From: Epithemia pelagica
Taxonomy: Eukaryota; Protista; Bacillariophyta
Reading direction: 5' to 3'
Assembly (NCBI GenBank): GCA_946965045.2
Contig: OX337239.1
Location: 2,728,001-2,792,000, forward strand
Length of the DNA stretch: 64,000 nucleotides
The notes below the pieces were generated by a model. It was given only the letters and a program-made list of their open reading frames with translations, did not search any database and was not told where the DNA came from. This document shows positions 1-64,000 of the stretch, piece by piece (within the stretch, counting starts at the first letter, position 1; each line of letters starts with the position of its first letter). The position numbers and the translations under genes are program-made.

Positions 1-1241
1 GCCAAAAACGTGGAAATAAGAAATTCGACGCCCAGCTAGCAGAGAACATTTGGTGGATGCAGAGCTTGGATCTGCCTCGAGAGTTGGCTGGTATTCCAGA
101 GGATCGTATTGCACAACTCAAAGAGGGCAAGTCTCCATATGCTTTAGAACAACACCAGAGGACACAGACTGTCGACCGATCTGAGGAAGGCCCGCTTGGG
201 ATCAAAATGAACGGGACTTCCGTATATATCAATCTACACAAGTCGTATCAGTTGCTCTCGACTGATGAGGAACATACAGAAACAGATGGCACGTCAGACA
301 CAAACCATTTACCATTTCCTCTGGGCGTTATGGTAGAGGTTCCCGGTGGTAACAACCAAAGAAAACGACATCGAACAGCAGGTCCATCGACCCCATCAGT
401 TGGTGACGATAGCCTTGGACAACGTCGATACACTGAAGTAGTCCAGGTTATCGTGAAGTATAAATCAAAGACGAATCATGGTATGACATTACCTGGATTT
501 TGTCTCCACTTTTTCAAGATCCATCATCAACGTTTCTATATGCACATGCACAGTGACCAACAGGGCACTAACCAACTTAGAACAACAGAAAATCCATATG
601 TATTGTTGACTGGATGCACAGAAATAAAGATCAACGATCCACCCTTTGGGACTATCCGGACACATCCCAACTAACAAAGTGAAGGCCCATGGCGGGATTG
701 GGTCATGGCCAAGGTACCTCGTAATAAACGGAAACCTTTGGACGAGATTTACAATCTTCCTTTGGGAGACATGGATACCCTACTGTGTCAGACTATATGC
801 TTTCTTTGTATTCCCTTCGCACAACAGACAGGAGATACATATCAACCAGAGAGTACCGATCATACAGCAACTCATGTTCTGCTTCGAACAACATATGTTC
901 AGTCCCAAACAGACCTGAAAAAAGCTTCTGTTCTTTTCAACAGATGGAGAAAACGTTTCGACATGGAGAGAATAGCCGAAGTCGTTATGGTTCCAGTCCA
1001 GAATATCATACGACTAGTTGGTGTTGTCGACGAGAACCCAGAAATGATTGAAGAACGAGATGCAGTCCCTCAATTTCTTCATTCTTCAACAGAATGTGAG
1101 CTATTGCAAGAAGATAACCGTAATTGAGAGAATTTCTCAGATATTGTTTGGGCTGTTCGTGATATAAAAGAATGGGCAGTGGAATTCAATAAATCTGCTA
1201 CTCCAAAATTGAAAGACAGGTATAAGGATCAACAGTCCTGA
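1..1241 (+). pseudogene. C-terminal part of a Plavaka-like (CMC-superfamily) transposase, starting before the window, with in-frame stops at 672-674 and 1125-1127
   Basis: ORFs 57..674 and 705..1127 are in the same frame, which stays open to TGA at 1239-1241. Read-through gives TEIKINDPPFGTIRTHPN*QSEGPWRDWVMAK ... VVMVPVQNIIRLVGVVDENP ... IVWAVRDIKEWAVEF. This matches my recollection of the R-x-HPNY-xxx-GPW-x-DW motif and C-terminal W-xx-F of Plavaka-type transposases. Not database-verified. Confidence 0.6.
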
Positions 1242-1419
1242 GGGATCACGTGAAGATCTCGATTGGTAGAGGGACGCGTTGGTCCATGCTCGCCCCACTT
1301 GTAACGCCAGACGACCTTTTCATGTTGTATTTATCTCTTGTCACTCATTTTTTCTAAAGAAGTAGAATCTTTCACACTCCGATTAACTCGATACTCGAAA
1401 CAAGTCATATATTCTGCTC

Positions 1420-2688
1420 TTGTTGAATATCATGGTTGTAAATCCGTACATCTCCCAAAAGAAGTCTAAGCCAATTGGTAGTAGCAAGGCCGGAAACGAA
1501 AGTCAAGTTCTTCTCATTGATAGTACAAACCAGAAATCAAAAGAGAACAGCAAACGGCCTCTATGTGAACACCACCCGATAAATCCATATACAGCCAAGA
1601 AAGTAAAAGACGAACCGTCACACGATCCCTCCAAGTCCAAACCAGACGATGCCACTGCTAACAACACAAATTCTGGTCTCTCAACATTTGTTCAAATGAT
1701 CGAAAACCAAGAAGAAGCAACCACAAGTACACACAAACTGCCGTCACCATTCCAAACTGCTTTAACAGCAACTAAGGAAACCGTAGGTGTGAACATAAAA
1801 CCGATGAATACGACAGAGAAAGCTGAGGAGTCCAAGAGGTCTAGCATCACCAACCCATACAACAAGAAGATAACAAACCCATACAAAACGAATCCGAAAA
1901 TAAACACCAATCATGGAAAGAAAATCCCAGTACTATGTGATTCACCACCGATGTACAAGCCTCGACCAAATCGCGAGAAACTCCACCCTGAGGTTGTTCA
2001 ATTCACCGAGCTTGTGAACCAAATCTATGGGTCCAACGATGTAAAGCCCGAACCCATGTGTCCCTGGTGTTTTGTAACAGATAATCTGTCCACCGACAGG
2101 TACTTGACCGGTAAATGTTGGCATCGTTTTGGAAAAACACATTCATGTGCGGAAAATTGTTATGGCTGTGGTGTACCAATGAACGGATGCGATTCAGGTG
2201 GTAACGAGCGATGTTGTACTGACGCCTTGTATATTCATGATTCTATGAATATAACACGTGAAGAATCAGACATCAACAAGGTTGCACTTGTGTGTAAATG
2301 CTGTCTTCGCCCGTGTAACTCTTATTCTGAATGTGTGTATTCACATGGATGTTGGAACTCTCCGAACAAACATTTCGTATGGAGATTTTGTCATATTGTT
2401 GGGCGTGCTTTGGTATACTCTGAACTAAAACCGAACTGTAAAGGACCAGGGAGTATCCCGAAACACGCACAGGATATAATCAAAACTGCCACAGAGTTGG
2501 TGTACAATGAACTCCGAGATCCTTATGAGTCATTGCAATACAACTCACCATTTTGTCATGTTATGGACCAAGATTCATGGTCAAAGTGGTTGGTTACAAT
2601 GTCTTTCGGGAACTTCCACAACTATATGTCATTCTTCCGACACTGCTACAATGCTCTGATGTCATCGAAGTACTCCCGACAAACCTAG
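1420..2688 (+). CDS. Cys/His-rich protein of 422 aa, probably zinc-binding, with a low-complexity N-terminus
   Basis: Uninterrupted ORF containing CPWC...CWH...HSC...CYGCG...C and further CKCC/C/C clusters. Confidence 0.65.
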   Translation: MLNIMVVNPYISQKKSKPIGSSKAGNESQVLLIDSTNQKSKENSKRPLCEHHPINPYTAKKVKDEPSHDPSKSKPDDATANNTNSGLSTFVQMIENQEEATTSTHKLPSPFQTALTATKETVGVNIKPMNTTEKAEESKRSSITNPYNKKITNPYKTNPKINTNHGKKIPVLCDSPPMYKPRPNREKLHPEVVQFTELVNQIYGSNDVKPEPMCPWCFVTDNLSTDRYLTGKCWHRFGKTHSCAENCYGCGVPMNGCDSGGNERCCTDALYIHDSMNITREESDINKVALVCKCCLRPCNSYSECVYSHGCWNSPNKHFVWRFCHIVGRALVYSELKPNCKGPGSIPKHAQDIIKTATELVYNELRDPYESLQYNSPFCHVMDQDSWSKWLVTMSFGNFHNYMSFFRHCYNALMSSKYSRQT

Positions 2689-2927
2689 GTAAATAACACA
2701 ATAGGAACAGTTAATCGCATCACAGTCGCCATCATACCAGTAGCTTCATCGTATCGCATCACAGCCGCCTTTTTCTGTCACATGTAAAATTTCATAGGAA
2801 GAGTTCAGCAGCGACAGACAGACATAAACAGAGAACGAGAATACACAAACGCCGACAGGAAGCCAAGCAACGATCTCCAAAGCAGGGATCTGACGACGAC
2901 TATGATTTGGACAACAAAGATGGGTAA

Positions 2928-3341
2928 AGTGAAGCAAAGGGACATTCTGGTTTCAAAGAGGACTCAGGTAGTACCAGCTCCGGTAGCAAGGAAGAGTCGA
3001 ACAGTGATGATAGCGAACAAACTCCTGTACCCGCTGTGGTTTCGCTAAAACTTCCTCCACAACAGTCAGGTACTGGGGATGATGAAGAATCTACAGATCA
3101 TGGTTCATCTGCTACCACCCTTCTCAAAAGAAACTTGCCCCGGAAGGCAAGAAAGGAACCCACCGTCAAATCCGTATCGAATGTGACATTTTCCAAGAAA
3201 CGTCTACCTCGCCGGAAACAACCGGCACGAAAAACGTTGGGAAACTGGGAACCAGATCCCAATTATGATATGACGAAGAAATATCCATATTTACGTCGGA
3301 AAACACCCGCAAGGAAAACAGTGCGCGGGGGTTCTCTTTGA
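2928..3341 (+). CDS. Basic low-complexity protein fragment with repeated R-K-x-P-A-R-K-T motifs
   Basis: The frame is open from 2928 to TGA at 3339-3341 and contains RRKQPARKT and RRKTPARKT. There is no clear ATG. Confidence 0.35.
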   Translation, partial: SEAKGHSGFKEDSGSTSSGSKEESNSDDSEQTPVPAVVSLKLPPQQSGTGDDEESTDHGSSATTLLKRNLPRKARKEPTVKSVSNVTFSKKRLPRRKQPARKTLGNWEPDPNYDMTKKYPYLRRKTPARKTVRGGSL

Positions 3342-4103
3342 GCACTCACAAAATGGTCGCTGATGAATTCATCTCCTTAGTGAAAAGTATTTCTGATCAG
3401 ACTCGAGACAGTAAATCACCCTCACCAATTTGTCCTTCCTGTCTTGTTTTCGGAAGAGACCCTTACCACATCTTCGGGAGTGATGGACACCTGTGTAGTA
3501 TCTGCTGCCACGGATGTGGTATAAACCATTATCGATGTGAACACCTCGGGAATGATTACAAATGCCGCTCGTCTTCTGCCCATGGTGGTTCAGAAACTCC
3601 CAATATTGCCAGAAAAGTAGCTGCAAACAACTCTCAAGGACCAGGAATTCATATCAAAGAACCAGCACGAACAAATATCTCTTTGAGCACTCACAAAATG
3701 GTCGCTGATGAATTCATCTCCTTTGTGGAAAGTATCCTGGTATAGAAACGAGCGGCATTTGTAATCATTCCCGAGGTGTTCACATCGATAATGGTTTATA
3801 CCATATCCGTGGCAGCAGATACTACACAGGTGTCCATCACTCCCGAAGATGTGGTAAGGGTCTCTTCCGAAAACAAGACAGGAAGGACAAATTGGTGAGG
3901 GTGGTTTACTGTCTCGAGTCCGATCAGAAATACTTTTCACTAAGGAGATGAATTCATCAGCGACCATTTTGTGAGTGCTCAAAGAGATATTTGTTCCATC
4001 ATCTTCTGCCCATGGTGGTTCGGAAACTCCCAATATTGCCAGAAAAGTAGCTGCAAACAACTCTCAAGGACCAGGAATTCATATCAAAGAACTAGCACGA
4101 ACA
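3333..4103. repeat. Complex direct-plus-inverted duplication: A, B, start of A, inverted A, B
   Basis: A at 3333-3571 recurs reverse-complemented at 3748-3996. B at 3571-3675 recurs at about 4001-4103. The start of A recurs at about 3679-3735. Confidence 0.95.
3338..3745 (+). pseudogene. Short Cys-rich ORF, paralogous to the zinc-binding domain of ORF 1420..2688 and rearranged by local duplication
   Basis: PSPICPSCLV...HIFGSDGHLCSICCHGCGINHYRC aligns by eye to PEPMCPWCFV...HRFGKTHSCAENCYGCGVPMNGC. Confidence 0.55.
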
Positions 4104-4455
4104 CGATTCTGGAGAAGAAACATGGCTGAAGTGGTTATTCTCTTGTCCACCGAACGGAGGATTTTACAATTACATGTTCATCTTCAACGTGTGTTACAAG
4201 GCATGCATGTCCGAGGTGGTCGACAAATAGTGGTCGAAGACCTGCCCAAAAGGATGATTTCTTCGGACAAACAAGGAAGAACAATTCAAATCTATATATC
4301 GTCGTAAAAACCCATTCCTTTAAGTTCCAGTAAAACCACAAAACCTCCTTCTCTTAAGTCCGTGCAGTAATTATCTTTCTTGCCAGTTGCATTCACATTC
4401 GAATTCTTTACTCTTGATTAGGAGACTCATGCTTAGGAGCTTCTTGTTATTCTAC

Positions 4456-4694
4456 TGAATAAATAATCACGGGCGCCCCTTTGTAACCTACGAAGGGCCT
4501 CGCTATGCCTCGCTACGCATCGCCTGGTATCGCCCGGCCCATAGTTGCGTGTTCGCTAGTGGGTACCGTGGTCGCTGTTTGGCCCCTACGTGAGCGATTT
4601 GCCCCCAAAGGGCACCCCTAGTTTAGTTACCATAATTTCTGATAGTTTGATTGTTGCAAGCCGTATATTGCGTCTGGCCGTCAGTTTTTATTCA
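4456..4694 (+). repeat. 5' LTR of the CoDi element (239 bp)
   Basis: Direct repeat of 10197-10436, with 4 substitutions and 1 indel by eye. Ends are TG...CA. Confidence 0.95.
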
Positions 4695-4711
4695 GTTTAT
4701 CAGACCCACTG
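4695..4711 (+). promoter_or_regulatory. Primer-binding site GTTTATCAGACCCACTG
   Basis: It abuts the LTR-terminal CA. An identical 17-mer abuts the unrelated LTR of the second CoDi (reverse complement at 57647-57663). Confidence 0.8.
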
Positions 4712-5189
4712 TCTGTTGTTTCCCCACTGTTCGCCGGACAGCAAGCGCCTGATCAACGCTCGGGAGTTGTTCGCGCTAAGCAGCTTCGTCACTCGCTCGC
4801 CTGCGTCATCTCTGTGACTTGTTTTTGTCACTGTGGGACCCACTCGCTAATTTGTGACTTGCGACTGCACAACGTACCGTGCACGTGCTCGTACACTTGG
4901 ACCGTCCATCCACGCGCGCCGTACGACTCAATCATTAAGCCTGCTGGCTTTCGACACGTGCCTGCTTGCTCGCGGAATCGCCGGTTCGCCGACTCGCGGA
5001 TTCGCCGATCGCCAACTCGCTCGCTCGCGGAATCGCCGGACGACTACTCGCCGATTCACTCGCAGATTGTTGGCTCACAGAAATTCGCTCTTCCCATCAC
5101 AATTGCAAATTTCTGCACAAGAACAAGCCTTCCCTTGCCATCCGTTTGACCTTCTGCTACCCTCCTACCCTTCATCCGACCCTTGAACC

Positions 5190-6448
5190 ATGGCCGCAAA
5201 GGCCTTCCGTACTGCACTGGGCCGCTGTGGCTACGACAATGACACCGTTGAGCACCTAACGCAACAGGGCTTCACAACAACGGATCAGTTCCTGGAGTTT
5301 CCCATCAACGAAGTCAAGCCCATGCTGAAGACATTAGCCAAGAACCTACCCGACGGTGTGACTCTACCCTACCAGTTCAACCTGAAGTTCCTTGGCTTCC
5401 GAATGTGGTTGGAGTACCGTTCTGTCCGTGGTCAGGACCTTGATGCTGGTGCTTATACTGGTGACGTAATCACCAAGTGGATGAAACGCGTAACGGAACT
5501 CCTGAATGCCACCACCACTGATGGTCAGGATGACCCAGTACCACCCAAAAGGCTAACGAACCTCGCCGATTGGGAACGTCACGACGGAATGTGGCGCACG
5601 TACTTGGGTCAGCACCGCGATCCGACAACGGGAGTGTCACCTACGTATTGCGTGAGGAGTCCGACGTACCGGACGACGCACTAACCGCCGATTACGACTG
5701 TATTGACGACGACCTAGTCGCGACCACTCGTCATGAGGGGGATCAGTACAAAGCCGACCGACGCAGAGTGTCTGAGCTGTACTACCCTCTTATCTACGAT
5801 GGCCCGGCATGGACGTTTGCTAAAACGCATGCGAAATCAAAGGACGGCCGTGAGGCCTACCTAACCGTCAAGCGGCAAGCCACTGGACAGGCCGCGAGCA
5901 TCCTGCGCAAGAAACAAGCTTATGCGCAGATCGCAAATGCTAAGTTTACAGGACGAGGGAAGTACCGCTTCCATGACTACATCCACCGTCACCAACATGC
6001 GCACAACACCCTGGAAGAGCTTGGCGAAACGGTTGCGGAAACGAAAAAGGTGACCAATTTCATGAATGGGATCACCGATCCGACGCTCGTCCAAGCCAAG
6101 ACCGTCGTTAACGGTGACCAGGAGAAGTTGGAGAACTTCGAAGCGTGCCAGCAAAACTTCTTGACTGTGCACAGTGCCGCCAAAACCGAAACGCAGGACG
6201 ACTCTCGCAAGATCGCCGCTGCTGGTACCACCCCAAGCAAAGGAAAGGGAAAAGGGCGCAATCAGAAAAAGAGCAAGAAGAAGAAGGACCGCGTTCATGC
6301 TGGTCACTACAATGCCAACGAATGGGCAGACCTGACAGAGGACGAACGCAAACAAGTCCTGGCTCTTCGCAAAGAGCGCAAAGAAAAGCGGAAGCTTGGA
6401 TCCGTCACCACCGACGACTCTTCCAACGCATCGTCTAACTGCCGATAG
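5190..6448 (+). pseudogene. gag: Copia gag with a frameshift at about 5650-5684
   Basis: ORFs 5190..5684 and 5570..6448 give a CoDi-type gag (YLGQHR...PLxYVLRE, AYAQIANAKFTGRGKYRFHDY, YNANEWADLTEDERKQV). Confidence 0.85.
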
Positions 6449-9400
6449 CCCATGGCAACCTCGTTCTACCGCCTTTGCGGACGGGGAGGAGAAACTGGGT
6501 GTAGCTGCCGCTACTGTCGTTCGCAATGGCGATCCGAATTCGATTGCCGCATCCTCCATTCCACGACTCATCAAAGCAGTGCGAACGTACCAGCATGCTT
6601 TTGCCAATCCATCACCCGATCTGGACGCCGACGCACAAGGCGACGACCTGTACGAACGCTTAATAGCGACGGTCACTGTTCATCCAGAGAAGGAGGAGCC
6701 TGATGTAGTCCCAGAGGACAAACGTGAACGTCGGCTGTACATGATCAAGACTGCTAACGAGTCTTCCCGAGCCGATCCTGCTGGTAAGGGAGTGCTTGAC
6801 GCAGCCGTACTGTCACAACGTTGGGGCATTGGTTTACCCAAAGCGAAGAATACGCTTAAAGTGACGACGCAGGCTGGAGTACGAAACGTATTAATCCCAT
6901 CTGAGCGTAAGGTCCGTAAGAAGGCACCGTGGCTCAAGTTCCCTAATGTGAAAGGCCGTTGGTTCTCGGACGAGATGTTTGCCAAGGAAGTATCACTGAA
7001 CGGGGACACGGGCGCCTCGATCTTTACAGACGGCAAACGATTCGACCACGTTTATCCCTGGAAGTCGAAAAAGCAACATCCTGAAGGATTGATGTCTTTG
7101 ATTCACAATGTAGGGATTCCCCAAACAATGGTATCTGATGGTGCCCGAGAATTGTTCCTAGGGAAGTCCCTGAAATATGCAACGAGTACCGCATAAAGAT
7201 GGAGAAAACGGTTCCTTATAGTCCATGGCAGAACGCCGCTGAAGCGAGCATTCGTGAACTAAAGAAGGGAGTTGTCAAAATTATGAGGACGACCGGCGCA
7301 CCACGACGTTTATGGAGCTATGCTCTTAAATGGTGCTCACACGTACGGCAAATCACGGCATCCGATATCCCTGAATTAGATGGACGTACACCCTTCGAGC
7401 ATGTAATTGGCTCAACGCCAGACATCTCTCCATTAGCCATGTTCCAATTCTATCAGCCGGTGTATTATCGCATGCCCATGGCACAGTTTCCCTTCGAAAA
7501 AAGACTGATTGGCCGATGGTTGGGCTTAGCCAATGATTGCACCGATGATATGGCCTATGAAATCCTAACGCAAGAGGGCAATCATGTCACACGAAAAGAT
7601 GTGTGGGCCATTCCGGAAGACGACCTGAGGAATCCGACGATTCATCAGCAGTTGTTGGACTATGATACCGCTATTCAAACGCAAATGAAAGAGCCGCCAT
7701 CTGATGGCACAACTGGGAGCGATCCACCCCCAGACCTCTTTGACGAAGGTGAACTTCTAGAGCCCTTGTTCCCAGAGGCCAAAGCCCTGGAATCCGACGC
7801 GTACACGCCGGAGGAACTAGACGAATACCTCACCGCTGAAGTCATGCTGCCGCGAGGAGGTGAAAGCGCTCGAGCGAAAATCATTGGACGCACGAAAGAT
7901 GCTCATGGGCGACCTATTGGTGAGCGCGACGCAAACCCAATCCTTGATACCCGGTACTACGACGTACAGTTTCCGGATGGATCGGTCGAGTCGTATGCAA
8001 CCAATATGATCGCAGAGAATCTGTATTCGCAAGTTGACCCGGAGGGCAATGCGTTCAACACATTGAAAGCCATTGTGGGTCACCGCAGTGATGAGACCGC
8101 AGTTAAGCGAACAGACGCATCGTTCCTTGACGGCACATCACACCACACAACGAAAGGCTGGGAATTGCAATGTGAACTATCCGATCAATCAACTGTTTGG
8201 CTGCCGCTCAAAGACGTCAAGAATGGAAATATGATTGAAGCCGCCGAATACGCAGTATCCACTGGCATCGCAAAAGAGCCTGCTTTTGCATGGTGGGTGC
8301 CACGTGCACTTCGCAAACGAGACCGCATTATCAAAAAGGTAAAGTCACGTTATTGGAAGCGAACGCACAAGTATGGCATTGAGCTGCCCCACTCTGTAGA
8401 AGAAGCCCTGGCGATTGACCGCCAAACGGGGACTGACTTCTGGCGTAAGGCTATTGAGAAAGAAATGAAGAACGTTGGCATTGCTTTCGAATTTCCAGCT
8501 GATGGCGAAGTGCCTTCTGGATACAAGCATATTCCCTGTCATATGGTTTTTGATATCAAATCAGATCTGCGACGAAAAGCACGGTTAGTGGCCGGAGGCC
8601 ACAAAACTGATCCACCCAAAGAATCGACCTATTCTAGTGTGGTATCACGCGATAGCGTACGCATTGCTTTTACTATCGCTGCACTAAATGGTCTAGATGT
8701 TCTCGTCGGGGACGTGCAAAACGCATATCTCAACGCACCGACTAAAGAGAAGACCTATACCACCGCCGGACTCGAATTTGGACCAGATAAGGTTGGACAA
8801 CCTGCACTGATAGTGCGCGCATTCTATGGTCTCAAAAGTTCTGCCGCAAGGTGGCGTGATCACATTGCCGCAACGCTCCGCGATATGGGATTTAAGATGT
8901 GTCAAGCTGATCCTGATGTATGGCTTCGAGCGAACACTCGACCATCTGATGGGTTCCAGTATTACGAGTATGTTTTGGTCTATATTGATGATCTGCTAAT
9001 TGTTAGTCATGATCCCAAAACCGTGATGCAGGACCTGCAGAGGCGCTATACGATCATACCCGACAGTATCAAACCGCCAGACGAATACTTGGGATCCGAA
9101 ATTCGGCGTTATACCATACCCGACACGCAAGATCCGTCGAACCGTGATCGTTGGGCCATGTCCGCTGACAAGTATTGTAAGCGTGCTCTTGCCGAAGTCG
9201 AAACGGAAGTGGAGAAATCCGGAGAAAAGCTGAAGTCAAAAGTGACGACGCCAATCGCCGATGGATATCGCCCGGAATTGGATGCGACTCCTGAACTCGA
9301 CGCAAGACGTGCGAACTATTACCAAGGACTAATCGGTATTCTCCGTTGGATTGTTGAACTCGGTCGTATCGACATTACAACCGCAGTCTCCCATATGTCC

Positions 9401-10075
9401 CGTTTTATGGCGAATCCACGAGAAGGACATCTCGAGCAAACGTTGCACATCTTCGCGTATCTGAAGAAGTACAATAAATCCGCCATTGTGTTCGACGACA
9501 CAGCCCCTGACTTTGATGAGTCACGTTTTACCCGGCCGGATTGGTCTGAGTATTATCCTGATGCTGCCGAGGCGATTCCGCCAAACGCACCAGCACCGCG
9601 TGGTAACGCTGTCACCACGACTTGCTTTGTCGATGCTGATCATGCTGGATGTCGTGTCACACGGCGCTCTCAAACAGGAGTCCTACTGTTCTTGCAAAGA
9701 GCACCGATCATGTGGTATTCAAAACGACAAAACACTGTTGAGACGTCTACATTTGGCAGTGAGTTCGTGGCGGTGAAAACTGCCATTGAAATGATTGAAG
9801 CATTTCGTTATAAGTTGCGAATGATGGGTATCCCGTTGGATGGAGAGACGAATGTGTTTTGTGACAGTGAATCTGTGTTTAAGAACTTGACGCAGCCGGA
9901 ATCAGTCCTAAAGAAGAAGCACAACGCAATTGCTTATCATCGGACTCGTGAAGCGCAAGCTGCTGGACTTGTGCGCATTGCATGGGAAGAAGGTAAAACG
10001 AATCTTGCCGATATCCTAACCAAACTGCTACCCGGGCCTCGATTGCGATTCCTGGCCCAACGTATCATGTGGTAG
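6396..10075 (+). pseudogene. pol: Copia pol (pre-integrase, integrase, RT, RNase H) with a frameshift at about 7150-7196 and no protease motif
   Basis: Motifs LSQRWGIG, FSDEMF, VSDGARE, PYSPWQNAAE, KARLVAGGH, DVQNAYL, VYIDDLL, FVDADHAG, FCDSES and NLADILTK are present in order. Confidence 0.95.
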
Positions 10076-10196
10076 CACCCCTTTTAAATCCAAAATGGGA
10101 TCGCCCCTTTTGAAGAATAGTCCGACGTACTGGACCGGCCTCTGCTGACATGACGAACTAAACGAAGTTGCCCACCCCGATTTTGTTCGCGGGGAC

Positions 10197-10436
10197 TGAA
10201 TAAATAATCACGGGCGCCCCCTTTGTAACCTACGAAGGGCCTCGCTATGCCTCGCTACGCATCGCCTGGTATCGCCCGGCCCCTAGTTGCGTGTTCGCTA
10301 GTGGGTACCGTGGTCGCTGTTTGGCCCCTACGTGAGCGATTTGCCCCCAAAGGGCACCCCTAGTTTAGTCATCATAATTTCTGATAGTTTGATTGTTGCA
10401 AGCCGTATACTGCGTCTGGCCGTCAGTTTTTATTCA
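10197..10436 (+). repeat. 3' LTR of the CoDi element (240 bp)
   Basis: Near-identical to 4456-4694 and preceded by GGGGAC. Confidence 0.95.
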
Positions 10437-10915
10437 CTACGGTGGTCCTCTAGTGATTCTCCGGCGGATCCACATCAATGGTACTGACGGACTCTTGCTT
10501 ATGAGACTCTTGTTTAGGAGCTTCTTGCTAGTCTGTGTCGTGCTTCTTATTTGGCAGTCCATACCTAACACCCAACAGGTCTATTGCCTTGTCCACATCC
10601 TCCATTGAAATTTTATCTGAAAGCCAATGAACGCTGCATGTATCATCATGCAGTGCTCATGGGTTTTGCCTCAAATTATCTAAGTCCAATCGAGGAAGTG
10701 TACAAGGTAATAGGATCTGAAGGGGTTGCAGAGGTGTACTTTGGAGACCCTTGCCATACCGAGTGTGAATTCCTCATCTTTCAAGGATTAGGGTAGACAA
10801 CAAATCTACCAAACAATGGAGCTAGACACCATATTCTCTTCATAGCTTCAACGGCAATTCTCGGTGAAGCGTTCCAAGACTCAATAGAAGCGCTAGTGAC
10901 AGCGTTCACCGTGGC

Positions 10916-13841
10916 TTACTCCAAATCCTTAGGCGGTTCCGAATCCTTACTAGGTGGTGCGGCTTGTTTCTGGTCAGTCATGTTCAAGTCCTCAGCGGCA
11001 ATCGCTTGCTCCGAATCCATATTCATGTCCTCAACGGCAATGGCCTGCTCCGAATCCTTAGGTGGTTCCGCTTGTTGCTTTGAGTCCACCTCACGAGTTG
11101 CGGTAGCAGTCGCTTGCTCCGTGGCTTGCTCTGAATCCTTAGGTGGATGATTTGTGGCAGAGGCATGAGTTGTGGCAATGGCTTGCTCTGAATCCTTAGG
11201 TGGGTCCGCCTGCAGCTTTAAATCCTTTGGTTGGTCCTCGTCCACAGCAACGGCTTGAGTTGTGGCTTGTTTCCGGTCGGCCATGTTCAAGTCCTCAGCT
11301 GCAATGACCCGCTCCAAATCCTTAGGCGGTTCCGCTTGCTTCTCTGAATTCGAGTCCTCCCCGTCTTGCATCCGATCCGTTGCCTGTTCAGAATCCTTCG
11401 GTGGTTCTGTCTGCTTCTCTGAATTCGAGTCCTCCCCATCTTGCATCCAATCCGTTGCCTGTTCAGAATCCTTTGGTGGTTCTGTCTGCTGCTTAGAGTC
11501 CACCCCATGAGTGGCGGCTGCAGTCGCTTGCTCCATGGCTTGTTCTTCATCCTTAGGTGGATGATTTGCAGCAATGGCAGGAGTTGTGGCAGTGGCTTGC
11601 TCCGAATCCTCACTAGGTGGTGCGGCTTGTTTCTGGTCAGTCATGTTCAAGTCCTCAGCGGCAATCGCTTGCTCCGAATCCATATTCAAGTCCTCAACGG
11701 CAATGGCCTGCTCCGAATCCTTAGGTGGTTCCGCTTGTTGCTTTGAGTCCACCTCACGAGTTGCGGTAGCAGTCGCTTGCTCCGTAGCTTGCTCCGAATC
11801 CTTAGGTGGATGATTTGTGGCAGTGGCATGAGTTGTGGCAATGGCTTGCTCCGAATCCTTAGGTGGGTCCGCCTACAGCTTTGGATCCTTTGGTTGGTCC
11901 TCGTCCACGGCAACGGCTTGAGTTGTGGCTTGTTTCCGGTCGGCCATGTTCAAGTCCTCAGCTGCAATGACCCGCTCCAAATCCTTAGGCGGTTCCGCTT
12001 GCTTCTCTGAATTCGAGTCCTCCCCGTCTTGCATCCGATCCGTTGCCTGTTCAGAATCCTTCGGTGGTTCTGTCTGCTTCTCTGAATTCGAGTCCTCCCC
12101 ATCTTGCATCCAATCCGTTGCCTGTTCAGAATCCTTTGGTGGTTCTGTCTGCTGCTTAGAGTCCACCCCATGAGTGGCGGCTGCAGTCGCTTGCTCCATG
12201 GCTTGTTCTTCATCCTTAGGTGGATAATTTGCGGCAATGGCAGGAGTTGTGGCAGTGGCTTGCTCCGAATCCTTAGGTGGTTCTGCAGTCGCTTGCTCCG
12301 TGGCTTGCTCAGAATCCTTAGTTGTGGCAGTGGCTTGCTCCGAATCCTTAGGTGGTTCTGCAGTCGCTTGCTCCGTGGCTTGCTCCGAATCCTTAGGTGG
12401 ATGATTTGCGGCAGTGGCAGGTGGATGATTTGCGGCAGTGGCATGAGTTGTGGCAGTGGCTTGCTCCAAATCCTTAGGTGGTTCCGCCTCCCGCTTTGAA
12501 TCCTTTGGTAGGTCCTCGTCCATGGCAACGACATGAGTTACGGCATTGGCTTGCTCAGAATCCTTAGCGGCCTGTTTCCGGTTCGGACACTCCGTGACAG
12601 CCAGGTTCGACTCCACTTGATTAGAATCGGTTGTGGCCTGCTTCTCGTCGTGGTCATCTCCCAACTCTCTTTTCTCATTCACTGTTGCATTCAATGACCT
12701 TGCGTTCGCCCCCCAAAACCAACCAATCGTATGTCCGTCCTGTTTTGTATGAGTATGAACTGACGTTCCATGTCGGATAATTCTCCCATCCCATGCAATG
12801 GAACATCCGTGGAACAGACGAAAACATAGTCCACTGAATGTTGTTTCCCTATACTTGATGAGCACATTAGGTAGGACGAAATACCAATCACGTATACTCC
12901 CTGGTTTGGTTTCAGTCCATATAGTAAATGAAACTGATGCGTCATGGATGTCATAATGACTTGCGTTCATTAGGTCACAGCTTAAAAGCATGGACGTAGA
13001 GACACCTCTCGATTCCCCACCGAGCACATCTGGGATCTTCCCTCCACAATTTGTCTCCATATGCCGTATTGCTCCTAAGACCCTAGGGAGTTTCCGCTCG
13101 CAAAACCTTCGTACACCGCAACTTTTTTTTTGGTAGGACCCTTCCTGTATCCGGGGCGATTTTCAGGAGCTTGTCGGAAAATACAGTTTCTCTGTCACCT
13201 GTTTTAGCACAAGTACCAACCGTTGTCATCGAACCTCGGTCACAAGTCTTACACCTGGCGTTGGATGCACGTTGTAGTTCGTTTCTATCAATAAACATAC
13301 AAGCCCTCTCATGCAATAATGATAACAGGTTGTCATCTGATCCAGCCAATGAAGTCACTTTCAGGTGAGAGATACTTTCCGGTCCTCCTTGGAATTGGCG
13401 TGTCCTTATAATGAAGACTGCATCACCAGACTCGCGTTGATCATATCGTAAGCAATTCAACTGTTCGTCATTGTCTATATTCTGGTAGAGCGCCCCCTGG
13501 ACATACTTCCGACAACCACGTTTGTTACTTGAATTTCCAGGTTCCAGGGCCGCCCTGTATTTTACTCTGAGATCATGTTGACCGGCCGTTTTCGAATTAG
13601 GATTCTCTGTAGTGTAAAAGTTGGGGGCAACAAGAGGCGCTCCCGATTCGGTGTCGTTGAGTTGATAACATTCGTGTGTGTTTCTTGTCCTTCTAATCCA
13701 ATCTAGAGACCAAACATTCTTGATATTCTTTATGTAGGCTCCTTTTGCAGGTTGTCCATCAGAATGACGCAGGCGCAACCACGACAAGGGTAATGGGACC
13801 AATTACGACAGAGAATTTGGCAAGGCACACCCGGAATCCAT
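10916..13841 (-). pseudogene. TET/JBP-like Fe(II) dioxygenase with a long acidic tandem-repeat C-terminus, carrying two in-frame stops and one homopolymer frameshift
   Basis: ATG at 13841 and TAA at 13803-13805 lead into ORF 13083..13802 (...CDRGSMTTVG). A frameshift at the T9 run 13123-13131 continues as RRFCERKLPRVLGAIRH into ORF 11873..13060, which has NASHYDIHD (HxD at 12950-12958) and WDGRIIRHGTS (His at 12770-12772). TAG at 11873 is CAG in the duplicated repeat, and the frame continues into ORF 10916..11752. Confidence 0.7.
10926..12500. repeat. Coding tandem repeats: a 663-bp unit present about twice, built from shorter PPKDSEQA modules
   Basis: ACTAGGTGGTGCGGC occurs at 10949 and 11612, giving a period of 663. 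Many CCGAATCCTTAGGTGG submodules are present. Confidence 0.95.
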
Positions 13842-13893
13842 TGAACGTGTTGATGTATAGAATATACCTGCCAAAGGCATGATTAGAATGATA

Positions 13894-15730
13894 TCATGGA
13901 ACAGATGGTCCTTTTTTTTCACAATTCTCTTTTGACGTTTGGCTTTGAATGACCTTGTCGTCGAATACTGATTTCATGACACTCGGTCTCCCTCTCCGAA
14001 TGCGGTTACACCTTTCTAACGTACATTCAACAAGGAAGGCACACGGGGATGAATCGACCAGATTACTAGGATTGCGTTGCTTGACGGTGAGCGACCTGTC
14101 TCGAAAGGCACAATGACTGGCTGTGTCCTCTGTATTTTCTTCAACATTCTCCTTCATACTCTCATACACTCGACTCAGTTTTCCCATTACATTCGGAAGA
14201 TCGGCGGCCGACACTCCATCCCTTTCGAGTAAGTCGTTTAGACACAGTTTGAATACTATGCGGTCTTCATTACAGGCAAAACAACATGACAACAAGTTAC
14301 CGAGTAGATCCATCTGCTTCTCACGGTCAATTCGTGGAGAGAACAGACACATGGCTTGATGGTCATCTTCGTTTGGTTTCGAGTACTTCATAGGAAAACC
14401 ACTCGGGGTCTCTGCTTGTCTTTTTTGAAACTTCTTCAAAGTCTCTCTTGTCAAGGTTAGCTTGGATAAGCCTTTCTTTTCCACTTCTTTGTTTGTCGGT
14501 AGCGGTTTGGGATCCTTGTATTTTGTTACTTTGGTCGGTCTGTTGGTGGTTGCTTCAGAGTCGTCTTGTTCAGGTTCACTTCTGGCACTCTTTTTCCCGT
14601 GACCATCTGCTCCTATTTCCGGTATAGTACCTCCCGTCAATGCCTCTGTTGTTTGTGAATCATCACGATGTCCTTGCCTAGATGCAAGCTCACGATTAAC
14701 CGAAGGGTAACTGGCACGAGATGATGGGTCGTGATTTTTGTTCCATCTATTCGAACCGCTCCGTTCATGAGTATGCGAACTATGATCTTCCTACCCTGGC
14801 CTGTGTCCACCGGTAGACATGCGTTCTCTTTGATCACTATTTGCGGAATAACGACCGTCATTGCTACTTCTTCGGTTTATAGCGGGCGACTCTCTTCTCT
14901 CCCGGTAAGTCCACCGGTTCAGAGGAGGACTCCTATAAGTGGATGAAGGATGGTAGTCGTCAGTATGATTTGGTCTCCAATCATGATATGAAGATCGATT
15001 CATGTTGTGCGATCCATGGTTGTGACGTCTGTCACAGTCCAGAGAACTACCACTATTCTTCCACCGGTTGAAATTAGGACTTGCGCTTCCTGTTGTCATT
15101 GTCGGTTCACCTTGTGACGGACGACAGCCCCACCCATCCGATGTGCTTCCTGTTCTCATTGTCAGTTCACCTTGTGACGGACGACAGTTCCAACCGTCCG
15201 ATGGAACAGTAACACCCGGTACTGCTGTTGGGTTCTTCGCAAGTCCCCAAGTCTGTCCACTTTGTGATGGCCCTGACACTCCTCTCATTTGTTTTTTTCG
15301 CTACTCCCCAAGAATCTTGTTGTGAGTTCGGTTCTCTGGACATATTATTATTACTGCTCACAGATCCCCATGATGAAGACACTGATACACTTGGATTCAT
15401 AGCGGAAGTATTTTTGGTATTCCTTCCCCAAGTGGACGGACTGGCATAACGAGAATGAGATGCACTTGCTACTCCAGTGACCTCTCTCTTCCCACATGTC
15501 GACATTCCTGTCGAATTGGAAGAACAATTTTGCTCTCTAGATCCCGTCGCACGATTCTGTGTACTAATTGTTGGCGGTTCCTCTAAATTGATCACAACGT
15601 CAGTTGTCGGTGAAGGTGGCGGTTTATATTCTCGTTTGTGTGTCACGATACTGACGATACCATCTTCATTGATTCCATTCGATGCATCGAAATACTTGAA
15701 TGTCCGATTGTATCTCGACACTTGGGGCAT
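13894..15730 (-). pseudogene. Protein with a Ser/Gly/Asn-rich WG/GW-repeat region and a C-terminal helical Cys-containing domain, carrying one frameshift and one stop
   Basis: ORF 15167..15730 joins 14791..15288 through the T7 run at 15292-15298. TAG at 14791 is in frame with ORF 13894..14640 and the intervening 50 codons are open. Motifs: STWG, SSWG, DSWG, QTWG, DGWN, DGWG. Confidence 0.55.
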
Positions 15731-15846
15731 GTCTTGTTACTTTGTCCTTCCTCATTTAACCACTCTCCTATACACTGTCGACAGAAGCAATGATCACAGT
15801 CCTTGATCCGACAATCCACAAATCTGTAGCTTTTGGCTTCCCCCTT
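15640..15846 (-). pseudogene. Second RING finger (C3HC4 type) in a frame missed by the ORF track
   Basis: Minus-strand translation EAKSYRFVDCRIKDCDHCFCRQCIGEWLNEEGQSNKTCPKCRDTI. The first CxxC is degenerate or frameshifted. Confidence 0.7.
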
Positions 15847-16202
15847 TCAGATCCAATAGGATTTGATATCTTCTTACTAACCACAGAGGTCTTATCTCTA
15901 GAAGAACCGAAAAGATGCTCGTTACCGGTGATCTTCTTGTTGCACTTGGGGCAAGTCACGCTATGATGTCGAAACCAAATTCGAAGGCAACTTCCATGTA
16001 CCTTGTGTCCACACGGGTACAACAAACAAACCTTGTCATCATTTTTCGCTTTCAAGGGACGTTGACACAACACACAACACTGCTTCCATGTTGTGTCCTC
16101 GTCGAGAGTAGTTTGGATAACATTTTTCGTCTTGCGAAGAACCGCGAGCTGTTCAAGCGACTCTTTTGGGCAAAGCGAGTAGTTAGGTACGTAACGCAGC
16201 AC
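15768..16202 (-). CDS. RING-H2 finger segment, in frame with ORF 16236..17309 across one TGA
   Basis: CVLC-x16-CGHKVHGSC...CPKC. Read-through gives LSD*GCSDVFSNEADVLRYVP. Confidence 0.8.
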   Translation of the reverse strand: MLRYVPNYSLCPKESLEQLAVLRKTKNVIQTTLDEDTTWKQCCVLCQRPLKAKNDDKVCLLYPCGHKVHGSCLRIWFRHHSVTCPKCNKKITGNEHLFGSSRDKTSVVSKKISNPIGSERGKPKATDLWIVGSRTVIIASVDSV

Positions 16203-16235
16203 ATCTGCCTCGTTGCTGAAGACATCAGAACAACC

Positions 16236-17309
16236 TCAATCAGACAAGCCTCCTCTTAGACTTATCTCGTCGTTGTAAGCGTCCCAATTCTGTGAATCAC
16301 CGATTTCGTCGACACTCTTCCTCACTCTGGAACATAGCGTTAAGGGTCTAAAGGCATTGTCTTCCAGAGCCATTTCAATCCCCCTAGCGAACTCGCAGTT
16401 GTATCTGATTTGATTTGATTTCCAAGAGGTGGTTGGTCTCATTGTCGAATCTACTTCCCCATACTTGCGGTGTTTCCCATGTGGACGATCCAGCAGTAGA
16501 TCCCCAAGAAAGCGCACCACAATTGCTTGGGGCATCGGTTTTGGTCCTGATCCTGATGGCTTGGGCATCTGAACAGTCCGGTAGGTCCAGTCCTCCGCAT
16601 CAGTAATATCACCCTGGTCCTCCCAAGGTTTCAGAATTGCACTATTTCTGTCCTTATCGACGATACTCCATTTCTTCAGGATGTATTCACACGTTCCTTT
16701 CCAAAAGGTAGGGGAACGGTTGTCAACAGGCTCAAAGATTAGACAGATCATCTTCGAAAACTCACATACCAACAATGCCGGATCAGTTATGTCATGTAAG
16801 GAAGTTGTAGCAACGATCCCCAGTAAAGTTGTTACACCTTCAACCTTCCAAGACTCAATGGGTATGGGATTTAGCATATCATCAGACTCTAGAGCTGTTG
16901 TTGCCACCCTGTCAACATAGACGCGTTCACTGTGATAGCGATGCACCATAAGTTTAATGCAAGTATCGAATGATGTTGCATCAAGTCCGAGTCGTCCTTT
17001 ATTGAAAATCAGATCGCGACGACGATTGCGATGGGGGATATGTAACACATGGGATGCCGATAGGATATCGTCGTTGATCAATCCACTGAATTTCTTGCAC
17101 TTCTTACAACAAAAGACCACTTGGATATCAACTTCGGTATTTGGAATCTCTAGACCTGAAGCATAGTTAGTCGCCAATTTCATTGAGGTTTGGAGTTGCT
17201 CTTGTAGCATTTCCGAATCATCTTTCGCAAATTTAACAAGATAGTTGTCGCCAATGTTGTCTAACGGTTCATCGGATTGTAATGAATCAGTCGACCGAAC
17301 GTGTGACAA
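16236..17309 (-). CDS. Unknown domain, possibly a catalytically degenerate Ulp1/C48-like fold, belonging to a family repeated at about 32 kb and 44 kb
   Basis: The 357-aa ORF is homologous by eye to the degraded ORFs 32211..32453, 43903..44199 and 44242..44493 (C[IL]KLM[VI]H..H..VYVD[RK]V; KFA..LAT.YA.GL). The Ulp1 likeness is a weak pattern match only. Confidence 0.5.
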   Translation of the reverse strand: MSHVRSTDSLQSDEPLDNIGDNYLVKFAKDDSEMLQEQLQTSMKLATNYASGLEIPNTEVDIQVVFCCKKCKKFSGLINDDILSASHVLHIPHRNRRRDLIFNKGRLGLDATSFDTCIKLMVHRYHSERVYVDRVATTALESDDMLNPIPIESWKVEGVTTLLGIVATTSLHDITDPALLVCEFSKMICLIFEPVDNRSPTFWKGTCEYILKKWSIVDKDRNSAILKPWEDQGDITDAEDWTYRTVQMPKPSGSGPKPMPQAIVVRFLGDLLLDRPHGKHRKYGEVDSTMRPTTSWKSNQIRYNCEFARGIEMALEDNAFRPLTLCSRVRKSVDEIGDSQNWDAYNDEISLRGGLSD

Positions 17310-17330
17310 GGGATCTTGTACTTGGGGAAC

Positions 17331-18611
17331 TTATATGAATGAAACTGATGGTGATGGAATTGGAGTCTGTTGTCCACCTTCTATCGGAATCACTTTGACA
17401 GGAGGTGGTGGTGCCGATTTACGCTTCAGTGCTATTCTGTTGAAGGTTTCATGTCGGGTACCAGTTGCCAATGTCGTAGGTTTGTCACTATCTGTCACGC
17501 TTAAAGTCGGTTGGGAAGGGAGTACCGGCCTCTTGGAATCCTTGCGTGAATCGCGTTCACTCTCCACAGTCTTCGTTCTGCTTTTCCGTGTCGAAGGTGT
17601 TACATGGTCCGTAACCGAAGCATGGCGTCTACTGGCTGCAACCTCTTTTGATTTCCTGGAGGATAAGGATTCCTGTTTCTCATAGAATGACGCTACGATA
17701 TAAAACATCCCATTGGTATTCGTCGTAGAGGCCTTGTTTTTCATCCTTTCTTGAAGCGAATCACGTTCATCAATATATTGATTGAACCAAGTATCTGGCG
17801 TGGTATAAAGCAGCGCCTGTTCCATTTCAATATCAGTGAGAAATGGCTTTCCGTCATCTGCCTGGAGTATGGAATAGATCTGTTTCATATGCTCCAGGGC
17901 CCAGGTAACCTTCGAGGTTGGAACGGATCGAGGTTTTCGGTACTGAGAGACATCTCCAATCAGGTACTTCTTGAGTGAAAGAGCAACACGACCAAGTCCA
18001 CTTTCATCCCCAGCAAATATCCCATGATGACTGAGGAAATGTCGGAAAACATCCATCAGGCTAGTATAATCGACATATTGAGATGAGGAATCAGGGAAGG
18101 CTTTTCTCCAAATAGAAGCAGAAGATCCATATAAGGTTTTGCGGAAAAGAGATATCGTAGTATTCAATGTAACACTGTTATCCTCTTCCATTTCTGAAAT
18201 AAGTCGTTTGAGACAGTATGCCGTGTGACAGCACAAATCTACCAAGGCAGTAGCATCACAAATTGGTAGATAGACATGGACTTGGTTGGTACCCTGCGAC
18301 ATAGAGACTGTCGAAAATTTTCCTGTTTCAGGACCACATACACACTCATACCAATACAACATATTCTCGAAATTGATCGGAGACTCGAGGCAATCAGCAT
18401 CTACTGTTCCCGGATGTACACTCGGACGAGTAGTAACCGGTGTAGTCGTATCTGCCAGTTGTCCCGATCGACTGCCGCATTGTCCCTCAGATCTCGTTTG
18501 TTCCCTCGAAATACTTTGTTCCGAAGCTCTGGCGTGAGTATCCCGATGCGGAGAAGGGGGGTTCTTGTACCGTGGTCCTTTCACAGCTTTTCTCCTTCCT
18601 GCCATGATCAC
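17331..18611 (-). CDS. Retrotransposon gag-like protein segment with no pol, in frame with ORF 16236..17309 across one TAA
   Basis: LFRKTLYGSSASIW ... YRKPRSV ... LTDIEMEQALLYTTPDTW resembles Ty3/gypsy-type gag from memory. Read-through gives SFI*VPQVQDPLSHVRS. Confidence 0.5.
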   Translation of the reverse strand: MIMAGRRKAVKGPRYKNPPSPHRDTHARASEQSISREQTRSEGQCGSRSGQLADTTTPVTTRPSVHPGTVDADCLESPINFENMLYWYECVCGPETGKFSTVSMSQGTNQVHVYLPICDATALVDLCCHTAYCLKRLISEMEEDNSVTLNTTISLFRKTLYGSSASIWRKAFPDSSSQYVDYTSLMDVFRHFLSHHGIFAGDESGLGRVALSLKKYLIGDVSQYRKPRSVPTSKVTWALEHMKQIYSILQADDGKPFLTDIEMEQALLYTTPDTWFNQYIDERDSLQERMKNKASTTNTNGMFYIVASFYEKQESLSSRKSKEVAASRRHASVTDHVTPSTRKSRTKTVESERDSRKDSKRPVLPSQPTLSVTDSDKPTTLATGTRHETFNRIALKRKSAPPPPVKVIPIEGGQQTPIPSPSVSFI

Positions 18612-18714
18612 AGAGAAAGATTTTAGATGGAGAATGTCCCAAGATCCGATGTAGGGGCCTTTTGTTCGTAAGGCTTATCTTCAACGGACCAAGTCTCAAA
18701 ATCCGATGTCGGCA

Positions 18715-20225
18715 GGACTAGGGAGAGAGGTCCAGGAACTTCCTTGACGAAGCACTCTTGTTGTAGCGTATCCTCGCAGTAGTCTTCTAGATGGAACTTC
18801 CTTAAAAAAGCCCCTTTGCTGTAGCGTCTTCTTCCAATGACCAGGTAAGGAAGAATGAGAAGCCCGATTAGCCTCTTCCTATCAACACGACAAAGTCCAA
18901 TGTCGGCCTTTTGTTGGTAGTGTCTTCTGTGGAGTACACAGGACTAGGGAGAGAGGAGGTCCAGGAACTTAGCGCTTTTGTTGTAGCGTATCCTCGTAGA
19001 AGTCTTCTAGATGGAACTTCCTCAAAGAAGCGCTTTTGTTGTAGCGTCTTCTCCCAACGACCGCGCAACGAAGAATAAGAAGCCCGATTAGCTTCTTCCT
19101 CTTAACACCACAAATTAGGAAGAGCGAGCTACTTGAGCAGCTCTAGGAAGCGCTTTTGTTGTAGCGTCTTCCACGAACAATCGCCGTCTTCTTAGTGGAG
19201 AAGGAGTGTGGAAGAATCTGAAGCACTTTAGTTATAGTTTCGACAGATTCACTTCGATCTCTCAACAACACCAAGTAGAAAACAAGGGCGAGGAACTCTA
19301 CCCTTCAAGCTGCTCCACCCCCAGAGGAAGCGCTTTTGTTATAGCGTCTTCCAGTGGACAACCACAGTCTCGTATCAAGTAGAGAGGTAACAGGATAGCA
19401 GAAGCACTTTTATTGTAGTGTTGACCGGATTCCTTCCCTCGTATCCACCCAACGTGGAACAGTGATCTATCCCTGAGGAGGGTGCTCGTCGTCTTCCCTC
19501 TTCGACCCTTGGGAAAAATCAGGACAGAGGAACCGGTTAGTACCGTGTTCACTCAGCTTGCTTTGACCTGTCCTGATTTTCACAAGAGTCTTAGAGGTAG
19601 TATCTGGACTTGACGAGTACTTGCAAAAAGACTTGAGGGGCCAAAAGTCGCTTTGATTGTAGCGATAACTTTCATCGTGCCCCCAAGTTGTTTCTTGTAC
19701 ACTGGACCGTTGCTTGTTTTCGAATGATGTCGGAAGGCGGTCGATCGGAATGAACAATGGGCGATTCAACAATCAAATATTGTCTTCTTCCTTTCTTCTG
19801 ACGATTGAGATTTGTAGGGAAACAAGGAGAAGAGAAGGAGAATCAAGAAGCGGACCAAGTCGAAGTCGCTTTGATTGTAGCGGTTACTTTCGTGGTTTCG
19901 ACTTGCTTGCGATCAGAAAGAACCAGAGGATGATTCAACAATCAAAATAGAGTCTTCTTCCTTGCTTCTGGTGGTTGCGATTTTCAGGGAAAGGAGGTGG
20001 AAAAGGAGGGAGAATCGAATGAGAGCTCTGTCAGAATTCTGCACCAGTGGTAACGTTTGTGTCCTCTCTTGCTTGTTTTGATGATCGATCAAACAAAAGG
20101 ATGATTCAACAATCAAAGAGATACTTCTTCTATGCTTCTGGCAGTTGAGGTTTTCAGGGAAAGGGGAAGAAGAAGAGACAACAAAAACCAACCGATTCGA
20201 AAGTCGCTTTGATTGTAGCGATTAC
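18715..20225. repeat. Diverged tandem or dispersed repeat array with core AAG(C/TC)GCTTT(T)G(T/A)TTGTAGCG
   Basis: About 9 copies of the core motif (e.g. near 18745, 18807, 18970, 19027, 19148, 19327, 19645, 19862, 20201), a roughly 225-bp duplication (18715-18900 and 18941-19115), and three GATTCAACAATCAAA modules. Confidence 0.85.
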
Positions 20226-20227
20226 TT

Positions 20228-20259
<32 letters not shown>

Positions 20260-20264
20260 GGTGG

Positions 20265-20323
<59 letters not shown>

Positions 20324-21427
20324 TTGGTGTTGGTGTTGGTGTTGGTGTTGTTGGTGTTGTTGGTGTTGTTGGTGTTGTTGGTGTTGTTGGTGTTGTTGGT
20401 GTTGGTGGTGTTGTTGGTGTTGGTGGTGGTGGTGGTGGTGGTGGTGGTGGTGGTGGTGGTGGTGGTGTTGGTGTTGGTGTTGGTGTTGGTGGTGGTGGTG
20501 GTGGTGGTGTTGGTGGTGTTGGTGGTGTTGGTGGTGTTGGTGGTGTTGGTGGTGTTGGTGTTGGTGTTGGTGTTGGTGTTGGTGTTGGTGTTGGTGTTGG
20601 TGTTGCTCTTGTGTTTTTTGTTGTGTTTTGAGCAGAAGCGAAAAAAGAGAGTTGGGTACAACTGTCCGAGACGTGACGTCGTTTCCTGTGTACGCGCCAA
20701 TCACTTCACCATCTTTGATTGTCCGAACTGCAAAAACGCCAAACTCGGCGCCTGGGAGTTTTGACTCCTTCACCTCAAACAGAAGCACTTTTCCAAGGTA
20801 GATCTTGACTACCGGCTTGTTCGCAAATGTGTAACCGACTTGCTTGCCGATTGGGAAGGTATGTTTTCTGTTCTTCTTGACAGGGAGACCCATTCCACCC
20901 GAAAGTGGCACAATCTTCCCCTTTTGCAAGCCTGAACCGGGCTTCCGAATTGGAGCTTCTTGGACCGAAAAAGTGGCTGAAATCTTCCGTGAGACATACT
21001 CTCCCATAGCACAGGCAAGTACAGCACTGTCTTTGATCTTGGAGAGCGTCTTGAGGCCTTCGGTGAAAGTCCTGATTGGATCCCGTCCAGAACAAGAAGG
21101 GAGTTTCTCCACTTCCTCGACGCCTTTCTTGTAGTCCGCTGTGCGCGTCTCGGTGAGAAGCTGCCGCATTTTAGTGTCCGAATACTGTTTGCTGTGGTCC
21201 TTCTCTGGATGGCCACGCCAAACATCTGCAATCTTTTTATCCTTCACTTCGGCAAAGTCTTGATCCGAAAGAAACCGATGGTGCTTTGTTGTTGTCGCTT
21301 CGTCTGTTGCTGCTGCTTCGGGTGCTGCGGCTGCTGCTGCTTCGGGCGCCGCTGCTGCTTTGGCTGACTGCTCTTCCGCTGCATCTATTGCAAGTATAAG
21401 AGCTTCAAGATTTCCTTTGTCACTCAT
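20222..21427 (-). CDS. Protein with the N-terminal half of a SET domain, running into a poly-Q/H microsatellite
   Basis: FEVKESKLPGAEFGVFAVRTIKDGEVIGAYTG matches SET motif I (GxGxFAxxxIxxGxxIxxYxG). No NHSCxPN or ELxYDY motif follows. Confidence 0.65.
20226..20606. repeat. Compound (GTT)n/(GGT)n/(GGTGTT)n microsatellite
   Basis: Directly visible. It encodes poly-Q/H in the frame of ORF 20222..21427. Confidence 0.98.
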
Positions 21428-21872
21428 GCTGTCTCGTTTTTGAGCGCCTGCTTTTAATACTATTTCTTAGGGCTTGGTTTCCCCATGGTCGAAACGCAAA
21501 AACTCGAAACACGAAACACGAAACACAAGAAACACGAAACGCAGTATTCTCCTCAGCCCTCAGCTCACATTCCAGAAAAAATCTTGAGCTCACATACTAA
21601 AAAACGGTGAAGTTTTGGTATGTGGGCTGAGTTACAAAAGGATTTGCGTGCCAGTTTTGCGATGCGTGCGCGTTTTCGGAGAGGGGGGCGTGTTTCGCGC
21701 GAGGTCTCACATTTTCGAGGTACTTACAAACTGATAATCCAACACGCAACCCGAGCACGCAACACGGAAGTGATCATTGATACCAATAACTGACAAGAAA
21801 TACATTCAATAAAATGGATTGCTGTTATAAATAGTTAAGTTACATGCATTTTGATGATAAATGGAGATTAGA

Positions 21873-24322
21873 TCAGGTTTCTACTAAACCAGATCCTTGC
21901 GTTTCTCTCCAGAGACGTGAGATGAAGCCATGATTTTGGTCGAAGGCGGATCGGTGACACTTGATTGCTTTTGACATCTTTTCAATTTCAGCATACGAGA
22001 GGCCCGCAGCTGCACAGTCTCTGTTGTTGGAATTTTGATCGTATAACAAGTACGCGAGCATATAGCGACGTGCCTTTGCTGACATTTTCCGAATGATTTC
22101 GGGTGTTGTTTTCTTCAGGCTCGCTGTCAAACATCGTAAAAAGGCAGCTTTGTCTTTCTTCTCATTCAGTGAGAAAGCACGAAAGACTTTTTTTAGTAAC
22201 CCCAGCCATACTCGATCCCCTCACCGGCCATTTCACAGTGATACTTGGTCGATACAAGAATCTCGATCCTGCAACGATGTCGTTCAGACAAGTCTTCCGC
22301 CAGCTTCTCCATTGCAGATTTTTCATTCTTGAAATCGGAGCATTTGCTCATCAGATGAACCATAGAGTACTTTTTGTAGTCCGCCTGATAGGCTTCTTTC
22401 ACAGTCTTCTTATCCGCTTCCAACCATGAATCTCTGGTTATCTTGACGTACTTGATCATGTTGTTAGGGTCTATCCACCCCTGCTCCCATAACACTTGAA
22501 AGAGCCCTTTTGCAGCATTCATCCAGCCTTCCTCGATCACATCATCTTCAATCACCGTTGCAATGTTGGAGCGTTTACAAAGGTCCTGTAGTTCACTAGC
22601 ATTTTTCGATTGAAATGAACGTTGCATTGCAGGTCCCATGACCCGGAAAGGTTTGCCATGAGCTCCTTCTTTGTGAGGTTGCGCTTTTTCTTTCTACCAG
22701 TTCGGTGTGTATTCTTCGATGCGACACGCTGCGCGTCATTGAGACAATGGCCTTTTTTAGCAACTGGACCACGATCGTTCTCCTGATAGACGAGGTGTTG
22801 TACGTCACCAACTCGTAGTTTGTCGTCATGGTTGTACGGGCCAAGGCAAGCTTGATCAATAATTTGTGTGAACTGCATGCTGGGAACAGCTCCTCCCCAG
22901 TCATTATTCATGTTCAGAGCATTTAACCCATCGGATTGTTGTTTTCCATGACCACTGCTTTGGTCGAACAAAAAGACAAAGTCATGGGCGGGGAACATGA
23001 CCACGAGGCAATCGACAATATCCTCCAACTGCAAGGCCATGTATTCATAATTCCAATATCCCTCTTTATCTGCTCGGTATTCAAAAAAGCGAGTGAACGG
23101 TTGGGTATTGGTAATTGGGGTCTTGGCAGTGTGACCATTGAGATTCACTGCAGCCTCGGTAGAGACGTATTTGTTGTGTGTCGCATGTAGACAGAGTTCA
23201 TTAATCCGAAATAGACTCGCAGCAAGCAACGGGTTTCCGTTCATAAGGAAGCCCCATGATCGGCTTACAAAAGCGCTGATCATCATCCCATGTCCATCAT
23301 CCTTTGGCAGCATTTTAGTTGCGCCATCTTTAGTGTACCATGCCTTAGACCAGAAGGAAAACTACTTGTAGATCGATTCGTCCTGGCCGATGAGGATGAC
23401 AGGTTTGCGGTCGGAGGGAAACCTGTGTGACAAGTTTCCATTGTGAATTGTGTTTTCTGGTTTGATGTACCGTTCAAATTCGCTTTGGAAGGCATCAACA
23501 TGGCATCAACATGGTACTCCCGCATCTGCTTGCCTGTTGTTAGATCAGTGTACTCAAATACAAAGCTGTTTGGCAAGAGCTTCTCCTTGCCCGCATTCCC
23601 TTCGTTTTCAAGTTTGATTGCATCCTCGGTAGGGAGCTGCATCTACCGATACAACAGCTCTTCCCACTTAAAGTACTTCTTGACAAAAGCAGCTCTGTGG
23701 GCAACATTCTCAGCATTTTCGTGTCAATCAGTGAAGTATGTTTTCGTGTGTTCCTTGAACACGAACCCTGCAGCAGCAATAGATCGCCACGCTGTGCTAT
23801 GCGAAATGGTGGAAAGCTTCATCGATGCCAAGAAGTCCTTGTACGATACTGGCGTTGCATTCGTATCCATGCACTCTTGTACGATCATGGTATGCATATC
23901 CGGAAGCAATGTTGTCCTCAGGTACATTAGAGCAGACTCTGTTGTAAGAGTGCTCAGGTTTTCCTTTGCCGAGCATTCAAACTTTACCTTTGCTTCAGGT
24001 ATGTGAACGAATAAGACGGGCGATGGCTCTTTCCCAATATGAACGTGGTAGTTGGGATGAGGGAAACTGTCGTTTTCCCGAAAGTACCTGTGAAAACGAG
24101 CAATGGTCTTGGGATGTTTTTTACTTTTTCACCATAAATCTGTTCCATTTTGCTAATGGCTTCGCTTATGCAGTTCAGCCATGTACGACCGTGTGGCATA
24201 TCAAGCAACGCTATCTTATAAGAAAGTTGTAAATACTTTGCCTTGAGCAGTACCCTCTGTTGCTGTTCCTGGTTGAGGGGGAAGATGTCTCCCTTGTTAA
24301 CCACATTCGGAAGTGCCTCCAC
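21873..24322 (-). mobile_element. Degraded IS630/Tc1-mariner-superfamily DDE transposase with a long insertion between the second D and the E
   Basis: Fragments in order: HTH-like ISHSTAWRSIAAAGFVF..KTYFTD*HE, then VILIGQDES (D at about 23380), PKDDGHGMMISAF, EGYWN, FLFDQSSGH (D at about 22963), KYHCEMAGEGIEYGWG (E at about 22211), and the C-terminal ARRYMLAY...KCHRSAFD. Several stops and frameshifts. Confidence 0.75.
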
Positions 24323-24725
24323 GTTGGAAATGGCCCTTTCAAGGGTTTCTATTCATCGCTCAAGATTTTGTTTTGACGATCAGTGAGAATCGCATTTGCC
24401 GGCAAAGAGCCTACGGTTCCTTGGTTCATCAAAATAGGCGATTTCCATTTGTTGCGATAGACCTTGGATCATCTCACACTCGAAAACTGAAAAACCAATC
24501 GGCAAACTCTGTGGATGGTCATGGCCGATTTTGTCTGTGGCCAATTCAGGATGTTGGATTGCTCCAACAAGCACCTGATTTGTGTTGTCGTGAGGTGGTG
24601 ACGTTTGCATTTCGGTAGGGCTGTCTCCAATTTGTGGCGGTTGACCATGTTGCTGCGCTGCAGTGCTCTTCATTGCTGGTGGTGTTGTAGTGTTTCTTGC
24701 TTGCCTGGATACAGTTGCCGTGCCT

Positions 24726-25229
24726 TCATGTACCCCTGGTGAGTCTTCGTTCCTTCGCTTCGTTGGCTTCTCTCGTCCCTCCCGACCGCCGAATCACATT
24801 CTCGGCTGCAGCCTCTAGCCATTCTTCATGATCGCTGAATATCACTGGCCGTGTTGTTGTGTCGGAGCTGACATAGAAGAATGTGTATCTTTTCTTCTGG
24901 ATTGTGACTTTGTGGCGGTACCAGCCAAACTTGTTTGTTTCCGACACCTCAGTTTCGAAACAGAGTTTAAGAACAACATCTTTAGTCAAAACAAGATTCA
25001 GTCTGAATGTCGACAGTCCTGGCAACCAAGTGCGCATGAAGTTAACAATCTCGGTGTCTTGGATCCACTTGTTGCAGAACCCAAACGAGGATGGGGAGCA
25101 TTGCGTCTTAAAGACGTCAAGAATCTCTTGTGCCGATAAACTTCGTTCCATCCGAGACTGTGTTGCGTGGGATGAGTTGGATGATTGCGTCATTGAGTAT
25201 GATGCCAACCCCGTACCTTGTTGCCCCAT
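24726..25229 (-). CDS. Hypothetical ORF upstream of the transposase, possibly its N-terminal part
   Basis: A 167-aa ORF with a globular-looking middle, on the same strand and directly upstream. Confidence 0.35.
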   Translation of the reverse strand: MGQQGTGLASYSMTQSSNSSHATQSRMERSLSAQEILDVFKTQCSPSSFGFCNKWIQDTEIVNFMRTWLPGLSTFRLNLVLTKDVVLKLCFETEVSETNKFGWYRHKVTIQKKRYTFFYVSSDTTTRPVIFSDHEEWLEAAAENVIRRSGGTREANEAKERRLTRGT

Positions 25230-25831
25230 TGAGGGTGGTTCAAGTAAACCCTAAAGCGTCCGGATGCAGCTCGGCAACAAGGTACGCGGTTGGGATGGCC
25301 CTCCACCATGGTCGTTAGACAACAACCGTTTTTTCATTATTTTGGACGGAATTCCAGCGTTCGGAAGCTGTCACGCAACACACTAAACAAATAAAAGTTT
25401 ATCCTAAGACTCTGGGAAGTCTCGAGTCGGACACTTTCATTCACTAGTAAGGCCGAACGCTATTAAGGATTATACTCTATGGTACTAAATCTACGAGGGG
25501 TCTACGTCAGGAACATACTCCCTGAACTCAGCTTGTAATCTGCTTCCACTCGCACTCGGTCGATCAGGGCATCAACGATAGGGAGCTCCTCTAGTTTCCC
25601 GACATCCACGATAAACACTGGTGGTGTATCTTTAAGTGAGCTGAACGAGAATCTAGCTTGGAGTCCCAGTCGTCTTCTTTCTTGGTATGACATGTGCGGG
25701 ATCGTATCAATGATACTATCGCTCCTCATGTCCGTCCCCTGATCGCTTTCGTCATTTGTAGGAGAGTCGGCGGTTGGTGAGAATGAGGAGGAAGTCGTCC
25801 ACGTGAATACTGATGACCTTGAGTTTGTTGA

Positions 25832-26260
25832 TCAAGTCGATATCGGGCGACAGAAGATGACTCTTTCGTCGTCGTCTGACTCATCAGTGCTGGGTTTGTC
25901 GTTTGTCTTGAGCCGGTGGAATCTCGGTTTATGGCGGCAGGCGCCATAAACCTCATTGCACTTGTTGATGGCTTGTTTCGGTTGTTCTCTGGTGAATTTC
26001 AAAATTGCTAGTCTTTTCTTTCGCACATAGTTTGCAGTTGCGTGTTCCGAACGTTTTTACTGTCGATAGGGGTTTCCCTTACCAGAGGATCTCCACCTTG
26101 AGTTTGACGTGCTTCTTGATTTCCTTTCTCTCGATCCCACGGGGCACCAAGCTTGCGAAGTGGCTTGCAAAAGAGTCTGATTGTTTGTTGTGAATGACCA
26201 GGCTCTTGACGTCTTGAACGTGTTGTTGCATTCTTCTCTTGACGTGTTGTTGCGTGTTGC
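25832..26260 (-). mobile_element. Penelope-like element 3' relic (GIY-YIG endonuclease)
   Basis: CNTQQHVKRRMQQHVQDVK..SDSFASHFA..VEILW*GKPLSTVKTFGTRNCKLCAKERLAIL..AINKCNEVYGACRHKPRFHR, showing the CxLCxxE...N...CRH signature of PLE endonucleases. Confidence 0.7.
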
Positions 26261-27597
26261 ATGCAACAGTCATAGTGTGGCGAACAACAAGGAGTCTGTG
26301 GTGGTTGGAGCATCCTCGAGTGATGGTGAATCTGTTGATTCGGAGGATGGCATCGGTGAGAAAGTTGACAAACGCCATTCATCCTTTAGTGTCGACAGCA
26401 ACCTTTCGTTCGAGTTTGCTGAGACGCAAGAGCCATGCATTACATACAAGTTTGAATACTCATGATTGATTCGTAGTTCTAGTTGATACTTTGATTATTC
26501 TTGCTAGGAATCTGCGTGTTTTCATTTCGGATCACTGCAAGTGGCCTGTAGCTCGCCCCAATGGTCCTTAAACTACACAATCATATGCAAATTTCATTAA
26601 CAGTATCCCAACTGTTCATTGGACAGCACCATGGCACTCTATCATGCCAACAGGTGGTTCTCTATCGGGGTGGGCACACCGGGTACAAGTGTGCCCCACA
26701 CCCCTAAAATTTAGCACAACCCCCCAATGGAGGCACTCATATGACCTAGATATGTCATATATGGGTGCAATGGGGTATCGAATGTTGATAGAGGATGTCT
26801 TGGAGAAGAACTTTGAGCATCCACATGTTGTCGTAGGCCTAATATTGGTTATGTTCTATCTACTTGAAAATATGTGCCCAAATGGTAGTTTTTGCCCGTG
26901 ATGGGCACAACCCGGGACGAGGCACTAGGGCAGGATCGCCTCCCCAGTGACCATGGGCCTTCCCATTATGACTGCATGGGCCAGCCTGGGTGTCTTGGGT
27001 AGGTGCCAAAGACTGCAAGTCACTAGTTTGCTGTCTTGTTCATGGTGACATTTGACCTTTCTGATCATAAATCTGAGAGTTACCAAATGGCCGAAGAGTT
27101 TTCGTGATGACGAACACATGGGCCTGCGTGGTCGCGTGACGCATCGGTTTTCACTTCCGAATCCCCCCGGGTGCCCCCCAGGGCCATATTACGCAGACAC
27201 GACAATAGTACACAACAATCAAACTGGTCTACAGTTTCACTCGTGGGAATTCGATCGGCTTGTGTGTGCTTCCGAGAGTAGGGTCGGTTGCTCCTGTCAC
27301 GCTCGTCTGTGCTTCCGAGAGTAGGGCCATGCCCTCCAGCTCAGAAATTACCTCGGTGGATCGAGGTCGAACAGCTTGTTCTTCTCGGATTTATAGAGGG
27401 GTAGTGTCATGGAGGATGGAGGGGTCTCTATCCATGCATTGAGGCCAATAAATCCTCCACCACCATAAATCCCATTGGCGTAATGGGTCATCCTTCATGG
27501 ATGGAACGTCAATATAGTGCACGTGACTATAGGATAGGGCCTACACACATGGTAGTTGTAGCACCATCATGGTGACTAGAGTAGGATTACACTACGA

Positions 27598-28248
27598 TCA
27601 CATGTCGTCGTTCTCCTCGTTCTCGGATTCGCAGAAGTCCGGGTCGGCCTCTTTGTCATCTTCATCGTCGTTGTCACTCGTGAGATCCATCACGCGGACA
27701 CGGGTGGTCTTGCCGTCGGGAGTGGTCTTGAGGAACGTAAAGTCACGTTTACGCTTCGTGGTGGCCCGTTCCGGTGTCTTGAACGGGTCGACCTCGGGGT
27801 CCTCTGACACCTCCTCCTGACCATCTTCTGCATCCTGCTCCTCATTGGTCTTTGCCGCCGGTTTGCCATCCTCTTCTTCTTCGTCATCATCATCTCCGTT
27901 GTCGTCGTAGTCGTCATCGTCGTCGTACGAGTCTTCGGGGTGTTGGTCGACAGTGGCAATTTCATCGTGGAGACGGCGAAGACGGGCTTGGAGAGCATCT
28001 GCACGGGAGGATAGTTCCTCGCGTCGCGATTGCATGTCATGAAAAGATGACAGGAGCGTGTGCAAGACGCCCTGTATCTGGTGATTGTCAGCATTGTTGG
28101 CGGAAGTAATGTCCGCAAGTTCTTGGCGGATTTCCTCGATGGTATCCATTGCGTCGGAAGGGGTTGTCATGGTGATGGTTTGGTTTCCAGCGGTGAGCTG
28201 GATCTGATAAACTGAATAAAATAGGATTTGAAAATTATTACGCCTCAA
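27598..28248 (-). CDS. Hypothetical coiled-coil and acidic protein
   Basis: A 216-aa ORF (probable Met at MTTPSDAM) with a heptad-like helix followed by D/E-rich tracts. Confidence 0.45.
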   Translation of the reverse strand: MRRNNFQILFYSVYQIQLTAGNQTITMTTPSDAMDTIEEIRQELADITSANNADNHQIQGVLHTLLSSFHDMQSRREELSSRADALQARLRRLHDEIATVDQHPEDSYDDDDDYDDNGDDDDEEEEDGKPAAKTNEEQDAEDGQEEVSEDPEVDPFKTPERATTKRKRDFTFLKTTPDGKTTRVRVMDLTSDNDDEDDKEADPDFCESENEENDDM

Positions 28249-29559
28249 CCCGGTTACAGGGCATCCGGATTGCTATGTGCAAACGCATAGGGGAATTTCC
28301 TCAAATGGCTCTCGCGTTCAAATGATCATCGTTTGATCTTTTGCAATGACACAGGAAAACAATGGACCTCCAGATTGTTCCGCACCCAATTCCTCTATCC
28401 CTCATTGTACCAACAACAGCAGCAGACGATCCCATCCTCAAAGCCTTCAACACCACACCTGGCAATACAATACCCAACAAATACTGGTCCTTGCATTGTT
28501 ACAGAAGAGGGGCTCAATCTCATGTCTCTCGACGACATCGACATGTGGGCACCAGAGTAGCCACGGCACCGGAGACGTATGAATAAGCTCGATGGCGTCG
28601 TCGCAGATCGGGGGAACCTGTCGACGTGATGTACAGAGACAATGGACTCTACAAGAACGTCTGCGCATCACGCAATTCTGTCTCTGGAAAACAAGTGATC
28701 ATGTCGTCAGACAAGCCCTCAAGTTGGCGACCAAGCCATCCCAACACTAAGCCAATGAAGGAAGGAGAACTCAGCTAGGGGGAAAGGACAAGCGAAGAAT
28801 GGCCCACGTCCAGCCCAAAGGTAACGGTGCCAAACACAGACTTGGTTTGATGGGCTGAGTTGGACGGGACCAATCTTCGAATGTCGCCCTGCGGTCTAAG
28901 GGATGCTCCCTAACCACCTTTGCTATGAGTTTGACTAAGGCTTAACCATTCCACTCTACTGAGTGTCATCGGAAAATAATGAGAGTTGTGGAAGAGATCG
29001 AAGAAAAATATGACAAAAGCAAAGATTCAGCTTTTATCTCCCCAGGTATCATACTCTTCAAACAGACTTTGTATATGGTGAAGCACTACAACGTTGGGAG
29101 ATAGCGTTTCCAATTATGGGTAGTGTCAAATCCAGAGAAAGCTTCACCGATACTCTCAAGGTATACCTCAGTGCATACCCTATGCTGATTGAAATTGTTG
29201 CCCGTACAGCAAGGATAAACGTGTTGCCCGAGCAGCGTACAGCAAGGATAAACGACTTGGGGCATTGGCAGCTAAACTTAAGGTGGACTTCATGACATCT
29301 GATAGATCAAAATTCTGAAAAGATAGAACAATATCGGTCAGAGAAATTGTTTGGACAGTGCAGCATATGGCTGCCGTCGATCAGATGCTGGAACCAATTT
29401 CGCGTAAAAGGGAAGGAGTTGATGTCGAGAAATCGTTGGCCATTGGCCATGACGCTGCCAGATCGTTGGTTTCACCCATATTTTGATATACCACAAACTA
29501 GTGCTTCACATCAGAATGATTTTTGAATCTTGCTGTTCTCATTAATATGGCTTGTCATG

Positions 29560-30522
29560 GTGTTCGGTAGACCCAACAAACCAAAATGCCAGATTGGATG
29601 AGCTCTACCCGACCCAGTTTGCTGCCCTTGAACACTCCAAACTTTTCAAGACCCACTCGATCCCACCCTTGGGAGGTATTCTTGGGAGGTATTGCTGAAA
29701 ATGGAACAAGAGAAACTCGACACAGAGTCACTAGCTCTCAAAAAACGATTTGAAAGAGACTGCAAAAGCTATTTATTTCAAGATTGGATATTCCAACTTT
29801 TGGAAAAAAAAAACCAATCTACAAGACACTCAAAGAAATCAAAAGTCGCTTCCCCTTATTGTCCTGGCTCAGATTTTCCATGTCCTACCACACAGATTCA
29901 TCAACATCCGTGGACACTTCCAAGGGGATTTGAACATGGATTTGAACATGAAGTTTAATGATGGTCGAAGGTTGCTAGACTTCGAGGACCTAGACTGTAA
30001 TTGCTGTAACTGCAAAGCCTGCCCCTACGGAGGACTTTGCAGAAGATCGATCGTGGTCTCCAATCGGGCAAACAGTACATTGGAAATACCCAACAACATG
30101 TCAAAAAGAAGATGCATGTGCAAAGACGTCAAACAACTCGTGACCAAAGGGGAAAACTTCGACTCCTTCCCAAGCCGTTTTGCCTGCTTTGTACAACGTA
30201 ACATTGAGAAAAAAGAAATCAAGAACCACGTTCGACTGAAAGTCGAAAGCCACTCTCAATGGTGAAGACTTTTGGAACCAAACCGTGCAAGCTCTGTTCC
30301 CCCGAACGTCTCGAAATTCTCAAATTCAACAAAAAACACCCAAACTTAGCAATCAACAAGTGCAATGAAATCTATGGCACTTGCTGCCATAAACCCTGCT
30401 TCCTCCACCGGTTCCCACCCAACAACAACACCCCCAGCACTGATGAGTGGATGAACGACAAAAGAGTCTTTGTCTGCCGGAAGTCAAGCACCTCATCTTT
30501 CTTGTGGACCTCCCTCAAATGA
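29560..30522 (+). mobile_element. Penelope-like element relic (RT thumb, linker, GIY-YIG)
   Basis: Fragments NARLDELYPTQFAALEH, HRFINIRGHFQGDL..DFEDLDCNC..CPYGGLCRRSIVV and VKTFGTKPCKLCSPERLEIL..AINKCNEIYGTCCHKP. Paralogous to 25832-26260. Confidence 0.7.
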
Positions 30523-31883
30523 TGAATTCAAATGATGAACTTCAAGGACTGGAAGGGGGAGGAGCAGCAGCATCATCAATTCTGTGCTTGTGTTTAGTTG
30601 TAGTCAATGTAATAAGAGCTTTCTTTCCTTGTTGTGGGCCATTGTCACTTGTGTTCATTCCTGTGTGTGCTCTTCTTTCTTATCAAGCCAAAGCCAGGGC
30701 AAAGCGCAAAACCAGTTATGAGCAATGATGTCACGAAAGATAAACCAAATCAGAAGAGCTGCTTGTATTGAGTAGAATATACCATTGGCTTGGCATTGAT
30801 GCGATGGTTTGCGCGACCATCACCATATACTTCAACCTACTAATAGCTTCATCAGGTACCGAATCTTGGCTTAGATTCCAAACAAGCAGTTATTAGAGAA
30901 GGTGATGTCATGATACGTAACCAAATCGTACCAATTTCCAATAAAAATGCCAAGGTTCTCTGACACATGAACACCGCTCCCTTCATTGTGGTGACATCAT
31001 TCCCAAATTAGAATGCCTCCACTGGGGCTCACAAAACCGCAGCACAATCGCAGTTCCGGCTACTGCCGACCTCGCCAGAGGTAAGCCGGCTATGGCAAAA
31101 AATAATTATCTTTCGCACAAACAACAACGAATTTTCAATCGTCTATTGAATTTTCATGTACCGCAGTGATATGGAAAGCACCTTTATGAGTTCTTTCAAA
31201 TGAGCTCCTCAAGACTGTGCAATTCATGCTTCAAGCAATCTATATCTGATTTGAAAGATTAACCATCAATCCGTTCGGTGGTAAATACATAAACACGAAT
31301 TTCACGTGGAATATGTATATTGCCGTGCTTGTTTTTCATCTTTTGTACTCAAAATGATCAACTTCGTGGAAAACTCAGTGAGGATGATGATGATGATGGG
31401 GATTAAGTTGTCACTTTGTTAGTGCGTATGTGATACTGCGACCACAATAAGATCCTCCCCCAATTTTTCCACAACAGTTCTTCGAACTGCAAATCGAAGT
31501 GTGCCTCTATTGGGAACTAGAACTACGGAGAGTAATTGGCCATTACTTTGGCCTCTATTACTTGTGAATAAACACAATTGATGCTTGGTTTGTGTATGTA
31601 CATCCCACTTAACTTGGTGTGGGCTCCACCATAGATACAAGCTCTCTGTTGATGATAGTTTTCTAAATTGTAGAGACATTACAAGCCATACAGGAAGTCA
31701 CCAACTGGAAGAAGCAATCCAGGAAGTCACCAACTGGAAGAAGCAATCCAGAAAGAAGGAGGAGGGCGTGATAAATGGTGACATTATTAGATTGTGAGTG
31801 TATGACTTCAAATGGTGTTTTAAGCGTTGGGTTGCCAATTGTTTGTTTCATATGGCTAAAACTTGCATTTAGAGCCTAAACAT

Positions 31884-32765
31884 TCAATCATCCACTCATG
31901 GTTGGTCTTCTCTTGTGTGAACATTCACACTTTTCACACAAGAACAGCTTCGGCATGTTGTGAACTTTTTTGCATCCTCTGAGACGTGGTGGACAACAGG
32001 CCAATTCTTTGTCGAGGTCCAAGAAAACAAGTCTATTAATGTGTGGATTCATGTTGCGAGATAAAAATCTTTTGGAATGAATAAAGACAAATTTTTATAC
32101 CATTCTTGCAATCTTCATCGGTTACACAAGTTAAAAAAATTTTCATTTAGGTAAATATAACTAGACCTATGTTTGTGTAACCCCAAACCTTTTTGTCATT
32201 TTAGTCGCTTTCAGAATCCTTGTGCATCGGCACAAAAATATAAGGTGTTCCTGTCCAAATTAAAAGCCAACATAGCAGGATGTTTGACGTCTTCGTTTGA
32301 AGTTAGTGACACCATGACAAGAACTGACATGTTTTCTCTCTTCCACGATGGCAATAGAACATCGTTTGGATATGGATCCGGGATTGATTCTTGTGACAAA
32401 ACTTTGTCAACATAAACGTGATCTTCGTGATGGTAATGGATCATTAGTTTCAAGCAAAGTATATCACAACGTTCCAGGCATTATACATGAGTTATCTCCA
32501 CTGGTGTCTATAGGGGGTATGAACAATTCTAATCAACCCCGTCAGTGTCATATATGTAAAACATGTAAACAAGTAAAAAGAGCCTTGAACAAGTAAAAAG
32601 AGCCTTGATCTTGACTCTTGCCAAGACCCGGAGCATACTGCGTGGCAAGCATCATTGCTCTTTTAGGATCTTGTTATTTCTTGTATTCTCCTCTTCAGCG
32701 AACTTCTTGAAATAGAAACCCCAGCTCCGTTGACGCTTTAACACAGGGTCTGACACATCTGGTAT
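31884..32765 (-). pseudogene. Degraded copy of the ORF 16236..17309 family and near-duplicate of 43170-44455 with an internal deletion of about 380 bp
   Basis: Nucleotide near-identity to 43170-43503 and 43880-44455, and peptide KLMIHYHHEDHVYVDKVL. Confidence 0.75.
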
Positions 32766-32785
32766 AGTGTACAAGGTTTGGTGTG

Positions 32786-33218
32786 TTTTTTCTTCACTGT
32801 ATGTGATCCAGTTTTGCTCCAATGAGATAGTCACAATAAGAAATAGCTCCTCAAAAGAGTAGAGATAATGAAAATGATGGGAACACCAAAATGGGCTGCT
32901 CCTCCCTGGAAAACAAAAATCCAAATAACTTCAATGAGCATCATTTACAATTTTTAATCAATAGACTTGTGGCACTTCAAATGAAGACCTAATCGACTGC
33001 GTCCCATTTTGGGGAACAAATAGTTCTAAAGAGGAGAGAAGAAAGGAATCCAATGTCACATTTCTGCGTACAATTTGTCTCCAACGTGTCGTGATGTTCT
33101 TGACCTTAGAACTTGGTGCCCATTACTCCAAACATATAAGGAGGGCGCATTTTGAACCTCGATCCTTTGGTAAGGAACAAAAGTAAGGAACAAATTCAAG
33201 GTGATAAACAAATTCAAG
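32786..33218. repeat. Chimeric duplicate of 35529-35645 joined to 36210-36500
   Basis: Direct sequence matches. The junction lies at CTCC near 32900. Confidence 0.9.
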
Positions 33219-33219
33219 G

Positions 33220-35300
33220 TGATAGGTCTGATTACAAAAAAGCATTCTTGAAGTCAATAGAAACGGTGTGCAGTTTGTGTTGTATGGACAGGTTCAGAAG
33301 CAAGCGGACGGTTGGCCAATCAATGACCGGGGCGAATGTTTCATCACGACTGAAAGATGCCTTATGTTGATCCCCACGGACTACCAATTTGGCCTTGTAT
33401 CGTGAGATTGTTCCATCGGGCTTGCATATTTCCTCATGAATATCCACATGACATCTACAATTTCTTTCCCTTTTGCTTTGGAGCGTGGAACGAGTCTGAA
33501 AGTTTTCTTGGCCTCAAGTTCATTGAGTTCCTTGTCCATTGCAGCAATTCACTTGTCCTGCTCCTCTTGTGTTAAGTGTCGAATGTCAAAATACGACGGT
33601 GCGTCCTCATTAATCACTTTGGCGCTAAAATACAATGGATGCCAGTCGTCAATGATGCCCAGTGGTGATTGGATCTGAGCCAGGAGACGTGAGTCAAAGG
33701 TAGAGGTGAGCTTGTCTGGATAGAGGACCGAATGATGGTCCCATTGGATTGAATTGGCGTAGTGACTGAATGCGATGAGGTCCTTGTTGATAGCTGTCAT
33801 GGTGAAGGATCGGTCCTGAAAGCTAACATGAGTCCAAGATTTTTTGTAGTCTTCTCCAGTAAACTGATGTATATGACCACTTGGCAAATTATGTTCATGA
33901 TCTATCTTTCCCACCCTTTTCTGCAACTAATGACAAAGTGCCAAGAATCGTGTCTTAAGTCGGCTGTGTCTGGATACCGTGTCGGAGCGCGTTGTTGACA
34001 TTGGGGACGATGTGGTGGAGAAAAGGACTCGCCCGATTTGGGACTGGATGACTTGCCCAGTGTTGGACCTCCATTTGACTCAGCCCATGTGAATCAGACT
34101 CGCCCGGTGTGGAAGAGGGTGAATCGGGCTCTTCAGCGTCGATGGTTGGATCGTCTGTCTTGTGGAGTGGTGACAGAGGAACAGTATCATCCAGATGGAG
34201 GGGTGACATGTCAGATTGTGAATCAAGAGTCATCCGGCGATGATTACAACCAAAATCTAACGGTGTTGTAGGTGTAGAAGGGATGTCGTGTGACGGTTGC
34301 TGTGCCTGCTCGCCCTCGGGGACACTTGGAACTGGAAGGGAGGATGTGTCGTCGAAGGAAACAGTAGGACAGGACCAGATGGAATCCAAGTCAGGTAAAG
34401 GCCCATCACATGTTGAGTCATGGTCATCAAGGTAATGGTCGCGGGTGAAAAAGTCTGGTAAACTATTATTGGCTGGGACAGACCAGGTACTACTGACGGA
34501 CATGAAGAGTTCTTCATAAACCACGTGAAACTGGGGAGAAATGTGGCACTACTGACAGACATGAAGAGTTCGTCATAAACCACGTGAAACGGGGGAAAAA
34601 TGTGGCCAATGTCCAGGTTCCGAATCATACCAACCAAGCTTGAATGTTGGGAAGAAAATCCAAGGAACTGACCACGCCGTGAGCGACGAGCCCACTTGAG
34701 GAGCTTCTGGCCATCTTGTAATTTAGATCAGTGTTCTGGTTGTTCTCGTCCTCGGGTGTGCCATAAACGACCACAAACAGTAGACTCAAATGATCCATCG
34801 AAATCAATTCACCCGGAAGGAGCTTGCGATCAGTTGGTGTTAAGTGTCCAGCCTGTGGATGGGGTACGTTGGCCTTGGTTTGTGTTGATTGACATCGAGT
34901 CTTGGCATATAGACAGGCCAGACATTGGAGAGCTTCACAGGTACCACTGCTCCTGAATGCTGTTGTAAGACATGATGGTGTCATATTGCTGGAGTCGGAG
35001 GTAAAAGGTTGGTGAAGAAGTGGTTGAAGTCTCAGTATTCAAAGGACAACGACACCACTGATTGACACCGCAACAACAATCAACCGGTCGATGTTAAGGA
35101 GTTGCATGACTTGTGGCCTTGATAATTTTTCACCTGAACAATTGGAAGATTGCTGGAATAGTGAATGGGAACAGTAAGGCGACGTTCTGTATTTTTGTCA
35201 GGCATGATGCTGGCGAAAGATTGATTGCTCACAAAAGTGGGGAAACGTTGGTCTTGTTGAAGATAGGTGGCATTGATTTGAGGTGAACACAGTCTTGTAC
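33220..35300 (-). mobile_element. Degraded Ty1/copia pol relic (integrase pieces and RT N-terminus)
   Basis: Fragments PGELISMDH, GHIFPPFHVVYDELF and KPDGTISRYKAKLVVRGD..FAPVIDWPTVRLLL..IDFKNAFL. Confidence 0.85.
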
Positions 35301-37229
35301 CAGCAGCCTTGCTCATGAGGTACCTCTTGGGAACTGGCCTTGATTGTGTTATTAGAAACAGTTATCCCTCGCGACAGCAACAACAGAATTGGTTAGTATC
35401 AGAACAATTGAATCATAAATGAAGTAAGACCAACCAAGGTAGGGTACTATGTTACCAGAATGTTGCGATTTGTTTACTGGCTGGTCATTACTTTGAAAAC
35501 AAAACAGAAAACTTTGTTTCTTCAGTAGTTTTTTTCTTCACTGTATGTGATCCAGTTTTGCTCCAATGAGATAGTCTTAATAAGAAATAGCTCCTCAAAA
35601 GAGTAGAGATAATGAAAATGATGGGAACACCAAAATGGGCTGCTCCATGGAATGTCCATCAAATTGTCCTTGTTGAATGCTCCATCATGTACAACAACCC
35701 ATGCACAACAACCCAGACAACTTTGTGAAGAAATACAACAGAGCAAGTATTCTTGAGTTTGAAGGATAGCAACTGAGTTTCCACAATTGCTGTCATAGCT
35801 GACCAGAAGCAATTGGTGAAGTCAAGGATTCTGGATTTCAAATCAGCACAACAGTTGGATGCTTGAAAAAGGAAGATGAAAAGGACTTAGAATCAAACTT
35901 ATCATAGATGAAAGAATATGTGATGTATTATCTAGAGTAAAGTGTTCAAAGCAAAAGACATCAAATGTCTTGAAAGGGAACTAGGATGGGGCATTGTTCA
36001 TGACATGCATCTACACCATACACAATAAACCTGAGCAGAGCAACTAGAACTGCATTCCAAATCACCTAAGATTTAGAGCTGAAGCACCTTAGTTGTGTCC
36101 TTTTTTGTCACTGTTGCCTCTCTTCTTCATTGAGAGTATATTCTTCTCTCTGAGCTTTTTGTCAGATCTTAGTTGGGATGAGCTAACAGTTGTATGATTG
36201 AACCATATCTCCCTGGAAAACAAAAATCCAAATAACTTCAATGAACATCATTTACAATTTTCAATCAATAGACTTGTGGCACTTCAAATGAAGTCCTCAT
36301 CGACTGCGTCCCATTTTTGGGGAACAAATAGTTCTAAAGAGAAGAGAAGAAAGGAATCCAATGTCACATTTCTGCGTATGATTTGTCTCCAACGTGTCGT
36401 GATGTTCTTGACCTTAGAACTTGGTGCCCATTACTCCAAACATATAAGGAGGGCGCATTTTGAACCTCGATCATTTGGTAAGGAACAAATTCAAGGTGAT
36501 AACCATGCCCATTATGGCCTCGCTGGGCGTCTCGCATGGATTCAATTACAGGCTCATCACTGGAATGACTTATTGCTCCAACAACAAGAAAAAGGAAAAT
36601 AGCAGAGTCGAACGGAGTACCACCGACAGAAAATTGATGTTCTTGTCTTGTGATACGTACAAGTGTGAATGTGGGTGCGTTTCCAAGCCTTGTGTGCTTT
36701 CTTGTCTTGTGATACGTACAAGTGTGAATGTGGGTGCGTTTCCAAGCCTTGTGTGCTATCCAGAAGTAGCACAGTCCCTCCAGTGTCAGGGTGTCACTTT
36801 CTTTATGCACATTCCCATAACAGGTGGCACCACCAGTCGTAATACCAATAATTTACTCTTACATCCTTAAAGGACAAGCAGTCGAGAGTCATCAGGACCA
36901 AGCTCTCGAGGAATGGATGACCATGGAAAGCCAGGTGGACACCATGAATACAAACACTCCCACTTTCTTGCAACAGCAACAACAGAATTGGCTAGTATCA
37001 GAACAATTGAATCATAAATGAAGTACGACCAACCAGGGTAGGGTAGTATCTACTTTGACTGCTAGGAGAGCGGACGTAGAGGGGCGTGACGAGGAGGGCT
37101 TAGGACGACGAGGAGGGCAATAGCTTCAAGAAGTGGACTGCTTAAGTAAGTCTGCCAAGGCAGGTGAGCGCAAAACCAATGATTCTTGATGTCATTGTGC
37201 TTGCTACGTGGTGTCATGCGTGGTGGATC

Positions 37230-40037
37230 TTTTGTGGCCAGTTGGAGGGCTGTAAATCACATTTTGCACATCTCCCCACGTTTGTGTAAATGCCCGACAT
37301 GGGCAACTTTCCCTTCAGCCATCTATACTCCATCATGCAAACAACACACCTTGCCCTTCCTTCCACTTCGACAGGAACATGTCCGTTCGAACAACGTTGA
37401 TTGTCACGACTCGTCGGGTCCCTGGTACACTAACCACTGTTGGCTCGTAGTTCAGCAGACACTGGGCAATGATGGTGTAGAAACCATGCCTGCTGAGATG
37501 CTTTCTCCGACCTCGCAATGGCTGCTCGTCGCTGGACAAATTCCATGCAATGAAGGCATTCAGCAACATCAGATCAATGCAAGCAAGATATACTTTCTTG
37601 TACCACTTTTTGTAATGACTCCGTTTCGAGAACCCCCCCCCCCCCAAAAATGACCACGCATCTGATCACCCTTGTCAACAGAACCCATTGCTTTTTGGTA
37701 GCAGATCAAGGGGTTGGGGCAGTTCAATTCCTTTTTTTTCGAACCAATTTGTCGCTGAACAACAGAATGGCCAGTGTCTTCAATAGTGGACACAAAAGAG
37801 ACCACCTTACTGTCCACCCACAGGCCACAGACGACCCCATTGACTGCGTCATGTATCACCTTGAATGTTCCCCGGTTGGTCTTGGACTTGGACAAATTCA
37901 TTAGAGTCTTGTCCCACCCTACCCTATTCGACCGGACTGTACCTGTCCAAAAACAATTGAATCTTTTGCGTAGGATTACGGCGAGCTGTGGTGCCATGTA
38001 CCTGTTGTCCATGCTTATGTGGTGCATTCCTTCCGTCTCCTTGTGAAGGCCCAAGGCATAACATGCATTGAGAACAGCCTTCATAGTGGTAGAGAACTTG
38101 TGGATACTTGGGCGAATATTAGAATTGGTTGCGTTCTTCCCCTGGTACACATGGAGGTGTAGGATGGCATAGTTTGCCGAAGAAGCCATGATGAAGAAGT
38201 CGACTCTAAACTTCTGGGGCTTATCTTTATTGAATTGACGCACCGGGCAATGCCTTGAACGGATGCCCACGCCTCCTTCATCAAATGCCATGTCCTTTGG
38301 GACATAGAACGTCTTTCTGGATGTCTCGTTTATTTGATGCAACAAAGTCCGTAATTGGTAGCACTTCCCCCCCCCCCCCAGCGGCAACGACGTCCTTATT
38401 TTCCGGGTGGAACGCACCTCTTATCTGGCGGAAACGGTTCAAGGTCATGTACTTCACCGCAAATCCTCTGTTATCCTCGATCTCAATGGGTGGTACGTCT
38501 GGTCCCACATTGTACGTTTGGTAAGCAGTGTACCCCCCCCCCCCCCCCCATCCACTGGCTTTAGGGACATCATGAGCAGAATTCCCAAGAAGCGGTACAT
38601 TTCTTTGATTGTCACATCACCCACCGCTGTGAATGGTAGTATCCATTTCGGGAAGCATGCCTCTCCTTCAAGTGGGAATGATAATATTCAGTCGTTGAGG
38701 CTGTTAGCTTTATTATTATTACGTCACTTAGCCCACCACACCTCTGGAAACATTCGAAGGGTGTGGAAAAAGTATCCCATACTCCAGGGCGTAGGTTATT
38801 TCCACCTGCATATAGTTACTTGTGACGTTGGTCACTCCAAATGTGGTTCATACCTGGCGGGCTTTCCGTCTCAACGTACTTGAACACAAGGCTATGCAGA
38901 GTATTGAGGAGTGTGGTTCGGTCATCCGTTGTAGAACTGTCGCCATTGTTGCCTCCTTCTGCCTGCTACTCTGCAGCAGTGTTTTCCTGATCTTCCTGAA
39001 CTTGCGAATTGTCGTTGTCGTTCGAGGCACAGCTGTCATCGTCTGACCGCCTACTATTGTCATCATCGCTCATTGCACCATCTTGATCGTCGTCAGATGT
39101 TTCTGACAGAATTTCTCCCTCTCCTGCTCGCAGTGCCCGTCTTGTTGTCGCTCGATTCACATGTTGTTGTTGGGTGGTCTGTTGCCTGGACCTGTGTGGC
39201 TATTGGGGACTCGTCAGGAACCATTGTTCGTAGCGCCGCTCGGCCTTGAGCACGTATGGTCTCTTCTGTGTCTGCTTGGTTTTCGTTACGGCGACCATTC
39301 AGTCGTGGTCGAGCGCCAGTCAATCCAGTACTCTCTGTCAATGGACTGCGGACATTCACTTGGTTACCAACAACGCTGGGGATAGCGGGTGGGTTGTTAT
39401 TTTGTTCTTGTTGATTTGTTTTACAATTCGAAATGTAAGTCTACAAGAGATCTTTCATTCCTTGCGTAGACGTGAACGACGTAGAGGACCATTCTAACGG
39501 AATTTGCTCGTCATGTTCCCATTCGATGAGGAACATGTAATTGTTCCTCTTGGCAGGACACGACACAATCCGCCCATTCATCATATAAGGGTTCGAGGTG
39601 GATTGTCGCGGAAATCTGGCAGCAAAAGGATTGACAAACTGTGACTTGAGCCAAAATGTATGTGGGGCTCGGAGCTTTTGTTTGGCGAAGCTGAATCGAA
39701 CTCTGGTGGGTTTTTGCTTGGTGCTGGCTGGTTCTTGAGGAGCCCGTTGATGAGGATGCTGCTCTACAGGACGCTGCTCTGGAGGATGCGGCTGCTTTGA
39801 AGGGGGGTGCAACGTAGGGGGGGGGGGTGGATCTTGGGTGACAACAACAGGCCCATCATTTTGAGAGTTGTCTTGCTGGTCTTCGGCACCATCCATTGGT
39901 AAATAGAGACGCAACAATGTATGGATTGGTAATTTGTTGGAGACTTCCAATAGCCGGTGGTGATTCAACTTCGTCAGAAAGGAAGCAATGTTGTGCCATT
40001 CGACAGGGTCTCTAAAGAGAGTCGAAAAATGAGGCAA
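37230..40037 (-). mobile_element. Degraded piggyBac-like transposase (DDE_Tnp_1_7 type)
   Basis: Fragments AFDEGG..RQFNKDKPQKF, ISMDNRY, TGTVRSNR, WVDSKVV, YQKAMGSVDKGDQ and KWYKKVYLACIDLMLLNAFIAW. Frameshifts fall at C runs. Termini were not found, and the upstream ORF 39441..40037 is assigned only tentatively. Confidence 0.85.
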
Positions 40038-41204
40038 GATGCGAATTCTTCTAAGGTGATTTCGACGATGATGCAGTCATAATTCAACTATATTGTCTTA
40101 GAGTAAAATTTTCGAAATTTCACGGGTTATCGTTTGGAAGTGTTTATATTATAGGATACAAGGTATAGGAAGAGATATGGATCTTCAAATGAAATGGTGG
40201 TGCATATGTGCACCTCGTTGTTGTCGGGAGGTGCATATGTGATACTCGGTGTTGAATGGCGTTAAGATACCCAACAAAAAGCTCTGTCTTGGAGGTCCTA
40301 CTGAAGTCAAGAGTCAAATTTGGGCTTGAGATGTCTTCTTAAATGCCAAATTTTGTTCCCTAATTGACAGAAGCACCAGGATTAACCCAACTTTTTAAAG
40401 CCAGACATTGGCCATTATCAATATTTGCATTGGGTCTTCTTTTTCTTTGATCACAACCATTTGGTTCAGTCCCGCACAGTTCTGTTTTATTGTAACAACT
40501 GCTCATTTCTTAATCATGCACATGCACTCAAAGCACAAATAACGTCCCGTCTTAAATGTTATCAACATTGTCTTTCTTCTTCCTGTTGTTGTACTTGAAG
40601 TTTCATCTTCTTTGTGAAAACCTGATTCGTGTGCTCCCATTTCTATTCCGTCTTCCTTTTGTGCAGGAACTTGAAGTCTAATCTTCTTTGAGAAATCCTG
40701 ATACATGTGCTCCAATTCCTATTCCATCCTCCTTTTGTGCGGGTTCCTACCTGGTCACTCTCTTTCTGTTGTCCCATTGAAGTCTGTTTCCTATGTGTTT
40801 CAGTGTCACATCCTCTTCATTGCACAAACATACATTGTTGATTGAAGTCACCTTTTCTGGAACTCCACATTTCTTTTTGTAACTTGAGGCTTTTCTGTTG
40901 CTGTGATGTGCATCAATTCTTGCACATCATTGTTACAACAACTGTGACATCACTTTTCCTCTTAAACTACCGTAATATCCGGTAGATAAGCACCACGGAA
41001 TGTCCATGAAAACACTGTGGTGGAGCTTAACTTCCAAAAAACTACTATTATTGAAAAGTAGAATTCCGTCAATTTTGGCGCCTAGTCTATCCATTAGTCT
41101 ATCCATTTTGGCGCCTTATCCATCTATGTTGGCACTTCATCCAAGTGATCCGATTATACACGAGCCACAATAAAAGCAAAACCAAAACCCACAAAAATCA
41201 AACA

Positions 41205-42401
41205 ATGGCAGAGGACTCGGATACAGAAAACCCTGGAGAGGACGGGGAAGAGCCAAGAGTTCAAGTTTCTCCACCAAAGAAGCGTCGCAGGTTTTCTCTT
41301 CACGAGAAGCTCCGTATCGTCCGGAATATTCGGTATCGTATCGAACGGTTTGGTGCATCCCAACGATCTGCATGTCGTGAGTTGAAAATCAATCATAAGC
41401 AAGTCATTGATTGGAAAAAGCAATTTAACAATTTACAGAACGCGTCGAACAAAAGGGCAAAATCCTTGTGCAAGGGAAGAGTCTCTGCACTTGCTCCTTA
41501 TCGCAGTGAGCTTTTAGCTTTTATCTTTGAATTACGTGAAAGTGGCATGGCAGTCAACAACACAATGGTCCTATTGAAGGCAGCGCAGCTTTCTTCAGAT
41601 TTCCGTCGCAAGTCCAGAGGTGCTCAGGATAGTATCATTCGGCGTTTTGTCAAAATCAATGGAATGGTGCATTGACTTGGCACCCATCAATCACAACGTG
41701 CACCTTCAGAAACAGAGTCTGAAGCACGTGATTTCATGGAAGTTGCTCGTCAAAAGGTTTCTCTCCCTTGTCGCCACAAGGATTTCATACTTAACATGGA
41801 CCAGACGCCTTTGCCATTTTCGTACGATGCAAAATCTACTTTGGAATTGATCGGACGGAGGACTGTGCATGTCCGAAAATCTACAAACGATACGAAACAG
41901 GCAACATGTGCATTGACTGTAACTGCTTCAGGCAAAATGCTCACACCTCTGATGGTCTTCAAAGGAAAGCCACATGGACGAATTGTTACTCGTGAGTTTC
42001 CCGATTATCCTAAAAGCATGGTATATACCTGCCAAGATAATGCCTGGATGGATGAACGAGTGATGCTTCTTTGGGTAGACAGCGTTCTAAAACCATATAT
42101 TGACACGGCGCCTGAAAATGTTGTTCCAACCCTCTTCCTCGACTCTTACAGGTGCCATATCATGGCGAGTGTGGTAAGTGCTATCCAGAATCTTGGTGTG
42201 GAAGTGGAACACATCCCAGGTGGTTGCACATATTTGTGTCAACCAGTCGATGTTGGTGTTAATAAGCCATACAAGACACAAATGAGAAATCAATGGGAGA
42301 GTTGGATGGTTGGAGAGGGAATCATTCATGGGACAACAAGTTCACCAACGCGTAAAAAGATTGTAGAGTGGGCACTTGTTGCCAATTCCAGGACGACCTA
42401 G
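41205..42401 (+). pseudogene. pogo transposase (HTH plus DDE_1, DD35D) with an in-frame TGA at 41673-41675
   Basis: Motifs NMDQTP, NAWMDE, LFLDSY and QPVDVG, with 35 residues between D2 and D3. ORFs 41145..41675 and 41736..42401 share a frame. Confidence 0.92.
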
Positions 42402-42510
42402 GAGACAATCCAAAACTCTTGGAAACGCCATGACTTTTCATGGTTTCCTAATGAAGCAAACAACAGTAGCAGCAATAACAGTAACTAAGGTCTTCATATA
42501 TTACTATAAT

Positions 42511-42996
42511 TCAAGGTTCATCAGGTTTCCTCTTTTTTGTGGTTTTTGCCGTGGCAACAAGGACAGGAGGAGAGATGAGTGCTGCAACTGCACAGCCTGA
42601 ATTTCTGTGATGCTTCTGGCGTTTGGTAGGACTGTCACTTTCTTCATTGTAGATCTCAATAATTTGGGCCAAGACACCTTCAACGGATTTCCAGTGCTTT
42701 ACATGATGACGGGGTAGATATCCTATGCGGCACCTGTCAATCCCATCCGACACCCAGAATGCTGCAATGACACCCTCCTCCCGGCCTTGGATCATCACTT
42801 GAACTTTGCGTAGTCTCACCACCATATCCTCTTCCAGAACATGTCCACATATGGTATGTTCCTCACATGAACGCCCATTTGTGGCGGAGTTGATACCCAC
42901 AATCTCCACAGTTTCTCCTGAAGGGTGAAACGCCATGATGCATGTGATATACCGCTGCAAAGCTCTTTTACTGCAGTTTCTCACTATATGGTCCAT
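42511..42996 (-). CDS. Convergent accessory ORF inside the pogo element, HIRAN-like
   Basis: An intact ORF within the TIRs. VEIVG...VVRLRK...IAAFWV..G...IGYLPR follows the HIRAN beta-barrel pattern by eye. Confidence 0.55.
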   Translation of the reverse strand: MDHIVRNCSKRALQRYITCIMAFHPSGETVEIVGINSATNGRSCEEHTICGHVLEEDMVVRLRKVQVMIQGREEGVIAAFWVSDGIDRCRIGYLPRHHVKHWKSVEGVLAQIIEIYNEESDSPTKRQKHHRNSGCAVAALISPPVLVATAKTTKKRKPDEP

Positions 42997-43169
42997 TAGT
43001 ACGTTACTCCCTTAGAGCGAGAAAGAATTGAAAATGTACACACAAAATCACTACTGGAGCGTAACTTCCGCTGGAGCTTATCTACCGGATATTACGGTAT
43101 CCCTATTGTATCCCTTTTGGTGGCTGTCAAATCTTCTATCATCTCTTCAATTGTTCTTTGATCCTTTTT

Positions 43170-44765
43170 TCCTTCAGTCAACCACTCAGGGTTGGTCTTC
43201 TCTTGTGTGAACATTCACACTTTTCACACAAAAACAGCTTTGGCATGTTGTGAACTTTTTTGCATCCCCTGAGACGTGGTGAGTAACAGGCAAATTCTTT
43301 GTCGGGGTCCAAGAAGACAAGTCTATTAATATGTGGATTCATGTTGCCGGATAAAAATCTTTTGGAATGAATAACGACTAATTTTTTTATACCATTCTCG
43401 CAATCTTCATCAGTTACACAAGTTTAAAAAATTTTCATTCAGGTAAATATAACTAGACCTTTGTTTGTGTAACCCCTAACCTTTTTGTCATTTTAGTCGC
43501 TTTTATGAAAGACTATGAGGACGGACAAGCAAAATGGCATGGTGCTGCTAAATCACAAATAAAGACACAGTCCTATAGTTCATATTATTTTTCACCAGAA
43601 TGGAAGGTCTTGACATTTGCAAAATACGGCCAGCAACAATCAAATTTAAGGGGTACCCCATCGGAGGCGATCGCTCACGGAGGGGCAAAATAGCGAACTC
43701 CGGGCCAAATAGCAATGGTCCGTCGCCTTTCATTTATTACGCTCGCACAGTAGTTGTTGGTCCATCCTTTGGTTCTAGGAGCATATCATGTCAACGTATT
43801 TTGACTGGAAGTGAAGCTTTCGTCGTTCTGACAAGACACCATTTTCTCAATACGTACACGGCTGTCTTTTCCCAATACATTTCAGAATGATTGTGCATCG
43901 GCTCAAAAATATAAGGTGCTCTTGTCCAAATTAAAAGCCAACATAACAGGATCTTTGACGTCTTCGTTTGAAGTTAGTGCCACCATGACAAGAACTGACA
44001 TGTTTTCTCTCTTCCAAGATGACAATGGAACATTGTTTGGATATGAATCCGGGCTTGACTCTTGTGACAAAACTTTGTCAACATAAACGTGATCTTCGTG
44101 ATGGTAATGGATCATTAGTTTCAAGCAAAGTATATAACAACGTTCCAGGCATTGAATTTCTTTGAGGTCTACACTGGTGTCTATGGGGGATATGAACAAT
44201 CCTTGATACCGGGTGTCTCTGTCTCATCAACCCCGTCAGTGTCATACATGTAAACAGGTAAAACAAGTAAAAAGAGCCTTGATCTCGACATTTGCATTGC
44301 TCTTGCCAAGACCGGGAGCATACTGCGTGGCAAGCATCATTGCTCTTTTTAGGATCTTATTATTTCTTGTATTCTCCTCTTCAGCGAACTTCTCGATATA
44401 GCAACCCCAGCTTCGTTGACGCTTAACACAGGGTCCGACACATCTGGTATTTTGATATAGGGAGGATGTACACCAGGAGGGTTTGGTGAGCACGGAGTAC
44501 TGGCTTCATTTCTAGATGGTGGATATCCTTCCTGTTTGGGGACGTGTCGCCTAGGCCAGAAATCACTTGTTGTAAGCTGAACACTTCTTACCTTCCTGTC
44601 CTTGTCCTCGACGACAGTCTTGTCCCCATGGTAAGGAGGTACCTCTTGGGAACTGGCCTTGATCGTGTCGTTAGAAACAGTCATCCCTCGCGACAGCAAC
44701 AACAGAATTGGTTAGTATCAGAGCAAGTGAATCATAAATGAAGTAGGACCAACCAGGGTAGCGTA
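43170..44765 (-). pseudogene. Degraded, more complete copy of the ORF 16236..17309 family, including its own start region
   Basis: Fragments PYIKIPDVSDPVL, EKFAEEENTRNNKILKRAMMLATQYAPGL and CLKLMIHYHHEDHVYVDKV..SWKRENMSVLVMVALTS..DPVML. The 5' region 44638-44762 also occurs at 35320-35445 and partly at 36968-37045. Confidence 0.7.
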
Positions 44766-44873
44766 GTAAATCTACTTTAATAGCTGAGGGTGGAAGAGGA
44801 CGAGCTAGGGTGTGAGGAGTGGCTTAACTCCGAGAAGGGCAATAGCGATGAGGCGTGAACTGCCAAGCGGATC

Positions 44874-45475
44874 AAAGAAGATCAAGATCAAGGACTGATA
44901 CCACCAATGCGTATCGAGGGGGCAGTCCACTCCTCGTTGCTATTGCCCGACGAGGAGTTAAGCCACTTCTCGTGTCAAAGAAGATCAAGATCAAGGACTG
45001 ATACCACCAAAGCGGATCGAGGGGGCAGTCCACTCCTCGTTGCTATTGCCAGACGAGGAGTTAAGCCACTTCTCGTGTCAAAGAAGATCAAGATCAAGGA
45101 CTGATACCACCAAAGCGGATCGAGGGGGCAGTCCACTCCTCGTTGCTATTGCCCGACGAGGAGTTAAGCCACTTCTTGTGTCAAAGAAGATCAAGATCAA
45201 GGACTGATACCACCAAAGCAGATCGAGGGGGCAGTCCACTCCTCGTTGCTATTGCCCGACGAGGAGTTAAGCCACTTCTTGTGTCAAAGAAGATCAAGAT
45301 CAAGGACTGATACCACCAAAGCGGATCGAGGGGGCAGTCCACTCCTCGTCGCTATTGCCCGACGAGGAGTTAAGCCACTTCTTGTGTCAAAGAAGATCAA
45401 GGACTGATACCACCAAAGCGGATCGAGGGGGCAGTCCACTCCTCGTCGCTATTGCCCGACGAGGAGTTAAGCCAC
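44874..45475. repeat. Tandem array of about six 103-bp units, each containing a hairpin
   Basis: AAAGAAGATCAAG starts at 44874, 44977, 45080, 45183, 45286 and 45389. Each unit has ACTCCTCGT-N12-ACGAGGAGT. Confidence 0.97.
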
Positions 45476-45645
45476 GAGGAGCACCCTGCGACGAGGAGTC
45501 CACCGGGGCTATTAAAGTTCTTTAGCTTCCTTTGTCACGAGGAGTCGTGCCTGTTGCCCGACGAGGACTTAAGCCACGAGGAGCACCCTGCGACAAGGAG
45601 ACCACCGGGGCTGTTCAAGTATGTTAGCTTCCTTTGTCACGACTG
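45458..45645. repeat. Two related units of about 100 bp continuing the array
   Basis: GACGAGGA(G/C)TTAAGCCACGAGGAGCACCCTGCGAC...AGCTTCCTTTGTCACGA occurs twice. Confidence 0.85.
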
Positions 45646-46610
45646 GTGGTATCAAATGGATGGCAATGTACCCCTATTATGAAATGAAAATGTGCCAACT
45701 TTCGGATAATTAACGCGCCCCTTTGGGCAAATTATATGTATGAACTGGGGGGCATTTAATGTAAAATTGGGGTGCATTTTATGTACAAATGGGGGGTGCA
45801 TTGGGGGTGCCTTATTACCCCCTCAGATGAACCCGCTTCCCTTTCCTGACGCTATCCCTTTTGCTTTTTGATTGCAACTGTGTCGTATATTGCTATGTCC
45901 AACCGACATCTTTCACTTAACACAATTAAGCGATGTCGAATAAGGTGGCAAACTAACTCCCACTTTGCTAGTCATTGTTGAGATGATAAGATTCAGGAAT
46001 GTGCATTTAGAGAAATCTTATTAGCGACTTTTTGCTTTTGAGTGTCTTAAAATGTAGTTAAATGTGCGTTTTGGTCCATTTTAGTGGTTGAGAGGTGCAT
46101 TTGAGTGCATAAAATCCGCTCCCCCTGTGCATTTGGGGGCCCATTTTATGAAAAAGGGGGAGTTTTCCCCCTTAGATGTTCTGGAGAGGAAAAATCCAGG
46201 AAAGTGATGAGGGAATTGACAATCCTCATTCGACGAATTGTGGGGAGTGTTAGGATTCTAACCGAAAACTAGGTGGCAAAACCTACAACTCATCGAATGA
46301 TGCTAGTATTTTATGGCATCCGATGACATTTTCTTAAAAGTGAGAAAAGAATGTCGGCATGCTCGCGAAACTATAAATTTGGCCATGGCATGCTCGCATT
46401 ACACGTGTTATCGGCGACCGCTCGGATATTAACTATGGCCCAACACGTGCGCGCCCAAAAGCATCGAGTGCGCGCCTTGACTATCCGAGTACGCGCATCC
46501 ACTATTCGACCTAACACGATTACGCGAGACCATATCTCTGTTCCCACAAATCCAAGAATGCAAACAGCAACGCGCCCAGGACAAGACTTATACCACGACA
46601 AAGCAAGAGC

Positions 46611-46950
46611 TGTTGCATCCCATACATGTTATCTATCACCCTATACATTCAATATACACCAATGCCGGTCTACTCCAACCAGTGAGGACCTATCACACCA
46701 GATCCATGGCCGTATACAAGAGCCAGGGCTTCGGCACCATCAACCACCTTAGTTAGTAATCGTCTCACAATCATTAACCATCACCATTTATCACTTACCT
46801 CAAACAGTGGATCGACTGCCCCTACGGTGGACCTTAACTTGCTCTCTTCTCTGACCCGTGGAGAAGTTAGTATCGATTGGTGATCTAGATTGTCCGCTCT
46901 CCGAGCAACCTGCTAACAACTACTCCGTGTCGATCGTGAGATTCCTAACA
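46611..46950. repeat. Candidate LTR-like segment bounded by TGTT...AACA
   Basis: It has TG...CA ends and abuts a copia RNase H cut at WYS. There is no second copy and no TSD. Confidence 0.3.
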
Positions 46951-47310
46951 GGTATTCATAGCGCCAGAATACAGTGGAGACATCTAGCTTCGGCAGCGAA
47001 TTCGTGGCACTCCGTATCGCGAAGGAAATGATCGTGGGACTTCGCTACAAACTTCGTATGTTTGGTGTGCCCATTGTCAGACCGGCAAGTATCCTGTGCG
47101 ACAATCGTGGTGTTGTGAAGAATACCAGTTTGCCAGCATCCATTCTGAACTAACGACACAACGCGATCAATTATCATTCTGTTCGCGAGGCCGTGGCAGC
47201 CTCGATCATCCGCGTGGGGAAAGAAGATACTGAGTCCAACATTGCCGATTTGTTTACGAAGATTCTTCCACAAGATCGCCGGAATGGGCTTATATCACAG
47301 TTCACGTATT
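46951..47310 (+). mobile_element. CoDi-type copia RNase H fragment
   Basis: YS*RQNTVETSSFGSEFVALRIAKEMIVGLRYKLRMFGVP..CDN..HNAINYHSVREAVAA..NIADLFTK. Confidence 0.9.
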
Positions 47311-47513
47311 CGTCTGCATTCGGTCCCGGCGGTACCCCCAGTATCTCTACAGCTGGCATCAATCCGGCCCTACTGTAGTTCTCAAGTTCTCAGTCCTCGG
47401 GCACTGTCTTATTTGGGTCGATAAGTCATTCAGTACTGAATCCATGGGGAATGGAACGGTCATTACCGTTTACCGGCTTACTTGTTCTCATGCGTTGGAT
47501 GTAGTATAAGATC

Positions 47514-48356
47514 TTATCTTAGTCTTTCTTTTACGAGGATTCTATCGGTGGAAATAAGACAATATTTGACGCGTGCGGCATTCATAAGGGCGCGCGGGGT
47601 GAGTCCTAGAGTGTCGCCCTCTTCGTACGAATTCTTCTTCCGTTTAATGAAGTCGGCAAAATTTCCATGGTTGACGCTTTCATAAGCCTTGAACAAATTC
47701 GGTAGAAGATCCAAAGTCTGTTCGCCACGCGCGTTCAAGCCTTGCAATGTCTCGTTGACATAGAAGTTGAACTTGGGGATGTCTGCGTTAATGTCCATGA
47801 TGTAAATATGCAAGTCGGCCAGGCGCTGTCGCAAGACCATCACCGTTGCCTCCGTGTCCACGTGTGCAAGAGACACGATCACTTTAAGAAGGAGAGGTCC
47901 GGACCCGTGCTTGCTCATCATAAAGTCGTCTCGGCGGACGTTCACCTGAGCCTTCGCGTCGTCCGTCAACGATGCCATGATACAAAGATACGACATGTAG
48001 GAGTTCTGGGTAGTACGATTTCCCCCATAGAATCTGTCCACATAAGAGAACACTTATGGAAGAGATACACGGCCATAATCCGTCGTCAATAGAGGGAGAT
48101 CGACGCCCGGATTTGCAAGGTCTTTTGGGACGGTGAATGTGGTCGTCCAACTCTGTTCCACATTGCGATCCGGAAGGGTATCAAGGAACATCTTGAGTCC
48201 CATGGAATGTAAGTCGTAGAGGTCTCCTTCATCGTAGAGGCCGCGAACAGCTTGCTTTAAAAAAATGGTGCCGCCGGCAGTCGAGAAGTTCACCACTTGA
48301 TTGGCGTTGGCGTGTGTCGGAGAGAATGCGAAAGCAGCGGCCATGATGGAGGACAA
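47514..48356 (-). mobile_element. gag: Copia gag fragment from a different family
   Basis: SGPLLLKVIVSLAHVDTEAT..DIPKFNFYV..LNARGEQTLDLLPNLFKAY..FADFIKRKKNSYEEG resembles diatom copia gag from memory. Frameshifted. Confidence 0.7.
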
Positions 48357-49263
48357 TTGTAGAGCTAATTACAGCTGTAGCTATTTACAGCGCAGAAGAA
48401 GCGTGTGGATTTCTCGTATCCGTAGGACTATGAGAACGGGCTTAACTCGTGTTGTAAACGTGCAAGTTAAGATTGTGAGCTTTTATTTCTATTTGTCTAG
48501 CGATGGTCTTTCCTCCATGGAAGGACCGTTGGATTTGAGTGTTGTGAATTGTCGATTTGGGACGATCTCTTCGATCGTTCCCATCTAAATGAATTGTTGC
48601 TTGCCATCGCCGTCTTCTAATTGATGACGGTTATCCGAATGAGCAAGATTGATCCGCCTATGTAAGATCATTTCGTTAAGCGTATGATCGATGATGCGTT
48701 GGATCTTGTGCTTCCATGACGCGTTGCTTGTTGGCTTGTTCTCATGACACGTCGGTTCATTACCATGTCAGATTGTCCGAAGAGTCTGCTGTTGTTGTTG
48801 TCTTTGCGTTGGACAGCTCTTCTCTTCTCGACCGAATCACTTCCGAATGGCAGTCGCGTTTACGGTCATTGCTGCGATCTTTTGAACACGCGCCCCATCG
48901 GCTTGACCATGTGACGCGGGTATTAAATCAGGCTGAGGAGACTGCTGTTGGCTCGGTTGTTGTTGTTATCGTCCTCGTTGTAGTTGACTTCGTTGTTTCA
49001 GCTTGCATAATCCCCTTTTTCCTTTTCCTAGAACTTGCTTCTGCTACTCCTACAAGCTACGAGGTCAATGCACTTCAAATGTGGAGCGATTCAGGAATGG
49101 TCTATGTATTGAGGGCCTCACTAGCTCGGGAGGATTTATGTGTTCTGCGTGGTTGATTATAGGAGTATATTATATCCGTATGTGGTTTCTAGATTTGGAA
49201 CTGTCCATTTCTGCTTATGAAAACTGTCCGTCCCTCCCTCCTCCACATCAATCACAGAGAGAA

Positions 49264-50469
49264 CTAATGCCCAGCAAGTAGCTCAATGGTCTCATTCTGT
49301 CGTGGACAATCTGGACGATACGAGTCCCACCAATTTCGACATTGCATGTTATCTTTCTCCTCCTTTCGGTAAACGGCCGTATTGTTATTTCTAAACATGG
49401 GGATTGGATAGAGGTCTCTGCTTGGAACAAAGAGGAAGCCTTCATTGTTGTAGATATGCCTGAGAAAGCGTTCATGACTGCATACTCGGTTTGATGGCAG
49501 CAACTGTGCTCTTGTAAAGGCTACGATTGGAGCCATAAAATATGCGTAGGCGCCATCGGAATGGACAAAGCCACCACGATCATTTAGTCCATTCCAATTA
49601 CGGCAATACGGTGTGACCATTATGGGGCATTGTTGACCTTTTTGGACTTTCCCAAGATCAACCTCTTTTTTCACTGGCGGCGGATTGTGCAGATACTCAT
49701 TGAATCGGGCAATTGGAAGACGATTTTGAAATCCAACGTCATCTCGCCATCTAGCTACTATTCCATGACTGTAGTCGTGCCCTGTCCCAACCATGTGTCT
49801 GTAGCACAGCTCCCCTGTTATTGCTTGACGAACATGATTTTGAGCTCTCCCTTTATCATAAGCAAAGAAACTTGGGTCTTTTAGTTTTTTGTCATTGCCC
49901 ATTTGTGCAAGACGTAATCTGTATTCATGGTGTACAGTCGGATCTTTCACATGTTCAATGGGCTGTGATGTTACCACATTGAATCCTTTCTTTGCCAAGT
50001 ATTGTGCTGCCTGCTTGTACTCAGTGAATTGAGGTACATGTTTGGCTCGTTCAGTGGAAATCTGCTGTTTGGTATAGATTGCTTTGTTCTCAGTCATTAT
50101 CAAGGCAATATCAATCGTCCCACCAATGTCTTCCATTATAGGGTTCAACATATTTTTTATCTTGTTGTCAAGCTCAAGGCGTTCCAATTGTCCATTGATA
50201 CAAACAAATGAACGAATCATCGGTTTTGGATCATGCAGAACATGTTGTTCGACTTCCTGCTCCTTTTCATTGATGCAGAGCGACTGCTTCTCTTCCTTCT
50301 CCACAAGGATGATTTGGGCCACAGTTATAGTATAAATTCCAATCACCAAAAGCCGTGAGAGTATGGTCCATCCAAAATAATTTCTCTTTTTGTGAGAAGC
50401 ACTCTGCTTCAATGGCATTTCCCTTTCTTGACCGATCATGGGTATTTCAGGAGATCTCAGCATGGGCAA
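49264..50469 (-). CDS. Probable host type II membrane protein, glycosyltransferase-like
   Basis: An intact 401-aa ORF with an N-terminal hydrophobic anchor (ILSRLLVIGIYTITVAQIIL), then RWRDD and GLNDRGG motifs and HERFL. The GT assignment is tentative. Confidence 0.6.
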   Translation of the reverse strand: MPMLRSPEIPMIGQEREMPLKQSASHKKRNYFGWTILSRLLVIGIYTITVAQIILVEKEEKQSLCINEKEQEVEQHVLHDPKPMIRSFVCINGQLERLELDNKIKNMLNPIMEDIGGTIDIALIMTENKAIYTKQQISTERAKHVPQFTEYKQAAQYLAKKGFNVVTSQPIEHVKDPTVHHEYRLRLAQMGNDKKLKDPSFFAYDKGRAQNHVRQAITGELCYRHMVGTGHDYSHGIVARWRDDVGFQNRLPIARFNEYLHNPPPVKKEVDLGKVQKGQQCPIMVTPYCRNWNGLNDRGGFVHSDGAYAYFMAPIVAFTRAQLLPSNRVCSHERFLRHIYNNEGFLFVPSRDLYPIPMFRNNNTAVYRKEEKDNMQCRNWWDSYRPDCPRQNETIELLAGH

Positions 50470-50933
50470 CCAGCGCAGTGAGCAAAGTCCCCAACAGGAA
50501 AATATTGAAAAACAAGATGAAAAGCTGACTGGCTGCAGCCGAAAATCGACAACAACAACTCAACTGCTGCAAGTCGCTGGTGAATGTCACAAACTGGACC
50601 GGTTTGCAAAAGTGACTAGCAGAGTCTCCTGTAGGATCCAAAAAGTACCAATCGACAACCATACAATTGTCGAACGTGTTTCTTGTAGGTTGTCAACACC
50701 ACTAGATTAACGATGAAATGGAAGGACTGAACAGAGAGAAAATAGAGTGATGTGAGCGAGTTAAAATGGATGTGGATTGAGTTAAAATGGATGTGGATTA
50801 ATCTTTGTAGGGACAGACATTACCATTGTTGCCCTAACAGATTCTACCTGGCCTCTTGGGACCAATGTCTTTACCAAGCACGTCCGTCAGTCCCTATGCA
50901 TTCCGTTGAACGGATTTTCGATTTTCCCATACT

Positions 50934-52714
50934 GGGTATCTACTGAAATCATATAGTTTACGACACAACATAACACATCATAACTCCGTTTAGGTTATGT
51001 TTATGTTTATGACAGTTAGGCTCACTGAAATTTAACTAGAACATAAAACATAACACAAATCATAATTTTGAAAAACGCATGGTCATCTTGAAAATACCTT
51101 ATACTAGTCGCACATAGCTCATGATAGTGCGGGAGGAGTGTGACATCAATGATATATTATACAATGCTGTCTACTACATACCAGTAGCCATGCCCTGGAA
51201 TTTTTGGATGTGTTATGTGTGAATCACACCACAAACATAACACAAAAACAGTTTATGAGCGGGTTATGAGCTTAAGGAAAATTTGTGTTATGTTCCCTCG
51301 GTATCAGTGTCCACTGCTTAGCTGTTTTTTGTCTGTGCCACCTTCACAGGTTCCCACGTGGACACAGACAGCATTTTTCGCTTTTGATGTAAATAGAAAT
51401 TATCAAATTGCAAATTGGCACGCATGCCCAGCTGAATTTTTCGACGTTTGAAGCGGACGCAAGCCCAACAAGCGTCCCCTTCGTGGATGACGGTTGGTTG
51501 TTGCATAATTTGGGGCAGGCTCACAATTCTCTTTTCTTTTGCCAAAGCACATCGTACTTACTAGGTACTTACGAATGTTACTGGCTTTCCAGGTGAGCTT
51601 GATCCATTGCCAATTGCCATGTTGTCAATGACATCAGTCATGCTCACTGCCACTTGCCACTTTTGTTTGCTCTGCTCGTGTTAGACGCTACTCATCTGTT
51701 TAGTCGCTGGGCAGCTCATTACTTGCCATTGTTCATTCTTGTCGAACAGAAATGACTGGTTTTTGCTGAGCCCCATAACTTTGATTGCATTAAAATACAT
51801 ACTCTATACTCTAGACCTTCTTTTGTTTATTTACTAGTAGTATAACGCCAGTGCTTGTCATCCATGAGACTTTTGAGCCTTCTGAATTCGTTGGAGCTCT
51901 GTTCTTTGTTTTGAGCACGACGATGGCCCTCAGTTTTGCTATGAAAACACAACAGAACAGCTCTCACAAGCTTGTACCGCTCACTTTGAGCACTTTGTGT
52001 CGCCTACCTAGGTAGGATATGATAATTGGTCAGTAGGGTGTGGCAAGATGGCTTCCCATCTATTTGATGCAAAAACAACATCGTTGAGAAATGATTGAGA
52101 ATGACGCTATGATGAGAGACAAGAGAGAATAATCTATCCTATAGAGCATATGACAGTAGCCAAAAAACAATCAAACAACAAACGATTACGACAAGGAAAA
52201 GATATTCCAGTTGACATCTGGCGGCTTGTCATCTACTCGTACAAAATGAGACAAAAGTAAAGGATCATGCAAGAACAATAGGAAAGACAGCTGCAGCAGT
52301 GATGCGTGAGAAAAAGGGAAAAGAGACCACAAGATAAGTAATAAGCAGCAATAGAGAGAAACGGTTCAGTCCAGCATGATCCATCCATTGTTCTCACCTC
52401 ACCCCCGTCATGGTCAAGCATTTGGCTCGGTTTTGGGTTTTTGTGACAGGTGTCGAGATGATGATGGATGCCCAAATTTGAATCGTGGTGACCCGGCGAG
52501 GACAACCACCCACCGTCAACTGTCACTTGCACGCTGGCCTTGCTTCAACCCTGAGGAATTTTAATGGCTAGACAGACAGACGAAAAACGACAAATGCTGT
52601 CTGTGTCCACTTGGGAACCTTTGAAGATGGCACAGACAAAAAACAGCTAAGCAGTGGACACTGATACCGAGGGTTTACGTTATGTCGTCATCTATATGAT
52701 TTCAGTAGATACCC
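50934..52714. mobile_element. Non-autonomous DNA transposon (PIF/Harbinger-like MITE) with 23-bp TIRs and a 3-bp TSD ACT
   Basis: GGGTATCTACTGAAATCATATAG at 50934-50956 and its reverse complement at 52692-52714, with ACT at 50931-50933 and 52715-52717. Internal AACATAACAC subterminal repeats. Confidence 0.85.
51295..52673. mobile_element. Nested non-autonomous DNA transposon with 82-bp TIRs starting CCCTCGG
   Basis: 51295-51376 is the reverse complement of 52592-52673 with 3 mismatches. The TSD is unclear. Confidence 0.9.
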
Positions 52715-52995
52715 ACTACCTACTCACTACGAGCAGAGTCTGGGTACTTCATCCTCATTCGTCAGACCCAACGCTCCCATTCCGTCTTTCCATTTGTCGT
52801 CCATATAACACACGAACACAAAGATATTATTTATTAACCAACACTGGGGGGGGGGGGGGGGACTAGGCCCCCCACCCATTAAAAAATTGAATCTATTATA
52901 ACGCTGCCGCACGTACCCACTCAGGGGGAAACGCCGACCGACGCGCCGGGCATATGCGAGGACTAACAAAGGTGAAATCTAGCGACACTAGGTAA

Positions 52996-53462
52996 CTAGC
53001 GAGAGGAACAAACGGATTTGAGGATCACAGGTCGCCAAGTGTCAAGCCATGATCTCAAGCTAGCAGAGGTCGTATGGGTGGTGAAGTGAATGTCCGGTGA
53101 TGGGCAAAACAAAATCTGATCCTGAGGATCAACAGAAGTACGGAGACAATAGAGGCATCGAATCTCGCGTTGAGCTTGTGCCAACGCAGCATCTTCTCGT
53201 GTCGTGTTATTGTGTCCATGCAAGTCTTGATTTCGGTCGTCGAGGTGACAAAGAGAGTCCCGTTGAACTGACCAGATTAAGATGGTGGTGATTGAATCAA
53301 ATAATGATCTTGAAGCGTAGCCCAGTCGGTAACAAATTGCCATAAAAGAGATGAACAACTCCCACAGTTGATTGACGTGCTAGGCCCCACACCCATATCC
53401 CAGATAAGGGAGCGATCCGAAGTCGCGCCATGGTCGCAGAACTTCAGAATCTGGAACAACAA
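52996..53462 (-). mobile_element. 3' coding relic of a non-LTR (LINE-like) retrotransposon
   Basis: WATLQDHYL ... W..(D)RNQDLHG ... DPQDQILF ... SLRSWLDTWRPVI resembles the W-xx-RN-xxx-HG C-terminus of LINE ORF2 proteins. Confidence 0.5.
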
Positions 53463-53629
53463 AAAATAATGGAGAGTACAGGAAACGATCTCCTACATAA
53501 CGGCGACAACAAGGTTGAAATAATGTACGTTGGAGAGTCGATCTCCTACACAACGGAAACAACAAGATTGAAAAAAGGCACTACACCTAAATATAACTAC
53601 TGATGATCACTTAAAACATTGAGACTACT

Positions 53630-56600
53630 ATTCTCGCACTTGCCCATTGGCAAACTCAACTTCATAAATCATGGAGTTAGAGATGGGTTGTGGTCATACT
53701 TCCCGGTGACCTTTCCATCGGGTCCTAATGCCCGTCGCGTCACTTTGCCCGTGCGATATTCTTCACCCAGCTGCATTTGTACTTCTGCTTGGAGCAGTCG
53801 ATCGTACGCTGGGAGTTGATTGAGAACGCGCCCATTGGTTTCCACCATGTCTTCCATTTCAGGAACTGGGCGCGAGGGTTCGTCATCGTCATCGTAGTTT
53901 TCAAATTCGTCGTCGTTGGGTTTTGAGATTTTGGGAGGCGGGCTGGTCGATGTCCCGTATCTCCTCTCGATCAGTTCGTAGAACAACTGTCGTTTCTTGA
54001 TCTCTGTGGGACTGTGCTCCTCTGAGGCGTGGAGGGGGCGAACAGAGCGTCGTAGCACGACTCGTCCATTCGCCTTTAATACCCACTGAGCCATTTCATT
54101 CCCTTCACCTCGTGCAGGACCTAGCACGCGACCAAGTACATCTTGGTTGTGGGGAAATGGGGCCGTATGCTCCCGGCAGTAACACCACTCATACCATTTA
54201 TACTGACAGACGTTTGAGATGTCACCTTCTTCTCCCATCGTCATGGTGTAAGGGTTGGTTCCCCGAATCTTCGGATGATCCCGTGCGGTCAGGTTATAGA
54301 TCCGCACCCGTCGTTCAAGACAGTAATCCCAGAATGGTAGAGGGGAGTGGGACTCCCGCATGTCCTTTCAGGCGGCTTCTTTCATCAACTTGATATACAA
54401 CTCCGCCTTGTTGGACCATGGTGTCCCTTCTTCCAAGGCTCAGAGAGTTGTTCCAATGTCATTCAGGAAGAGTTTGACGTCGGGTTTCATTTGCTCTCCT
54501 GACATATCGCAAATGATGGCTTGTGGTGCACCGATTTCCTTAGCGAACTGCTTTACCGCGTGCATCACTTCTGATTTGCGTTTCAGTGGTACCACGTAGA
54601 TGAAGCCTTTATCCGTAACAAATAATTGACAGCAAGTGTTCCCACGCGATGATTTCCCACCTTTACTGGTTGCGAACAGCGTATCCATGAAGAAGTAATC
54701 ATTTATCCTTCGGTACCTCAGCATCCGATCGTTGGTACCATAGTTCTGCGATAAACTAGGGTCCATTGGTCTCATGCTGCTCTGAGTGGTTGCTGCCAAC
54801 GTCCGTGTCGCATCTTCATGACTGATGCGCCAGATTTTGGATAAATGTGCCGCGTCCACTCCTCGTGGATTGCGGGCATCGACGGCTGATGACAAAAAGA
54901 TGTCGTCCAGGTCGTCGGACGTTTCCAATTCCATCCAGTCATTCTCGTCGAGTTCATCATTGCTCCCATCACTTTGCTCCTCTGAGGACGATACATCTGT
55001 CACAATCAAAAGGTCGTCGTCGTATGGGGCCATCAATTCGCCAATGCCTATGGCGTCATATCCAAATTCAGCTCTTTCCTCCATTGCTCTTGCCATATTG
55101 GATTCGGAAAGCGTTCAAGAGATAACAGACAGGTGGTTTGTCGATTTGTCCCAGCCATTCATACTCCGTACATTCATTTGAGCTCGGCATTGACACACGC
55201 CGTCGATTGCTTCGGCTTCCATTGATGATATGGTGTACTCGTCCTTGTCATCAGGTATGTCATTGATAATCACAGTCACTCGATCTCTTGGCTCACGCAT
55301 ATTGCCTTCCCAATCCAACATATTGGCCTCATTTGCCGCATATGCATCGGAGTGAGGATTCCAAATTGATGGGGTAAGGACGTAAGTGTCAAGACCAGTC
55401 ATCAGATCGTCCTCCGATGGTCGTTGGGTGGAGAAGAATGAGAAGACTCCCCACAATGATAGTTGAATCCGAAACCCCGTCGTCGGGAACACTACCGCAT
55501 GGTCATCGGTTGTCGGATCTACCGTGTGGATTTTAGGCTTGTCATTGACGATGATGCCTGCCTCTCGCATGAGCAATGGTGGTATGAGATTATGTTCCAT
55601 TGCTTTCACATATATCGCATTTCTCACCACTAGTATGTAAGTTTTGCCCTCGTATGGGCAGTCGTATTTCAGTGCCGCGTCGACCAACTCTGCCGTAGTC
55701 GTGGAGTAGTCGGGCGAGAACGGGCTCACGTCCACCGTTCTTCCGGTCCAATTCAGAACGTAAACGTTGCGTCCAACCACGGGCATGTTGGCATGGCTGT
55801 CGAGTTCCGTTCTGGAACCGCCATCGGTTGACATCTCTTCCATGTCGTCATGAGTCATATCACTTGCAGCCACGAGAGCCGCAAAGTGTTGTTGGGAGAT
55901 TTGAATTTTTCCAGGATCCAAGTGGTTGTTGTGTCCGGCTGCAGTGATTGTCCTCCTCCTCGTGACGTCGTGGAGGAGATGTTCACCACCGGACCTCGTC
56001 AGGCCTTTGCCTGTTTCAGGATGGATCGTAGGGTGACTTTGGGTTTGGGTTTGTCATCAGCTTTGGGCTTCGTTTCATCGAGTTGTTGCGCCACTGCTGC
56101 CTGTACGAGGCTGGCAATGTTGGCTTCTTCATCCTCAGCTTTTGACTCCTCTTGAACCAATTTCTTTAGTTCCTTAGCAATCACCGCTGCGATCTGCTTT
56201 TTCGTCCCTTTGAATCGCTTATTGCCTCCAGAGGTGTTGTCAGAGTCCTTTTTAGGCGGCGGGTTCTTCGTCCGCCACTCTCGTAATTCGTCCTTTTGCT
56301 CTTTCGACAATCCACGGTACTCATCCGGTGTATGGTATCGAAGATGCACACCGGTTTTGCCTATACTGGCTTTGCGTTTCTTCGTTGTCGCAGTTGCACT
56401 GGAGGCTTGGGCCGTCGGGTCATCATCGATCCCTTCAGCAGCATCAACCGCGGAGATTTGGGAGGATCCGCATTTATTCGACGCCGTTGCGCGGCGTTTG
56501 GCCACTGGATCGTAAGGCAAGAGATGAGCTGCCGCTCTTTCAAAATCATTTCGCATTCCAGTCGGGCCGTCGTCGGTCCGAATACTGGCCATGGCAGCTT

Positions 56601-57802
56601 GCAGACCAGCATCCGAGCAATGGATGCCTTCCAACAGATAGCTCACTCTTGTGTGGGAATTCGGGAGTTGATACTCCACATGGGCAGCACATTGCTGCAT
56701 CGAAACGAAGGCGTTTCTGTGTTGCCCAATAAAACCTTCTAAAGGAAAGTTGGATTGCCCCTTCCAAATCCTGGTATGTAGAAGGTCGTCTTGCTTCTTC
56801 AATTCGGCCTCCCACTTGTCCTTTCCAGCGTATTGGTTGGTAAGAGCCAACCATGCTCCCCTTCCATCCTTGCCGGGTTGGAATGGCTTGATCGAAGCTG
56901 CATAGACAGTCCCTCGTGTCGCCTCTTCCAAATGTAATAGACAGCCGCGTTGTCATCGCGATACAACTCATGGGCATGAGAGGCTCGGGCAATCAATTCC
57001 CCCTTCAACGGATCCATGTTCTTCCGAATGCGGCTTATTCGTCAGAAGGGCTGGGGCAGCAACAGGGACATCCACAGTTGCTCGCGTGACGTAAGCCAAC
57101 GGAATGGTCCGAACACCGATAACTCGATAGAGGAAATCGTGGAAAGCTTCCGACCACTTGATTATTGGTAGAGCCTTGCTAATCTTGGGCACCTCAGGAA
57201 CATCATCGTCCTTCTTACGGGCCTGTAGGGCCTTCCACTGTACTTCGAAATTCCGAATGACATGCGTCCATCGTAGATTCGCAGTGGTCAATTCACGGTC
57301 CGCTGTATTGTAGTAGCGAACGATGTCGCATGCTACACTCTAGCGGTGTTGGGACTTGGCCCCGAAAATGAACGGTGGTGTCGGTATCGTTGCACCAGGA
57401 GCCGCCCCGGGGTTGGGATCAGGGATTCGCCCTGCCGGTTTCCTGAGGTTATCAGCTAATTGCTGCAAAGATTCCTTGTCGAAATCGGCTAGATCCGCAA
57501 CAACCGCGATACCTTCCACTTGAAGTTGGACAACCGTTGCGTGTGGGATGCCCATTTGGGCCGGTTGTTCAAAGAACGCTAACGTCTGCGCTGCAGTAAG
57601 TATCATCGTCGTCAATCAATCTTTGTACTGCACGTGAAAAACTCGCCAGTGGGTCTGATAAACTGCTGAAAATTCGCGGTAAATCAAACTATAATATGTT
57701 TCACATCTACTTGGGAACTTTCACACATTCGCTAATTCCCTCACATTTTGGCGACGTGGCTCGCCCGGCTATTTTATCCGTTTGGCACCCGTTATTTCAA
57801 CA
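53630..57802 (-). mobile_element. Second CoDi-like Ty1/copia element, 3'-truncated after integrase, with stops and frameshifts
   Basis: In order: 5' LTR, PBS, gag (57606 onward), protease ELDSHANMPVVG, HLSKIWRIS, FFMDTLF, IICDMSGE, WSNKAELYI, FWDYCLE and (N)SMIYEVEF. No RT or 3' LTR. Confidence 0.93.
57664..57802 (-). repeat. 5' LTR (139 bp) of the second CoDi
   Basis: On the minus strand it reads TGTTGAAA...TTTCAGCA and is followed directly by the shared PBS. Confidence 0.8.
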
Positions 57803-58125
57803 AGTGAGCATTTACTCCACTGAATGTGATCCGCTGATTCTTCTACTTTACTGCTTCTCTAAATTTATTGTCGGCGAATATTCCATTGTCGGCATGATAA
57901 TGTTTAATCGTCACGCCGTGGGTGTCCGCCCATTCTTCGAAAAGGTTCTTCCCCTCGATCGTATCCTTGGCTGATGTAGATCGTTGTACGTATACATAAC
58001 CTATCCCTGAGTAGTGGTCGACAAAGATGGTAGCCACTCTATATCGATCCCGTGTTGGAGTCCCTCGTAGATGGCCGATATAACCCGGAGTGTTGGAGAT
58101 CATTTGATCCACGGGTACAACTACA
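57803..58125 (-). mobile_element. Integrase fragment of another copia family, interrupted by the CoDi insertion
   Basis: VDQMISNTPG..RYRVATIFVDHYS..IKHYHADNGIF..AVK*KNQRITFSGVNAH stops exactly at the LTR edge. Confidence 0.88.
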
Positions 58126-58409
58126 TGACATGCTTTTATAATGGTTCTGATGATAAAGAACAACTGTTGTCTTGACAGCCATAAAGATAGATTCTCTATA
58201 TATTGTCGTCTATCAATTATCTCCATTATGCATGGCAGTGCTTGAGCATCTCGTTCCTTGTATCCTGTGCTGAATTGCCAAGAGCTCATGTCCGCGCAGA
58301 TGAAAACGTGTGAAAGCCAGACGCAATGAATGACTCAAACTGATCCGGATCAGGCTAGGAGGAAGACAAATGCGCCCCAATGCTAACAGGAGAAAGAAGA
58401 GAACACGTG

Positions 58410-59371
58410 CACAGGAGGATACATACTCAATCATTGACACTTACAATGGAATATGGAAAAGTAGGCAAGCCTATTCTGTGTTCTGTGACCGTCACGTGGA
58501 TGCGGGGTGCGGGGTGTGCGTTGTGTTTGTGCGTTGTGTTTGTGGGGTGTGGGGTGAGACCTGATCTGGATCAGACTAGAGGGAAAGAAGGAAGGGAAAC
58601 ACGTGCGACGGACAGAGTAGCAAATAATAGCAAACGGTTCAATCAACGGTTGGGTGAACCGATTATGGGAATTGATAAGTCATCGATTACGTGAAGCCGG
58701 CGCTGAACGTATCAACGGGAAATGCATCGGAACAGAGTAAAAGTGGCACAAAGTTACATGTATGCAAACGGACAATACATGTAACCAACTTGGTGACATG
58801 TTTTCAAATGGACAATAAATGTAACCAAATTGATTACATGTATTCCAACGAACAATACATGTATCCACTTGCAACGTGGGTTAGATGGGCACAAAAGGAT
58901 AATACATAATACATGGAGCCGTTTAATCGGAGTCCTCTTTAGTTTCGTCTTCGTCTTCATCACTTTCAGTTCAGACCATCGACTGATCACTGTCAAGCCA
59001 CACAACTTCCTTGTTCAACTCTTCATCGGAATCATCATTGGGCTCTTGGGGCTTCTTAGCTTTGTGTTTCAACCTCCTTACGCTCCTCTGAATACGGTTG
59101 AAGAGCACCTCAGCATGGATAAGCTCGATCTGAATTTGAGATATGAGTTGGCTCAACTCTTTTAAGTGACCCATGAGTCTGTCTTGACCTGACATGATCA
59201 ATACAAGTATGCGGGAAATCCACAGGAGGATACGCACTCAATTATTGACACTGACAGTACAATGGAAAATGGAAAAGTTGGCAAGCCTATTCTGTGTTCT
59301 GTGACCGTCACGTGGATGCGGGGTGCGGGGTGTGTGTTGTGTGTTGTGTTTGTGGGGTGCGGGGTGAGACA
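58410..59371. repeat. Pair of direct repeats of about 150 bp (58410-58560 and 59221-59371) flanking a TACATGTA-rich segment
   Basis: CACAGGAGGATAC...GGCAAGCCTATTCTGTGTTCTGTGACCGTCACGTGGATGCGGGGTGCGGGG...GGGGTGAGAC occurs twice. Confidence 0.9.
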
Positions 59372-61505
59372 GCATTGGTTCACCATTCTGATGCTTTTCA
59401 TTATTTTTGCTGTCATGGATCCTGAAAGCAGTTTTGTGGGTCACTTTTTGACAGATGTCGGAGACGTTGTGTCTCTCTGGGAACAGGCCCAAACGAAGAT
59501 TAGGGAGAGATTCACGGTGAAAGGGAAGTTTGACAGGGCGGAGTTCCAATCTCTTTTCATAGACACTGGAGAAGGGTACTCTGACAGAGTCCGTGATCCT
59601 ACGTTGAAGTTAGTCTACCAATGCCTGGAAACTACCTTTGCTGCCTCGTCTTTTTCAAACGTCCGTAACCTAAACAGTAAGTCCTCAGCTATTGCTATTG
59701 CTTTTTGATCTGGCGTACCTCATCTTACTTCTAAGACTATCTACAGATCAACGACTTTCCTCGTGACCGACATGTCTTCGCCAGTCCTCAAGGGAGGGAA
59801 ATAAACCCGTCGCTTTGACGGGTTCACTGCCTTGTCCTCAGAAGATCTTCCCATGGGAGGATCTTCTGCTAGAAGGACGGGACTGGTTAAGACTTTTTTC
59901 CGGTCAATGACTTCGAGTGTCAGTCGCCTCGGTCGACAATGTCTCCTCCGGTTCTCAAGGGAGGGAGATCAACCAGCATTGAAGGACGGGACTGGGGAAG
60001 ACATTGTCAGCCAGGCAGAAAAAGGAGAACTTGCAAGAGGGACAAGTCGAGGTCGATGTCGTGTCCTGCGTCCATACCTTCCAGTCCCGCAAGAATTCGT
60101 CGAAGTGCACGAGAGCAGCGAAACGCGTCTTCCAAGGATCTTCAGTGCCTCGTTCTCGTTCGAAAACAAATCGGAAGGTCAAGAAGAGAAGAAAGCACGA
60201 AGCCCTTGTCACCGTCGAAGAGTCACCGTCGAAGAGGCTCCGGAGAGTAGCAAAATGAACCCCACATTCTGGCTGAAGGAAATTGATGTCCAGAGAGAGG
60301 AGCTGGTGATGTCCTCCCCATTTTTTGCTCTCTGTCTCCATTCAAGTCGACGGATGTTGGGCATGGAGGAGCAATCTTCCATCAAGGTCCGGACTCGATC
60401 CCAGTCTTCATCAAGGCCCCGAACGAGCATGTTACAACCAAACAGGTCCAGATGAAGGTGATGAGGATTTTTGAACGATTGGAGAAGGTACGTCGTCCAA
60501 CGCAACGATGCAAATCGAGATTTGTCGGCCTTGAGTCTCATGACTCATCGTACATCACTATGGGCCAACGCGCCAATCGTGGAGGGCCTGGCGTGTTGAA
60601 CTCCAAGATGAATCTGCTGAAGTCTCGAGAGAAGCAGCTAGTAGTTCGTTTTGTCCGACAAATCAAAGAAGTCTTCCGTCGGTGGGTTGATTGGAGTGTT
60701 GTTTTCGGGTTCTCAGTCACGAGACAGGTACAAGGCTTCCCCAGTCTTTCGTGCAAAAACAAAGAGTCGACCTTCTTTTCATCCATCGCATTTGGAAGGA
60801 ATGTGTTCCTTGGAGCGTATACCGATGAAGACTTCGGATATTCGGTTGTGGTGGCCATGGCAGTGGATCTGGAGAAAGCTGGAGATTCCGTGCCTGTCAG
60901 AAGTAGTTGCAGCAGACACCACCAGGTTATCATGGCAGGTTGATGTTGAACGCTTCAAGATGGAAGATTTCCTCATGCTGGATATATGTCATAGTTTGGT
61001 GGAGCAATCAGTTATCAAAGATAATGTCTTTGCCAATAGGCTTAGTGGAATGTTTTCCCCTTGGGAAGTATATGTGACAAATTCTTTTTGGGACGCTTCT
61101 TGGGCAGCAAATGTACTCATATCCTCCCAATGTAGTTGGGGACAGTATTAAAGTTGAATAAACAGGACATGTACCCATGAGTGGTGATGTGGGTGACATC
61201 TCTGTAGATGATCTGATTTACATGAGGACTCCTCTACTAAATTTGGATGGCAATATATCAAACGAGGTGCAACTTGTTCTGTAGCTACCCCTCCAATCTC
61301 TTGTGCTCGCTGAATATAGGCAGCAAAGCCTATAGATTGACTGGTTTTGACAATGATGTCATCTTTCGTCAACCAAATCTGCTCACTTGTTCCACCTAGT
61401 TTCCATAACTTCTACATTGGAAGCACATTGAGGAAGATCCGACAAGAAGCAGCAAGATTCTTGTCTCGCAAAACCAGCTCATCTTCGTACAATACAAATG
61501 AGATT

Positions 61506-61782
61506 TGTGTCCATGGTACTTGAGAGGCCAAAGAAGAATGGGGTTTCAAATTCGTTCCCTTTTAGAAGAGTGTATCTTTGTTCAACTGCATATGATTGGA
61601 GTGGGCATTACAACACAAGTACATACATTTGTCACGTGATGGATGTGTCCATGGTACTTGAGAGGCCAAAGAAGAATGGGGTTTCAAATTTGTTCCCTTT
61701 TGGAAGAGTGTATCTATGTTCAACTGCATACGATTGGAGTGGGCGTTACAACACAAGTACATACATTTGTCACGTGATGGAT
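61506..61782. repeat. 138-bp tandem duplication
   Basis: TGTGTCCATGGTACTTGAGAGGCC starts at 61506 and 61644. Confidence 0.95.
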
Positions 61783-64000
61783 CATGGCTTGGTGTGGCTT
61801 GGACTACACAGAGCTCTATGGCATATGCATGGTTTATATCAGCCTCTCTTTTGATGTCCTTGATGCTATCAAGACTGTGCGTCTCATTCATGGACCTCCC
61901 TCTTTGACCGTTGCACACGACAAGCGCATGAAGATTGGTTACTATTTTGAGGGGACGTATGTCTTCAGCATATTCACAAACAATGTCTCTACCAAAACAC
62001 TTTTGGTACTGCAGTCACGGTCTTATTCCTTGAGTTGATGCTGGCTTCCAATGGCTGTACGCTTAGTTCCCAATTTCTTGGAAAACTTGTTGGTGAATTC
62101 TCTGCTCATCACAGTTTTGGCCTTATCGTCGATGGAATCAGTTGAAAACTTCTGCTTATGGTGATTGTGAGGTTGGATGTTCTTGGTGATTTGCTGTTGG
62201 TGGCTGTAGTGTTGGTTTGTTTTTATCGTCGCCAGTGATGCGGTGTTTGGGAGAAAGGGGCAACATCATCAGTCGGGAGCCGGGTGGTTGGTGTGGCGGT
62301 AGCAGTGGTTGGGCTTGATGGTGTGCGGAGGGTGGTACATGTCGGACACGACGTGTTGTTTTGGGTTCTGGCGGGCACTTTTGACGGTGCGTTGTGTTCC
62401 CTGGGTGACAGTGTGTTGTTCGAAGTGTCACGTTGGCACGGCCATATTCCAATACGCAGCAGGAAAGGGCTTTTTCCATGGCAACTTGGTTTGATGGGAA
62501 CCTGGTTCAAAAGCAGAAACCAGAAACTCTGGAGAAAAGGCTCATGACATCCCTACATGACATCCCTGGGTCACCGAGTCCTTCTTCGCGATTCCACCGT
62601 CGACACCTCAATCCCACCACCAACGTCCTGATCCTGACGCCTCCCATTCCTCCTCCCATGACCCTCTGAGTGTGTAAAGTTCTTACACCAGGGAGGTTAT
62701 TTTGAATGGTGGCAACTAGTTGGTATACTGTTCTGATGGCAGCCTTGTGGATACCTTTGAAGCTGCCGAAGAGGTGCTCCTCTATTACGCTGATATTTCC
62801 CAAGGTGGTACTTTTTGCCGGGCCGCAGTCCTCCTAGTACCCCTTTGGCGACTCCAGCCGAAATCATCACCCGTCCTACACTTCCTGGACCACGCACTCC
62901 TCCATCTCCGCTGGGCCAGTTACACCCCGTCGTACACTTCATCTAAGGAGGGAATGATACGCCGGTTTACAGCGGTTAATTATCGAGAAAAAAGCGCCCC
63001 TAAGCACAACCTACTGGGATCATCCTCGCGTCCTACTGAGAACACGCATGCACCTATGAGGACACACGCAAGCCCCTTCATGACATTTTTACCCAAAAAA
63101 GTGCTTTCCAAAACCAGCAAGCGCATGAACCACATCTCACCAACTCAAACACCATTCACAGTCCAGAAGCAACAGTCAGCACATCCCTCCAACTTCATGT
63201 GCAGTCATGAAGCAACAGCCCCTCCAATGTATGCACTTATCCTTAATTGTGTCACATCACCGTCATGCGCATGTTTCCAGCCTCAAGCACAAGCTTCCAT
63301 GTGAATTCAGTGCATTTGACTAACACCATGCACACACCCCCAGCAACAACCAGTGAATGAATGGTACATAATACATGAAGCTATATAGGAGTATATGAAA
63401 TGAAATCAATTGTCACTCTGATCTATCACCACCATCGTATTTGAGGCTTTTTTGAAGGCCTTGCCACAGCATCATCATCTTCATACCCCATACAAGAGTG
63501 ACATTGCCGACAGAGAAACTGCATGAACCTGTTACTGCAGTTGCCTGCTCTGTCTTCACCAGCAATTTTCCCTTCCATGTCTTCCAAATAGTCCATACCA
63601 TCCTCATTCATACATCGACTTGAGTTCCAAGTACCCAAATATTTGAAGCAAGGATGTAGGCATTCAAATGACAAGGGCTCACTGCCTTGTGCTGCATAAA
63701 TCTTCTATCCATATGAATTCATTGCATGCTACAAGGAAGAAAACTGCAACAAAATTGAAAGCACAGCTACAAAACCAATGATTGCGCCATCACCAACATT
63801 GTACATATGATCAAATCAACCAAGCCTTCTTATCAATGAACACATTCTGGAAAGGTTATCCTGGATGGATGCTCAAAGGCACAAACTAAAACCCAACTAC
63901 AGCATCAAATAAAAATTGAAGAAGCATCAAATAAAAATCAAAGAAGCAGTTGAAATTGAAGAAAGTTAATCATGCTTCAAGTGAATACAAACTCTCTGTG

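What the first reader, a model, noticed from the sequence alone, without database searches (positions are those of the whole stretch)
1..21800. Candidate giant Plavaka-like DNA transposon carrying a multi-arm anti-silencing toolkit
Seen in sequence: a transposase-like C-terminus and Cys-rich genes on the + strand converge on a co-oriented minus-strand block. That block encodes a half SET domain, a gag-like/unknown/RING/RING frame, a WG/GW-repeat protein and a TET/JBP-like dioxygenase, with no obvious introns. Most of these frames carry only a few stops or frameshifts, as expected if they decayed together. Established: in basidiomycete fungi, TET/JBP genes travel with KDZ and Plavaka transposons, and Ulp1-type cargo is common in large DNA transposons. 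Inference: this is one element of at least 15 kb (excluding the nested copia) whose cargo could act on DNA methylation, histone methylation, ubiquitin/SUMO and Argonaute pathways. I know of no such combination described from a diatom, but I cannot search the literature.
Basis: partly seen in the sequence, partly recalled or inferred. Interest (0 to 1): 0.92.

Follow-up and report, generated by a model that had tools for sequence, protein, structure and literature searches.

The report
Dead giant Plavaka-type transposon with cargo
The region is a decayed copy of an 18-kb "cut-and-paste" jumping gene that carries, besides its transposase, a TET-like DNA-demethylase gene and a large RING/GW-repeat gene, a cargo set that may help it escape host silencing; related giant elements are already known from red algae and fungi.

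Summary
The observation largely holds. Window 1-1127 is the C-terminal third of a roughly 1,200-codon DDE transposase pseudogene. I recovered its start 2.4 kb left of the window in a near-identical copy of the locus (L006).

- **Transposase:** its family matches Plavaka-type transposases by profile comparison (99.9 %, E 1.5e-32).
- **Dioxygenase:** the minus-strand block encodes a dioxygenase whose intact relative folds like TET2, CMD1 and CcTet (Foldseek E 3e-9 to 3e-6).
- **Upstream gene:** one large broken gene lies upstream, with two RING fingers and a GW/WG array.
- **Transposon proof:** other copies in the same assembly have 5'-CATCTAAGG inverted termini, 2-bp target duplications and an empty site. 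One complete 18.5-kb copy keeps the same gene order as the window.
- **Wider linkage:** the dioxygenase faces a Plavaka-type transposase gene in eight independent metagenome contigs.

Not supported:
- the "gag-like" label;
- the half-SET fragment as cargo (it is absent from the complete copy);
- a right end at 21.5-21.8 kb (no terminus found);
- the diatom origin (untestable here).

Giant Plavaka elements with SET and 2OG-oxygenase cargo are already described in red algae, so this is a new variant. Any anti-silencing function is inference. The RING-plus-GW gene is the new part.

The parts
1..1127 (+). C-terminal third of the DDE transposase pseudogene. There is an in-frame TAA at 672-674 and the frame ends in TGA at 1125-1127. 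The gene starts about 2,385 bp left of the window (L006 7559).
   Evidence: L006 extends the same frame, 7499-11182, with 7 internal stops and no frameshift. It is collinear with P0014. hhalign against Plavaka-type proteins gives 99.9 %.
1387..2685 (+). Cys/His-rich accessory ORF 1, downstream of the transposase on the same strand. Function unknown.
   Evidence: It is conserved at the same position in three other copies: 79 % identity in L014, 39 % in L011 and 39 % in M1279. No Pfam or PDB hit.
3269..4304 (+). Second, shorter Cys-rich ORF (3269-3742) with a 240-nt inverted duplication (3333-3572 / 3748-3987). The tail ORF 3975-4304 is also conserved in L011.
4454..10437 (+). Nested Ty1/copia LTR retrotransposon. 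LTRs at 4454-4695 and 10195-10437; RVT_2 in 7199-10075.
   Evidence: It is a later insertion into the element.
10919..12640 (-). Tandem-repeat ('PPKDSEQAT'-type) C-terminal extension of the dioxygenase frame, with an in-frame TAG at 11873-11875.
   Evidence: Repeat families D3-D8. Translations.
12640..14640 (-). TET/JBP-like dioxygenase pseudogene in three frames: 13897-14640, 13086-13802 and 12640-13162. The catalytic-motif region is about 12650-13030.
   Evidence: Homologues P0001-P0007 and P0021-P0033. The AF2 model of P0001 has pLDDT 81.7, and Foldseek's top 21 hits are all TET/JBP structures.
14794..15736 (-). GW/WG-repeat (Ago-hook-like), low-complexity C-terminal region of the large upstream gene. 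It is split over two frames (15170-15736, 14794-15300).
   Evidence: The diverged copy L013 12248-14788 has 14 GW/WG at the same position.
15646..16235 (-). Two RING fingers. RING 1 is at about 15939-16079 in frame 15771-16235. The RING 2 remnant is in frame 15646-15846.
   Evidence: Pfam zf-RING_2, 30.9 bits.. The L013 homologue has three RING-like fingers.
16239..17330 (-). Conserved middle domain of the large gene, possibly an Ulp1/CE-clan-like fold (weak lead). It is in frame with the RING ORF across a TGA at 16236-16238.
   Evidence: P0084 is 43 % identical. The AF2 model is low-confidence (pLDDT 46), yet every top Foldseek hit is a CE-clan protein, best E 3e-3. Degraded paralogues lie at 43794-44505 and 32214-32930.
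17334..18674 (-). It is in frame with the next piece across a TAA at 17331-17333. Function unknown.
   Evidence: Homologous pieces lie at the same position in L014 (39 %) and M1279 (29 %). No Pfam or PDB hit.
18751..20700 (.). Direct repeats (18751-19114, 19756-20173), possibly subterminal, then a 550-bp trinucleotide microsatellite (about 20150-20700). The element probably breaks off here.
   Evidence: L014 has a similar microsatellite about 600 bp inside its right terminus. No terminus motif was found.
20225..21466 (-). N-terminal fragment of a SET-like gene that runs into the microsatellite. It is NOT shown to belong to the element.
   Evidence: It is absent from the complete copy M1279 and from L014.

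Best explanation
The finding is a dead, partly truncated copy of a giant cut-and-paste DNA transposon of the Plavaka type, related to CACTA/EnSpm.

**Family structure (shown).** The family has 5'-CATCTAAGG...CCTTAGATG-3' inverted termini and makes 2-bp target-site duplications. A full copy is about 18.5 kb. Reading left to right, it carries:
1. small ORFs of unknown function, on the minus strand;
2. a DDE transposase of roughly 1,200-1,300 aa, on the plus strand;
3. a Cys-rich protein, on the plus strand;
4. a TET/JBP-like Fe(II)/2-oxoglutarate dioxygenase, convergent on the minus strand;
5. upstream of the dioxygenase, one very large protein with an unknown N-terminal part, a possibly Ulp1-like domain, 2-3 RING fingers and a GW/WG-repeat tail.

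**This copy (shown).** Its left terminus lies 5,180 bp left of window position 1. It runs at least to 18674. It carries a later copia insertion, nonsense mutations and frameshifts in every gene, and has lost its right terminus.

**Function (inferred).**
- The transposase excises and reinserts the whole unit.
- The dioxygenase would oxidise 5-methylcytosine on the element's DNA to counter methylation-based silencing, as proposed for fungal TET-bearing transposons.
- The RING/GW protein would bind Argonaute through its GW hooks and ubiquitinate it or its partners.
For: **Transposase**
- L006 supplies the missing N-terminus in one frame.
- The frame is collinear with P0014.
- P0014 matches the PF18759-positive protein of L004 at E 1e-15.
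- The profile-profile comparison gives 99.9 %, E 1.5e-32 over 578 columns.

**Transposon structure**
- In L014 the element (6521-20480) interrupts a copia. Its two flanks are contiguous, with a 2-bp overlap, in the uninterrupted copia of L006. This gives an empty site and the target duplication CT.
- M1279 element 4333-22809 has target duplication TC. The 2,145-bp derivative L007 1485-3629 has TG and a 13-nt perfect inverted terminus.
- The same 9-mer occurs at L006 4764, exactly where a flanking copia fragment stops.

**Same gene order**
- Seven collinear blocks are shared between the window copy and M1279, and six with L014.

**Dioxygenase**
- Foldseek top hits are TET2 3e-9, CMD1 4e-7, CcTet 2.5e-6 and NgTet1 3e-4.
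- The H-x-D and distal H/R motifs are kept in the window copy.
- A convergent Plavaka-type transposase neighbour is present in L004, L005, L009, L010, L019, L021, L023 and L024.

**RING and GW**
-.

**Decay**
- The in-frame stops align to ordinary residues in the L014 homologue.
Against: - The right terminus of the window copy was not found, and no target duplication could be checked for it.
- The window family's transposase itself does not reach the Pfam Plavaka threshold. The best hit is 14.2 bits, for the L012 piece.
- The dioxygenase has no Pfam Tet_JBP hit.
- The fold evidence comes from an intact relative that is 39-44 % identical, not from the broken window copy.
- The RING/GW, Cys-rich and left ORFs were found only in this one assembly.
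- No expression, methylation or binding data exist, so every functional statement is inference.
- One copy (L014) lacks the dioxygenase and yet has the most intact transposase (one in-frame stop). The cargo may therefore not be needed for transposition.
Confidence: 0.85

Rival explanations
1. The element really extends to about 21.5-21.8 kb and the SET-like gene is part of its cargo. On this view the other copies have simply lost it.
For: - The SET-like fragment is co-oriented with the minus-strand block and lies just beyond the microsatellite.
- L014 has a similar microsatellite about 600 bp inside its right terminus, which would place a terminus near 21.3 kb.
- A SET-like paralogue lies about 7 kb from a transposase fragment in L007.
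- Red-algal giant Plavaka elements carry a SET gene.
Against: - There is no CATCTAAGG-type terminus, even allowing one mismatch, between 18.7 and 33 kb.
- The complete, terminus-bounded copy M1279 and the copy L014 have no SET homologue.
- In L007 the SET-like gene lies outside the only terminus-bounded unit there and has the opposite relative orientation.
Confidence: 0.12
2. The genes are neighbours only by accident, in a transposon graveyard. On this view the transposase and the minus-strand block belong to different elements or are decayed host genes.
For: The window is packed with unrelated transposon remains: copia fragments, a piggyBac-like transposase at 37569-38417 and a pogo-like one at 41736-42401. 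No host gene is present, so chance adjacency is common here.
Against: - The same seven blocks occur in the same order and orientation in a copy so diverged that only protein similarity remains. That copy is bounded by one pair of inverted termini with a 2-bp duplication.
- The dioxygenase-transposase pair recurs in eight unrelated metagenome contigs.
Confidence: 0.03
3. The element is as described, but the cargo genes are neutral passengers or serve transposition itself (DNA binding, target choice, protein turnover) rather than counteracting host silencing.
For: - L014 has lost the dioxygenase and the GW tail but keeps the most intact transposase (one stop).
- The Cys-rich ORF is the best-conserved accessory gene (79 % identity between copies) and looks like a DNA-binding partner.
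- GW-rich low-complexity tails can arise without any Argonaute function.
Against: - The dioxygenase-transposase linkage persists over deep divergence (33-50 % identity) in many organisms, which argues for selection on the pair.
- The GW context is kept between copies whose proteins share under 40 % identity.
- TET-type genes have been captured by many transposon lineages in fungi (PMC12730594).
Confidence: 0.35

Closest known systems
Fungal TET/JBP-bearing Plavaka elements (PlavakaB; Iyer et al. 2014 as cited in, and Kojima 2025, PMC12730594)
   Same: - A DDE transposase related to CACTA/EnSpm.
- Termini beginning 5'-CATC (fungal CATCA..TGATG; here CATCTAAGG..CCTTAGATG).
- 2-bp target duplications.
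- A TET/JBP-type dioxygenase as accessory gene.
   Different: - The fungal elements carry only the dioxygenase as cargo.
- This family adds a Cys-rich gene, left-hand ORFs and a very large RING/GW gene, and reaches 18.5 kb.
- The dioxygenase and the transposase are too diverged to hit Pfam Tet_JBP or, for the window family, Plavaka.
- The host is not a fungus as far as the marine metagenome relatives suggest, but it is unidentified.
Giant Plavaka elements of red algae with accessory genes PAG1-4 (Bostrychia, Chondrus, Gracilaria; bioRxiv 10.1101/2025.02.11.637652, Supplemental Table 6)
   Same: - Size 10-22 kb, 2-bp target duplications and short inverted termini.
- Several accessory genes on both strands, including a 2OG-dependent oxygenase (PAG3) next to tandem repeats, and chromatin-type domains (SET, JmjC, Ulp1 in related elements).
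- Mostly degenerate copies.
   Different: - Terminal motifs differ (CGTCT/CACTG/CACAG against CATCT).
- No N6-methylase/SET gene is shown inside this family.
- A RING/GW gene is not reported there.
VANDAL (Mutator-like) elements of Arabidopsis with the anti-silencing protein VANC (as cited; otherwise from my own knowledge)
   Same: A DNA transposon that carries its own factor proposed or shown to remove DNA methylation from itself.
   Different: - A different transposase superfamily.
- VANC is not a dioxygenase.
- The function is demonstrated for VANC and not here.
Viral silencing suppressors with GW/WG Argonaute hooks (for example carmovirus P38, ipomovirus P1) and the F-box suppressor P0 of poleroviruses (my own knowledge; general background in the hits)
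   Same: A parasite-encoded protein that uses GW/WG motifs to engage Argonaute, or an E3-ligase adaptor that destroys it.
   Different: - Those are RNA-virus proteins.
- None combines RING fingers with a GW array.
- None is transposon-encoded.
- Binding is untested here.

Membership tests
Plavaka / CMC-type DDE transposons | The transposase is homologous to Plavaka transposases (Pfam PF18759). | tested here: met
   - P0014, the intact relative of the window's transposase, matches the PF18759-positive L004 protein (35.2 bits) at E 1e-15.
- The profile-profile comparison gives 99.9 %, E 1.5e-32.
- Plavaka is the only transposase family that appears in any Pfam scan.
Plavaka / CMC-type DDE transposons | The protein itself passes the Pfam PF18759 gathering score. 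| tested here: not met
   Window and L006 pieces, P0014, P0064 and the L014 transposase give no hit. The L012 piece scores 14.2 bits against a cut-off of 26.3.
Plavaka / CMC-type DDE transposons | [quoted passage not shown] | tested here: inconclusive
   - H(3)H is present (FHNLVHI in L006, FHNLAHI in P0014).
- The DKTH, GD..SQDNL and ES.HK catalytic blocks align.
- The Cys pair reads CC or CxC in this family rather than C(2)C.
Plavaka / CMC-type DDE transposons | 5'-CA..TG-3' termini (PlavakaB: CATCA..TGATG) with 2-3-bp target-site duplications. | tested here: met
   - CATCTAAGG..CCTTAGATG termini with 2-bp duplications occur in L014 (CT), M1279 (TC) and L007 (TG). L014 also has an empty site.
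- For the window copy, only the left terminus was found (L006 4764).
TET/JBP dioxygenases | A double-stranded beta-helix fold closest to solved TET/JBP structures. | tested here: met
   - The AF2 model of P0001 has pLDDT 81.7 and pTM 0.86.
- Foldseek ranks 1-21 are all TET2, CMD1 or CcTet. AlkB homologues come only from rank 22.
- The only PDB sequence hit of the window piece is CMD1, at E 0.66.
TET/JBP dioxygenases | An H-x-D ... H iron triad and a 2OG-binding Arg. | tested here: met
   - H458, Y459 and D460 are nearly invariant in 21 sequences.
- H507, R516, R519 and H520 are invariant in A6.
- All are present in window 12650-13030.
- Which His and Arg are the ligands was not checked on the model.
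TET/JBP dioxygenases | A match to Pfam Tet_JBP (PF12851). | tested here: not met
   No hit at E up to 10 for the window pieces or for 9 family members.
TET/JBP dioxygenases | Oxidation of 5-methylcytosine (or thymine) in DNA. | not testable with these tools
   This needs an enzyme assay on an intact family member.
RING-type E3 ligases | A C3HC4/RING-H2 zinc finger. | tested here: met
   zf-RING_2 scores 30.9 bits (cut-off 27.3) in window 15771-16235. zf-C3HC4 scores 29.5 bits in the L013 homologue. PDB RING hits.
GW/WG 'Ago-hook' proteins | Multiple Trp residues flanked by Gly or small residues, in a low-complexity region. | tested here: met
   7 GW/WG in window 14794-15736 (p = 7.5e-6 against background). 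14 in the L013 homologue, at the same position after the RINGs.
GW/WG 'Ago-hook' proteins | Binding to an Argonaute/Piwi PIWI domain. | not testable with these tools
   No host Argonaute sequence or binding data are available.
SET-domain methyltransferases | A SET domain (Pfam PF00856) with the GxG, NH and ELxxDY-type motifs. | tested here: inconclusive
   - The window fragment gives no hit.
- The paralogue in L007 shows GYGLFA, FINDP and GEELFLFY in the right order, but scores only 15.9 bits (cut-off 22.4) and is itself broken.
- The C-terminal half is absent from the window.
Ulp1/CE-clan cysteine proteases | The CE fold with a His-Asp-Cys triad. | tested here: inconclusive
   - The model of P0084 is low-confidence (pLDDT 46).
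- All top Foldseek hits are CE-clan proteins (SENP1/2/5, adenain, NEDP1, YopJ-type), but the best E is only 3e-3.
- No conserved His or Cys is evident at the expected places in alignment A3.
Red-algal Plavaka accessory-gene cassette (PAG1-3) | Homology of the cargo to PAG1, PAG2 or PAG3. | not testable with these tools
   Only names and architectures are available, not sequences.

The most novel reading that the evidence does not exclude
A DNA transposon encodes a two-pronged counter-defence. One prong is a TET-like enzyme that strips cytosine methylation from its own DNA. The other is a RING E3 ligase fused to an Argonaute-hook GW array (perhaps with a SUMO/ubiquitin-protease-like domain) that captures the host's small-RNA effector and marks it for destruction. 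That would be the first transposon-encoded, virus-like suppressor of RNA silencing of this design.
Probability: 0.25. Interest if true: 0.85.

Novelty: new variant of a known kind. Interest (0 to 1): 0.6.

Why it matters
Transposons that carry their own epigenetic enzymes show how genomic parasites fight back against host silencing. TET-bearing elements were known in fungi, and multi-gene giant Plavaka elements in red algae.

This family shows the same strategy in another, probably marine protist, genome. Its dioxygenase-transposase core also occurs widely in ocean and freshwater metagenomes.

It adds a cargo gene not reported before: RING fingers joined to GW/WG Argonaute hooks. If that protein really targets Argonaute, it would link transposon biology with the logic of viral silencing suppressors. 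It would also offer a compact tool for perturbing small-RNA pathways.

The work also gives exact termini, target duplications and an empty site, so the family can now be annotated genome-wide.

Tried and rejected
- **Pfam** on all large ORFs gave only RING and RVT_2. Sequence search of PDB gave nothing significant for the dioxygenase profile, the SET fragment, the Cys-rich ORF or the 'gag-like' ORF.
- **Direct comparison** of the window's transposase tail with the L004 Plavaka protein was at noise level. Homology appeared only through the intact intermediate P0014 and through profiles.
- **Alternative genetic code.** I considered this because there are many in-frame stops and no frameshift in the transposase. 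I rejected it because all three stop codons occur, and they align to Y, L, D, T, L, Q and Y in a homologue.
- **Long inverted repeats** sought by BLAST between the element flanks gave nothing. A 16-mer scan found the true termini only in L014.
- **Right terminus of the window copy.** I searched with the terminal 9-mer (one mismatch or fewer) and 20-mers (six mismatches or fewer), and looked for the continuation of the flanking copia. Nothing turned up.
- **Termini at 46178 and 62940** belong to other copies. Their flanks are TT, not AG, and there is a second CE-like remnant at 43.8-44.5 kb.
- **Metagenome scan.** The first scan, with the full-length alignment, found nothing. The catalytic-domain alignment worked.
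- **Organism identity** could not be obtained. There are no names in the protein clusters, no Rfam hit, no host gene in the window and no paper citing the assembly accession.
- **Structure of the middle domain** came out at low confidence, so I treat it only as a lead.

Full report
**What is in the window.** Stop-to-stop ORFs show a plus-strand frame running in from the left edge (3-671 and 675-1124, separated by one TAA). Two related Cys-rich plus-strand ORFs follow at 1387-2685 and 3269-3742. A copia retrotransposon spans 4454-10437. Its LTRs are 98 % identical, RVT_2 lies in 7199-10075, and CTAC flanks both sides. Then comes a co-oriented minus-strand block from 18674 down to 10919. Within that block, three pieces (17334-18674, 16239-17330, 15771-16235) share one frame and are separated only by single stops. 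The rest changes frame four times. Pfam recognises only a RING finger (30.9 bits, in 15771-16235) and the copia RT.

**Extending the locus to the left.** The 205-aa ORF at 57-671 is on record in ENA assembly ERZ21939226, contig ctg1312l (662 kb). This gave locus L006, which holds 9,944 bp of left flank plus a copy of window 1-10674 that is 98.8-99.6 % identical. In L006 the window's first frame continues upstream without any frameshift to an ATG at L006 7559. That makes about 1,208 codons with seven internal stop codons. The stops are TAA and TGA and align to Tyr, Leu, Asp, Thr, Leu, Gln and Tyr in a homologue. They are therefore ordinary nonsense mutations and not a variant genetic code.

**Is it a Plavaka-type transposase?**
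- A search of 1.84 billion representative proteins with window 675-1124 found only 13 relatives. One was the 1,050-aa protein P0014, which is collinear with all seven pieces of the L006 frame.
- P0014 matches the 904-aa protein of metagenome contig L004 at E 1e-15, with further collinear segments. That L004 protein passes Pfam Plavaka (35.2 bits).
- A profile of the window's family against a profile of three such proteins gives 99.9 % probability, E 1.5e-32, over 578 columns. The alignment spans the DKTH, GD..SQDNL and ES.HK catalytic blocks and the H(3)H motif.
- The window's own family never reaches the Pfam threshold. 'Plavaka-like, divergent' is the accurate label.

**The dioxygenase.**
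- Window 12620-13162 has homologues with no Pfam annotation (P0001-P0007, later P0021-P0033). They share the motifs NASHYDxxD, FVLPN and HGxxI(S/A)WDGRxIRH.
- The intact 551-aa relative P0001 also aligns with window pieces 13086-13802 and 13897-14640. The window gene is therefore a roughly 550-codon dioxygenase with two frameshifts, followed by a tandem-repeat tail down to 10919.
- An AlphaFold model of P0001 built with 21 sequences has mean pLDDT 81.7 and pTM 0.86.
- Foldseek against the PDB puts human TET2 (3e-9), Chlamydomonas CMD1 (4e-7) and Coprinopsis CcTet (2.5e-6) in ranks 1-21. NgTet1 scores 3e-4 and AlkB homologues begin only at 1e-4.
- The fold and the metal- and 2OG-binding motifs support 'TET/JBP-like'. 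Pfam Tet_JBP is not matched.

**Do the genes travel together?**
- *Across organisms.* In L004, L005, L009 and L010 the dioxygenase gene is convergent with a Plavaka-type transposase gene a few hundred bases away. A metagenome scan with the catalytic-domain alignment returned 57 loci. Four of the closer relatives reach past the dioxygenase into downstream sequence (L019, L021, L023, L024), and all four carry the convergent transposase. A more distant clade sits instead between a DEAD-box helicase gene and another large convergent gene.
- *Within the same assembly.* Contig ctg1279l (L012 and L013, merged as M1279) carries a copy so diverged that only protein similarity remains (27-65 %). It holds the same seven blocks in the same order and orientation: left ORFs (-), transposase (+), Cys-rich ORF (+), dioxygenase (-), RING/GW protein (-), middle domain (-) and N-terminal domain (-).
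- Contig ctg1332l (L014) has the same order but lacks the dioxygenase and the GW tail. Its transposase has a single in-frame stop.

**Termini, target duplication and empty site.**
- In L014 the element occupies 6521-20480 (13,960 bp) inside a copia. The two flanks (6200-6520 and 20481-21227) match L006 16192-16515 and 16514-17260. They are therefore contiguous in an uninterrupted copia, with a 2-bp overlap. This is an empty site with target duplication CT.
- The ends read CATCTAAGGAGGGAA and CATCTAAGGAAGGAA.
- The same motif bounds M1279 4333-22809 (18,477 bp, duplication TC) and a 2,145-bp deletion derivative at L007 1485-3629 (13-nt perfect inverted termini, duplication TG).
- These features agree with fungal PlavakaB (CATCA..TGATG, 2-3 bp duplications; PMC12730594) and with the 2-bp duplications of red-algal Plavaka.

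**Limits of the window copy.** The motif CATCTAAGGGCG occurs at L006 4764, window coordinate -5180. That is exactly where a flanking copia fragment stops, so this is the left terminus. No matching right terminus exists between 18.7 and 45.8 kb, and the rest of that copia is not in the window. The copy therefore runs from -5180 to at least 18674. That is 23.9 kb, or 17.9 kb without the nested copia, and its right end has been lost. The region 18751-20173 holds direct repeats and 20150-20700 a microsatellite. L014 has a similar microsatellite about 600 bp inside its right terminus.

**The large upstream gene.**
- Window 15771-16235 has a RING finger, and 15646-15846 (another frame) has a second RING remnant. 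In 14794-15736, 7 of 10 Trp are flanked by Gly, against 9.7 % in all window ORFs.
- The better-preserved homologue L013 12248-14788 (846 aa) has three RING-like fingers followed by six 'STNGWGARP' units, giving 14 GW/WG.
- The middle domain (16239-17330) has one relative of suitable length, P0084, plus degraded paralogues in the window.
- Its model is poor (pLDDT 46). Even so, all top Foldseek hits are CE-clan proteins (SENP1/2/5, adenain, NEDP1, YopJ-type), with best E 3e-3. No catalytic His or Cys is evident. I treat this only as a lead.
- The N-terminal piece (17334-18674) is conserved between copies but has no detectable relatives, so 'gag-like' is unsupported.

**The SET fragment.** Window 20225-21466 gives no hit on its own. 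It is 35 % identical to a broken gene in L007 that continues into FINDP and GEELFLFY motifs, with a sub-threshold Pfam SET hit. That continuation is missing from the window, where the frame runs into the microsatellite. The complete copy M1279 and L014 have no such gene. In L007 it lies outside the terminus-bounded unit. It is probably a SET-like pseudogene, but it is not shown to be cargo of this element.

**How it most likely works.**
- *Shown:* a DDE cut-and-paste transposon with defined ends, and the linkage of its cargo.
- *Inferred from the families involved:* the transposase moves the whole unit, and the TET-like enzyme oxidises 5mC on the element to relieve methylation-based silencing, as proposed for fungal TET-bearing transposons (PMC12730594).
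- *Inferred:* the RING/GW protein engages Argonaute through its GW hooks and acts as an E3 ligase. This is by analogy with viral GW-motif suppressors and E3-adaptor suppressors, from my own knowledge. I found no transposon example in the library.
- The window copy itself is inactive.

**Comparison and novelty.** TET-positive Plavaka elements are known in Agaricales. Giant (10-22 kb) Plavaka elements are described in red algae, with accessory genes that include a 2OG oxygenase beside tandem repeats, an N6-methylase/SET protein and, in related elements, JmjC and Ulp1. The present family is therefore a new variant of a known kind. It has a different terminal motif, a clearly TET-like fold and a RING/GW gene not reported there. 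No paper in the library links TET/JBP transposons with diatoms. The host could not be identified, so the 'diatom' statement stands untested.

Noticed in passing
window 62940-64000: The left terminus of another copy of the same transposon family lies here (exact CATCTAAGGAGGGAA at 62940, reading rightwards). It is 73 % identical to the left-ORF end of L014, has a left-ORF homologue at 63429-63704 (-), and runs off the right edge of the window.
   Followed up: partly
window 43173-46178 and 31883-32930: A fragmentary further copy ends at a right terminus at 46178 (CCCCCTTAGATG, flank TT). It has a remnant of the middle (CE-like) domain at 43794-44505 (-). A 92-95 % identical duplicate of part of it lies at 31883-32482. 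A 103-bp tandem array at 44769-45504 lies between the domain remnant and the terminus.
   Followed up: partly
window 25619-30479: A roughly 4.9-kb unit is bounded by 400-600-bp inverted repeats (25619-26258 and 30058-30479, about 70-75 % identical). Related sequence lies near, but outside, the complete element on ctg1279l. It is probably an unrelated transposon.
   Followed up: no
window 37569-38417 (-) and 41736-42401 (+): A piggyBac-like transposase fragment (DDE_Tnp_1_7, E 2.6e-26) and a pogo/Tigger-like DDE_1 fragment (E 1.6e-17). With the copia fragments at 46962-47375 and 53672-55114, the whole window is a transposon graveyard with no host gene and no Rfam match.
   Followed up: partly
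L006 16376-17800 against window 6435: The nested copia in the window lacks 1.4 kb that is present in the near-identical copy of the locus. The two versions differ by 1.2 % left of this point and by 0.4 % right of it. This suggests two haplotypes or strains.
   Followed up: no
L025, L028, L030, L032, L036 (metagenome contigs): A more distant clade of the same dioxygenase family (41-48 % identity in the catalytic part) has a different conserved architecture. A 1,200-1,450-aa DEAD/Helicase_C protein lies upstream and a 1,150-1,300-aa convergent protein lies downstream, the latter with a weak integrase zinc-binding hit. This recalls the helicase-encoding repeats that carry PAG genes in red algae.
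   Followed up: partly
L007 1485-3629: A 2,145-bp non-autonomous deletion derivative of the family, with 13-nt perfect inverted termini and a TG duplication. It shows the family has also produced short internally deleted copies.
   Followed up: partly
window 3333-3987: A 240-nt, 99 % identical inverted duplication inside the second Cys-rich ORF, also present in the L006 copy. It is recent relative to the rest of the element, and its origin is unexplained.
   Followed up: no

What the first reader, a model, noticed from the sequence alone, without database searches (positions are those of the whole stretch)
15120..15435. WG/GW repeat cluster resembling an Argonaute hook
STWG, SSWG, DSWG, QTWG, DGWN and DGWG lie within about 105 codons of S/G/N/T-rich sequence once the T7-run frameshift is bridged, and a 60-bp tandem duplication has added one motif. 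Established: WG/GW repeats in such a context bind Argonaute (GW182, NRPE1 CTD, Tas3), and some viral silencing suppressors mimic them. Inference: a transposon-encoded RNAi suppressor or AGO recruiter.
Basis: partly seen in the sequence, partly recalled or inferred. Interest (0 to 1): 0.72.

Follow-up and report, generated by a model that had tools for sequence, protein, structure and literature searches.

The report
Trp-repeat linker in transposon RING-TET gene
A dead copy of a large jumping gene in a probable diatom carries a floppy stretch with a tryptophan every 20 residues, mostly as Trp-Gly, between two RING fingers and a TET-like DNA-base oxidase; it looks like the motifs that dock Argonaute, but binding is untested.

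Summary
On the minus strand, 15120-15435 encodes STWG, SSWG, DSWG, QTWG, DGWN and DGWG once the A7 run (T7 at 15292-15298) is bridged. Six of seven Trp touch a Gly (shuffle P about 5e-4). Trp recur every 19-20 residues (P about 1e-6). S, G, T and N make up half the tract, and it has no predicted fold.

One detail is wrong. The 60-bp array has four units in a paralogue and in another assembly of this locus, so this copy has two by contraction or collapse, not by gain.

The tract runs on to about 14743 with NRW-type Trp motifs. It links RING-H2 and RING-HC to a TET/JBP-fold domain in one ancestral ORF of about 2,500 residues. That gene belongs to a repeated element; this copy is a pseudogene.

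An unrelated element in other assemblies has an intact gene with 7-9 NRW repeats upstream of a homologous TET-like domain, under purifying selection.

An Argonaute hook is the best single reading (about 0.4), but my compositional score is weak.

The scan has already met this element family and its WG tract on other DNA of this genome.

The parts
15043..15445 (-). Proximal Trp array: STWG, SSWG, DSWG, QTWG, DGWN and DGWG, one Trp per ~20 residues, in S/G/T/N-rich sequence
   Evidence: Translations; spacing and shuffle tests; units 1-4 share only the nnTGGGGA core
15292..15298 (.). Homopolymer (A7 on the coding strand) that shifts the frame inside the tract
   Evidence: The window has 22 nt and L001 20 nt between the DSW Trp codon and the ATG of MRG; 21 nt would keep the frame
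15085..15203 (.). Two young 60-bp (20-residue) units, DGW[NG]CRPSQGE.TM.TGS.S; four units in L001 and L003
   Evidence: TRF; three-way alignment
14743..15042 (-). Distal Trp array: NFNRWKN, YHDWRP, PLNRWTY, PG(TAG)ED (PGWDD in L001) and GSNRWNK
   Evidence: NRW enrichment
14791..14793 (-). In-frame TAG stop that replaces a Trp codon (TGG in the paralogue L001)
15768..16202 (-). RING-H2 finger
   Evidence: Pfam zf-RING_2, E 3.5e-7; 6.7e-8 in the L001 product
15643..15819 (-). RING-HC (C3HC4) finger remnant; the first Cys pair is seen only in L001
   Evidence: Translations; Pfam zf-C3HC4_2/zf-C3HC4 on the L001 product
12700..13802 (-). TET/JBP-like dioxygenase domain, split over two frames here
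   Evidence: 596 relatives by phmmer; HxD...H invariant; AF2 pLDDT 80.7 and Foldseek top hits TET2, CMD1, CcTet and NgTET1
10916..18611 (-). Whole accessory gene (ancestrally one ORF of about 2,500 residues). It is broken here by at least three in-frame stops (17331-17333, 16236-16238, 14791-14793) and five frame changes
   Evidence: Three-frame translation compared with L001

Best explanation
The tract is what remains, in a dead copy, of a disordered array of 20-residue repeats about 230 residues long. The array links the double-RING module to the TET/JBP-like dioxygenase in the giant accessory protein of a multi-copy DNA transposon. Shown: the Trp periodicity; the near-exclusive Trp-Gly adjacency in the proximal half; the polar, fold-less context; the in-frame expansion and contraction of the array by 60-bp units; and the domain neighbours. 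Inferred: Trp is the functional contact residue of a multivalent short-motif array. The most likely receptor is the Trp-binding surface of the host Argonaute PIWI domain, as in GW182, NRPE1, SPT5L and Tas3. Docking onto AGO-small-RNA complexes that target the element could bring the TET-like enzyme to the methylated copies. Alternatively, it could present AGO to the RING fingers for ubiquitylation. In either case the element would blunt small-RNA-directed silencing.
For: Six of 7 Trp touch Gly (P about 5e-4), and Trp recur every 19-20 residues (P about 1e-6). The four older units are only 33-45% identical at the DNA level and share only the [ST]-W-G core and the spacing. That is the pattern Karlowski et al. 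describe for NRPE1 (PMC2910046). S, G, T and N make up 50% of the core. AF2 gives pLDDT 33.5 and no fold, and there is no Pfam hit. The tract scores highest in the window on the WG/GW compositional score. The neighbours are two RING fingers and a TET-fold domain, which makes functional sense for counter-silencing. In Phaeodactylum, 25-30-nt sRNAs map to methylated TEs and an AGO-like gene exists (PMC4247016). There is an independent parallel: the P0055 family has at least five intact ORFs of 1,719-1,756 residues from at least three assemblies. It carries 7-9 in-frame [NS]RW repeats in G-rich disorder upstream of a homologous TET-like domain, with pN/pS of 0.22-0.31 in the tract. The NRW motif shared with our distal array occurs at only 1 of 1,031 Trp in the other listed relatives.
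Against: There is no binding data. My re-implemented dos score is 24 half-bits, at the weak/medium boundary, and I had no positive control to calibrate it. M, V, C and L residues inside the units are disfavoured in known platforms. The sister family's Trp sit in NRW[DGA] contexts with only one literal WG, so if both tracts share a ligand it is not strictly WG/GW-specific. AGO Trp pockets are reported as variable outside metazoa (PMC12477606), and I could not inspect the host AGO. Copies differ by only about 3%, with pN/pS of about 1 in the tract (2 synonymous and 14 non-synonymous differences). One Trp codon is lost here (TAG), so paralogues give no test of constraint. None of about 150 TET-like relatives other than P0055, and none of 24 metagenome loci, has a Trp tract. 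No intact copy of this gene was found.
Confidence: 0.4

Rival explanations
1. The array is a multivalent Trp motif array for another partner. Candidates are a CNOT9-type Trp pocket, an E2 or substrate of the RING module, a chromatin reader or import factor, or direct stacking on single-stranded nucleic acid. It would tether or regulate the RING-TET protein without involving Argonaute.
For: The same evidence for constrained, periodic Trp in disorder applies. The shared NRW motif and the RGG-rich context of the sister family fit an RNA- or protein-binding array that is not WG/GW-specific. The compositional score is weak. AGO pockets are not universal.
Against: The proximal six to eight motifs are strictly [ST]WG or DGWG, the canonical AGO-hook dipeptide. 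No other receptor is suggested by any tool result.
Confidence: 0.25
2. The tract is a neutral low-complexity linker. Replication slippage of a 60-bp unit generated and keeps remodelling the tract, and the Trp-Gly motifs are carried along with no function of their own.
For: Unit number differs between copies (2, 4, 4). pN/pS is about 1 between copies and one Trp codon has become a stop. Most TET-like relatives work without such a tract. GGA is simply the commonest Gly codon (49%).
Against: Units 1-4 have diverged to near-random identity yet keep Trp, the adjacent Gly and exact 20-residue spacing. Trp has a single codon and should be lost first under neutrality. The analogous tract in the P0055 family shows pN/pS of 0.22-0.31 and stays in frame in every intact copy.
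Confidence: 0.25
3. The tract is a folded repeat domain (beta-solenoid or propeller-like) rather than a disordered motif array.
For: phmmer gives a weak hit of P0004 to a designed WD40 repeat protein (6r60, E=0.0045). The P0055 tract gives an insignificant hit to the Pfam RDM3_C beta-solenoid model (E=6.6).
Against: The period is 20 residues, not about 40. There are almost no hydrophobic strand residues. AF2 pLDDT is 33.5 over all 137 residues (a single sequence, so weak evidence). Repeat-against-repeat matches inflate scores.
Confidence: 0.05

Closest known systems
WG/GW Argonaute-binding platforms (GW182/TNRC6 ABD, Arabidopsis NRPE1 CTD and SPT5L/KTF1, S. pombe Tas3)
   Same: Reiterated Trp next to Gly in Ser/Gly/Asn/Thr-rich disorder; only WG and the composition are kept between repeat units; Trp are at least 10 residues apart; the array length is variable.
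   Different: There are only 6-9 WG/GW motifs and the compositional score is weak. Met, Val, Cys and Leu occur inside the units. The distal half uses NRW. The tract is encoded by a transposon and fused to RING fingers and a TET-like enzyme. Binding is untested.
Parasite-encoded GW mimics that bind AGO (SPMMV P1, PMC2904775; TCV P38; Pseudomonas HopT1-1, bioRxiv 10.1101/215590)
   Same: A genomic parasite or pathogen carries WG/GW motifs that could engage the host silencing effector.
   Different: Those are viral or bacterial proteins with a few motifs and shown AGO binding. This is a DNA-transposon accessory protein with a periodic array and catalytic partners, and no assay has been done.
TET/JBP dioxygenase genes carried by DNA transposons (fungal KDZ/Plavaka lineages, PMC12730594)
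   Same: A TET/JBP-fold enzyme is carried as transposon cargo, presumably against 5mC silencing.
   Different: That paper mentions no RING, tryptophan, Argonaute, diatom or stramenopile. Here the enzyme is fused to two RING fingers and a Trp array, in a probable diatom.
P0055 family (ENA assemblies ERZ28668934, ERZ28668858, ERZ28656457; loci L004, L029, L030)
   Same: A TET-like C-terminal domain (28% identity, E 1e-41), a periodic Trp array with NRW motifs upstream, array length polymorphism, and a convergent large second gene.
   Different: It has no RING fingers and an unrelated N-terminus. Its units are RGG-rich, about 16-17 residues long, with a single WG. Its ORFs are intact.

Membership tests
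WG/GW Argonaute-binding platform (AGO hook) | Several Trp directly flanked by Gly (WG/GW) | tested here: met
   Six of 7 Trp in 134 residues; shuffle P=5e-4. L001 has 9 such motifs.
WG/GW Argonaute-binding platform (AGO hook) | Biased composition (G, S, N, W, D up; L, I, M, Y, C, H, F, V down), scored as in Karlowski 2010 | tested here: inconclusive
   My own re-implementation gives 24.4 half-bits when bridged, the top score in the window. This is at the weak/medium boundary and far below published TNRC6 and NRPE1 values. The implementation was not calibrated on positives.
WG/GW Argonaute-binding platform (AGO hook) | Intrinsic disorder | tested here: met
   AF2 pLDDT 33.5 over 137 residues (single sequence); no Pfam domain.
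WG/GW Argonaute-binding platform (AGO hook) | Only Trp/Gly conserved between repeats or orthologues | tested here: inconclusive
   Met within the array (units 1-4). No orthologue with this architecture was found. Paralogues are too similar to test it.
WG/GW Argonaute-binding platform (AGO hook) | Trp-dependent binding to the PIWI domain of an Argonaute | not testable with these tools
   Needs a pull-down or co-IP with W-to-A controls.
WG/GW Argonaute-binding platform (AGO hook) | Host Argonaute with Trp-binding pockets | not tested
   The host genome is not searchable here. Diatom AGO-like genes are reported (PMC4247016), and pockets are variable outside metazoa (PMC12477606).
Transposon-borne TET/JBP dioxygenase | TET/JBP double-stranded beta-helix fold with an HxD...H iron site | tested here: met
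   Foldseek top hits are TET2 (1e-6), CMD1, CcTet and NgTET1. H333, D335 and H395 are invariant in 21 sequences.
Transposon-borne TET/JBP dioxygenase | Carried inside a repeated mobile element | tested here: met
   A non-allelic copy is 96.7% identical over more than 13 kb with different flanks and insertions. The transposase type (Plavaka, per earlier scan notes) was not tested here.
WD40 / beta-solenoid repeat fold | Repeats of about 40 residues with hydrophobic strands and a confident fold | tested here: not met
   The period is 20 residues; pLDDT is 33.5; the only hit is a weak match to a designed WD40.

The most novel reading that the evidence does not exclude
A DNA transposon encodes its own counter-silencing machine. 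The periodic Trp array would hook the host Argonaute while it is loaded with small RNAs against the element. The fused TET-like enzyme would then be guided to exactly the methylated copies, or the fused RING fingers would ubiquitylate the Argonaute. A second, unrelated element family with an NRW array upstream of the same enzyme would mean that this solution arose or was kept more than once.
Probability: 0.3. Interest if true: 0.85.

Novelty: new variant of a known kind. Interest (0 to 1): 0.55.

Why it matters
Anti-silencing proteins encoded by transposons are few (for example VANC of the plant VANDAL elements). WG/GW mimicry of Argonaute partners is known from viruses and one bacterial effector. 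I found no paper in the held library that describes it for a transposon, or fused to RING and TET-like domains. If the array binds Argonaute, it would link small-RNA targeting, ubiquitin ligation and 5mC oxidation in a single parasite protein. It would also give diatom RNAi, whose effectors and partners are poorly known, a directly testable interaction. If it does not bind Argonaute, the conserved periodic Trp array, seen in two TET-carrying element families, still marks an unknown docking motif worth identifying.

Tried and rejected
1. Word search with the 187-residue tract piece found only the paralogue fragment P0001.
2. Word search with the RING-bearing 623-residue product found only P0002 (41% identity). 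That is a second family in the same assembly with the N-terminal domain and RING-H2 but no Trp tract or TET.
3. Word search with P0055 returned only P0055 itself.
4. phmmer of the 700-residue TET-bearing product against 1.84e9 representatives gave 596 relatives. Typical ones are about 600 residues without RING or a Trp tract, and none is an intact full-length copy of this gene.
5. The metagenome scan with the protein found nothing. The scan with alignment A2 gave 24 short loci without Trp tracts.
6. Pfam, PDB-sequence and ESM Atlas searches of the tract gave nothing usable.
7. pN/pS between the window and L001 is about 1 in the tract on very few differences, so it has no power.
8. Nucleotide-level conservation of TGGGGA was rejected as evidence: GGA is 49% of Gly codons, so four of four has P about 0.06.
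9. An intron or programmed frameshift at the A run was rejected: the window and L001 are out of frame in opposite directions (22 and 20 nt against 21).
There is therefore no test of expression, copy number or homopolymer accuracy.
11. The host organism was not identified here; 'diatom' rests on earlier scan notes and the CoDi-type Copia neighbours.

Full report
**Observation.** The coding strand is the minus strand.
- ORF 15167-15730 (187 residues) carries STWG, SSWG and DSWG. ORF 14791-15288 (165 residues) carries QTWG, DGWN and DGWG.
- The two frames meet at an A7 run (T7 on the + strand, 15292-15298).
- TRF reports a 60-bp tandem repeat at 15085-15203 (2.0 copies, 89% matches).
- In the 134-residue core, S, G, T and N make up 50% of residues. 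Six of seven Trp touch a Gly, with composition-preserving shuffles giving P=5e-4. After removing the young duplicate unit, P=1.8e-3, or 7.5e-5 for WG alone.
- Trp-Trp spacings are 20, 20, 20, 19, 20, 23, 28 and 22 residues. Five successive gaps of 19-20 arose once in a million random placements.

So the motifs are real, lie where stated, and are not a chance pattern.

**What the tract is made of.** When cut in register, the four older units (STWG to QTWG) are only 33-45% identical at the DNA level. They share little beyond nnTGGGGA, that is [ST]-W-G, and the 60-nt spacing. The two DGW units are 88% identical. The region is therefore an old array of 20-residue repeats in which Trp, the adjacent Gly and the period have survived while the rest has drifted. 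[quoted passage not shown] The shared GGA Gly codon is not extra evidence, because GGA is 49% of Gly codons in this gene.

The array continues downstream of the reported end, as NFNRWKN, YHDWRP, PLNRWTY, a TAG at 14791-14793 and GSNRWNK.

**Scoring.** I re-implemented the dos score of Karlowski et al. from their Table 1 and their drop-off value of 8.6 half-bits.
- The bridged tract (X at the break) gives 24.4 half-bits for the first four motifs, plus 7.7 and 17.1 for the rest.
- It scores highest of all stop-free six-frame stretches of the window.
- It sits at the paper's weak/medium boundary (25). That is far below the published 90-107 for TNRC6 and over 150 for NRPE1 and SPT5L.
- My implementation was not calibrated on positives, and 41% of seeded domains passed the paper's 6.99 threshold. 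Only the ranking is meaningful.

**Gene and element.** Three-frame translation shows one long, broken minus-strand coding region from 18611 to about 10916. In order it encodes:
- an N-terminal region without Pfam hits;
- RING-H2 (zf-RING_2, E 3.5e-7);
- a RING-HC remnant;
- the Trp array;
- a middle region;
- a TET/JBP-like domain;
- a PPKDSEQAT-type repeat tail.

A word search found P0001. Its contig (L001, ENA ERZ21939226 ctg1304l) carries a copy 96.7% identical from window 20228 down to 283. It has different flanks, lacks the Copia insertion seen here at about 4434-10483, and has another Copia inserted elsewhere. Stops in one copy are sense codons in the other: SFI*VPQ against SFIEVPQ, LSD*GCS against LSDGGCS, HNIN*SS against HNMNRSS. 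The ancestor was therefore one ORF of about 2,500 residues, and each copy is decaying independently. L003 (ctg1312l) is the same locus as the window in another assembly or haplotype (99.7% identity).

**Two corrections from the three-way alignment.**
- L001 and L003 both have four 60-bp units with shared unit-specific variants. One L003 unit is spoiled by a G12 run. The two units here are therefore a contraction or an assembly collapse, not a gain.
- Between the DSW Trp codon and the ATG of MRG the window has 22 nt and L001 has 20 nt; 21 nt would keep the frame. The two copies are out of frame in opposite directions, which excludes an intron or programmed frameshift. It points to homopolymer indels, whether real or sequencing errors.
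- In addition, the window's TAG at 14791-14793 is TGG in L001 (PGWDD), so one Trp codon has been lost here.

**Paralogue test.** Between the window and L001 the tract has 2 synonymous and 14 non-synonymous differences. pN/pS is about 1 in most segments, 0.21 in the TET part and 0.32 in one N-terminal part. At about 3% divergence, roughly one hit in the 11 or so Trp codons is expected, and one (the TAG) is seen.

**Distant relatives.**
- phmmer of the 700-residue L001 product (P0005) against 1.84 billion representatives gave 596 relatives. The typical relative is about 600 residues with a basic N-terminus and no RING or Trp tract.
- A model built on 21 of them has pLDDT 80.7. Its best PDB matches are human TET2 (E 1e-6), Chlamydomonas CMD1, Coprinopsis CcTet and Naegleria Tet. 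HxD and the distal His are invariant. The downstream neighbour is therefore a TET/JBP-fold enzyme.
- One relative stands out. P0055 (1,739 residues) has, upstream of the TET-like domain (28% identity, E 1e-41), seven [GAD]NRW[DGA] repeats in RGG-rich sequence. It has no RING and an unrelated N-terminus.
- Its 90% cluster holds at least five intact ORFs of 1,719-1,756 residues. The three looked up come from three different ENA assemblies. They carry 7-9 in-frame units, and pN/pS in the tract is 0.22-0.31. The caveat is that repeat misalignment can distort these counts.
- NRW precedes three of our distal Trp and six of P0055's, but only 1 of 1,031 Trp in the other listed relatives.
- My dos score for the P0055 tract is 42.7, although it has a single literal WG.
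- A second family in the window's own assembly (P0002/P0007) has the N-terminal domain and RING-H2 but neither a Trp tract nor TET.
- Metagenome scans added no Trp tract.

**Fold.** AF2 on the L001 tract piece (P0004) gives pLDDT 33.5 throughout (single sequence, so weak evidence). Pfam, the ESM Atlas and the PDB give nothing apart from a weak match to a designed WD40 repeat (E 0.0045). I discount that match because the period is 20 rather than about 40 residues and hydrophobic strand residues are lacking.

**Interpretation.** The data support a constrained, multivalent Trp motif array in a disordered linker of a transposon accessory protein (about 0.7 across the first two readings below).
- *Argonaute hook (0.4).* This is the most specific candidate. 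The proximal motifs are canonical [ST]WG and DGWG, and the spacing suits separate pockets (established knowledge: Elkayam 2017 and Sheu-Gruttadauria and MacRae 2018, as cited in PMC12477606). The RING and TET neighbours fit counter-silencing. In Phaeodactylum, 25-30-nt sRNAs map to methylated TEs (PMC4247016).
- *Evidence against the hook.* The compositional score is weak. The sister family uses an NRW context. A 2025 analysis concludes that fully conserved Trp pockets are a metazoan AGO feature and are variable elsewhere (PMC12477606). There is no binding or expression evidence.
- *Another Trp receptor or nucleic-acid binding:* 0.25.
- *A neutral slippage-prone linker:* 0.25.
- *A folded repeat domain:* 0.05.

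**Novelty.** In the held library I found no paper describing a transposon-encoded WG/GW array, or a RING-TET fusion in diatoms. The 2025 survey of TET/JBP-carrying fungal transposons mentions none of RING, tryptophan, Argonaute or diatoms.

The scan itself has met this element family and its WG tract before, on other DNA of this genome. It has also noted a host protein with 30 WG motifs and a slicer-dead Argonaute. I used those notes as leads only.

**Limits.**
Expression, copy number, the A7 run and the two-unit array could not be checked.
- The organism was not identified here.
- The element's termini and transposase were not examined.

Noticed in passing
window 4434-10483 (LTRs about 4454-4694 and 10195-10436): A Copia-type LTR retrotransposon (RVT_2, 958-residue pol ORF at 7199-10075, LTRs 97.9% identical) is inserted into the large element. 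The paralogue L001 lacks it and carries another Copia insertion elsewhere.
   Followed up: partly
window 10916-12540, minus strand: The C-terminal tail of the gene consists of PPKDSEQAT-type acidic repeats (75-bp tandem units). It contains a roughly 1-kb segmental duplication (10938-11924 against 11601-12539, 87% identity).
   Followed up: no
L004 295-5514, L029 476-5743, L030 260-5419: An intact gene of 1,719-1,756 residues, seen in at least three ENA assemblies, has 7-9 [NS]RW repeats upstream of a TET-like domain. It is convergent with an intact 1,263-residue gene that has no Pfam hit. This is probably an active element of another family, and its organism is unknown.
   Followed up: partly
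L002 8956-12188 (P0002, P0007): A second family in the same assembly shares the N-terminal domain (41% identity) and RING-H2. It continues into a different Cys-rich C-terminal domain, with no Trp tract and no TET.
   Followed up: partly
L003 about 10560-10690 against window 15085-15203: The same locus in another assembly has four 60-bp units, one containing a G12 run, and is otherwise 99.7% identical to the window. This is either haplotype variation or long-read homopolymer and repeat-collapse errors.
   Followed up: partly
window 15780-15830 against L001 8170-8260: The window lacks the stretch encoding the first Cys pair of the RING-HC finger (YMPQVCMVCEDRF in L001), so this copy's second RING is truncated as well as frame-shifted.
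   Followed up: no
window 19740-20235: Short internal direct repeats and a CAA microsatellite lie at the point where homology to L001 ends (20228). No obvious terminal inverted repeat was seen there, so this may not be the true element end.
   Followed up: no
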